From: a virus | Taxonomy: Duplodnaviria; Heunggongvirae; Uroviricota; Caudoviricetes | Length of the DNA: 24,685 nt | Virus record (IMG/VR): IMGVR_UViG_3300037257_000073 | Reading direction: 5' to 3' (one strand) | In this document: positions 1 through 24,685 of the stretch, piece after piece | Position numbering within the stretch: the first letter of the stretch is position 1 | Layout: every line of letters begins with the position of its first letter | Translations under genes and position numbers: made by a program | Notes under the pieces: model-generated | Seen by the model: only the letters and a program-made list of their open reading frames with translations | Database searches by the model: none | What the model was told of the DNA's origin: nothing

Positions 1-156
1 AAGACTAAATCTACAATAACATTATTTCTATCTAATTATCAAGAAATAATAATTACAAGATCAACTCCAGAGAATGATGAATATTATATAAATAAATGGA
101 CTAATTTTTACAAAGAATATGGACAAACAATTAAAGAGAACTCTCAAGAAGCTTAA
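1..156 (+). CDS. Hypothetical protein, 3' part (5' end outside window)
   Basis: Frame 1 is open from base 1 to TAA at 154-156 (KTKSTITLFLSNYQEIIITRSTPENDEYYINKWTNFYKEYGQTIKENSQEA). Confidence 0.5.
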   Translation, partial: KTKSTITLFLSNYQEIIITRSTPENDEYYINKWTNFYKEYGQTIKENSQEA

Positions 157-274
157 CAATTATAAGATTAGATTACTTATCGAATTAGAATGTGATCCAG
201 ATCTTAATGTTAACGATGCATTACGTAAACTAAATAAAGTAGACAAACTAATAAATAAATTAAATGGAGAATAA
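119..274 (+). CDS. Small hypothetical protein (51 aa)
   Basis: ATG 119 to TAA 272-274 (MDKQLKRTLKKLNNYKIRLL...NGE). Overlaps both neighbours in a tightly packed operon; not in the track. Confidence 0.5.
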   Translation: MDKQLKRTLKKLNNYKIRLLIELECDPDLNVNDALRKLNKVDKLINKLNGE

Positions 275-485
275 CTTAGACAAAGCAACAGTACAACACT
301 ATAATAAACTAACAGTAGAAGATGTAGAAAAAGTTCTAGCTTCTATGCCAGATAATCCATTCGACTATCCTAAGTATTTGGGAGAAGGAATCTATGAAAT
401 ATCCAAAGGATGTTTCACAGGACAAAGAGGAATGGAAGAATTTAATAAATCACTAACAGACCACATAAAACAATGGCACTTATAA
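264..485 (+). CDS. Hypothetical protein (73 aa)
   Basis: Track ORF, A-rich upstream sequence, TAA stop, overlaps neighbours. Confidence 0.65.
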   Translation: MENNLDKATVQHYNKLTVEDVEKVLASMPDNPFDYPKYLGEGIYEISKGCFTGQRGMEEFNKSLTDHIKQWHL

Positions 486-736
486 AAGAAGATCTAACAG
501 CAGAGGTTAGACTATATGAACTAACAGATGATATACTAGATAAAATATATAATATTGATTGTATACTTTCTAAAGTTAGATCAGAAATGACAAGACTATC
601 AGAAGCAAGTCTTATTGATTTAGACTTATCTACAAAAGATGTAAACAAACTATATAAATTTAAACAAGTAACAGATAGTTTATATGCAGCACTCCAAGAA
701 CTTCGAGGAGAAATAGAAGAATTTAATAATGAATAA
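473..736 (+). CDS. Hypothetical helical/coiled-coil protein (87 aa)
   Basis: Track ORF with heptad-like Leu pattern and coupled overlaps. Confidence 0.65.
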   Translation: MALIKEDLTAEVRLYELTDDILDKIYNIDCILSKVRSEMTRLSEASLIDLDLSTKDVNKLYKFKQVTDSLYAALQELRGEIEEFNNE

Positions 737-1166
737 TAAATATTATACACCAAAAGTAGAAGAATTTCATGTAGGATTTGAATACGAAGAATTTATAAAT
801 TTTGATATGTTACTTATTAGATCAATAGATCATGAAGATGATATTATATGGATTAAAACACATCTTGATGTAAATATGACTTTTGAATTTATGGAGATTC
901 CATTTAAAATAATGAGAGATTGTATAAGAGTTAAATACTTAGATAAAGAAGATATAGAAGATTTAGGGTTTAAATTTCATGAACATTTATACGGAGCATC
1001 TCAATATTTTTATAAAGATATAAAATTACATGATAGAGGATTTGGATTAAGTATATATTCATCTAAACATATAATAGATGCATCACAAGATGAATGTTTA
1101 TTTAATGGACTAATTAAAAATAAATCGGAACTAAAAGTATTACTTAAACAATTAAATATTTCTTAA
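729..1166 (+). CDS. Conserved phage hypothetical protein (145 aa)
   Basis: Track ORF. The YYTPxxEEFHVGFEYE and IRVKYLDKEDIE motifs resemble a family of Bacteroidota-phage hypothetical proteins (from memory). Confidence 0.7.
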   Translation: MNNKYYTPKVEEFHVGFEYEEFINFDMLLIRSIDHEDDIIWIKTHLDVNMTFEFMEIPFKIMRDCIRVKYLDKEDIEDLGFKFHEHLYGASQYFYKDIKLHDRGFGLSIYSSKHIIDASQDECLFNGLIKNKSELKVLLKQLNIS

Positions 1167-1268
1167 ATGCAAAACGATCTTAAAAACTTTTACGACAACT
1201 GGTACTTCTACCAAGAATATAAAGATAAACCGCACTACCCTGGTGCACACACAATTATATATAAATAA
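1167..1268 (+). CDS. Possible small protein (33 aa)
   Basis: ATG immediately after the TAA of the previous gene; MQNDLKNFYDNWYFYQEYKDKPHYPGAHTIIYK; fills the gap before 1272. Confidence 0.4.
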   Translation: MQNDLKNFYDNWYFYQEYKDKPHYPGAHTIIYK

Positions 1269-1271
1269 ACT

Positions 1272-1637
1272 ATGGAAATAATTTCTTATCAAAACTACAC
1301 AACAGTTGCACGATTAAATTCGATACTAAAAGAAGTTGGTATTAATGATAGATTCTTACTAGAACCTATTGAAACACTAAACGAACTTGGTGTAAAAATT
1401 ACAATCCCATCATTAATCACAAACAAAGCTCCTTATTCTATTGAGATTAAGTTAGATTATAAACAAAATAGTTTAACCGTTTCACAAATAATAGGGTCTA
1501 TAAACAAAGATTTATCCGACTTACTTAGATCTATTAAACCATCACTTACTAGTTTACTAACTCTACAAAAAGCAATAAATGGTATAGTAACTATAACAGA
1601 CATTAACATTACAAACGAAAACTTTAATGCAAACTAA
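1272..1637 (+). CDS. Hypothetical protein (121 aa)
   Basis: Track ORF, TAA stop, overlaps the next gene. Confidence 0.6.
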   Translation: MEIISYQNYTTVARLNSILKEVGINDRFLLEPIETLNELGVKITIPSLITNKAPYSIEIKLDYKQNSLTVSQIIGSINKDLSDLLRSIKPSLTSLLTLQKAINGIVTITDINITNENFNAN

Positions 1638-2088
1638 ACTTAAACTAATTACATTATACGCAGTACTTAAAGAAGCTTCTAAAATTGGAGGAGCAAAATT
1701 CAGATATGCAGTTCTTAAGAATTTAAAAAGTATTGATAGTGAAATCGAATCACTTAAAACAATTGAGAAAGATATTGAAGAAATTATTAAAGATTTCAAT
1801 GAAGCTAAAAATATTATCATTATGGAACACGGAACTCCAGATGAAAAAGGTATACACGTAGTTAAACCAGGTGACGAGAACTTTGAACTAGTTAATAAGA
1901 AAATTAAAGATCTAGTTAAAACTCATGAAACTTCTCTAGATCTTTATAGACTTAAACGAGAAGAGTATGAAAAACTTTTAAAAGAAGATGCTGAATTTGA
2001 TTTTAATTTATTTGAAATCAATATTGATAATATTCCAGATGAGTTAAAAGATCTAGAAATCTTAATGGACTTCGAGATAGTAAAATAA
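1627..2088 (+). CDS. Hypothetical acidic coiled-coil protein (153 aa)
   Basis: Track ORF, E/K-rich and helical. Confidence 0.7.
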   Translation: MQTKLKLITLYAVLKEASKIGGAKFRYAVLKNLKSIDSEIESLKTIEKDIEEIIKDFNEAKNIIIMEHGTPDEKGIHVVKPGDENFELVNKKIKDLVKTHETSLDLYRLKREEYEKLLKEDAEFDFNLFEINIDNIPDELKDLEILMDFEIVK

Positions 2089-2105
2089 TAAACATAAAAT
2101 TACAT

Positions 2106-2164
2106 ATACTGCTAATTTTCAATAATATTTATATTATAGATTTTTATTGAATTTTTAGCAGTAT
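2106..2164. repeat. Imperfect inverted repeat overlapping the promoter
   Basis: Left arm ATACTGCTAATTTTCAATAA (2106-2125); right arm TTATTGAATTTTTAGCAGTAT (2144-2164). Confidence 0.6.
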
Positions 2165-2169
2165 CTTTG
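2162..2169 (+). promoter_or_regulatory. Bacteroidota-type sigma70 -7 promoter element
   Basis: TATCTTTG matches TAnnTTTG in an intergenic gap, about 25 nt before ATG 2194. No clear -33 element. Confidence 0.6.
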
Positions 2170-2193
2170 TAGTATAGAAAATGAGAATGATAT

Positions 2194-2622
2194 ATGGAAG
2201 AAATACTAAAGAAATTTAATTACAAACCCACAGAAGAAAATACTTGGGTTAAAGGTGAATGGACTGTTAGATTTGATGATGAACTCGTCGAAGTTTTTAA
2301 CGATCCTAATAAAAGTGCAGGCGAATATTATAGTTCACCAATTGCAACAGTAGATTTAGAATTAATATTAATGGAAGTTGATAGGAAAAATCGCTGACCA
2401 ATCGTTACTATGGTTACTGATATGATTACCGATGTAAATGCAGAATCAGAAAATGCAACTGGAAATACTTATATAATGTTTACTCCTCATAGAGTATGGT
2501 TAAAAGATTGGTTAAGGTTATGGGGTCAAGAAGAAAATGGAAGTTATTCTATTACAGGTAACAATATCTTTGTTGTTGATTCAACACTAAGTAAAGTAAT
2601 AGATATTACAAAACTAATATAA
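2194..2622 (+). CDS. Hypothetical protein (142 aa with TGA=Trp; track fragments 67 + 70 aa)
   Basis: Track ORFs 2194..2397 and 2410..2622 are in the same frame, separated only by TGA 2395-2397 plus four sense codons. Two separate genes cannot be excluded. Confidence 0.55.
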
Positions 2623-2651
2623 AAGTTAGAGGTTCTTTAAAACCTCATCAT

Positions 2652-2724
2652 ACCTTTGTAGTGTAATGGTTAGCACACAAATCTTCAAAATTTGTAAGTG
2701 TGAGTTCGAGTCTTACCAAGGGTG
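2652..2724 (+). tRNA. Opal-suppressor tRNA-Trp, anticodon TCA
   Basis: Full cloverleaf: acceptor ACCTTTG/CAAGGGT; D arm GTGT-AATGGTTA-GCAC; anticodon arm CAAAT-CTTCAAA-ATTTG (TCA at 2685-2687); 5-nt variable loop; T arm GTGAG-TTCGAGT-CTTAC; discriminator G. A1-U72 and G73 fit tRNA-Trp identity. No encoded CCA. Confidence 0.93.
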
Positions 2725-2742
2725 CAAAATGATAGAATAAAT

Positions 2743-3309
2743 ATGAATAGAACAAGTAAAGAAGAATTAGAAAAACTAATATTAATAGATAAGTTATCAT
2801 ATGCTGAAATAGCAAGAACATTTGGTGTATCTGATGTTACTATTAGAACCTGGGCAATTAAACTAGGGATAAATATTCCTAGCCGAAAAAAAATATTGGA
2901 AAATAAGATATGTTTAAATTGTAATAATGAATTTAAACCATCTGGAACTACAAATAAATATTGTAGTCAACAATGTTCAAATGAACATAAAATAATTTTA
3001 AATTATGAAAAATATAAATTAGATAATTCCATACTTTATGGACAATCTAATATGTCAAATTATAAAAAACATTTTTTAAAAGAACAAGATTATAAATGTA
3101 CAATTTGTGGAAATCCGAATACTTGGAATGATAAAGAATTGGTATTTGTTTTAGATCACATTGATGGTAATGCTGATAATAATGAACGTAGCAATTTAAG
3201 GTGTATATGTCCTAATTGCGATAGTCAACTTGATACATTTAAATCTAAAAATAAAAATAGTGCTAGAGCAAAATACAGACAAACTTTAAAGGTGGAGGAA
3301 TGTGTATAA
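2743..3309 (+). CDS. HNH endonuclease with N-terminal HTH and Zn-binding motifs (probable free-standing homing endonuclease)
   Basis: N-terminal HTH (LSYAEIARTFGVSDVTIRTW), CxxC motifs, and C-terminal CTICG...LDHIDGNADNNERSNLRCICPNCDSQ. The track GTG start at 2722 overlaps the tRNA, so ATG 2743 is preferred. Confidence 0.85.
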   Translation: MNRTSKEELEKLILIDKLSYAEIARTFGVSDVTIRTWAIKLGINIPSRKKILENKICLNCNNEFKPSGTTNKYCSQQCSNEHKIILNYEKYKLDNSILYGQSNMSNYKKHFLKEQDYKCTICGNPNTWNDKELVFVLDHIDGNADNNERSNLRCICPNCDSQLDTFKSKNKNSARAKYRQTLKVEECV

Positions 3310-3488
3310 TGACCGAACTAGAACAAAAAATAATAGAATTAAGAAAAGAAGGATTAAGTTATAGAAATATTCAAATAAAATTAGGTAATCCTTCTAAAAA
3401 ATTTATAAGAGAAACACTTTTACAATACACTCCGGATTTAGTTGGAGATATAGTAAAAAATTATAATAAACTAGAACCTAAATGGTAA
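3309..3488 (+). CDS. Small HTH DNA-binding protein (59 aa)
   Basis: TAATG stop/start coupling with the HNH gene; EQKIIELRKEGLSYRNIQIKLG is an HTH-like pattern. Confidence 0.65.
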   Translation: MTELEQKIIELRKEGLSYRNIQIKLGNPSKKFIRETLLQYTPDLVGDIVKNYNKLEPKW

Positions 3489-3564
3489 CTAAGAAATAGT
3501 GTAAGGTATATGACAACAGGGATTCTATATCCATTAAATGATAATCTCATATCAACCAAGCACC

Positions 3565-3595
3565 AAGCCCATTATCAAAAGTAGTGGGCTTTTTT
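3565..3595 (+). terminator. Rho-independent terminator
   Basis: AAGCCCATTAT-caaaa-GTAGTGGGCTT stem followed by a T run. Confidence 0.8.
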
Positions 3596-3656
3596 AATAA
3601 TTAAATAAACAATTAGAGGAAACAAACAGAAACTCTTAATTAAAATTAAACAAAGA

Positions 3657-5921
3657 ATGAACGCAGGAAAGAAATTTTTGAGTGACTTAAAACTTCACTC
3701 TGACTACTTAAAGTGGAGACCAGAAGAAGGTCGATACGAAACATGGAATGAAGCATGTGAGTCTATAATCAATGGTCATAAAGATCATTATGCAGATGTA
3801 GACCTAAGTAAAGAATTAGAATACGCATTGAAATATATGCAATCTAAAACGGTACTAGCTTCACAACGAAATCTACAGTATAGAAATGAGCAGATCGAAC
3901 GTAACAATGCAAGACTTTATAATTGTTCATCTATGTATGCTGCTAGAAATAAAATATTCCAAGAAGTATTTTACTTAGCATTAAGTGGTTGTGGTGTAGG
4001 ATTAGGATTACTTATTCCTTTTGTGAATAACATTTCACAAGTAAATAAAAGAACTAAAGGGACTAAAACATTTATTGTTCCCGATTCAATTGAAGGATGG
4101 TCTGATGCATTTGGTGTATTGATGTCATCATTCTTCATTGATAAACAACCTTTTCCAGAGTATGCAGGATACGAAATTAAATTTGACTATTCAGAAGTAA
4201 GAGAAAAAGGTGCATTCATTAGTGGAGGATTCAAAGCTCCAGGACCTGATGGTTTAAAACAATCATTTGAAAAGATCGAAGAGTTCTTAAATAAATGGAT
4301 TACATCAGAAGGCACTAAACTAAGACCAATCGCTGTATGTGATATTCTATGTCACATCTCAGACGCAGTATTATCAGGTGGAGTTAGACGTTCTGCTCTT
4401 AACATGATTGTTGATCCAAATGATGATGAAATGATTAATGCTAAAGTTGGTAACTGGAGAACTAATAACCCACAACGTGGAAGAACAAATAATTCGGTGT
4501 TACTTCTTAGAAGTTTAACCGGAAAAGAAGAATTTGAAAAGCTTGTTAAAATGAATGATGGATATTCTGACATTGGTTTTGCATTTGCTAACTCATGGTT
4601 TGATATGTTCAATCCTTGTTTCGAAATTCTTAAACACCCAATTCTTCATTCAAAAATTAGTACAAAAATAAATGATGTATCTTATGATAAGATAGAAGAA
4701 TTTATTAGAGATAATGAAGACAAACTAGGTGTAGCATTCTGTAATCTTTGTGAGATTAATGCAGAACAATGTGATATAGTTGAGAATTTTTATTCTGCGT
4801 GTATTGCTGGTGCAATCATTGGAACACTACAAGCAGGTTATACATCATTTCCTTATCTTGGAGAAACCACTGAAAAGATTGTAAGACAAGAAGCTCTATT
4901 AGGAGTATCTGTTACAGGATGGATGAATAACCCAATGTTGTTTAACACCGACATTTTAAAACATGGTGCATCTTTAGTTAAAGAAACAAACAAGACAATA
5001 GCTGAAAAGATTGGAATTAATCAAGCTGCTAGAACGACATGTGTTAAACCATCGGGTAATGCATCTGTAGTATTGGGAACTGCGTCAGGTATTCATCCTG
5101 AACATTCTCAAAAGTATTTTAGAATCATGCAACTAAACAAAGAAAACGATACAGCCAAATGGTTGAACAAACATATGTCTTATCTTTTAGAAGAAAGTGT
5201 TTGGTCAAGTACTGGATCTGATTATGTTGTATTTGTTCCTATTGAGAATCCTATTGAGGGATTATATAAGAAAGACGTAAAAGGTGTTAAACATCTTGAA
5301 CTAATAAAACTAGTACAATTAAATTGGGTAAATGAGGGAACTAATCGCGATCTATGTGCATATCCTGATGTGAATCATAATACATCTAATACTGTTATTG
5401 TTGATGATCAAAAAGCTGTTATAGATTATATTTGGAATAACAAACATGACTTTACAGCAGTATCCTTTATATCTGATTACGGAGATAAAGATTTTACACA
5501 AGCTCCATTCACATCTGTATCTTCATTAGATCAACTAATGAGTGACTATGGAAAAGGTGCATTATTCGCATCTGGATTAATTGTTGATGGACTACATTAT
5601 TTTAACGACAATCTTTGGATTGCTTGTGATATGATTAAAGATAAATCAGTTCCTATTACTGGAACAAGAGAACAAGTAATGCTTAAGAAATATTGGTTGG
5701 CTAGAGCAAAGAAATTTGCTAACAACTTCTTTGGAGGAGATTTACAAAAGACTGTATATTGTTTAAAAGATGTACATCTATTTCATAAATGGGAAGTAAT
5801 TAATAGACAATTTAAACCAGTTGACTTTGGAGAGATTCTAAACAAGCCAACATATAAAGACATTAGTGACACAGCGGCCCAAGCTTGTAGCGGAGGTTCA
5901 TGTGAGATCACTAGATTATAA
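3657..5921 (+). CDS. nrdJ: Ribonucleotide reductase catalytic subunit, most like monomeric class II (RTPR/NrdJm)
   Basis: 754 aa with LYNCS, GGVRRSA, NPCFEI, CNLCEIN, TCVKPSG and C-terminal CSGGSCE motifs. No nrdB in the window. All 14 Trp codons are TGG. Confidence 0.8.
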   Translation: MNAGKKFLSDLKLHSDYLKWRPEEGRYETWNEACESIINGHKDHYADVDLSKELEYALKYMQSKTVLASQRNLQYRNEQIERNNARLYNCSSMYAARNKIFQEVFYLALSGCGVGLGLLIPFVNNISQVNKRTKGTKTFIVPDSIEGWSDAFGVLMSSFFIDKQPFPEYAGYEIKFDYSEVREKGAFISGGFKAPGPDGLKQSFEKIEEFLNKWITSEGTKLRPIAVCDILCHISDAVLSGGVRRSALNMIVDPNDDEMINAKVGNWRTNNPQRGRTNNSVLLLRSLTGKEEFEKLVKMNDGYSDIGFAFANSWFDMFNPCFEILKHPILHSKISTKINDVSYDKIEEFIRDNEDKLGVAFCNLCEINAEQCDIVENFYSACIAGAIIGTLQAGYTSFPYLGETTEKIVRQEALLGVSVTGWMNNPMLFNTDILKHGASLVKETNKTIAEKIGINQAARTTCVKPSGNASVVLGTASGIHPEHSQKYFRIMQLNKENDTAKWLNKHMSYLLEESVWSSTGSDYVVFVPIENPIEGLYKKDVKGVKHLELIKLVQLNWVNEGTNRDLCAYPDVNHNTSNTVIVDDQKAVIDYIWNNKHDFTAVSFISDYGDKDFTQAPFTSVSSLDQLMSDYGKGALFASGLIVDGLHYFNDNLWIACDMIKDKSVPITGTREQVMLKKYWLARAKKFANNFFGGDLQKTVYCLKDVHLFHKWEVINRQFKPVDFGEILNKPTYKDISDTAAQACSGGSCEITRL

Positions 5922-5937
5922 ACTTAACAAACAATTT

Positions 5938-6648
5938 ATGGGAAAAGGCACACGAGAAAAGCGTACTGAGAAACGCGAGAAAAACAGATTACCCGAAAAA
6001 CAATCTAACTTAGTAAATGATTTCAAACCAAAGAATGAGAAACAACAAGAGTTTATTAACCTTATAAATGATAGAGAGATTATCATTGCTACAGGTCCTG
6101 CTGGAACAGGTAAGACATATGTAACATTAGCAACAGCTTTATCATTATTAGGTTCAATCTATAAAAAGGTTATTCTTGTAAAGTCAGTAACTACTATTCC
6201 CGGAGAAGAAATAGGATTCCTTAAAGGTGGAATGGAACAGAAAATGGAACCATTTATAATGTCTTATATGTGAAATATTGATAAGATCTGCGGAGATAAA
6301 TCTGCACAGAACTTACTTGATAAAAAAATAATTGAAGTATTACCACTAGCTTTTATTAGAGGTTTATCAATTGATAATGCTATTGTAATAATCGATGAAG
6401 CACAAAACATAGATAATCATACTTTTAAAACAATGATGACTAGAATTGGAGAAAACTCAAAATACATTCTTCTTGGAGATAGTGAACAAATAGATAGACG
6501 TAAGAAAAGCGAATCGTGTTTAGCGAAAGTTATTGAGATATTTACTGATTCAGATATTATTGGATCAATAGAATTTAAAGATGAGGATTGTGTGAGAAAT
6601 CCAATCATTCCTATAATTTTATCTAAACTAAGAGAGAACGGAATCTAA
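5938..6648 (+). CDS. phoH: PhoH-family ATPase (236 aa, one in-frame TGA at 6271)
   Basis: Walker A GPAGTGKT, GEEIGFLKG, LAFIRG, Walker B IIDEAQN, TRIGENSK and LGDSEQID are all in one frame across TGA 6271-6273. Confidence 0.92.
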
Positions 6649-6653
6649 GTTAT

Positions 6654-6681
6654 AAGGGAGCATGTAAATGCTCCCTTTTTT
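6654..6681 (+). terminator. Rho-independent terminator
   Basis: AAGGGAGCAT-gtaa-ATGCTCCCTT followed by TTTT, directly after phoH. Confidence 0.9.
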
Positions 6682-6702
6682 CTGTATATACTAAAATGTG
6701 AT

Positions 6703-6722
6703 TTGTGAGATATATCTTACAA
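6703..6722. promoter_or_regulatory. 20-bp near-perfect palindrome, candidate operator
   Basis: TTGTGAGATA|TATCTTACAA (one mismatch), between the terminator and the next promoter element. Confidence 0.4.
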
Positions 6723-6773
6723 TTTTATTTTAAATTTATACATGGTTATTATTTTTATGACAAAAATTATTAA

Positions 6774-6781
6774 TACCTTTG
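6774..6781 (+). promoter_or_regulatory. Bacteroidota-type -7 promoter element
   Basis: TACCTTTG (TAnnTTTG) in the intergenic gap upstream of the long operon starting at 6867. Confidence 0.55.
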
Positions 6782-6866
6782 TACAAATATAATGGAGATA
6801 TGAATATGTATAAATGAAAAATTAAAGTTAAAGACAAACAATTTATTACATAAATAAAGATTAAAA

Positions 6867-7325
6867 ATGACAGAATTACTAGTAGGCGGTGCAGTAACAA
6901 TTGCAGTATCAGCATTTACTTTCCTTTTAGGAAAGGGTAAAAATCAAGCTGAAACAGAAAAGCTTGAAAAAGAAACAGAGAAAATAGAAATCGAGACTAA
7001 GTTCGATGAGGTTAAATTACTTAAAGAAATTAATCAAAACTTATCAGATCAATACGAAAAAAATGATAAGAGATGGACTGAACGTTACGCCGAAATGGAA
7101 AAAAAGTGAATGACTATTGTAAGCCAATATGAAGTTTATAAAACTCAAACTGAAAAACGTATTTGTGAACTTGAAGAAATTGTAAAGAATCAAGATAGAG
7201 ATAAATGTTTAGGTGATTTATGTCCTACTAAAATAGAATATAATAAGATCCTAGCAAAAAGATTAGAGAGAAAAAGAAACTCCGCTATGAAAAAATTTAA
7301 TCAAAGCGGTACAAAACAGGAATAA
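6867..7325 (+). CDS. N-terminally membrane-anchored coiled-coil protein (152 aa with TGA 7107=Trp); possibly holin-like or lysis-associated
   Basis: Hydrophobic N-terminus (LLVGGAVTIAVSAFTFLLG) followed by a long coiled coil. The two track ORFs join in frame at TGA-ATG. Confidence 0.6.
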
Positions 7326-7329
7326 GAAT

Positions 7330-8256
7330 ATGGATAATGCGAATGTAAAATTTAATGAATTGAAAGTAGATAAGGAAGATAGCTGCGTAATGTATAATGA
7401 CGAGCTCCACAAATATTGGACAAAGAAAACCAATCAAGCGTGTATATCAGCAACTACACTAATCCATAAATTTGGAACATTCGATCCAATCTTCTGGAGT
7501 GCTTATAAAACATTAGAATCACTCATAACAGAAGATGAATTTAAAACAATTAAACCAACTCTTTTAGATAGAAAAAATTTTAAAGATGAACACTACGAAT
7601 CCTTTGGTATAACTAAGGAAACGTTTGAAGAAAGAAAAGCCGAAATTCTAAAAGAATGGGATAGAAAACGAGATGAGTCTTGTATAAGAGGTACAGCAAT
7701 CCATAAGCAAATGGAAGATGGACACTTAGATGGAAAGACTGCTGAGTTACAATATTTAAATTTGGGAGGTTCGTTTAAAACAGACATTACTAACAATCTA
7801 AAACCTGGAGAACAAGGTGTTTATCCAGAATTACTTTTAAGTAGAGTATCCGATGATGGGGAACTTAGAATTGCAGGTCAAGCAGATTTAATAATAGTAG
7901 ACGGATATGATGTCTACATTTTAGATTATAAGACTGGAAAGAAGATGGATACTAAATCTTATTTCGACCGTAAATTAAAGAGATCATCTAAAATGAAATA
8001 TCCTTTAAACAACCTTGATGATTGTAACTTCATGCATTATTCTATGCAATTAAGTTTATATGCTTGGATGATTCAAAAAGCTAATCCTCTTTTTAATATA
8101 AAGATGCTCTTACTTATTCACATTGATCACGACGGTAATGTAAAAAACTATGAGTGCGATTATTTAAAAGCAGATGTGGAAAGAATGCTTGGATATTATA
8201 AAACCCAAATTAAAAATGAAGAATTTAAAAAATCCAGAGAAAAAATTGTATTTTAA
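7330..8256 (+). CDS. PD-(D/E)XK superfamily nuclease (Cas4/exonuclease-like)
   Basis: SATTLI, RGTAIH, IAGQADLII...ILDYKT and HYSMQLSLYAWMI motifs. All 4 Trp codons are TGG. Confidence 0.85.
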   Translation: MDNANVKFNELKVDKEDSCVMYNDELHKYWTKKTNQACISATTLIHKFGTFDPIFWSAYKTLESLITEDEFKTIKPTLLDRKNFKDEHYESFGITKETFEERKAEILKEWDRKRDESCIRGTAIHKQMEDGHLDGKTAELQYLNLGGSFKTDITNNLKPGEQGVYPELLLSRVSDDGELRIAGQADLIIVDGYDVYILDYKTGKKMDTKSYFDRKLKRSSKMKYPLNNLDDCNFMHYSMQLSLYAWMIQKANPLFNIKMLLLIHIDHDGNVKNYECDYLKADVERMLGYYKTQIKNEEFKKSREKIVF

Positions 8257-8587
8257 AATAGCCGTCGGAATTTTTGTATTCCTATTGGTGTGTATAGCAT
8301 TCTCAATACAGAACGACAAATACAAAGTCTTAGATAATAATTATAAGATTGAACAATTAAAGGTTGACAGTTGTAATAAGAAAATAAAAGCATATGAATT
8401 ATTGAACAGAAAAGCAGATAGCACTATATGAGTACTAGAGAAAAAGAATGATTCTCTTGGAGATATAAAACCAATAATATTAATGTACTATGATAAGAAA
8501 ATTAAAAGTATTAACAGTGCTTCTGCTTATGAGCACGCTCGTTGGATGGACTCAATCGTCACCAAAGTGAACAGTATGAAAAAGTAA
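8216..8587 (+). CDS. Type II membrane protein (123 aa, TGA 8429=Trp); i-spanin-like topology
   Basis: ATG 8216, basic N-terminus, TM segment IAVGIFVFLLVCIAFSI, then a helical region. The frame continues past the TGA to TAA 8585-8587. Confidence 0.65.
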
Positions 8588-8942
8588 TCCTGATACTATT
8601 ATTACTTACAATTACACAAAAACTGATTTGACTAACGTTAGATTATATGTTACTGGATTGGAAGAAACTCGAGAGTTATATAACATCGAAATACAACAAT
8701 CTAAAATAAAGGATTCTATAATTATTGAAAAAAATAAAAAATTAGATAACTTTAAAAATATAGTAATAGAAAAAGATTCTATTATAGGTTATACTGTTAC
8801 AGAGTTTAATAAAGCAGACAAATGGGGAAAATCTCAAGAAGTCTTAAAAACTAAATATAAAAAACAAGCTGCAAGAACTCCATTATTTATGGGTATTAGT
8901 AGTGCAATAGGATTTATATTATGTCTATTATCAATAAAGTAG
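8490..8942 (+). CDS. Signal-peptide protein with coiled coil and C-terminal hydrophobic helix (150 aa, TGA 8568 and 8577=Trp)
   Basis: Reading through two TGAs restores the start MIRKLKVLTVLLLMSTLVGWTQ. C-terminus PLFMGISSAIGFILCLLSIK. Overlaps the previous gene by 98 nt. Confidence 0.7.
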
Positions 8943-9196
8943 CACAAGGGTTCTTCAATGAACTAATGAATAAAGAAGCAGAAACACACACCAAACGAAT
9001 GATTCATTGTAAACAATGTAAATTGTTATATAATGATAGTTTGTTTGGAGAAACATGTAATTCTGAATTATATGTAAATCCGGAAACAAATGAAGTTTCT
9101 ACAACAGATAAACCAGGATTTAAGAATGGATGCGGATGTATCCTTAGATCCAAGACACGAGTACCAGATGCACACTGCCCTTTAGGCAAATGATAA
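8921..9196 (+). CDS. Small Cys-rich, probably Zn-binding protein ending CPLGKW (91 aa)
   Basis: CKQC...C...CGC...KTR...CPLGK, then TGA(Trp) and TAA. The CPxxKW ending is a recurrent phage motif. Confidence 0.75.
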
Positions 9197-9209
9197 CAAT
9201 GAAAATGTA

Positions 9210-10658
9210 ATGATAATGAAAAATGTTTTATTTAATGGAGATGCAAAAGACATCTTAATTGAAGGAGTGAATTTAATAGGCGATGCTGTGTCAACAACAT
9301 TCGGACCTAATGGAAAAAATGTTATAATCAAAGGACTCTCAGGAGTGTATATAACAAAGGATGGAGCAACCGTTGCAAAATATGTAAACGATGATGATCC
9401 ATTTATTAGTACAGGTATTGAACTTATAAAAGGTATTGCAACTAAAACAGCAACTGATGTTGGAGATGGTACAACCACTGCAACTATTCTTGCTCAAACT
9501 TTAGTTAATACTTTAAAAGATAAGACTGAAAATCCAATTGCTATAAGTAGAGAGTTAGATAAAGAACTCAAACAAGTTATAGAATATTTGGAAAAGAATA
9601 AAAGAACAATCACAAGTGTAGAAGACTTAATTAAAGTTGCCACAGTATCTACAAATAATGATATTGAACTTGGTAAACTTGTAGCTGAAACTTATTTTAA
9701 AGTTACAAAAGATGGAGTAGTAACTATAGAAGATTCACAAGATACACATAATTCAGTTGTGTTTTCACAAGGAGTTAAAATTGAATCAGGATATAACTCA
9801 CCATACTTTGTTAATACAACTAAGAGTACATGTGAACTAGAAAATGTATTAATTGCAGTTTTTAGAATACCTTTAACTGAGATTAAAGATATTGACGAAG
9901 TATGTAGTAGAGCTATGAGAGAAAAGAAAGCACTTCTTATTATTGCTCCAAAAATGGAATCCACAATACTAAGAACTCTAGTACATAATAATAATACAGG
10001 AAATCTAAAGTCTTGTTTTATTAGTTCACCCGGACATGGTATCTATAGAGAAACTTTACTTGATGATATCGAATGTATTGCTTCTACTTCAGTTTGTGAA
10101 AAAATTATAGTATCAAAAGATACTACATATCTAATAGGATGTGAATCTAACCAATCGGTTATTGATGCTAAAATATTAGAAGTAAAAAATACACTTAGTT
10201 GTAGTACAACTGAGTTTGAAATGACGTTTCAAAGAAAGAGATTAGCTAATTATATTGGTGGTATAGCTACTATATTTGTTGGTGGATATTCTCAAGTTGA
10301 AATACAAGAAAAGAAAGATAGATTAGAAGATGCTATTTGTGCGGTTAGAGCTGCTATGACAGATGGTATATTACCTGGTGGAGGTTTCTCATTACTTAGA
10401 GCTGCTAAACTTTTAGACTTAAAATATTTAAGTAAAGTATTGGTAATGCCTAATTTAATACTATCTGAGAATAAAGCAGATGGTATAGATATTTTCAATT
10501 TCTGGGAAGGTAAAGACTATAAGACTAGACAAATTGGAGACATGTATGAAATGGGAATCGTAGATCCTTTCCTAGTAACAAAGATAGCTTTAGAAAATGC
10601 AGTATCAGTAGCATCACTGATCTTAACTAATGGATGCACAATATTAAATATAAATTAA
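9210..10658 (+). CDS. groEL: Phage-encoded GroEL-like chaperonin (482 aa)
   Basis: TFGPNGKNV, ITKDGATVAK, GDGTTTAT, KDRLEDA, GILPGGG and GIVDP motifs. No GGM tail. Confidence 0.95.
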   Translation: MIMKNVLFNGDAKDILIEGVNLIGDAVSTTFGPNGKNVIIKGLSGVYITKDGATVAKYVNDDDPFISTGIELIKGIATKTATDVGDGTTTATILAQTLVNTLKDKTENPIAISRELDKELKQVIEYLEKNKRTITSVEDLIKVATVSTNNDIELGKLVAETYFKVTKDGVVTIEDSQDTHNSVVFSQGVKIESGYNSPYFVNTTKSTCELENVLIAVFRIPLTEIKDIDEVCSRAMREKKALLIIAPKMESTILRTLVHNNNTGNLKSCFISSPGHGIYRETLLDDIECIASTSVCEKIIVSKDTTYLIGCESNQSVIDAKILEVKNTLSCSTTEFEMTFQRKRLANYIGGIATIFVGGYSQVEIQEKKDRLEDAICAVRAAMTDGILPGGGFSLLRAAKLLDLKYLSKVLVMPNLILSENKADGIDIFNFWEGKDYKTRQIGDMYEMGIVDPFLVTKIALENAVSVASLILTNGCTILNIN

Positions 10659-10661
10659 AAA

Positions 10662-11018
10662 ATGACAATGATTATGGAAAAAGAAATTATGCCCCTTGGA
10701 TTAAATATATTTGTACAGCCTTATGCTGTTAATCCTTATTTGCAAGTAGTATCTGCTGGTGGACTACAATTAACTAATGGAGAGTTTCAAAATCCTGATA
10801 GTGGAGAAGTTGAACAACTAACATCACATATTAAATGTGGAATAGTTTTAGAAGTTGGAAAAGATTGTAAACAAGTAAAAGTTGGAGATGATGTATTTTA
10901 TAATGCGCATACAACTACACCAATTCCTTTTATGGGAAGGGGTTTTATACTAACACACGAACCTGGTGTTATGTGTATTATAAATGAAGGGTTAAAAGAA
11001 AGATTTAAAAACAATTAA
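10662..11018 (+). CDS. groES: GroES-like co-chaperonin (118 aa)
   Basis: PLGLNIFVQP...SAGGLQL...GIVLEVG...VKVGDDVFY follows the Cpn10 pattern; directly downstream of groEL. Confidence 0.8.
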   Translation: MTMIMEKEIMPLGLNIFVQPYAVNPYLQVVSAGGLQLTNGEFQNPDSGEVEQLTSHIKCGIVLEVGKDCKQVKVGDDVFYNAHTTTPIPFMGRGFILTHEPGVMCIINEGLKERFKNN

Positions 11019-11079
11019 ACTATACAATTATGTATAATAATGAATGATTACAATTTGTAATAATGCAAAAAGAAACACT

Positions 11080-11319
11080 ATGATTAATGAACAACGAAAC
11101 AACGATAAGCAGTTTTTCCTACCTGGAGATGTAGTAAGTCTTAGACAAGATGTACCAAATAAACCCACTATGATTGTGGTAAAAAAAGTTACTAAAACTA
11201 TTAGAACTTCTGATGTAAAGAATGATTTCTTCCAAGGAATTCAATGTATGTGATTCACAACAACTGGGGAGATTGTAAAAGATACTTTTAATACTAAAGA
11301 TCTTTTGAAAATACAATAA
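11080..11319 (+). CDS. YodC/DUF2158-like small beta-barrel protein (79 aa, TGA 11251=Trp)
   Basis: FLPGDVVSLR...PTMIV...IQCM-W(TGA)-FTTTGE...F...DL. The CxWF motif is restored by readthrough. Confidence 0.7.
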
Positions 11320-11915
11320 TGAGATCTGGAATATATTTAATTAGAAATATAAATAACAATAAATGTTATATTGGAAGTTCTAATAATTTAGAGTATAGAA
11401 AATGTATGCATTTTTCTAAATTAAAACATAATAAACATATAAATCAACATCTTCAAAATTCATATAATAAATATGGAAAAGAATCTTTTATATTTACTAT
11501 TATTGAAGAATGTGAATGTATGAAAGAAATTCTATTAGATAGAGAACAATATTATATTAATACAATGAATCCTGAATATAATATTTTAAAAATTGCAGGA
11601 AGTACATTAGGTTTTAATCATTCTATTGAAACTAAACTTAAAATTAGTAATTCTACAATAGGTATTAAAAAATCTAAAGAACATTGTGAAAATATAAAAA
11701 ATTCTCAAAAAGGTAAAACTTTAACAGATGAACATAAACAAAAATTATCAGAATCTGCAAAAAATAGAACTAAACAAGGACATACTACTAAAATAAATAT
11801 AGATGGAATTAACTATGATTCTTTAAAAGAAGCATCAGAGTTATTAGGAATAAAATATAACACTCTTCAAAGAAGATTAGTTAATCCTAATTTTCTAAAT
11901 TACATTAAATTATAA
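11319..11915 (+). CDS. GIY-YIG homing endonuclease with NUMOD3-like repeats (198 aa)
   Basis: SGIYLIRN...YIGSS, REQYYI...PEYN, GFNHSIETKLKIS, LTDEHKQKLSES and a C-terminal HTH. Confidence 0.9.
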   Translation: MRSGIYLIRNINNNKCYIGSSNNLEYRKCMHFSKLKHNKHINQHLQNSYNKYGKESFIFTIIEECECMKEILLDREQYYINTMNPEYNILKIAGSTLGFNHSIETKLKISNSTIGIKKSKEHCENIKNSQKGKTLTDEHKQKLSESAKNRTKQGHTTKINIDGINYDSLKEASELLGIKYNTLQRRLVNPNFLNYIKL

Positions 11916-11931
11916 TCACTAAACAATTAAA

Positions 11932-13119
11932 ATGACCGACGAAAAGAAACAAGAATTATTTCCGTATTTCGCTTACACTTATTCTAAACAAATAAATCCA
12001 GAGAAATACGGAAATTTATCTTCTGATGAATGACAAACTGTAATACAGGATAGTCCAGAAGATATAGATCAGATTAGCCAGGCTGCTGGACAACTTGCAG
12101 ATGAAGATTGAGATGCACTCGATCAACAATACTCTCAAGAACAACCTCAAGAAAATCAAGCGCAATATGCTGCAAAAGGAGCCAAAATTAAAAAACTAAA
12201 ATCTATGAAATGTGGATGTGGTTGTAATATGGTTACTGTTAAAGAAGAAGGTGGTAAAATGTCATCTAAATGTGCTTGTAAATGTGGAGGTAAAATTAAA
12301 CATCAAAAAGGTGGAAATGTTATACCATTAAAAAATGATGCAACAACTATAGCAAAAAATAAAGAAAGAATTAAATCACGTCCTGCTATTGCAACTAAAG
12401 ATAGTACAGATGAATTATCTGAAAATTTAGCACATTTATCAATGGATAGTTATACAAGTTCTGGAGATTTAAAAAATCAATATGATAAAAAATTTGATGC
12501 AACTGCTTCTGCTTTAACTCGTCAAAAAAATAAAGGAAAATCTGGCTTTGATGCTAATGGATTTCCTAAAAAACAAAATGGTGGAATAATAAACAATAAA
12601 AAATCAAACAACATGAAAGAAAATTTAGGATCTATTCAAAGTATATTAGATTCATTTAAAAAAGGTGGTAAAATGAAATGCCAAAATGGTGGAGATCTAA
12701 GTCCTAAATCAGCAATAGTTGCTAAGAATGGTTCTAAAGCTCCTAAAAGAATTACAACAGAAAATAAATCTGTTGAAATAGAAACCGCTAAATGTGGAAA
12801 AAAATTAGCTAAGAAACAAGTTGGTGGTAAAGTTAAAGCATCTATTAATACTGCTGCTTCTGCAACTAGTAAATTACCAAAAATGAATTCTCAAAGTGGA
12901 GCTAATTCAAGTACTGTGCCAACAAATCCTGATGGATCTGCAAAAGCTCCAGCAAGAATTAAAAAAGGACAAACTGGAATTACAGCACCAGCACCCAAAA
13001 AAAATAAATTGCCAATTGTAAATGGTAAAAAAGTTCCTGATGATGGAGCTGACTACTCTGTACAAGGTCCAGCAAATAAATCTGAAAAGGTAAAAAAATC
13101 TTTTTCTCCTAAAAAATAA
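11932..13119 (+). CDS. Low-complexity protein with acidic N-terminus and repeated xxGG motifs (395 aa, TGA 12031 and 12109=Trp); candidate internal virion protein
   Basis: ATG 11932 is in frame with the track ORF 12205..13119. About ten K/Q-x-G-G motifs in a basic region. Confidence 0.7.
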
Positions 13120-13124
13120 AAATT

Positions 13125-13700
13125 ATGAAATTTTTTGTATATGATAATGTAAATGGAAATGTATCTCTCGAAGACACAAGTATACTTTTAATAAAGGAAT
13201 TTGAAGCTTTGTTAGAAGATAATAGAAATAAAAGTAGTGCCGACAAAACGGGTAAAAAACGGTTGAGAGCATTTAAAGAATTTAAATTTATATATCTGTT
13301 CTTTGATTGAGAAAGTCCTTATTTTCAATATACAGAACAAGATAAACATGCAGAGGCTATGAAAGATTCAGGATTGTCAGACGAAGAGTTTGACGATCCT
13401 AAATTTAGAATGGCGTGTCAAAAATATGATGAAATCCAAAATTCATCATTAGACATAAAATTATTAAAGGCGGCAATGAATGCTGTTGATAATCAAATAT
13501 TTTATTTAAGTAATGTAGATTTACAAGAAAGAGATCCTATTACGGGAAAACCAATCTTTAAAAGTAAAGACTTAATTGCTGAGATTAAAGGCTGTAAAGA
13601 TTTAATATCTACTTTACGTGAATTACAAGTTCAAGTTAAGAAAGGATTAGAAATTGAAAGTAACGTAAGAGGTAATACTGAAATTGGATTATTCGATTAA
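13125..13700 (+). CDS. Conserved crAss-like protein upstream of TerL, candidate small terminase subunit (191 aa, TGA 13308=Trp)
   Basis: Two track ORFs join in frame (LFFD-W-ESPY). Helical, and located next to terminase. The function is inferred. Confidence 0.65.
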
Positions 13701-13702
13701 TT

Positions 13703-14536
13703 ATGAAAGGATTTATATATAAATTAATATCACCAAGTGGTAAATGTTATGTTGGACAAACAGTCAACATGAAAAAAAGATTGAGTGAATATAAAACATT
13801 TCATAATTGTAAAAATCAGAAAAAACTATTTAATGCTATTAAGAAATATGGTTTTAATAATTTTGAACATAGTATATTAGAAGTAATAGATTTCGAATTA
13901 AAATCAGAATTACAAGATAGATTGAATGAATTAGAAATTGAATATATTTCAAAATATGATTGTGTAAAAACTGGATATAATATATGTAGTGGTGGAAATC
14001 AACATAGATTAGGAGTAAAAGAAACTGAAGAACAAATTCAAAAGAAAAAAGATCGTTGAACTGATGATATGAAAAAGAATCAATCTGAAAAATTTAAAGG
14101 AGAATTAAATCCAAGATTTGGAAGTTCTGAAAAAACTTATTCAAAAAAAGTTAATCAATATGATAAAACTGGAAAATATATAAAAACTTGAGAAAGTGCT
14201 GCAATTATTGAAAGAGAACTAGGTTATAGTGCTAAAAATATAGGTAGTGTTTGTTTAGGAAAGAATTTAACAACATGTGGGTTTATTTGAAAATTTTATA
14301 TTGATTCTAAAGATAATATAATTCCAGAAAAAAGCAAAAGAGGAAAACAATCAACTAAAGGAATTCATACTATTTCTATAATACAATATTCAAAAGATAA
14401 TATTTTTATTAAGGAATTTGTTAGTATAACTGATGCAGAAAAAGAATTAAATATAAATCATGCTAATATTTCAGCATGTGCTAAAGGTAAAAGAAAAACA
14501 GCGGGAGGTTTTATATGAAAATACTTGATGGAATAA
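13703..14536 (+). CDS. GIY-YIG homing endonuclease with two NUMOD1-like domains (277 aa, 4 TGA=Trp)
   Basis: GFIY...YVGQT, LEIEYI...GYN, then QYDKTGKYIKT-W and the motifs TCGFI-W-KF and KTAGGFI-W-KY. TGA at 14057, 14189, 14288 and 14516. Confidence 0.9.
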
Positions 14537-16623
14537 CATGAGATTTTGGTCCAGATGATAAAATTGAATATTTCGATAGTTATAAATCTTTCTTTATGAC
14601 TAAATATCGCCCTATTAATGATGTTGATGCATTAGACTTTAATCCTGATTGATTTAGAGAAGATGCAATTAACAAATTAAAAACAGGTAGATATAGTCCA
14701 TCATCTATACCTATGGGTTCTAAAACTCATAGAGATTGATGGAAAGAAAGAATACGTAGATGTAATGAAGGATATGAAGTCAATGGTTATCGTATAACTG
14801 GAGATAATTATTTCTTCATTAATTTTTATAACCTTAAATCTTCTGATTCAGAAACAATTAATCAATCTTATGGATTTCCTGAGTTTCTTGTTTTTCAATA
14901 CGAATATTTCCATTACTTGGAAATGTGTGAAAAATTAAAGAAAGATACTTCAGTACTTAAAAGTCGTGGTATCGGATTCTCGGAAATGGCTTCTAGTTTT
15001 ATAACTAGACCATATACAACAATTCCTAACTTTCGTTCAGTAGTTTCTACGTTTTCAGAAAAGCATTTGAAACCAACACTTGATAAGATATGGATTCAAA
15101 TGGATTGATTAAATGAAAATACAGAAGGAGCTTTCAAAAGGGTTAGAATGGTAGCAAATTCTAAGACTCATAAAAGAGCATCTAAGAAAGATAAAGATGG
15201 TGGTGAAGCGCCAGACAGTCATAAGTCAGAAGTAGAAGGATTAGTATGTGATGAACCCGATAAGTTAAGGGGTGATAGAACACAAATTCTAATTTACGAA
15301 GAAGCAGGAGCAGATCCTGTTTTGATGAAAAAATGAGTTAAAGGTACTGCATTAATAACAGTACTTGGAGGTAAACGCGTTGGTAGAAAGATTGCATTTG
15401 GTACAGGTGGATCATCTAAAGCTAGTTCTATGGAAGGACTTAAAAGAATGACAAATGATCCAACTGCATATAATATTTTACCTGTTAAACATAATTATAC
15501 TAGAGATGGTAGATACATATTAAGTGGATTATTTATTCCAGCTTATAGAGTTGTTTATGATTTAGTTGATAAACGAGGATGATGTAATTTAGAAAAAGCT
15601 AAAGATTGGTATGAACAAGAAAGAATTAAATTAGTTAATAGTCCAAAGGATTTACTAGAATTTAAGTCAGAGTATTGTTTTACTATTGAAGAAGCTCTTA
15701 TACAACATGCTGATAATTTATTTCCTAGAGAAGAACTTGCAGAACAACTTGCACAAATAGAAATTTACAAATCAACTCCTACAATACATTCAGGACATCT
15801 TGTATGAAAACGAGATGGAGATGATAGAGCAGATGGGGTTAAATGAAGAGAGGATGCACAAGATGGAAAAATCCAAATTATAGAACATCCTTTAATGTCC
15901 GAATTAGGGACAGATTATAAAAACTTATACGTAGGTGGAATTGACTCTATTGATATTGGTACTGCTGATTCAGCAAGTGCTGATGGTAAAGGATCTGAAT
16001 TTTGTATTGTTATAAAGAAAAGAGTGTTCGGACAATCTGATCCTGTTTATGTAGCAATGTATAAAGACAGACCTAAAGATCCTAGAGAAGCTTACGATGC
16101 AGCAGCAAAACTATTAACTTATTATGGATGTCAAGCTGTATTAGAATCAACAAGAACAGCTATTATTACTTATTTTAGAGATAAAAAATATTTACATCTA
16201 TTAATGAAAAGACCAAGGTCTACAATGCCTGATGTATCTAAAGGTAATAGTCAAATGTATGGAACTCCTGCAACAGTTAAAGTTATTCTACATTATCGTG
16301 AATTAATATATGATTACATTTTGGATTACTCCCGTACAATGGCGTTTAAAGATATGGTTGATCAATTATTAGATTATACGGATGAAGGAAAGAAAGACTT
16401 TGATATCGTAGCTGCAATGGGAATGTGTGAACTTGGTGATGAAGAAATGTCAGTTAAACGTCCTGAAGCAAAAGAAGTAGAAGGTAAAGGATTCCAAAAC
16501 ATAGGTTGGTGAACAGATAATAAAGGTTATAAACATCATGGTATAATACCAGCAAAAGACAATAGAGATGGACGAGCTAGAATTAGCGCAAGCGATTCGT
16601 GATTATATAAAGAGCTGATATAA
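14515..16623 (+). CDS. terL: Terminase large subunit (702 aa, 10 TGA=Trp)
   Basis: Single frame from ATG 14515 to TAA 16621. Motifs GYRITGDNYFFINFY, LKSRGIGFSEM (Walker A region), LIYEEAG (Walker B), FGTGG, YVGGIDSID and FDIVAAMGM (RNase H-like nuclease). Confidence 0.92.
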
Positions 16624-16840
16624 AGCTGACTATACAGGATTAATAAGAGTTGATAAACTCAATCCTGGTTATAAGTGTGTTTTAGGTATTCCAAGTTACA
16701 TGGTGCAAACCTCATTTGCTATAGACTGTGAAACTGACGAAGAATTCTTAAATTATGTATACACAGAATTAAGAGTTAGAAATTATGTTAGACAAGAAGT
16801 ATATAAAGTATATAGAAACTCTGAAACAAGAGAAGAATAA
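16568..16840 (+). CDS. Hypothetical protein between TerL and portal (90 aa, TGA 16616=Trp)
   Basis: MDELELAQAIRDYIKS-W-YKADY...RVRNYVRQEVYKV...; fills the gap exactly and is absent from the track. Confidence 0.75.
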
Positions 16841-16842
16841 AA

Positions 16843-19038
16843 ATGGATAAACAAATTGACGATAAAGAAAAAGATATAATGGATAATATAGATAGAGCTA
16901 TTAATGAATTGGTTTATGAAAAAACCCAAATCATTAAAGCCTATAACTATTATCATGGTAAAAGAGACCCTGAACAATTCAGACATTTAGAAGAAAATTA
17001 TGGGATAGGTACTCCTACATCAATTGAATTTGTACCATTAGTTAGAAAACACGTAGATGTTTTAATTGGTGAATACTTATCAACGCCAGTTCTTCCTAAA
17101 ATTTCTTGTAAAGACCATACAACATTATCAAATATTGATAGAGATAAACAATTACACATACATGATAACATTGCTAAAGAATTAAATAAGCATTTAAAGA
17201 ATGCTGTATATAGTTCTACAATAGGATCAGATGCTCCTGATAAACAAATTGAATTAGAACTTCAAGAATTACATGAATCACTCGATAGAAATTTTATGTC
17301 TAACTATGAAATAGCAGGACAAAATATAGTTGATTGAACAATGCAATCTCGAATAATTGATTTTGAAAATCAAAGAAAAATATTACTAACAGATTTATTA
17401 GTTAGTGCGACAGCTTATTATAAAGTATGTCCATCAGTTAGTAAATCAAATGTAAAACTTAGAGTATTAAATCCAATAAATACATTCATTGATAGAAATC
17501 CAGAATCACCTTATCTTAAAGATTCGGCACGTTCTGTAATTAGAGATTATTTAACTAAGGATCAAATACTTGCAAAGTATGGAGATTCATTAAAACCTGA
17601 TGATTTAGAATCATTAGATACATTACAAGATTTTGCTAATGATGGATCAGCAACAACTTATCTTAGAAGTTATGATTCAGTTACAGGAAATACAATGTCA
17701 GATGGTATACTTGGGGGATTTGAAATAACTCCTCTATTACCTTATGAAAGAAGTACTTCTAAATATTTTAGAACTTTTCCAGTATATGAAGTTGAATGAT
17801 TAAAGACTGAAAAAGAAGATGACAAATATATTACTAATCGTTATGAAGGTGTACGTATAGCTACTAATATTTATATTACTACAGGTAAATGTGAGGATGT
17901 AGTTAGAAGTGTAGATGATAAAACACATTGTACATTAACAGTAAATGGTATGTTCTATTCTGATAGAAATGGCGATCCTTTCTCTCTAGTATTAAAGACA
18001 GCGAATTTGCAAGACAAATATGACTTGATTAATTTTATGAGAGATAACGTAATATCTGAATCAGGTACTGCGGGAGATTTAATTGATATAGCTCACTTAC
18101 CTAAAGTATTAGGTGCAGATTTAGCTGAAAGATTAATGAAATTTAAAGCTTATGGTAAAGCTGGTATGAAATTATACGATTCTTCACAAGAAGGTCAAAT
18201 GCTTAATACTGCTATGAATGGATTTGATGATACATTAAAATTTAATACTATACAAGCTTTTGATTTAGCGATTCAAAGAATTGAAGATACTTGTTCAATG
18301 ATTACAGGTGTATTTAAAGAAAAATTAGGTGGAATAGAACAACGAGATGCTGTAACAAATGTTGCAGTAGGTGTAAGAAATTCTTCTTATATTACTAAAC
18401 AATACTATCAAATTATGGACTTAATAACAAGAGAAATCTTAATTGATATTCTTAATCTTGCTAAAATTGTTTATAAGAAAGGAATGAGTGGGTCACTTAT
18501 ATTAGGTGATAGATTAAATAAAATATTTACAGCATTACCTGAACATTATACAACAACTGATTATGATATTCATATTGGTGATAGTTCTGAAATTATGAAA
18601 GAACAAGAAACTATCAAACAATTAGGAATGGAATTAGTAAAAGGAGGATTGGTTGATCCAGAAACATTAATTGAAATTATTACATCGAAAGGTTTAACTA
18701 AAATGAAAGAAGATGTTAAGTTATCATTAGCTAAGAAGAAAAAAGAAAATGATCAACTTGGACAATTACAACAACAATCCGAACAATTACAACAACAATT
18801 AAAACAACTTCAACAAGAAAATTCAAAACTACAAGCTCAGGTTGGTAAAAACAATCAAGAGAAAATGGAGATGGATAGAGAAAGATTATCATTCGATAAA
18901 GAACTTGGATGGTATGAAGCTAAAAATTTATCAGAATATAATGCTGCTAAATTGGAAGACGATAAAACAAGAATCAAACTTGAAGGAGCACAATTATTAG
19001 ATGCTAATCATCGTAATGATGAAGTTAGAAACAGCTAA
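16843..19038 (+). CDS. Portal protein (731 aa, TGA 17335 and 17797=Trp)
   Basis: Three track fragments are in one frame. crAss-like portal motifs AYNYYHGKRD, YGIGTPTSIEFVPL, VYEVE-W, LGGIEQRDAV and a Q-rich C-terminal coiled coil; follows TerL. Confidence 0.88.
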
Positions 19039-19048
19039 ACTTATTTAT

Positions 19049-19279
19049 ATGTTTAAAGAACTAAAACAAAGATGGACCACAGAAAGTCCAGCAATATTTA
19101 AAAAAATAACTAATATATCTATTATACTCGGAGGTGCAGCCTTCGGTATATTAGTTATGAATGGAGTTATAGATTTACAACAATATGGAGTTGCTCCAAT
19201 TATTTTTAAGGTTTGTGGATACGTGTTAGTAGCATGTGGTGCAATGGGATTAACTTCTAAAATAACTAAACAAGACTAA
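19049..19279 (+). CDS. Putative holin (76 aa, two TM segments)
   Basis: MFKELKQRWTTESPAIFKKI followed by two hydrophobic helices and a charged C-terminus. ATG 19049 is preferred over the track start, which lies inside portal. Confidence 0.6.
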   Translation: MFKELKQRWTTESPAIFKKITNISIILGGAAFGILVMNGVIDLQQYGVAPIIFKVCGYVLVACGAMGLTSKITKQD

Positions 19280-19284
19280 TAATC

Positions 19285-19896
19285 ATGATTCAAATAAACT
19301 TACTAAGAATTTCACCAGATAGTAAATATCTAGAATTTAGTGTAGAGTGTCCAACAAATTATTTATTTAATAAACTATTTATTAAGAAATATGATGCTAT
19401 ACCAATAAATAGTACAGATGATCTTTGAAGAGATGTATCACATCTATTACAAAGAACTTCTACAAAAGAAATTATGAGAATATCTACTGAGGCTTTAAGT
19501 GGATTTCAAATTGAACCTGGTGTTGATGGTAATTTGGCAAGTACATTATTTTATGTGCAATTTGGAGTAGAGTGAATTGAACCTACACCAGGTAATCCAA
19601 CATTACCAGTACCACTTATACCAGATGTTATTGGAGTAACATCAGATGTAAATAAAGTATATATTCTTTTAAAAGATTACTTACTTAATTTAGATGCAAG
19701 ATGTATTACAACAAATGATTATCAAACATTAATCAGAAATTATATGTTCTTATATGCTCATTTAGAAGCCATGAGACTTGAACGATTTGATGATGCTGAA
19801 ATGTTTTATGATATTATAAAGAAACAATTTATCTCTTGATCACCTTGACTAAGAAGTGATAATTCAAGAGTATTGAATGATTGTAATTGTAAATAA
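19285..19896 (+). CDS. Putative virion structural protein, possibly neck/ring (203 aa, 4 TGA=Trp)
   Basis: Continuous frame from ATG 19285 to TAA 19894, TGA at 19426, 19573, 19837 and 19846; ends CNCK. Absent from the track. Confidence 0.65.
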
Positions 19897-19897
19897 A

Positions 19898-20626
19898 ATG
19901 GAAGAAGTTAAACAATCAATAGTATCAACTACAGTTAAATATTTGAGAAATCTTGAATATTTAGCTATAGATGATAAAAAATTATCAAATGACATAATGG
20001 CTTTAATTGTAGTCGATGAAGTATTTGATTGAGCAAGTTGATCAGGAGAACCTTCAACAGTACAAGTAAAACTAAAGAAATTTAGAAAAGATATAATTAG
20101 AAACAATCCTAAGATTATAGAAGAAATGCAAAGAACTAATGAATTCTATAAAAATGTAAATACACCACAAACTATTTATACATGACAACGTGTATACGAT
20201 AATGTAGATGTAATTACAGTTGATGATCCTAGTGGTATTATTCCAGAACCTTATACACCTCCATATTTCTGAGGTAAAGTTGTAAGTAATACTAAACCAA
20301 GTAAAAATCAATCATTGATTAATTCTGGAACTATGGTTTATGGAGATCCAAGTGAAGCATTAAACATTCCTTACAACTCTAATAATACAGATTATTTATG
20401 GTTTGCAATTCCATCAGATATTCAATCTAAAGCAATATGATATGTTGATAATCAAAATAGTGGAGATATAGGTGGAACAAGAAATCTATTTGATACTGAA
20501 ACTATAATGACAATTAGAATTCCAGAAACACTATTAGATAAAAGTTATAAAATATATATGACTAATTATTCAACACAAGTAGCTTCATTATATGTAGCAG
20601 AATCACTTGGACAAATACCTGCATAA
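19898..20626 (+). CDS. Putative virion structural protein with C-terminal beta-rich domain (242 aa, 5 TGA=Trp)
   Basis: Continuous frame. YLWFAIP...W-YVDNQNSGDIGG...YKIYMTNY resembles beta-sandwich domains of phage tail/head appendage proteins. Confidence 0.65.
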
Positions 20627-20627
20627 T

Positions 20628-22085
20628 ATGGCAATAGATTTTAATGATAACTTACAAATACGAGCACCAAAATCTATTGATGATAGATACGGTCCTTGAG
20701 AAACAATTGAAGAGGGGTTAATTAATGTACCTCGTCCATATAGACATGATAAATTAACTTTAAATATTAACGGAGTTGAATATTGATTTAGAAACGGGTT
20801 AGAAGATGTTGATTTAATAGTTAAAGAATATGGTAGTGGTGGAGATACAAGTAAATGAGAACAATCTACAATGTTAGTCCAAGATGTTAAATATGGAAGA
20901 CTTTATAATTGATATATTGTAATAGATTCTAGAAGTATAGCACCTAGTGGTTGACATATTCCAACTTTATCTGATTTTCAAACATTAAGTAATTTTTTAG
21001 GTGGAGATGATGTTTCAGGTGGAAAATTAAAAGAAACAGGAAATACTTATTGAGAAAGTCCAAATGTAGATGCTTCTAATAGTGTTAATTTTAATGCTAG
21101 AGGTTCAGGAGTAAGAGATACAGATGGTTCATTTTATTTAATAAATAGACATTTGGGTTTTTGAGCTTATGATGAATATAGTAATTCAGAAGGTAAACTA
21201 ATTGATATTAGTAATGATAATGCATATGTTTTATTAAGTGTTCCAAGTATAAAAGAAACTGGAAGATCAATTAGACTTATTAAAGATAATTCAATTAATG
21301 AAGGTAGTATTGTAATTGATGGAATTACTTATCATTCAGTAACTATTGGTAATCAAGTTTGATTACAACAGAATTTAGCTACAACCCATTATCAAAATGG
21401 TGATTTAATTGGTTCTGATTTTAGTGGTACAGAAGGGGCTGTAGCTGCGTACAATAATGATGAAAATACTGTTTATAATCTTATAAATGGAGAAGATCCT
21501 ATTCATATTAAACCAAAAGATAATAAAAGAATTAATGCAGATATTATAGATGGGTTGCCAATAAAAAATCCTGTAATTATTAACTTTACTGAAGCTGGTG
21601 TTTTTGATGTTTTAAATACTTATGACATAATAATAACAAATGGTACAAATATTAACTTATGATTACCAGTAATAAATGATGTTGTTGACGGAAAACAATT
21701 AATATTTAAGAATGAAAATTCTACAAATGTTAGTAATATACTGGTTTTAGATCTTGATGCGCAAATTGAAAATTTAGGACATGGAGTACCTTATCAAATT
21801 CCACCTAATAGTTCTATAACATTAATAACTAATAGAATTAGTAATAAATGGGATATTATAAGTGAATATATTCCACCTAAAAATATAATACAAGAAACTC
21901 CAACTGGTGCTACAGATTCTGTTAATACTGAATTCGTTTTATCTAAAGAACCAAAAGATATATTTAACTTACAGGTTTACGAAGATTCGGGTGTATCATA
22001 CGTTGTTTCTTATTTTGATGCAAATACAATATATTTAATTGATACCCCAGGGTCACATATAACTTGTAGATATATTCCAAAATAA
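20628..22085 (+). CDS. Virion/tail-associated protein with a FISUMP (Fib_succ_major)-like domain (485 aa, 9 TGA=Trp)
   Basis: YGRLYN-W, PSG-W-HIPT, LGGDDVSGGKLKE...W-ESPN, SIRLIKD and TIGNQV-W-LQQNL motifs. Invisible in the code-11 track. Confidence 0.8.
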
Positions 22086-22107
22086 TTATATATTTTAAAA
22101 TAAATAA

Positions 22108-24685
22108 ATGATACAAAGCAATATACTATTAACAGATATTGTAATTCCTACAGTAGATAATTTAATAGTAACTGATGTACCAGATGAAGTAACAGTTAAA
22201 GATAGCGATATTATATCAACTACTTTAACTGTTACTTTATTAAATTCTGAATTCATTCAACATGAATCTCAGAATAATCCATCATTATTAGATTTGAATA
22301 CAACAGAATTCAATAATCTTTCAAATGAAATAGTAGTAACACCTACTATACAAAATAATGGGATGTTATTAAATACTGATATTCCGGTATACGATAATGC
22401 AGTTCCTACAGATTTATCATTGAATACTAATTCACCAAGTAATAATGATGTATTAGGATCATATGAATCTGTAAATGCAATCCCAAGTATCACACCAGGA
22501 TCTGGAAGTTTATTTCCATCCGATCCAACATTACTTCCTCAAATTAATAGTTTGTTTGAATTATTACAATACTTATCAGAAGTAATGATGAGATTTAATA
22601 GTGACCCAAATTATTATATGCAAGATGATTTTGCAATATTAGTTAAAACGATTACTAATGCTTTGATTCATTTATATTTAAATGCTCCATTATCTACTGG
22701 AGAAGTAGAAGGATTATATGCAGCATTAGGAACTAAAGTTGATAAAATTCTCGGAAAAGGATTAAGTACTAATGATTTAACAGATGAATTAAAAGCTGCT
22801 TATGATTCCGCGTTCTTAGAAACACATTTACATAGTAATAAAGCAGCATTAGATTTAGTAAGTGGTAAGAATACTGGAGATCAAGATTTATCAGTATTAC
22901 AACCAAAAGAAACTGGAAAAGGATTATCTACTAATGATTTTACTAATACATATAAAAATAAATTAGATGGAATTCAAACTGGAGCAGAAGCAAATGTAAA
23001 TGCTGATTGAAATGCAACTAGTGGAGATACTTTAATATTAAATAAACCTAATATTCCAAGTATAACAGGATTAGCAACTGAAACTTATGTTCAAAATTAT
23101 GCAGAACCTAAAAAAGGAACTGATGATAATTATGTAACTGATTCAGAAAAGACAAATTTACATGCACCACATAGTGATGATCAAGATCTATCTGGATTAG
23201 TTGTAAAAATTCCTGGATATTCTTTAGTATTAAATGTAGATATTGCTAAAATACACGTAGCTCATAGTGATGATCAAGATTTAACACCTTATGAAACTAT
23301 TGCTAATAACAATATTAAATTAGCTACTAAAGAACCAGCTAATGCTAATATACAAGCTCACATTACTAATACAAATAATCCTCACTTTACAACTAAAGCA
23401 CAAATTGGATTAAGTCAAGTAGATAATACTAGAGATATAGACAAACCTATATCAATCTTAACTCAATTAGCTTTAAATACTAAAGAACCTAATATAACAT
23501 CAGGATTAATTACTGATTACTGAAGAGGTGATAAAACATTCCAACCTTTAAATAAGGCTGCTGTAGGTTTAGATAATGTAGATAATACATCAGATTTATT
23601 GAAACCAATATCTACTGCTACACAAAGTGCATTAGATTTAAAATTAGATGTATCATTAAAAGGAGCTAATAATGGATTGGCAGAACTTGATTCAAATGGC
23701 TTTGTAAAAAATTCACAATTACCATCTTATGTAGATGATGTATTAGAATATACTTCTATAAGTTTATTTCCTACAGTTGGAGAATCTGGTAAGATATACA
23801 TAGACACAACCACTAATTTAACTTATAGATGAGGTGGAACTACTTATGCTATTATCAGCTCATCTTTAGCTTTAGGAGAAACTTCAGCAACAGCATATAG
23901 AGGAGATCGTGGAAAAATTGCTTATGATCATTCACAAATAAATAGCGGTAATCCACATGGATTAACTTTATTAGATATTGGAGCTCAAGCTCAATTAAAT
24001 GGTACTGGTCTAGTTAGAATGTCTGGAACTTCTATTACTTATGATAATACATCATATGTTTCTGGAACTCCATGAACATCAGTTGGATATTGATACTCAG
24101 GTAGCCATCCTACCACAACTAGTGGATATGGTTTACCAGATTATCCTACAACTTTACCAGCTAGTGATGTTTATTCATGAGCTAAAGCTTCTACAAAACC
24201 AAGCTACGCTTATTCAGAAATAACTTCTAAACCTACATTATTATCTCAATTTACTAATGATTTAGGTAATTATGGTTCATTTGTTACTGGTACTCCTTGG
24301 ACTGGATATGGATATCTTACTGGTATAACTGGAACTCAAGTTACTACAGCATTAGGATACACTCCCTATAATTCTACAAATCCTAGTGGTTATATTTCTA
24401 GTATAACTAAATCCCAAGTTGAAGGAGTTCTTACTGGACTAATAACTACTCATACACATAACTATTTATCTAGTTTTACTGAAACTGACCCTATATTTAT
24501 TGCATGGAATAAATCTACTGGCATAAGCATTACTAAGTCGCAGGTTAGTGATTTTCCAACTAATCTCAGTCAATTTAATAATAATCTTGGTAACTACGGT
24601 GGATGGATAACTGGTATCAACTCAGGAATGGTTACTACTGCTTTAGGTTATACTCCACTACCTACTAGAACATTCGGTTCAGCAG
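22108..24685 (+). CDS. Tail fibre / long tail-appendage protein, partial (>859 aa, 6 TGA=Trp so far)
   Basis: Frame stays open to the window end with TGA=Trp. Repeats GKGLSTND x2, HSDDQDL x2, GLxxVDNTxDxxKPIS x2, VTTALGYTP x2 and LSQFxNxLGNYG x2. Confidence 0.8.

Follow-up and report, generated by a model that had tools for sequence, protein, structure and literature searches.

How recoded phages overcome the release factor of their host is an acknowledged open question, and most of these phages carry a suppressor tRNA without encoding a synthetase or release factor themselves (Borges et al., bioRxiv 10.1101/2021.08.26.457843). The same question is raised by a locus in the 24,685-nt stretch of Caudoviricetes DNA analyzed here (the window, meaning the whole stretch). 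Up to position 5921, the Trp-type codons comprise 1 TGA and 24 TGG; after position 5866, they comprise 52 TGA and 21 TGG. The genes of the window stop at 29 TAA, 1 TAG and 0 TGA, and where TGA is aligned to a sense codon in relatives, that codon is most often TGG. A preliminary description of this DNA held that the locus contains the only in-frame TGA before 6271 (at 2395-2397), and an in-frame count bears this out. It also held that the window encodes neither a release factor nor a TrpRS. Likewise, no RF-1 (PF00472) or class Ib synthetase (PF00579) domain was found in the 64.8-kb record (G000) or in a complete 178-kb relative (G001). We consider the chances evenly divided that this locus serves as the genetic-code switch in a family of phages of ~170-180 kb, with hosts that are probably Bacteroidota, in which TGA is read as Trp.

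The conserved unit and its suppressor tRNA

An ORF on the plus strand, 2194..2622, is open over 142 codons given read-through of the TGA at 2395-2397, and it ends at a TAA. All the elements previously described around it (promoter, inverted repeat, ORF, hairpin, suppressor tRNA, HNH gene, HTH gene and terminator) were located at their reported positions, and the ORF and the tRNA appear to lie within one promoter-to-terminator unit, as had been proposed. Judging from the sequences of relatives, the conserved core of this unit consists of a Bacteroidota-type promoter, the ~65-aa acidic N-terminal domain of the ORF (the N domain), a tRNA(UCA), a structured RNA and the terminator.

The promoter has a -7 element, TATCTTTG, at 2162-2169 (plus strand), 24 nt upstream of the ATG. 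It matches TAnnTTTG, the -7 consensus of Bacteroidota that is familiar from Bacteroides promoters. Three such motifs occur in 834 nt of plus-strand intergenic DNA, compared to ~0.4 expected (there are 13 in the window). The element is also present upstream of the homologous ORF in L001, L007, L008, L010, L013, L016, L017, L019, L024 and L041, and is conserved in at least 10 lineages. No clear -33 element (TTTG) was read at the window promoter, and a scan for sigma-70 promoters gave no enrichment (13 sites versus 17.7 expected). A perfect 10-nt inverted repeat (arms at 2106-2115 and 2155-2164, plus strand) overlaps the -7 box with its right arm. The host-type promoter at 2162 and the overlap reported earlier are both confirmed. 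The repeat (2106..2164) is a possible operator. In L008 and L013, perfect 13-nt repeats with different sequences coincide with the promoter or lie immediately before it. The 5' end of the tRNA (TACCTTTG at 2651) also resembles the -7 box; we regard this as a coincidence, since the likeness is absent in L001.

At the other end, the unit is closed by an intrinsic terminator at 3565..3597 on the plus strand (hairpin 3565-3591 followed by a T run), the position of which is conserved, with compensatory changes in the stem, in 9 lineages. Just upstream is a structured RNA (3505..3557, plus strand), in which helix P1 (3505-3513 paired with 3547-3557) surrounds a hairpin, P2 (3520-3523 paired with 3529-3532). 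Across 9 lineages, none of the 9 P1 pairs is broken and 7 have compensatory changes. The structure is also seen in L041, has no match in Rfam, and was absent from the preliminary description.

The suppressor tRNA is encoded at 2652-2724 on the plus strand. ARAGORN finds a cloverleaf with a UCA anticodon, and the Rfam tRNA model scores 62.9 bits (gathering score, 29). The tRNA is of the short scaffold type that we call class I and is Trp-like, with A1-U72 and G73, which are Trp identity elements in E. coli tRNA-Trp. A hairpin at 2629-2646 (plus strand; 6-bp stem, loop CTTTAAA) ends 5 nt upstream of the tRNA. It is also found in L001, L007 and L008, and its stem is altered in L017 and L025. This hairpin would likely protect the 3' end of the mRNA after RNase P cleavage.

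Co-occurrence of homologues of the ORF with the suppressor tRNA had been put forward as a test, and it is seen in every lineage in which this could be evaluated. A tRNA(UCA) is directly downstream of the N-domain gene in 19 of 19 lineages, with N-domain identity down to 28%, although two of these (L025 and L040/41) were counted by our own reading and not by ARAGORN. The L025 tRNA is class I-like with an aberrant T loop. Some copies of the tRNA are split by an insertion inside the anticodon loop; those of L040/41 and L011 are split, and the ~267-nt insertion in L011 matches no Rfam family, even at E values up to 10. The surrounding genes vary. Upstream of the unit there is a 153-aa gene, or an opposite-strand gene for a lysozyme or a 603-aa protein; downstream there is a gene for a ribonucleotide reductase or PhoH. 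In the window, a class II ribonucleotide reductase gene (3657..5921) follows the terminator.

The pairing of protein and tRNA persists despite these different flanks and despite three different tRNA scaffolds. The three scaffold types are scattered across the N-domain tree (10 changes, compared to a mean of 9.3 after shuffling), and four sister pairs in the tree have differing scaffolds. All scaffolds have G73, an identical anticodon loop (CUUCAAA) and mostly A1-U72. The long-arm scaffolds are weak look-alikes of tRNA-Sec (36-41 bits; gathering score, 47). From these patterns we conclude that the body of the tRNA has apparently been swapped repeatedly in place, while the ORF and the UCA anticodon were kept. 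The tRNA-Trp(UCA) genes of other recoded gut phages (Agate, Jade and zeta crAss-like) have in common with this family the UCA anticodon, a Trp-type acceptor and TGA at Trp positions. They differ in that the family studied here has three scaffolds in one genomic slot.

One explanation for the pairing is that the small protein is the product of an unrelated early gene, perhaps chaperone-like or anti-defense, and that a strong early promoter serves this gene and the tRNA alike, with the tRNA carried in the 3' UTR of a plentiful early transcript. The linkage is partly inherited, since the lineages all come from a single phage family in which gene order is broadly conserved, and the repeated swaps indicate that the protein is independent of the tRNA body. 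On the other hand, the two genes have stayed adjacent although both flanks changed and the tRNA was replaced at least three times. In addition, the suppressor tRNA is held apart from other tRNA genes; in the complete 178-kb relative it is ~128 kb away from an array of ~25 tRNAs. We regard the unrelated-gene explanation as unlikely, though it is the alternative that we take most seriously, and we return to it below with the predictions for the protein itself.

The internal TGA and the accessory C domain

The in-frame TGA (2395-2397, plus strand; codon 68, next base C) is at the junction between the N domain and a C-terminal domain (the C domain; 2398..2622, plus strand; 75 codons, stop TAA). 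The preliminary description proposed that the ORF is a sensor or positive-feedback element that is full-length only when suppression works. This would require the full-length form under suppression to be the purpose of the ORF. The proposal draws on the fact that the sole in-frame TGA of the first 5.9 kb is in this ORF. In addition, within the fused clade, three of four lineages have their TGAs exclusively at or past the domain junction, such that the C domain needs suppression and the N domain never does.

Retention of the TGA by homologues had been put forward as a test, and the TGA is not kept. Close homologues of the ORF have 0, 1, 3 or 3 TGAs. P0004 (loci L001-L006) has none and has TAT at codon 68; P0005 has three, at codons 86, 105 and 109; and L007 has three, at codons 68, 102 and 110, so that the junction TGA is common to the window and L007. 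At W102, W106 and W110 of the ORF family, some members have TGA where others have TGG, and Trp positions of the C domain are encoded by TGA in L007 and L008. No bias was found in the base that follows the in-frame TGAs. Eleven of 17 lineages have a genuine stop codon (TAA or TAG) 0-5 codons past the N domain.

The second half of the ORF is accessory. Profile matches to the C domain were found only in the window clade, where it is fused, and in L016 and L021/L029, where it is a separate gene; it is missing in most lineages. Because the TGA is not kept and the second half is accessory, a sensor or positive-feedback role is at best peculiar to the lineage of the window. TGA at Trp positions is also common in the phage beyond the first genes. 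We consider a TGA-gated sensor very improbable, and the junction TGA appears from these comparisons to be a local feature of a lineage and not a principle of the system. The C domain would be produced through read-through of the TGA, or possibly by initiation at an ATG at 2410. In the lineage of the window, the standard code would give the canonical 67-aa protein, and suppression would give an additional, longer isoform.

The N domain and its predicted complex with RF2

The conserved unit of the ORF is its first 65 residues only. The N domain (2194..2394, plus strand; 67 codons) is a conserved small acidic protein and a candidate RF2 binder. It has homologues in 48 clusters (31 representatives), mostly of 62-85 aa and with 70 aa in the 178-kb relative, in which W23, R26, E33, F35 and Y45 are conserved. 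The N domain is always in the standard code: its Trp codons across 17 lineages are 0 TGA and 33 TGG, compared to 52 TGA and 21 TGG in genes that lie later in the window (Fisher p 2e-13). The fused ORF of the window holds one TGA, past the N domain.

The model of the N domain is a folded alpha-beta domain (pLDDT ~95) that could be assigned to no known family. Neither the ORF nor either of its halves has a match in Pfam (E <= 0.01) or PHROGs, and tblastn against 50,697 GenBank phage records found no homologue. For remote predictions and searches we used P0004, a natural TGA-free homologue of the ORF product. Fold searches with its AlphaFold model (pLDDT 81) gave nothing decisive: the best E value was 0.16 with Foldseek against the PDB and 0.014 in BFVD, TM scores in the ESM Atlas were at most 0.45, and a wide VIA-align search gave a best Z of 5.8, all hits being generic alpha-beta binders. 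The weak structural neighbors (Z <= 5.8) include type III secretion system chaperones, frataxin and PsiB. An Atlas feature search gave no usable match, the searches revealed no kinship in fold or sequence to any known release factor-binding protein, and when longer fused forms were sought, the only ones to emerge were two proteins extended at the C terminus, both without a known domain. This lack of an assigned family or fold, with generic neighbors, is compatible with the unrelated early gene considered above.

A second alternative is that the protein acts on the tRNA side, by aiding charging by TrpRS or by protecting, processing or delivering tRNA(UCA). That no phage TrpRS was found would be consistent with such a role, as would the features common to all scaffolds, and a protein that reads the anticodon loop would tolerate scaffold swaps. 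In contrast, the strong acidity of the domain (median pI 4.5) is ill-suited to RNA binding, 65 residues are too few for an enzyme, and the fold searches found no RNA-binding fold. We find this improbable. The low pI does fit a decoy of an rRNA-binding surface.

The preliminary description named the ORF as a candidate RF2 antagonist, and predictions of complexes support this in silico. The N domain and RF2 of E. coli (RF2_ECOLI, standing in for the RF2 of the phage host) gave ipSAE values of 0.72, 0.67 and 0.68, compared to 0.10 for the best of three controls. At least 84% of the contacts were common to the runs, and the pLDDT of the partner was at least 83. The pass mark that we used is met by 58 of 80 solved pairs and 2 of 110 mismatched pairs, rates that apply here only roughly because our own alignment was used. 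That the prediction passes its controls argues against an unrelated early gene. The predicted interface on RF2 (residues 135-138, 198, 200, 217, 219, 318-322, 325 and 336) coincides with the switch loop (315-323, including Trp319), Val198 and Phe217. Seven of the 12 most conserved positions of the N domain (R26, E33, F35, P38, D39, G43 and Y45) are among its 17 interface residues (hypergeometric p 0.008), an overlap that is not independent of the model, since conserved surface residues face any partner.

The same surface is used by ArfA, a small RF2-specific ribosome rescue factor of Proteobacteria; ArfA contacts the RF2 switch loop, Val198 and Phe217, and these residues make it specific for RF2 (PMC5378476). 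Solved ArfA-RF2 complexes may have biased the prediction toward this surface. The N domain resembles ArfA in being small and in being predicted on the same RF2 elements (the Trp319 loop, Val198 and Phe217), and it might work in ribosome rescue as ArfA does, bringing RF2 to stalled ribosomes instead of blocking it. In ArfA, a C-terminal tail that is basic and disordered probes the vacant mRNA channel. In contrast, the N domain is compact, folded and acidic, without a basic tail, has no Pfam match and has no kinship to ArfA in sequence or fold. A rescue function would also give no reason for the linkage to an opal suppressor, and of the alternatives that we weighed it is the one we find hardest to credit. 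The effect that we propose for the N domain is inhibition off the ribosome, unlike the recruitment on the ribosome that ArfA performs.

We postulate a two-part code switch that pairs an anti-RF2 protein with a suppressor tRNA, a model that we think has about equal chances of being right or wrong. The N-domain protein and tRNA(UCA) would be made early from one transcript. On host RF2, the N domain would occupy the switch loop near Trp319 together with the neighboring domain-2 sheet (Val198 and Phe217). This is the surface that RF2 must present to the ribosomal decoding center, and the binding would block or weaken termination at UGA. The tRNA(UCA), charged by the host TrpRS, would then read UGA as Trp. 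Since the phage genes end in TAA or TAG, which are read by RF1, loss of RF2 would be costless to the phage and harmful to the host. The N-domain protein may be the missing helper for the phage code change. We extend the model further, with confidence that falls a little short of even: the protein could be the first one encoded by a phage to inhibit a class I release factor, abolishing UGA termination in infected cells through its hold on the RF2 switch loop and forming with the co-transcribed tRNA(UCA) a minimal two-gene device for recoding and host shutoff, with the junction TGA giving a suppression-dependent long isoform.

The closest comparison is the 'code change module' of Jade phages, which encodes RF1 and TrpRS as well as a suppressor tRNA (Borges et al.). 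Both are compact standard-code units in which an opal suppressor tRNA is accompanied by a helper, and in both cases later genes carry in-frame TGA. The unit in the window differs in having neither TrpRS nor RF1, its candidate helper being a 65-aa protein of no known family that is proposed to remove the competitor, RF2, instead of adding RF1. It also differs in location, being in an early DNA-metabolism block and not upstream of lysis genes. An invariably linked small protein with a specific predicted target, the RF2 switch loop, makes the question of the host release factor directly testable. If the model is correct, the protein would define a class of host-takeover factor that is new, would offer a compact means of suppressing opal codons and expanding the genetic code, and would provide a marker gene with which to find TGA-recoded phages.

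The HNH and HTH genes beside the tRNA

Two more genes lie between the tRNA and the structured RNA. Both had been counted as parts of the cassette, and neither is part of its conserved core. The second of them is a putative HTH gene of 59 aa (3309..3488, plus strand). Its presence is confirmed; comparison with relatives places the start at the ATG at 3309 and not at 3300, and the HTH assignment is weak, coming from a match to Pfam HTH_SB (E 0.003) that falls short of the cut-off, with no above-threshold match in Pfam or PHROGs. Homologues are downstream of a class I tRNA in L021 (71% identity), L025 and L035, and none is in any class II lineage examined. In L042, a 59-aa gene was called after the class I tRNA, and its likeness to the window gene is one of length and place. 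This distribution suggests that the small HTH gene travels with the class I tRNA.

The first gene (2743..3309, plus strand) encodes an HNH homing-type endonuclease with an N-terminal HTH (PHROG HNH, E 8e-22; Pfam matches to HNH_3 and Endonuclease_7 are weak). It is absent from L001 between near-identical flanks, and also from L025 and L035, and we conclude from this pattern that it is, by all appearances, a lineage-specific mobile insertion. We propose that the class I tRNA, the HNH gene and the HTH gene form a mobile block that displaced another tRNA(UCA).

Phages are known to carry free-standing homing endonuclease genes beside tRNA genes; SegB, in the tRNA region of T4, is an example. The arrangement in the window is similar, in that the HNH gene begins 18 nt past the tRNA gene and its presence varies between near-identical flanks. 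The arrangement would differ in its putative cargo, which would be the recoding determinant itself. Repeated exchange of the suppressor tRNA in place, with one form linked to an HNH gene, suggests that the determinant of recoding can pass between phages. The HNH gene is also better conserved than its neighbors: between the window and L021, the HNH proteins are 67% identical, the N domains 44% and the C domains 30%. Over ~200 nt, the window HNH gene has 77% nucleotide identity to HNH genes of crAss-like phages.

Recoding and the conserved core of the locus

The window comes from an IMG/VR record of 64.8 kb with a CheckV completeness of 39%; the contigs of relatives measure 163-178 kb, and one of these has a rating of 100%. 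All genes in the window are on the + strand: small early genes come first, then class II ribonucleotide reductase, PhoH, a PD-(D/E)XK protein and GroEL/GroES, and after these the structural genes. Trp-type codons split sharply along this order, with 1 TGA and 24 TGG up to position 5921 and 52 TGA and 21 TGG after 5866. The genes end in TAA (29) or TAG (1) and never in TGA, and the TGA codons align chiefly with TGG of relatives. Thus, this is a recoded phage in which TGA specifies Trp; phages of this kind are covered by the survey of Borges et al. (bioRxiv 10.1101/2021.08.26.457843). A domain search of a complete 178-kb relative (G001) found no RF-1-type or TrpRS-type domain, so the phage must use the host TrpRS and outcompete RF2, the host release factor for UGA.

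The preliminary description proposed a TGA-gated cassette at 2106-3595. We conclude that the cassette is real. As judged by comparison of lineages, its conserved core consists of a promoter, a small standard-code protein, tRNA(UCA), a structured RNA and a terminator. The reading that we judge most likely, with roughly even confidence, is that the locus is a two-component code switch, in which the N-domain protein (the first half of ORF 2194..2622) would disable host RF2 and tRNA(UCA) would insert Trp at UGA. Since the phage's own stops are exclusively TAA or TAG, loss of RF2 would be harmless to it. A literature search found no description of a phage protein that inhibits RF2.

The control elements reported for the cassette hold up. 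The promoter at 2162 (+ strand) contains TATCTTTG, which fits TAnnTTTG, the Bacteroidota -7 consensus. With this one included, the intergenic + strand (834 nt) has three such motifs, against an expectation of about 0.4. A -7 element is found upstream of the N-domain ORF in at least 10 lineages. The inverted repeat is perfect, with 10-nt arms (2106-2115 and 2155-2164), of which the right one overlaps the -7 element, and the hairpin before the tRNA lies at 2629-2646. The terminator is at 3565. Between the tRNA and the terminator is a structured RNA that was absent from the earlier list, a 9-bp helix (3505-3513 with 3547-3557) enclosing a small hairpin. Across nine lineages no pair of this helix is broken and seven of the nine pairs have compensatory changes; the terminator stem covaries too. 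The structured RNA has no match in Rfam. There is no TAnnTTTG between the terminator and the reductase gene at 3657. A second intergenic match, TACCTTTG at 6774-6781, sits inside a 218-nt gap ahead of gene 6867..7325 and is likely the promoter of the next transcription unit.

The N domain, the junction TGA and RF2

The ORF scan confirmed a frame of 142 codons at 2194..2622 (+ strand) with one TGA (2395-2397), the only TGA among Trp-type codons up to 5921. It has no match in Pfam or PHROG. An exhaustive profile-free search returned 31 homologous representatives, nearly all of 62-85 aa and matching residues 1-66 only; a few match residues 68-140 only. Thus, the ORF is a fusion of two modules, here called the N domain and the C domain. 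The N domain is the constant module. Its residues W23, R26, E33, F35 and Y45 are invariant or almost so, it is acidic (median pI 4.5), and AlphaFold models it with high confidence as a helix, four strands and a helix (pLDDT about 95). Fold searches were uninformative. The C domain is accessory: only the clade of the window has it fused, two lineages (L016 and L021) carry it as a gene of its own that overlaps or adjoins, and the others lack it.

The earlier proposal was that the ORF could be a TGA-gated sensor or feedback element, with retention of an internal TGA by homologues as a test. Among four close homologues, the ORF in the window has one TGA (codon 68), that of L007 has three (codons 68, 102 and 110), that of L008 has three (codons 86, 105 and 109; codon 68 encodes Tyr), and that of L001-L006 has none (TAT at codon 68), so an internal TGA is not a conserved property. 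The TGA in the window falls one codon past the end of the N domain, where relatives such as L010, L021, L031 and L035 place a true TAA or TAG. The gate is a lineage-specific consequence of fusion of the accessory domain at a former stop. The C domain requires suppression in three of the four fused lineages. The N domain contains 0 TGA and 33 TGG in 17 lineages, versus 52 and 21 in the later genes of the window (p 2e-13), and it is therefore always translatable under the standard code.

The suggestion that the ORF encodes an RF2 antagonist survives as a structural prediction for the N domain. We modeled residues 1-67 of P0004, the TGA-free homologue from L001-L006, with a 30-row alignment, against RF2 of E. 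coli, a stand-in from another phylum and the only target tested. The ipSAE values were 0.72, 0.67 and 0.68, versus 0.10 for the best of three controls; the runs had at least 84% of contacts in common and a partner pLDDT of at least 83. Of 80 solved complexes, 58 reach the pass mark, as do 2 of 110 mismatched pairs; these counts are only approximate here because a custom alignment was supplied.

The predicted interface on RF2 (residues 135-138, 198, 200, 217, 219, 318-322, 325 and 336) comprises the switch loop (315-323, which includes Trp319) together with two residues of the domain-2 sheet beside the SPF motif, Val198 and Phe217. This is the surface that binds ArfA, the RF2-specific rescue factor, and that explains why ArfA is specific for RF2 and not RF1; RF2 cannot open unless its switch loop engages the decoding center (Demo et al., PMC5378476). 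The N domain is predicted to resemble ArfA in where it contacts RF2, although a bias of the model toward this surface could come from the ArfA-RF2 structures already solved. The N domain contributes 17 residues to the interface. Among them are R26, E33, F35, P38, D39, G43 and Y45, seven of its 12 most conserved positions (p 0.008), although conserved residues at the surface would point toward whatever partner binds. The model supports, as a prediction, binding of the N domain to RF2.

The suppressor tRNA beside the N-domain gene

The suppressor tRNA(UCA) is confirmed at 2652-2724 (+ strand), and its expected co-occurrence with homologues of the ORF is found through the N domain. Among loci gathered from assemblies, IMG/VR and JGI metagenomes, tRNA(UCA) lies 3' of the N-domain gene, or of the C domain where present, in all 19 lineages with enough downstream sequence; three loci in this count (L025, L011 and L040/41) were judged by eye, and L007 and L022, whose sequences stop too early downstream, are outside it. 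The pairing is more than inherited synteny, because the flanking genes vary among lineages, because the tRNA can be far from other tRNA genes, and because the tRNA body has been swapped repeatedly. For example, about 25 tRNA genes of G001 form a single array (G001:C1:19792-33584); its suppressor tRNA (161246-161336) is outside the array and adjoins the N-domain gene, at a distance of about 128 kb. A 166,429-base contig in a Candidatus Saccharimonadaceae MAG (L042, NCBI GCA_053580305.1) carries an N-domain gene, a class I tRNA(UCA), a 59-aa gene and PhoH, and resembles a genome of this phage family that binning placed in a bacterial MAG.

Three scaffolds occupy the same genomic slot across lineages (for example, window 2652-2724, L001:6158-6249, L013:4221-4312, L016:4254-4347 and L010:1414-1507): a Trp-like class I form of 73-74 nt and two forms with a long variable arm, one having an ordinary D arm and the other a long D stem (5-6 bp, 4-nt loop). 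The latter is a weak look-alike of tRNA-Sec, at 36-41 bits where the gathering score is 47. Every scaffold retains the loop CUUCAAA and G73, and most have A1-U72. Scaffold types are distributed across the N-domain tree much as chance would place them (10 changes; shuffled mean 9.3), and four sister pairs differ in scaffold, two of them on well-supported branches. The tRNA body has thus been replaced repeatedly beside the N-domain gene. TGA aligns with TGG in L008 also, which suggests that the long-arm tRNAs(UCA) are Trp-inserting tRNAs of class II shape.

The long-arm tRNA of L011 and L040/41 is interrupted after CUU of the anticodon loop by an insertion of about 267 nt in L011 (328-594) and somewhat shorter in L041 (2271-2483, approximate). 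The two insertions are mutually conserved and end in G. Group I tRNA introns are expected at such a position with such boundary bases; the insertions have no Rfam match to an intron family. L010 is an intron-less allele of the split tRNA. The class I-like tRNA at L025:2773-2845 has the T loop GGCAGGA in place of the usual TTCGAxT, and therefore escapes tRNA finders; this tRNA is perhaps in decay, or else a functional oddity. Directly 3' of the suppressor tRNA in L001 is a second tRNA-like sequence (6251-6360) with acceptor-like ends, a good T arm and an over-long middle, which ARAGORN does not call.

The HNH and HTH genes

The HNH gene is found at 2743..3309 (+ strand), followed by the 59-aa gene (3309..3488), whose true start is the ATG at 3309 and whose HTH call is weak. 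Both had been counted as parts of a self-contained cassette; from their distribution, they are mobile or variable additions to the core. The promoter and terminator regions of L001 are near-identical to those of the window, and between them the HNH and HTH genes are missing; the interval instead holds a 58-aa ORF, a long-arm tRNA(UCA) and the second tRNA-like sequence. L021 has the same order as the window (N, C, class I tRNA, HNH, HTH), with identities of 67% for HNH, 71% for HTH, 44% for the N domain and 30% for the C domain. In L025 and L035, HTH accompanies the class I tRNA and HNH is missing. These patterns indicate that the class I tRNA and HTH travel together and that HNH is an insertion between them. 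In L042 a gene of 59 aa, a candidate homologue of HTH, is called 3' of a class I tRNA. The arrangement fits homing-type spread of the class I version of the recoding determinant.

The HNH core (3062-3267) has 77% nucleotide identity to HNH genes of the human-gut crAss-like phages cr53_1 and cr116_1, in which nothing else in the window finds a match. Such a local match suggests that distant phage groups have exchanged the endonuclease.

Follow-up and report, generated by a model that had tools for sequence, protein, structure and literature searches.

The segment at positions 2106-3595 of the window (the whole stretch of DNA analysed, 24,685 nucleotides) is a conserved small putative operon in a group of large crAss-like phages. 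It is probably an opal-suppressor ("code-switch") transcription unit that belongs to a clade of these phages. The unit is compact, bounded and repeatedly exchanged, and consists of a promoter element, a protein of ~65 aa, a tRNA(UCA) and an HTH protein of ~60 aa. An earlier note on this DNA had described a promoter, an ORF with an internal TGA, a suppressor tRNA, an HNH gene, an HTH gene and a terminator, and all of these elements were found where it had placed them (Table 1). Its interpretation, that the ORF is a TGA-gated partner of the tRNA and perhaps a helper of suppression, is partly supported: co-occurrence with the tRNA holds for the N-terminal half of the ORF, while neither the gate nor a general helper role does.

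Table 1 Features of the suppressor tRNA unit (positions in the window).
Feature	Position	Strand	Description
Inverted repeat	2106..2165	.	Between upstream gene (stop 2088) and cassette
Promoter element TATCTTTG (TAnnTTTG, Bacteroidota-type -7)	2162-2169	+	32 nt 5' of ATG 2194
ORF	2194-2622	+	142 aa if TGA=W; single in-frame TGA 2395-2397 (codon 68)
N-domain coding part	2194..2397	+	67 codons, ends in TGA 2395-2397
Linker and C-domain	2398..2622	+	In frame with N-domain; alternatively separate 70-aa ORF, ATG 2410
Hairpin GAGGTTCTTTAAAACCTC	2629-2646	+	7-bp stem, no T-run on + strand, directly 5' of tRNA
Opal-suppressor tRNA(UCA)	2652-2724	+	73 nt, short variable loop (type I); ARAGORN and Rfam
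Free-standing HNH endonuclease	2743-3309	+	N-terminal HTH; PHROG HNH families
HTH protein gene	3300-3488	+	62 aa
Conserved non-coding stretch (AATAGTGTAAGGTATATGACAACAGGGATT...)	3489..3564	+	Leads into terminator
Intrinsic terminator	3565-3591	+	11-bp stem, 5-nt loop, then TTTTTT

The ORF at 2194-2622 is a lineage-specific join of two normally separate gene families. It has the length and the one internal TGA that had been reported for it; under table 11 it reads as proteins of 67 aa (2194-2397) and 70 aa (2410-2622). The N-domain covers codons 1-67 and the C-domain about codons 73-142, with the TGA exactly at their junction. Stand-alone N-domain orthologues are 62-85 aa long, which the 67-codon part of the window ORF matches: an HMM search returned 58 representative clusters, most of them proteins of this size matching profile positions 1-64, and only one of the 58 was a fusion of N- and C-domain, the two being otherwise almost always separate. 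Elsewhere, the C-domain family forms separate proteins of 77-97 aa and also parts of larger proteins. In one sampled locus (L011) the N gene (4311-4535) and the C gene (4645-4842) flank the tRNA gene (4540-4634), which itself occupies the junction, and in another (L094) the order is N gene, separate C gene, tRNA. The earlier view of the two halves as one gene thus does not extend beyond a few lineages.

Nor is the internal TGA kept in homologues, as that view had expected. Codon 68 is TGA in only two of the five close lineages (the window and L006), TAT in L001 and L007 and GGA in L008, and the ~20 more distantly related N-domain genes contain no TGA at all. Since close relatives have TAT or GGA at codon 68, TGA gating is not conserved, and the mark of a stop-gated gene, an in-frame stop at the same codon among homologues, is not seen. 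All five close lineages keep the frame open through the junction (the homologues are 141-142 aa in L001 and L006 and truncated to 82 aa in L008), and L001 and L007 can only make the fusion, because they have a sense codon at the junction and no nearby start. Conserved Trp codons of the C-domain are TGA instead of TGG in L006 (codons 102 and 110) and L007 (codons 105 and 109); in the N-domain, the Trp codons of 26 genes comprise 50 TGG and 0 TGA. The "TGA gate" is therefore a local accident of two genes joining and not a conserved switch, and in annotation ORFs like this one are better read as fusions of N- and C-domain.

The N-domain gene is strictly linked to the tRNA. We sampled loci with four different anchors (the N-domain protein, PhoH, RNR and the HTH gene) and assessed linkage in blind picks (P0031, P0039, P0040 and P0065), IMG/VR loci, and PhoH-anchored and HTH-anchored loci. 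Across ~30 distinct loci and all four anchors, each N-domain gene has a tRNA(UCA) directly downstream, at a distance of 4-363 nt that is mostly below 50 nt, and no N-domain gene was found away from a tRNA(UCA) in any genome sampled. Two loci (L124 and L128) seemed to be exceptions, and have a tRNA(UCA) split between positions 34 and 35 by an ORF-bearing intron, for which there was no Rfam call at gathering score. The proposed co-occurrence of homologues with tRNA-Sup(UCA) is thus borne out for the N-terminal half down to ~30% identity, but it may have a single origin: in the PhoH tree the N-domain carriers all fall into one clade (100/100 support), and their perfect linkage may therefore be inherited synteny of one ancestral arrangement. 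Along this tree, the tRNA changes type at least 3 times. Elsewhere, 39 of the 45 testable long tRNA(UCA) loci are without the N-domain protein, which is therefore not an obligatory helper; the same count argues against the proposal that the ORF supplies a missing function generally required for suppression.

The unit starts with a host-type promoter element and is marked by a hairpin at either end, as the earlier note had it. The overlap that it saw between promoter and inverted repeat is also present, the right arm of the repeat covering the first bases of the element. The arms (2106-2115 and 2155-2164) are 10 nt long and 100% complementary, and, if one indel is allowed, can be extended to ~20 nt. 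L001 has an identical repeat, and a terminator-like hairpin (AAAGTCTGACTAATAATCAGACTTTT) takes its place in L006 and L007, so the repeat represents a probable operon boundary and not a conserved operator. The motif TAnnTTTG is not enriched across the window (34 found versus 40.6 expected) and a generic sigma-70 scan did not flag the site at 2162-2169. It is the recurrent position before the homologous ATG that makes the element more than chance: of 26 loci, 16 have the motif 28-32 nt ahead of the orthologous start codon, and a further six have it elsewhere (-11/-12, -48, -56). In L001 the motif was read directly from the sequence, and the upstream sequence of L008 is only 15 nt long. Over the ~30 distinct loci every N-domain gene has such an element, usually ~30 nt before the ATG. 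A -33 TTTG at canonical spacing (19-21 nt upstream) is not evident in the window, which has only a TTG at 2147-2149, 12 nt upstream.

The tRNA matches the Rfam tRNA family RF00005 over the full model (positions 1-71; 62.9 bits against a threshold of 29 bits, E 1.8e-11). It has A1-U72 and G73, and CCA is not encoded. Both bacterial TrpRS identity elements, G73 and A1-U72, are thus present in the sequence; G73 is found in 14/14 tRNAs compared, and A1-U72 is not universal. The hairpin before the tRNA is kept in L001, L006, L007 and L008, whichever tRNA comes next, and might act as a processing signal or a 3'-end protector.

In alignments, TGA corresponds to Trp at 62 of 116 informative sites in type-I phages, where Trp is the commonest residue, and at 21 of 28 in type-II phages; between the window and L001, there are 2+2 TGA-to-TGG and 11 TGA-to-TGA correspondences. 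Because TGA aligns mostly with Trp, the window tRNA is, on comparative grounds, a Trp-inserting opal suppressor. Table-4 tRNA-Trp(UCA) and classical Trp-inserting opal suppressors have a UCA anticodon, read UGA as Trp and carry a G73 discriminator. The window tRNA shares these features but must compete with host RF2, because its carrier is a virus of a standard-code host.

Downstream of window position 5938, TGA is used ~98 times and TGG 58 times (summed over the ORF table), and the HTH and HNH genes of the window have zero TGA. The TGA at 2395 had been called the sole one before 6271. This is correct within the window and is an edge effect: an ORF that ends at window base 8 (11156-11527 of contig G000) has five in-frame TGA and zero TGG, and all five TGA are kept in L001.

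The HNH gene that had been counted as part of the cassette is present, but as an optional insert that separates the tRNA from the HTH gene. It matches PHROG HNH families (E 7.6e-22, 2.5e-19 and 3.6e-17); its Pfam HNH_3 score of 20.5 bits is under the cut-off of 24.8, with the motif DHIDGN...N...CPNC visible. It is missing from L001, L007, L098, L104 and L130, and L094, L122 and L125 have homologues of 59-67% identity at the equivalent site, a pattern that identifies it as a putative homing-type mobile insert. Free-standing HNH homing endonucleases are a familiar class of mobile gene, as are group I introns in tRNA anticodon loops, e.g. that of cyanobacterial tRNA-Leu(UAA); the HNH gene beside the window tRNA and the ORF-bearing tRNA intron of L124 and L128 resemble these systems. 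Proteins of the window and L001 are 95-98% identical downstream and 68% identical for the ORF at 2194-2622, and the tRNA is a different one. Endonuclease activity at the site is the likely reason for such swapping of the tRNA and its neighbours between close relatives.

The HTH gene, by comparison a conserved member of the unit in its type-I form, keeps the place assigned to it. Every type-I locus has a 55-75% identical copy after the tRNA and no type-II locus does, so that the 62-aa HTH gene goes with every short (73-nt) tRNA and with no long one; the protein itself gave only weak Pfam HTH matches and Atlas leads. The non-coding stretch behind it is near-identical in L001 (6364-6435) and L007 (1088-1116), can still be recognised in L010 and L011, and contains no Rfam family at gathering score. 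The terminator reported at 3565 was recovered with its T-run, and 4 of the 11 pairs in its stem are G-C; hairpins at this site in L001, L010 and L011 have different stem sequences.

Structure prediction, which the earlier note had recommended, gave a confident fold for the N-domain (AF2 model from 56 sequences, pLDDT 95.1), a small acidic alpha/beta protein with an alpha-beta5-alpha arrangement; the fold search pointed to no function. The model of the whole 142-aa ORF (5 sequences, pLDDT 43.8) was unusable, and structure searches were run with the N-domain model only. Foldseek against PDB gave no match at E<0.1, and in Foldseek against PDB and BFVD and in VIA wide searches nothing rose above noise: the best VIA Z scores, 6.1-5.0 (Mediator Med17C, CyaY, AvrPphF ORF1 and SycT), are below the stated noise level of 7-8, and these neighbours are generic protein-binding modules. 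A type III secretion chaperone or frataxin-like alpha-beta sandwich was the candidate fold at these scores. Neither half was assigned to a family by Pfam, PHROGs, PDB sequence profiles or the ESM Atlas, and tblastn found no N-domain or HTH homologues in GenBank phages. In the Pfam, PHROG, PDB-profile and fold searches, the N-domain showed no likeness to a translation factor, RNase or modification enzyme. A dsRBD/HicA-like fold was considered and rejected, as the confident model has five strands and not three, and the protein is acidic.

From the anatomy of the unit, its conservation, the fused and split states and the reading of TGA as Trp, we infer co-transcription, processing and timing as follows. 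The Bacteroidota-type promoter element would drive a short transcript that encodes first the small acidic N-domain protein, always in standard code, and a few bases later the tRNA(UCA), which host RNases would excise and host TrpRS would charge, leading to TGA being read as Trp. In the short-tRNA form, the ~60-aa HTH protein and then the terminator would follow. In the window phage, the N-domain gene would have been joined in frame to the normally separate C-domain gene, leaving TGA codon 68 where the N-domain gene formerly ended. The canonical 67-aa product would be made until the tRNA accumulates, and the 142-aa fusion from then on; ATG 2410 might serve as a start for the C-domain as well. 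A simple timing scheme in which early genes use the standard code is blurred by the five TGA of the upstream ORF. We favour the view that the TGA-gated ORF arose incidentally when two genes fused in a recoded genome and is not a conserved sensor, and consider it rather unlikely that the N-domain protein acts in translation or code switching.

The idea that the ORF is complete and active only after read-through, whether to sense suppression, to provide positive feedback or to act as the missing helper (by antagonising RF2, or by charging or processing the tRNA), draws on the strict adjacency of N-domain and tRNA(UCA) in every locus found and on the retention of the N-domain through at least 3 exchanges of the tRNA body. 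The N-domain is also in standard code, as are the genes of the Jade "code change module", its modelled fold is acidic, small and possibly of a protein-binding type, and release factor and TrpRS genes were not found on the contig. This idea is nonetheless improbable: the TGA is missing from most homologues and the gated C-terminal half from most lineages, the N-domain gene is absent from 39 of the 45 long tRNA(UCA) loci that could be tested in other phages, its carriers are one clade, and it resembles no translation factor, RNase or modification enzyme. The window ORF could, as far as its sequence goes, equally be two separate genes, the fusion product being a prediction. The TGA would then stop a 67-aa protein, the length of stand-alone orthologues, and a 70-aa C-domain protein would start at an ATG 13 nt further on, with no fusion of consequence; N and C are indeed separate in L011 and L094. 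Against this stand the open frame over the junction in all five close lineages, two of which (L001 and L007) can only make the fusion, and the ~98 TGA that the genome reads as Trp, from which read-through is expected once the tRNA is present. We regard two ordinary genes as unlikely too.

It is conceivable, if on the less likely side, that synteny is all there is to the linkage, and that the N-domain is an early host-takeover or anti-defence protein behind whose promoter, the strongest early one of host type, the tRNA has been parked. A single clade explains all co-occurrences, this class of tRNA is common without the N-domain protein, and generic protein-binding modules are all that the fold search yielded, at noise level. 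The N-domain gene is, moreover, the first gene past the divergent junction with the lysis genes in L098, L101 and L104. However, the adjacency has outlasted repeated tRNA replacement, intron gain, HNH insertion, and gene fusion and fission, and no sampled genome has an N-domain gene elsewhere.

Returning to the favoured reading of a suppressor unit, the closest known system is found in the TGA-recoded Jade phages, whose "code change module" comprises a suppressor tRNA, TrpRS and RF1 (Borges et al., preprint 10.1101/2021.08.26.457843). The window unit is likewise compact and in standard code (the C-domain extension excepted), and supplies an opal suppressor ahead of genes with in-frame TGA. It differs in that no synthetase or release factor is adjacent: the earlier statement that the window encodes neither extends to the whole 64.8-kb contig (CheckV completeness only 39%), in which prfB and trpS, the two genes searched for, had no match. 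Instead, the tRNA is accompanied by an HTH protein of ~60 aa and by a ~65-aa protein that belongs to no known family, and the unit lies at the head of a replication-gene block and not before the lysis cassette. Suppressor tRNAs are known from crAss-like phages (Yutin et al. 2021, PMC7886860), including the Zeta group (PMC12386605), and the phages treated there have in common with ours TGA as Trp, a phage tRNA(UCA), and dense homing endonucleases and introns. In the passages searched, these two papers describe no conserved protein partner, fixed order of promoter, protein and tRNA, or two interchangeable tRNA forms. In papers on recoded phages, how suppressor tRNAs become charged and beat host release factors is given as unknown, since synthetase and release-factor genes are rarely found in these genomes. 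The unit defined here lends itself to cloning in one piece and to assay with a TGA reporter.

The extra arm of the long tRNA(UCA) copies the anticodon stem-loop (CCA) of tRNA-Trp, with a 5-bp stem and a 7-nt loop N-U-C-C-A-A-A; the short form, to which the window's own tRNA belongs, is without this pseudo-anticodon arm. tRNAs engineered to carry a pseudo-anticodon arm as part of their variable arm, which helps recruit the synthetase, have been described (Mukai 2020, PMC7590224), and share with the long tRNA(UCA) the 5-bp stem, 7-nt loop and cognate anticodon. They are synthetic His constructs that need an added anticodon-binding domain, whereas the arm seen here is natural and Trp-type, with a proposed function. 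There is a reasonable chance, a little short of even, that the arm aids Trp charging in cis by recruiting TrpRS while UCA reads UGA; such a second Trp-anticodon-like arm would be a natural tRNA design that explains charging without any phage enzyme. That the HTH or N-domain protein supplies this help in trans in the short form seems highly unlikely. The two interchangeable cassette forms may solve one problem, that of having a host synthetase that reads the anticodon charge a UCA tRNA with Trp.

ARAGORN labelled the window tRNA as tRNA-SeC, because of the UCA anticodon alone. A selenocysteine tRNA has an 8-bp acceptor, a 5-bp T stem, a long variable arm and a 6-bp D stem, and we rejected this identity for the window tRNA, which has a 7-bp acceptor, a 5-bp T stem, a 4-bp D stem and a short variable loop. 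The long tRNAs were likewise rejected as Ser or Sec tRNAs, given their 7/5 shape and the alignment of TGA with Trp at 21/28 sites. "tRNA-SeC" calls in these crAss-like phages are thus opal suppressors.

The contig from which the window derives (G000:C1) is an IMG/VR virus of 64.8 kb with 29% G+C, estimated as 39% complete by CheckV, and the phage is crAss-like. Its HNH gene is similar to those of cr53_1 and cr116_1, two crAss phages of the gut, and window 732-974 is similar to part of Cellulophaga phage phi14:2, namely its g104/GroEL (g105) region. Many broken frames located from window 5938 on merge when TGA is read as Trp, and our own sum from the codon table for this part of the contig gives ~98 in-frame TGA and 58 TGG codons. 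The RNR-like gene at window 3657-5921 (754 aa) has 14 TGG and no TGA, though adjacent genes use TGA; its counterpart in the related locus L010 has TGA at three of those 14 Trp codons.

All elements that the earlier note had listed for the cassette were located (see table). The stretch at window 3489-3564, between the cassette and the terminator and just upstream of the RNR-like gene, is non-coding and conserved: it is near-identical in L001 and L007, recognisable in L010 and L011, and without a match in Rfam. The TGA of the cassette ORF had been called the sole one before 6271, which reflects the edge of the window: a conserved ORF ending at window base 8 (G000:C1:11156-11527, 123 aa), upstream of the suppressor cassette, carries five in-frame TGA, all kept in L001, and lacks TGG. 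A Q-x-x-G-x-G-like motif in the sequence suggests an acetyltransferase.

Positions of the cassette elements in the window and of long tRNAs(UCA) in related loci
Feature	Position	Remark
TATCTTTG (TAnnTTTG element)	2162-2169	
Inverted repeat	2106-2115 / 2155-2164	arms
ORF	2194-2622	single TGA, codon 68
Hairpin	2629-2646	
tRNA(UCA)	2652-2724	
HNH gene	2743-3309	
HTH gene	3300-3488	62 aa
Terminator	3565-3591	
Long tRNA(UCA)	L001:6158-6249	
Long tRNA(UCA)	L007:985-1082	
Long tRNA(UCA)	L008:295-387	
Long tRNA(UCA)	L010:3564-3655	
Long tRNA(UCA)	L011:4540-4633	
Long tRNA(UCA)	L090:1555-1653	
Long tRNA(UCA)	L093:4221-4315	
Long tRNA(UCA)	L097:4260-4354	

The ORF joins two genes, here termed N-domain (codons 1-67) and C-domain (about codons 73-142). 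A profile search with its family across 1.84 billion representative proteins returned 58 clusters, and the window's own was the only full-length one: ~47 are proteins of 62-100 aa matching positions 1-64, and ~10 match positions 65-141, standing alone or within larger proteins. The two genes are separate in L011, where the N gene (4311-4535, ending TAA TAA) is followed by the tRNA (4540-4634), at the spot equivalent to the window's codon 68, and by the C gene (4645-4842); in L094 both genes precede the tRNA, N before C. The first part of the window ORF has the 67-codon length of stand-alone N orthologues and the next ATG is at 2410, so the simplest reading of the sequence is that the TGA marks the expected end of the N gene. 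The normal 67-aa protein would then be made early in infection, and the 142-aa fusion once the suppressor is present. Close homologues of the whole ORF are 141-142 aa long and 66-76% identical. L006 and L007 encode conserved Trp residues in the C-terminal half by TGA instead of TGG, which argues that the frame is read as one TGA=Trp protein in this lineage. At codon 68, however, the DNA varies: L001 and L007 have TAT, the truncated L008 has GGA, and the window and L006 have TGA. The TGA gating that had been proposed is thus better described as specific to this lineage, a by-product of the gene fusion. A natural 82-aa variant (L008:16-264, also in L009) has lost the entire C-domain and retains the N-domain and the tRNA; from its sequence, the L008 deletion appears to lie between repeated ...MIT / ...DIT-KLI motifs. 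The representative protein P0050 (657 aa), with at least nine near-identical ~66-aa repeats and a weak C-domain profile score (E 1.9e-5), may be a tandem-repeat artefact or wrong-frame product.

We sampled loci via four anchors: the N-domain protein (IMG/VR), four context-blind representatives, PhoH and the HTH gene (metagenome contigs). The N-terminal half proved to be the constant partner of the suppressor: in every locus with enough downstream sequence, tRNA(UCA) follows the N-domain gene by 4-363 nt, mostly by <50 nt. In the apparent exceptions the tRNA is present (L124:1631-2310 and L128:4067-4748), but an ~600-nt intron, probably of group I, interrupts it between positions 34 and 35, and ARAGORN and Rfam missed it. 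Each insert contains a ~160-aa endonuclease-like ORF. In L128 the Rfam DUF805b RNA motif also occurs three times upstream of the cassette (206-242, 905-940 and 1225-1260, minus strand), seen in this one related phage. In 16 of 26 loci TAnnTTTG lies 28-32 nt before the N-domain ATG, and six further loci have it at other distances. Trp is encoded by TGG 50 times and by TGA never across 26 N-domain genes, a codon choice consistent with a need for translation ahead of working suppression. The predicted N-domain structure is an acidic alpha-beta5-alpha sandwich (pLDDT 95.1), whose best structural neighbours (Mediator Med17C, CyaY/frataxin and type III secretion chaperones) reach Z 6.1 at most, below the tool's noise level.

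Two results limit this linkage. All 18 loci with both protein and tRNA fall in one clade of the PhoH tree (support 100/100), with the three loci lacking both as outgroup, so one origin could account for the co-occurrence. In addition, a separate scan that used long tRNAs as its anchor found 49 loci, of which only six have the N-domain gene, all on previously sampled contigs; 39 others, with upstream sequence of 400 nt or more, lack it, and many of these lie within tRNA arrays of large phages. The link thus runs in one direction, from protein to tRNA and not the reverse. The elements described in the earlier note are confirmed and its interpretation is supported in part: the unit is real and conserved, with the N-terminal half as its constant member, while the N-domain protein, a putative helper, is not generally required for opal suppression.

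The tRNA(UCA) occurs in two forms: the window has the short one (72-75 nt), and the long one (92-100 nt) carries an additional arm. Every short tRNA, including those with an intron, is followed by a ~60-aa HTH gene (55-75% identity), and no long one is; more distant HTH homologues (53-59%) were found without the tRNA. On the PhoH tree, at least three switches between the two forms are seen. The form differs between the window and L001, whose PhoH proteins are 98% identical, with the ORF at 68% and the downstream genes at 95-98%. The HNH gene is missing in many short-form loci; L094, L122 and L125 carry it in the same position. Endonuclease-driven exchange would be a reasonable cause of this mosaic.

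The cloverleaf fold of the eight long tRNAs is marked by compensatory changes at 20 of 26 pairs. In their extra arm, a 5-bp stem carries a loop of 7 nt, N-U-C-C-A-A-A, with a loop identity of 0.90 versus 0.49 outside the three 7-nt loops. Long tRNAs(UCA) with the arm are widespread in IMG/VR phages, often within tRNA arrays: TCCAAA lies within such a loop in 43 of 43 further long tRNAs from other phages (among loci L139-L258), collected with a pattern that required TCCAAA but not the stem, and the loop is CUCCAAA in 18 of them. In long-tRNA phages, 21 of 28 informative TGA sites align with Trp. With this TGA=Trp reading and a TCCAAA loop on a 5-bp stem, the extra arm resembles a copied tRNA-Trp anticodon arm, which would give the molecule a second anticodon arm of Trp type (CCA) and might recruit TrpRS. 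In the searchable literature, such a pseudo-anticodon-arm design was found solely as an engineered device. Directly after the long tRNA of L001 lies a second tRNA-like element (L001:6253-6362) with a T arm, an acceptor stem and a 30-nt insert, which ARAGORN, and only in its intron mode, calls a tRNA-Phe(aaa) with an intron.

Follow-up and report, generated by a model that had tools for sequence, protein, structure and literature searches.

A tRNA gene with a UCA anticodon very probably lets a distant crAss-like phage read UGA as tryptophan, mainly in its late genes

We analysed a stretch of 24,685 nt of phage DNA (the window), which forms part of a record of 64,836 bp. ARAGORN called a tRNA gene with the anticodon tca at 2652-2725 on the plus strand, and this was its sole call both in the window and on the entire record. 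The Rfam family RF00005 (gathering score 29 bits) matched 2652-2724 with 62.9 bits and an E-value of 1e-11, with the whole model covered. A complete cloverleaf with a TCA anticodon and a short variable loop had been proposed here from the letters alone (in what we call the sequence-only reading), and the tRNA caller and Rfam both agree with it.

The feature (2652-2724, plus strand) was annotated from these matches as a Trp-like opal suppressor tRNA of type I, 73 nt long, and is referred to below as tRNA(UCA). It has an acceptor stem of 7 bp (ACCUUUG/CAAGGGU), a D stem of 4 bp (GUGU/GCAC), an anticodon stem of 5 bp (CAAAU/AUUUG) that closes the loop CUUCAAA, and a T stem of 5 bp (GUGAG/CUUAC); the variable loop has 5 nt. 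A1-U72, C2-G71 and the discriminator base G73 can be read directly from the sequence, in which C74 falls at position 2725 and no 3' CCA is encoded. ARAGORN gave the label 'SeC', which follows from the anticodon alone. When we considered tRNA-Sec as an assignment it was rejected, as the molecule has neither the long variable arm nor the 8+5 arrangement of acceptor and T stems.

Directly 5' of the tRNA gene lies an ORF of 142 aa (2194-2622, plus strand; one in-frame TGA and five TGG), for which no family match was found. It is followed by a 7-bp hairpin (2629-2646, plus strand), the 3' end of which stops 5 nt short of the tRNA 5' end. The hairpin is terminator-like on the minus strand only, and no T-run follows it on the plus strand. 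Directly 3' of the tRNA is an HNH homing endonuclease gene (2743-3309, plus strand; PHROG 10822, E 8e-22) with no in-frame TGA. The tRNA is placed in a TGA-poor block, about 9 kb upstream of a TGA-dense block. In a scan for sigma-70-like promoters, sites were no commoner than in shuffled sequence, and the Bacteroides -7 motif TAnnTTTG was seen 34 times against 40.6 expected. As this motif is not enriched, its copies at 2162 and 2565, 5' of the tRNA, are not evidence of a promoter.

The genes that could be named in the window are all on the plus strand. A ribonucleotide reductase (3657-5921; PHROG 367, E 6e-78) has no TGA and 14 TGG codons. The PhoH-like ATPase (5866-6648; Pfam PF02562, E 3e-57, residues 54-251) contains one TGA, at residue 136, and is full-length only if this codon is read through; on comparison with PDB 3b85 the TGA fell in a variable stretch, and the inserted residue was not indicated. 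GroEL and GroES homologues (9210-11018; PHROG 5725, E 5e-107, and PHROG 3188) are free of TGA. Further to the right is a GIY-YIG/NUMOD homing endonuclease (13703-14536; 4 TGA and 0 TGG), which is flanked by a 191-aa gene and the terminase gene and overlaps the start of the latter by 22 nt. It looks recently inserted, since it is missing from this site in a phage with 96% terminase identity (L048).

The crAss-like large terminase (14515-16623; PHROG 6681, E 2e-70) has 10 TGA and 4 TGG codons, and the portal protein (16843-19038; PHROG 6547, E 4e-51) has 2 and 1. Two ORFs of the virion block without a family match (19285-20626) carry 4 and 6 TGAs. They are followed by a FISUMP-domain protein (20607-22085; Pfam PF09603, E 1.5e-29) with 9 TGA and 1 TGG, for which a comparison with solved structures gave no match. 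The last gene is a tail fibre (22108-24685) with 6 TGAs within the window; from 24559 on it is identical to the fibre of a second phage that is described below.

Summed over its plus-strand code-4 ORFs, the window has 52 in-frame TGAs, which reproduces the figure of about 52 in the sequence-only reading; a further TGA, in an ORF extension running across the tRNA gene, is an artefact and was left out. When the coding density expected under the different codes was compared, ORFs of at least 100 aa covered 79% of the 64.8-kb record with code 4, as compared with 53% for code 11; taking TAG as sense gave 58%. The right half of the window gives short ORFs under table 11 and an unbroken array of plus-strand genes under table 4, so that long ORFs are restored, and the terminase is a single ORF of 702 aa only with its 10 TGAs read through. 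All of the code-4 ORFs terminate in TAA or TAG. The record and its relatives need to be translated with TGA as tryptophan; otherwise their terminase, portal and virion genes look fragmented.

We further examined how TGA and TGG are distributed over the crAss-like part of the record. An early block (ORFs whose end lies no further than genome position 22,540) had 16 TGA and 64 TGG codons, and a late block (ORFs from 22,563 on) had 46 and 18 (Fisher p = 4e-10). The recoding is thus not genome-wide, as had been put forward; the TGAs are concentrated in the late genes. Off-frame TGAs numbered 405 in the early genes, and the scarcity of in-frame TGA there is therefore not a scarcity of the trinucleotide. 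The exonuclease has 0 TGA and 4 TGG and GroEL 0 and 1, and the leftmost ORF, an open-ended leftward one of 554 aa with no family match, has 0 TGA and 17 TGG. The partition is leaky. PhoH and at least five other ORFs of the early block contain TGA, and a strict switch between early and late genes is for that reason too simple. The codon partition between early and late genes offers material for testing the idea of the code as a timer.

One ORF inside the TGA-poor block has a composition of its own. It encodes 123 aa (genome 11156-11527, ending at window position 8), contains 5 TGA and 0 TGG, belongs to no known family, and lies just after a replication-initiator-like gene.

The terminase search matched 130 phage records, the best of them at 44% identity. 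When the terminase was compared by tblastn with the Suoliviridae and other Crassvirales listed, identities were 26-31%, mostly over more than 80% of the protein. The phage has both a crAss-type terminase (PHROG 6681) and a crAss-type portal (PHROG 6547). As judged from these protein comparisons, the large phage is a distant crAss-like lineage. On a contig of 174,982 bp we found a reductase neighbourhood that is 100% identical, together with an identical (100%) copy of tRNA(UCA), and the size of this phage is for that reason put at about 175 kb. Relatives are of similar size (G002, 176.9 kb, with terminal repeats; G003, 173.9 kb). No genes of the RF1/RF2 type or the TrpRS type were found on the record or in two near-complete relatives.

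The relative G003, also a TGA-recoded large phage, has a UCA tRNA of 96 nt (L030:1395-1490) with A1-U72 and G73. This tRNA has an extra arm with the loop CUUCCAAAA, which has CCA inside it and resembles the anticodon loop of tRNA-Trp. The tRNA of the window shares the anticodon, A1-U72 and G73 with it. As the form in the window is a plain one of 73 nt without the extra arm, both designs of UCA tRNA occur in one clade. Besides a normal tRNA-Trp(CCA), two tRNA(CUA) genes are present in G003.

A suppressor tRNA could be directed mainly against the host: read-through of host UGA stops would impair defence proteins, and the recoding of the phage's own genes would be secondary. This idea was proposed by Yutin et al. 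2021 (PMC7886860) and in a 2025 study of the zeta group (PMC12386605), and it draws support from relatives that have a suppressor without matching recoding, such as G003, in which the two tRNA(CUA) genes are found with no TAG in the terminase. As an account of tRNA(UCA) we consider it very unlikely, since about 46 client codons lie in essential late genes, 10 of them in the terminase, and decoding them is a function that the phage needs and that suffices to explain the tRNA.

The amino acid at TGA was approached through alignments. With 120 homologues aligned, all 10 TGA columns of the terminase held W, or W with F or Y. These columns behaved like the four TGG columns of the same protein; Gly and Cys occurred in none of them, and Arg at one TGA column in a single homologue. 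In a codon alignment, 9 of the 10 terminase TGAs matched a TGG codon in at least one relative. The terminases of MT835470, cr115 and cr273 are free of TGA and have TGG opposite the TGA sites, and TGA and TGG were seen to exchange among close relatives within the terminase clade. In the FISUMP-domain protein, the TGA sites 102, 116, 149, 186 and 252 corresponded to W in 34-38 of about 39 aligned segments (counting bacterial proteins named as Bacteroidota or carrying a T9SS sorting domain). Over all segments, Gly was present in 5 at one TGA site and Cys in 1 at another, and neither was ever common. The sequence-only reading had placed many TGAs at Trp positions and had named Gly, Cys or Sec in the TGA columns as the result to be looked for against it; the columns hold Trp and other aromatic residues instead. 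On the evidence of these columns TGA is tryptophan, and Gly (code 25), Cys and Sec do not fit.

We also evaluated the tRNA itself. Homologous UCA tRNAs are present in three relatives (G004, G005 and L047; terminase identity 62-74%), and U72 and G73 are kept in all of them. Compensatory changes keep the pairing at 11 of the 16 predicted stem pairs in 5 sequences. An exact search of IMG/VR with a 39-nt stretch of the tRNA gave no match beyond the window's own record. A tRNA-Trp(CCA) was identified in each of four Bacteroidales genomes (a Paludibacter MAG, two Bacteroidaceae MAGs and Bacteroides congonensis), and we aligned those of the Paludibacter MAG, one Bacteroidaceae MAG and B. congonensis with tRNA(UCA). 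A1-U72, C2-G71 and G73 were common to all four, and the T arm was nearly identical. The anticodon loop (C32 U33 N34 C35 A36 A37 A38) is also the same in the three Bacteroidales tRNAs, and position 34 differs. tRNA(UCA) thus lacks the CCA anticodon of tRNA-Trp by having U34, and keeps C35 and A36. The sequence-only reading had claimed Trp identity elements for this tRNA; A1-U72, C2-G71, G73, C35 and A36 are all found in the aligned Bacteroidales tRNA-Trp(CCA).

The nearest neighbour of tRNA(UCA) among 33 distinct tRNAs of related phages was a tRNA-Trp(CCA), at 74%. When UCA and Trp tRNAs of the phages were combined into a model, its top match in the four Bacteroidales genomes was the host tRNA-Trp. 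Overall, tRNA(UCA) is 57% identical to the host tRNA-Trp versus 50% to tRNA-Arg. Among annotated phage tRNAs, BLAST matched tRNA-Arg as well as tRNA-Trp genes with about 80% identity over 54-57 nt, and this leaves the isotype undecided; BLAST against E. coli genomes gave no match. As the overall identity is modest and BLAST ambiguous, the codon alignments are the strongest evidence for Trp. Bacterial TrpRS recognises its tRNA by G73, the first base pair and the anticodon, and C34 is a TrpRS identity element in E. coli. With U34 in place of C34, the putative charging of tRNA(UCA) with Trp may be inefficient.

It is highly improbable that tRNA(UCA) inserts another residue at UGA, such as Gly (code 25), Cys or Sec, or Arg or Gln by mischarging. 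[quoted passage not shown] The TGA columns hold W, F and Y, however, with Gly, Cys and Arg rare and never the common residue, and a variable loop of 5 nt with a 7/5 acceptor and T stem is not the architecture of tRNA-Sec. ArgRS recognises A20 and G or U at position 36. These Arg elements are absent, as tRNA(UCA) has U20 and A36, and at positions 1, 72 and 73 it matches tRNA-Trp and differs from the Arg, Lys and Gln tRNAs of the Paludibacter MAG.

The 64.8-kb record holds more than the crAss-like phage. From genome position 36,177 to 64,836 it contains a complete second phage (module B), with genes for a serine integrase, a replication initiator, the small and large terminase subunits (the large one PHROG 9, E 4e-150), a portal, an S78 protease, an HK97-type capsid, a tape measure, an S74-type fibre and an M15 lysin. 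The record closes with 99 nt (64738-64836) that are an exact, in-frame repeat of genome 36,078-36,176 (window 24559-24657). On independent contigs of 28,788 to 28,926 bp module B occurs alone, and there position 64,836 is contiguous with 36,177, so that one fibre gene of 957 aa results. The 175-kb contig and two other large-phage contigs assembled at k=141 end 141 nt into the shared segment.

These observations indicated that the record combines two phages, a crAss-like fragment and a circular temperate siphophage of about 28.66 kb, which are linked by a segment of the fibre gene that both share. We also considered module B as a part of the same phage; this was rejected as the simplest reading, as module B closes on itself in the independent contigs. 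The same join between the crAss-like part and module B is seen in a second JGI assembly (L095). An assembly chimera is the simplest reading of the join, which may also be a real cointegrate. As the record is composite, the CheckV completeness of 39% given for it is unreliable. The window lies entirely within the crAss-like part.

The temperate phage is itself recoded. About 49 of its approximately 82 Trp codons are TGA (about 60%), including codons in replication and HNH genes, and its integrase has 0 TGA and 4 TGG. Neither ARAGORN nor Rfam found a tRNA in it. With 91% identity, the closest relative by large terminase is a prophage located on a Paludibacter sp. MAG contig of 432 kb; for prophages of Bacteroidaceae, Parabacteroides, Phocaeicola, Tannerella and Muribaculaceae the identity is 64-77%. 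TGA-recoded relatives are found as prophages of the Paludibacter MAG and of two Bacteroidaceae MAGs (L058, L059, L063); prophages of cultured Bacteroides, Parabacteroides and Phocaeicola have TGG at all these sites.

For the host of the crAss-like phage we combined several lines of evidence. All terminase matches with named hosts are phages of Bacteroidota (Bacteroides, Flavobacterium, Cellulophaga, Tenacibaculum and Azobacteroides). Shine-Dalgarno motifs are not enriched upstream of the starts (9% versus a background of 8%), and the leaders are A-rich and G-poor. Missing Shine-Dalgarno motifs together with A-rich leaders are a Bacteroidota pattern, and this argues against a Firmicute host. 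The two phages share an identical fibre sequence and co-occur in samples, which suggests that they have the same host or closely related Bacteroidales hosts.

In the four Bacteroidales genomes (the Paludibacter MAG, the two Bacteroidaceae MAGs and B. congonensis), prfB (RF2) was found above the curated cut-off. When we inspected the 11 best-scoring tRNA loci in these genomes, none had a UCA anticodon; they belonged to tRNA-Trp(CCA) and to the Arg, Gln and Lys tRNAs. When 20 kb of the window was compared by BLAST with the three candidate host genomes, similarity was seen at the level of GroEL only, and no match resembled a CRISPR spacer. Most likely, as approached through the second phage, the host is a member of the Bacteroidales that would terminate at UGA and is probably Paludibacter-like. 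A Bacteroidota host with code 11, as the sequence-only reading had it, is thus supported by the leaders without Shine-Dalgarno motifs, by the Bacteroidota terminase relatives and by RF2, though only indirectly.

The RF2 matches in the Bacteroidaceae MAGs and B. congonensis (L070, L071, L072) include in-frame TGAs. One prfB TGA may be the usual programmed +1 frameshift site, which would imply that UGA is a stop there.

That the host itself decodes TGA as Trp (code 4, as in Mycoplasmatales), with the phage tRNA only adding to the supply, would be the simplest explanation for a tRNA-less, TGA-recoded second phage on the same record and would suit an AT-rich phage (29% GC, like code-4 organisms), but we find it barely credible, since 0 TGA against 14 TGG in the reductase and 0 against 17 in the 554-aa ORF are unexpected at 29% GC, the temperate phage integrase is also TGG-only (0/4), RF2 is encoded in the Paludibacter and Bacteroidaceae genomes in which the nearest relatives occur as prophages, these genomes carry tRNA-Trp(CCA) with no UCA tRNA at the 11 best-scoring loci, and the terminase relatives with known hosts all infect Bacteroidota.

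Together, these studies have led us to conclude that very probably a phage tRNA of the tRNA-Trp type, with UCA in place of CCA, lets the crAss-like phage of about 175 kb read UGA in a standard-code Bacteroidales host. tRNA(UCA) would be made as a transcript of the early or middle block, which is poor in TGA, and its CCA end would be added by the host. The host TrpRS would then charge it, recognising G73, A1-U72, C35 and A36; the host enzyme is proposed here because no phage TrpRS was found. The charged tRNA would compete with host RF2 at UGA, and ribosomes could then read through the approximately 46 TGAs that lie in frame in genes for packaging, virion proteins and homing endonucleases. The early and metabolic genes, in which Trp is almost solely TGG, should be translatable before the tRNA accumulates, and the net effect would be that late-gene expression depends on the phage's own tRNA. 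From sequence, we infer that the code switches during infection, as had been supposed, and its timing and regulatory purpose would likewise be putative parts of this scheme.

The sequence-only reading had held that recoding in crAss-like phages is not new, and the literature agrees. Yutin et al. 2021 described TGA-to-Trp and TAG-to-Gln recoding with suppressor tRNAs in crAss-like phages, mostly in late genes and especially in the zeta group of 145-192 kb (PMC7886860), and the 2025 zeta study reported the phage Lera, with tRNA-SUP-TCA and with TGA in the terminase and structural genes (PMC12386605). Borges et al. described code-4 clades, a model of early and late genes, and recoded prophages with stop-free integrases, and they detected a suppressor in only 35% of code-4 phages (bioRxiv 10.1101/2021.08.26.457843). 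The same arrangement is therefore already published for crAss-like and other phages, and what is new here is the distant lineage.

The present phage resembles the zeta-group phages Lera (PV725988) and c815351 in having a crAss-like terminase and portal, a size of about 175 kb and a tRNA(UCA). Like them, it has TGA as Trp mainly in the structural, terminase and homing-endonuclease genes, contains many homing endonucleases, and has no phage RF1 or TrpRS that could be found. Unlike them, its terminase is at most 44% identical to any record of the phage collection (about 26-31% to the named Crassvirales listed), its likely host is Paludibacter-like and not a gut Prevotella or a Firmicute, and its suppressor tRNA is set apart from any tRNA array.

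With the Jade, Sapphire and Agate clades of Borges et al. it shares a host that, for this phage, probably uses the standard code, a late enrichment of TGA as Trp, a low GC content and the placement of the suppressor tRNA in a region compatible with the standard code. In Jade, however, TrpRS and RF1 are encoded with the tRNA beside the lysis cassette and the host is a Firmicute, whereas the present phage is of another lineage, neither enzyme was found on its record, and some 9 kb separate its tRNA from the TGA-dense block downstream.

The tRNA-Trp(UCA) of Mycoplasmatales and mitochondria has a type I body, is charged by TrpRS, and reads UGA (and UGG) with U34. The phage tRNA is similar in joining a type I tRNA-Trp body with U34. 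The phage differs from these systems in that a virus brings the tRNA into a cell which probably keeps RF2 and tRNA-Trp(CCA), and the phage tRNA serves only part of a viral gene set. The phages that tie their late translation to a suppressor tRNA of their own would gain a distant crAss-like lineage, one that probably infects a Paludibacter-like host.

A further idea, which we regard as a long shot, is that tRNA(UCA) also acts in trans, so that superinfection of a lysogen by the large phage would make the lytic genes of the temperate phage translatable. It is suggested by a temperate phage that is recoded and tRNA-less and has a TGA-free integrase, by RF2-encoding hosts, and by the shared fibre. 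If true, prophage induction or piggy-backing would be gated by a change of the genetic code made by another virus. The pairing of a tRNA-bearing with a tRNA-less recoded phage, apparently in one host, is the more useful lead.

We also noted that terminases of prophages from the temperate phage's family may contain in-frame TAGs. There were 9 in a prophage of a Bacteroidales MAG (L064, 6360-7967) and 4 in one of a Muribaculaceae MAG (L068, 10001-11611), and one prophage lineage therefore spans members with the standard code and members recoded at TGA and at TAG. The temperate phage also encodes, beside the integrase, a 150-aa tRNA_SAD protein (PF07973, with an AlaX-type tRNA-editing fold; genome 43452-43904, minus strand, corresponding to L015:7453-7905).

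Follow-up and report, generated by a model that had tools for sequence, protein, structure and literature searches.

Tryptophan codon use separates early genes from packaging and virion genes in a TGA-recoded crAss-like phage

Gene content of the phage fragment

The window, meaning the whole stretch of 24,685 nucleotides analysed here, belongs to a 64,836-bp record in which about 36 kb derived from one phage are followed by a second phage, and the codon tests cover the first of these parts. The window comes from a large crAss-like phage (G000), belonging to a family whose related phages measure about 175 kb. Relatives are labelled L005, L006, L071, L085-L090, L093 and G001, the last being a complete but distant genome used as a stand-in for the whole-genome view. 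Tryptophan codons were counted per gene under code 4 and are written TGA/TGG, and the labels early and late refer to gene function and position only. The left half of the window carries the following features.

2194-2622, plus strand: small early ORF(s), with a conserved 63-aa N-terminal domain and then TGA at codon 68 (2395-2397)
2652-2724, plus strand: tRNA with anticodon UCA, which reads UGA (ARAGORN; Rfam RF00005, 62.9 bits)
2722-3309, plus strand: HNH endonuclease (PHROG 10822, E = 6e-22), 0/2
3565-3591, plus strand: terminator-like hairpin ending the tRNA cassette, 11-pair stem and T run
3657-5921, plus strand: ribonucleotide reductase (RNR) of class II monomeric type (PHROG 367, E = 6e-78; PDB 1L1L, E = 3e-13), 0/14
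5866-6648, plus strand: PhoH-like ATPase (Pfam PF02562, E = 3e-57, the match covering the TGA), 1/0, TGA at 6271-6273
6654-6677, plus strand: terminator-like hairpin 3' of PhoH, 10-pair stem and T run
7330-8256, plus strand: PD-(D/E)XK exonuclease (PHROG 298, E = 1e-21; Pfam PF12705), 0/4
8490-8942, plus strand: 150-aa protein whose translation has a signal-peptide-like N-terminus, 2/2; contains the change point described below
8921-9196, plus strand: Cys-rich 91-aa protein whose single TGA is its last codon, a conserved C-terminal Trp, with TAA directly after
9210-10658, plus strand: GroEL-like chaperonin (Pfam PF00118, E = 9e-41), 0/1
10662-11018, plus strand: GroES-like co-chaperonin (Pfam PF00166, PHROG 3188), no Trp codon

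The TGA at 2395-2397, the sole one before position 6271, is probably a true stop; the L085 orthologue of this ORF stops after 64 aa, that of L005 aligns to residues 1-63 only, and a second ORF may begin at 2410. The two hairpins enclose RNR and PhoH as one unit. A GNAT-like gene lying just upstream of the window, inside the early region, has TGA at all five of its five tryptophan codons. A 554-aa left-end protein (0/17) had no match in Pfam or PHROG, as was likewise the case for several late proteins, and was not found in a search of three relatives' records. The right half of the window holds the packaging and virion genes.

11044-11319, plus strand: gene with which the TGA-rich block opens in most relatives, 1/0; orthologues 2/0 in L085-L090
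11319-11915, plus strand: GIY-YIG homing endonuclease (PHROG 314, E = 3e-32), no Trp codon
13703-14536, plus strand: GIY-YIG homing endonuclease (PHROG 314, E = 3e-24), 4/0
14515-16623, plus strand: large terminase subunit (TerL) of crAss-like type (PHROG 6681, E = 2e-70), 10/4
16843-19038, plus strand: portal protein (PHROG 6547, E = 4e-51), 2/1
19285-20626, plus strand: two proteins of 203 and 256 aa, no Pfam or PHROG match, jointly 10/1
20607-22085, plus strand: 492-aa protein with a Fib_succ_major (FISUMP) domain (Pfam PF09603, E = 1.5e-29), 9/1
22108-24685, plus strand: N-terminal part of a 1579-aa tail-fibre-like protein (PHROG tail-fibre families), six TGA up to 24178 and TGG only from 24298
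24556-24657, no strand assigned: 102-bp repeat found by self-BLAST, 99% identical to the 102 bases with which the 64,836-bp record ends

A tblastn search with TerL matched 130 records at 25-44% identity, most of them belonging to crAss-like Bacteroides and Flavobacterium phages. The reading frames of the 102-bp repeat match, as supported by protein alignment, and the repeat is probably an assembly join into the second phage; the final three TGG codons of the window (24298-24605) lie in or beside it.

TGA decoding and the probable host

In alignments of TerL, portal and PhoH, columns in which our phage has TGA are occupied in relatives by TGA (41 cases), TGG (15), Phe or Tyr (17) and other residues (2), and because TGA aligns with these codons and residues in orthologues, the phage translates TGA as tryptophan. 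Decoding of TGA as glycine (code 25) was ruled out for both phages on the record, since TGA aligns with Trp. The tRNA at 2652-2724 carries an A1-U72 pair and G73, identity elements of bacterial tRNA-Trp. Moreover, a tRNA(UCA) lies 5' of the equivalent gene block in L005, L006, L085, L086 and L089; ARAGORN found none in the complete G001 genome, and no RF1 or TrpRS gene was seen within the present fragment.

Regarding promoters, the Bacteroidetes -7 motif TAnnTTTG occurs 113 times against about 94 expected, without overall enrichment. Its placement is suggestive, as it stands 19-85 nt 5' of three unit-leading genes (window positions -1496, 2162 and 6774) and before no late gene. A sigma-70 scan gave fewer sites than in shuffled sequence and was thus uninformative.

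The TerL matches are Crassvirales of Bacteroidota, and the host is probably a standard-code member of the Bacteroidales. The Fib_succ_major domain of the 492-aa protein is a further indirect pointer to the host. The second phage on the record is a 28.7-kb temperate phage, TGA-recoded in nearly all its lytic genes, in which no tRNA genes were found; a 102-bp fibre segment is common to it and the crAss-like phage. By TerL, the temperate phage is closest to prophages that reside in genomes of Paludibacter, Bacteroides and Parabacteroides, and relatives are also integrated in Phocaeicola. These four genera use the standard code. A host in which UGA is a native Trp codon (code 4), the early preference for TGG having some other cause, would be the simplest account of a tRNA-less, TGA-recoded temperate phage, but we hold it to be very improbable, given that the relatives of that phage sit in standard-code genomes and that such a host offers no cause for a Trp-specific avoidance of TGA lasting through synonymous saturation. 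Furthermore, Borges et al. (bioRxiv 10.1101/2021.08.26.457843) give about 90% as the share of genes containing TGA in phages whose hosts have an altered code.

Tryptophan codons along the window and among relatives

Per-gene counts were 1/10 for 264-3488, 0/14 for RNR, 6/10 for the block 5866-11018 and 46/11 for 11044-24684, so that early genes plus RNR (1/24) differ from late genes (46/11) with a Fisher p of 2.6e-11, and RNR alone differs from late genes with p = 1.9e-8. A previous reading of the sequence alone, which had described positions 1-5921 as nearly TGA-free and 11080 to the end as TGA-rich, is thus borne out, and its figures for RNR (0/14), TerL (10/4) and the FISUMP protein (9/1) were reproduced exactly. 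The bias is specific to tryptophan: in Lys, Glu, Gln, Leu and Arg codon pairs, the A-ending fraction is 0.75-1.0 in all blocks, and RNR contains 58 out-of-frame TGA triplets and none in frame. A compositional cause was ruled out, as A-ending codons dominate the other A/G pairs in each block.

Within the crAss-like portion of the record, the best single change point falls at 8547-8568, with 8/61 before and 49/13 after, and 2000 permutations yielded no split as good. Nevertheless, the boundary is a zone rather than a line, as the counts at 5866-11018 make plain; the partition had been called sharp, and while the split itself held (p = 2.6e-11), it is less sharp than that, in view of this mixed zone, the TGA in PhoH and the five TGA codons of the GNAT-like gene. 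Within the zone, the exonuclease had been singled out as TGA-free amid TGA-containing surroundings: its 0/4 count is confirmed and sets it apart from the late genes (p = 0.003), yet within its own block it does not stand out (p = 0.23). Its orthologues contain no TGA in L005, L006, L071, L085-L087 and L093. The same argument for groEL and groES falls away, since one Trp codon in GroEL and none in GroES leave the label TGA-free without statistical weight. In the 91-aa protein, reading the final TGA as a stop under the standard code would cost one residue only, as TAA follows directly; when five orthologues are aligned with it, this C-terminal Trp is TGA in G000, L005 and L006, and TGG in L071, L085 and L093.

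Comparison with relatives showed that the split is conserved, recurring in phages whose TerL is 45-82% identical. Early versus late counts were 0/23 versus 11/8 in L071 (p = 2e-5) and 5/16 versus 18/8 in L005 (p = 0.003), and in the L085-L090 group they ranged from 0/6 to 0/11 early versus 14-22 TGA and 7-9 TGG late (p = 4e-5 to 3e-3), L088 being too sparse for the test (1/2 early). In G001, which has giant ORFs of 1283-3123 aa, the split is present yet blurred, with an early block of about 10-35% TGA and pockets of 47-70% at 45-55 kb.

The RNR gene was examined most closely. In the RNR tree, G000, L005, L006 and L071 group together as a single clade (support 100/98) with long branches of 0.25-0.57, RNR identities to G000 being 78% (L005), 72% (L006) and 67% (L071); this order agrees with that of TerL for the two relatives with TerL in the locus (L005 82%, L071 67%). 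At conserved Lys, Glu and Gln positions, their A/G third bases differ as much as those of independent sequences, that is, they are saturated, while 53 of the 56 Trp codons are TGG; in the same taxa, Trp columns of TerL flip freely. The RNR of L005, the closest relative, has TGA at three conserved Trp positions. PhoH, adjoining RNR, likewise carries its TGA at a conserved Trp (alignment column 163), where L005 also has TGA and four relatives have TGG; PhoH depends on the suppressor. In view of both observations, the proposed independence of nucleotide supply from the suppressor does not hold as a rule.

A TGA-free RNR might also result if its block had been acquired recently from a standard-code phage, with too little time to drift, an outcome that the earlier reading had named as fatal to its own proposal. 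About 75 IMG/VR contigs of standard-code phages do encode RNRs 66-70% identical with 14 TGG, L085-L087 have no RNR at the corresponding place, and the GC3 of the gene (0.19) slightly exceeds the values of adjacent genes. Such a transfer is contradicted, however, by the single clade with its long branches, by the RNR-PhoH-nuclease order common to recoded relatives, and by Trp codons that stay TGG while synonymous sites are saturated. The other A/G pairs of RNR are already 77-100% A-ending, hence 0/14 has p = 1e-9, and the adjoining exonuclease and the whole left arm avoid TGA too. We attach almost no probability to recent transfer, and the data support the view that the TGA-free state of RNR has been kept by selection.

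Constraint, drift and known recoded phages

The split in tryptophan codons is therefore real, selected and common to relatives. Late genes, for their part, hold no more TGA than A/T drift would give: TGA makes up 46 of 57 Trp codons (0.81), below the 0.91 expected from the A-ending fraction of other two-fold pairs (binomial p = 0.017, on the low side). Since late TGA does not exceed drift, plain constraint on early genes suffices, and we consider it likely that early genes are held TGA-free by purifying selection until the tRNA suffices, while later genes drift to TGA. The phage brings a tRNA(UCA) through which it decodes UGA as tryptophan, probably in a standard-code host, and in-frame TGA would be purged from genes whose translation precedes a sufficient supply of this tRNA, namely the left-arm genes, replication initiator, tRNA cassette, RNR and exonuclease. 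Genes translated later (packaging, portal, virion and some homing endonucleases) would move from TGG to TGA under strong A/T pressure and lie near the TGG/TGA drift equilibrium. The host code, the order of expression and the tRNA as limiting factor are what we infer in this scheme.

With TGA throughout the late genes, late proteins could not be completed without tRNA(UCA), a dependence that may be a timer or a mere by-product of constraint; the data do not require a timer. An adaptive timer, in which selection places TGA in late genes so that suppressor build-up times packaging and virion proteins, with nucleotide supply, nuclease and chaperones deliberately exempt, seems to us unlikely. Many late genes have their first TGA near the start (at relative position 0.01 for TerL and 0.02, 0.06 and 0.08 for three others), and relative positions average 0.41 for TGA and 0.55 for TGG, a position test that is weak with so few codons. 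Single genes are fully recoded amid TGA-free neighbours (the GNAT-like gene and the 4/0 GIY-YIG endonuclease), and the tRNA stands at the head of its block behind a -7 motif of Bacteroidetes type. Against a timer stand late TGA below drift expectation, with no sign of enrichment, and relatives with about 0.6-0.7 TGA in equivalent late genes and Trp columns flipping in both directions; the supposed exemptions are also breached by the L005 RNR and by PhoH, and amount to one Trp codon for GroEL and GroES together.

A further proposal, which we regard as quite unlikely, extends the role of the tRNA to that of a shared licence. Within the phage, single genes in standard-code units may carry TGA gates of their own, as in the GNAT-like gene or in PhoH beside the TGA-free RNR; between phages, the tRNA-less temperate phage would depend, for full translation of its lytic genes, on cells in which the decoder comes from the crAss-like phage.

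What the window offers is a quantified, clean case of one phage genome in two genetic-code dialects. Published surveys seldom resolve gene by gene what is seen here, the early TGA-free state selected through synonymous saturation and late TGA at or below drift; weight moves from recoding evolved as a timer towards constrained early genes and drifting late ones, and the RNRs of G000 (no TGA) and its closest relative (three TGA) provide a concrete contrast for testing. No new kind of biology is opened, as the pattern is already known for stop-codon-recoded phages, and the early-to-late switch is an already published model (Yutin 2021; Borges 2021).

Indeed, opal-recoded crAss-like phages of the zeta group show recoding mainly in late structural and packaging genes (Yutin et al., 2021, PMC7886860), and our phage resembles them in its crAss-type TerL, relatives of about 175 kb, TGA read as Trp with a tRNA(UCA), late recoding, frequent homing endonucleases and a class II RNR, present in some members. 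Its TerL, in contrast, shares only 26-31% identity with named Crassvirales, and 40-44% with two gut records that lack annotation, so that our phage is at most a candidate member of the zeta group. In phage Lera, TGA also disrupts helicase and RNA polymerase genes (PMC12386605), whereas the replication initiator, RNR and exonuclease of our phage contain no TGA. Mycoplasma and Spiroplasma phages, whose hosts use code 4, likewise combine TGA as Trp with an A/T-rich genome, but they rely on the host decoder and have TGA throughout, while ours has its own tRNA and keeps TGA out of one part. The TGA-recoded Agate and Jade phages, for which a code-switch model was proposed and fully recoded single genes amid TGA-free surroundings were interpreted as gating (Borges et al., bioRxiv 10.1101/2021.08.26.457843), have a standard-code host, as our phage probably does, and share with it early and replication genes compatible with the standard code, structural and lysis genes that gain TGA, code-change machinery written in standard code, recoded homing endonucleases, low GC and a strong preference for TAA stops. 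Ours is a separate lineage, with no RF1 or TrpRS gene in the fragment, and what our data contribute to that model is a control specific to Trp together with a selection test; they also argue that late TGA is at or below drift rather than enriched.

Gene content and the meaning of TGA

The window spans bases 11520-36204 of a 64,836-bp IMG/VR record whose G+C content is 29%. Its packaging and virion genes, which are broken up under the standard code, are intact when TGA is read as a sense codon. All the listed genes of the window lie on the + strand:

2652-2724, +, tRNA with anticodon UCA (tRNA search)
3657-5921, +, class II-type RNR (PHROG 367, PDB 1L1L)
within 5866-11018, +, PhoH
22108-24685, +, fibre protein of 1579 aa (start of the gene only)
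window genes, +, HNH endonuclease; PD-(D/E)XK exonuclease; GroEL and GroES homologues; two GIY-YIG homing endonucleases; protein with a Fib_succ_major (FISUMP) domain
packaging genes, +, crAss-type TerL and portal protein

TerL shared 25-31% identity with Crassvirales of Bacteroidota and 40-44% with two unannotated gut phage records, and the more distant IMG/VR relatives reached 174-177 kb. In a 55-kb gut relative (MT835539.1, locus L004), which also carries a tRNA with anticodon UUA, TerL was matched in three pieces across 4.2 kb (29988-34244), an arrangement that suggests introns or inserted endonuclease genes. Upstream of the window, among small leftward early genes, two RAGATH-1 hammerhead ribozymes (Rfam RF03152) were found on the - strand (L001:4498-4566 and L001:6980-7057; 67.6 and 59.4 bits).

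In the crAss-like phage TGA is tryptophan: the TGA codons of TerL, portal and PhoH aligned with TGA, TGG, Phe or Tyr in IMG/VR orthologues, and individual Trp columns alternated between TGA and TGG among relatives. The tRNA(UCA) was present upstream of the same gene block in five relatives, with a called length of 93 nt in L005, the closest relative, and 95 nt in L006, against 73 nt in the window phage.

Tryptophan codons in the window and its relatives

In-frame Trp codons by block of the window
264-3488: 1 TGA, 10 TGG
RNR, 3657-5921: 0 TGA, 14 TGG
5866-11018: 6 TGA, 10 TGG
11044 to end: 46 TGA, 11 TGG (TerL, 10 and 4; FISUMP protein, 9 and 1)

A per-gene recount over the window bore out the TGA and TGG counts of the sequence-only reading, with a clear difference between the early genes, RNR included, and the late genes (Fisher p = 2.6e-11). 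Across the crAss-like portion of the record, the change point fell at window 8547-8568 (TGA/TGG, 8/61 before and 49/13 after), a value matched by none of 2000 permutations. The partition had been called sharp, but it is blurred by the mixed zone at 5866-11018. Likewise, the nuclease is TGA-free as claimed (0/4), but its counts are not distinguishable from those of the block in which it lies (p = 0.23), and citing groEL/groES as TGA-free was an overstatement, as GroEL contains a single Trp codon and GroES lacks Trp altogether. This bias is confined to Trp: of the codons in the Lys, Glu, Gln, Leu and Arg pairs, a fraction of 0.75-1.0 ended in A in all blocks. Out of frame, RNR contains 58 TGA triplets; in frame, it contains none.

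Trp codons (TGA/TGG) in loci of IMG/VR relatives
L071: early 0/23, late 11/8, Fisher p = 2e-5
L085-L090 group: early 0/6 to 0/11, late 14-22/7-9, Fisher p = 4e-5 to 3e-3
L088 (within this group, too sparse for the test): early 1/2, late 22/10, p = 0.27
L005: early 5/16, late 18/8, Fisher p = 0.003
L093: early 0/8, late 7/13, Fisher p = 0.07
L092: early 3/2, late 11/5, Fisher p = 1.0
L006 (uninformative, as the locus ends before TerL): early 2/20, late 0/4

The split is a family trait, and in most relatives TGA sets in at the orthologue of window 11044-11319. In a complete distant relative of 176,910 bp (G001), TGA accounted for about 10-35% in the + strand block between 15 and 90 kb, reaching 47-70% in pockets at 45-55 kb, and for mostly 50-100% in the - strand block of giant ORFs and virion genes; no tRNA(UCA) was found by ARAGORN in this genome.

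Selection on early genes, exceptions and timing

Recent import of RNR from a standard-code phage, which the sequence-only reading itself had named as an explanation that would undo it, might have been suspected from the 80 closest RNR-bearing contigs, most of which are standard-code phages whose RNR has 14 TGG. It is nevertheless rejected on phylogeny, synteny and synonymous divergence. The RNRs of the present record, L005, L006 and L071 form a single clade (support 100/98), their identity order agrees with that of TerL among relatives whose locus includes TerL, and the order RNR-PhoH-nuclease is common to this record and the recoded relatives. Furthermore, the A/G third positions at conserved Lys, Glu and Gln differ among the four RNRs as much as independent sequences would, yet 53 of their 56 Trp codons are TGG, and TerL Trp columns flip freely in the same taxa. 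With 77% of the other pairs of RNR ending in A, 0/14 TGA has p = 1e-9. These patterns show that TGA has long been selected against in RNR.

Such selection is not absolute. The L005 RNR (L005:3801-6059; 78% identical) has TGA at three conserved Trp positions where the present record, L006, L071 and about 75 standard-code phages have TGG. In addition, PhoH, which has a TGA at a conserved Trp in both this record and L005, is bracketed together with the TGA-free RNR by the same two terminator-like hairpins (3565-3591 and 6654-6677). The claim that nucleotide supply is independent of the suppressor thus went too far.

Several TGA codons in 5866-11018 are harmless or doubtful. The one at 7107 is directly followed by ATG, and in a 91-aa Cys-rich protein the conserved C-terminal Trp is TGA as the last codon, then TAA (9191-9196), so that the standard and TGA = Trp readings differ by one C-terminal residue. 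This Trp is also TGA in L005 and L006, and TGG in L071, L085 and L093; it may represent a tolerated entry of TGA into non-late genes. The early part of the window has a single TGA (2395-2397), located after a conserved domain of 63 aa. As the L085 orthologue ends at this position, the codon is probably a genuine stop; the adjacent tRNA(UCA), if active, would read through it and thereby join a Trp-rich ORF of 70 aa to the protein. A GNAT-like acetyltransferase gene of 123 aa (Pfam PF00583, 22.3 bits; motif REQGLGTKM), directly after the replication initiator genes in an otherwise TGA-free early region, has five TGA and no TGG (record and L001 11156-11527, ending at window position 8).

On sequence grounds, the split is best read as a constraint on early genes. 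In a standard-code host, genes required before the phage tRNA is available could not carry TGA, and later genes would drift to TGA under A/T pressure, a drift that would make them dependent on the tRNA. An adaptive timer, as in the proposed suppressor-driven early-to-late switch, has active TGA enrichment in late genes at its core, which was not seen, because TGA made up 0.81 of the late Trp codons, less than the 0.91 that the other A/G pairs would predict (p = 0.017). Beside constraint, some room is left for gating, given that several late genes have their first TGA near the start and that the GNAT and endonuclease genes are recoded throughout. A Bacteroidetes-type -7 motif was detected upstream of the replication initiator, of the tRNA cassette (2106-3595) and of the unit that begins at 6867; none was found upstream of the late genes, nor was the motif enriched overall.

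The second phage, the host and published phages

The remainder of the record belongs to a second phage, which encodes a serine integrase, TerS and its own TerL, together with portal, capsid and tape-measure proteins. Window 24556-24657 recurs as the final 102 bases of the record (99% identity, same reading frame), and MT835917.1, a relative of the second phage, has a homologue of the gene at record 40420-40626 downstream of its tail genes; therefore, the record most likely passes from a crAss-like phage fragment into a closed 28.66-kb temperate phage (siphovirus; record 36075-64836) through this 102-bp fibre repeat. The fibre gene at 22108-24685 has six TGA up to 24178 and only TGG from 24298, a switch about 260 bases before the repeat, and a TGG-only fibre cassette may start upstream of the exact 102-bp repeat.

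Almost all lytic genes of the second phage use TGA as Trp. TGG alone is used in its integrase (0 TGA, 4 TGG), its fibre C-terminus and the next gene. Neither ARAGORN nor Rfam (E up to 1) found a tRNA in it. MT835917.1, 75% identical, uses the standard code, and recoded relatives are prophages in Paludibacter and Bacteroidaceae genomes. On a Bacteroides neonati MS4 contig, the terminase gene of a related prophage is immediately preceded by a tRNA(UCA) (L113:9493-9586), and this locus is little recoded (coding density 0.82 under code 11 versus 0.86 under code 4).

The fibre segment shared by both phages suggests a common host. Together with the closest TerL relatives of the temperate phage, which are prophages in Paludibacter (91%), Bacteroides, Parabacteroides and Phocaeicola genomes, it gives indirect support to the idea that the crAss-like phage also infects Bacteroidales that use the standard code.

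The window phage joins an already published kind of stop-codon-recoded phage (Yutin et al., 2021, PMC7886860; Borges et al., bioRxiv 10.1101/2021.08.26.457843). Borges et al. also described an early-to-late switch model, homing endonucleases that are recoded, and code-change genes that keep to the standard code, and the same recoding habit is seen in Lera, a zeta crAss-like phage (PMC12386605). To these our data make modest additions, namely a Trp-specific control, evidence that selection has persisted through synonymous saturation, conservation of the boundary, and L005, a close relative whose RNR has begun taking up TGA.
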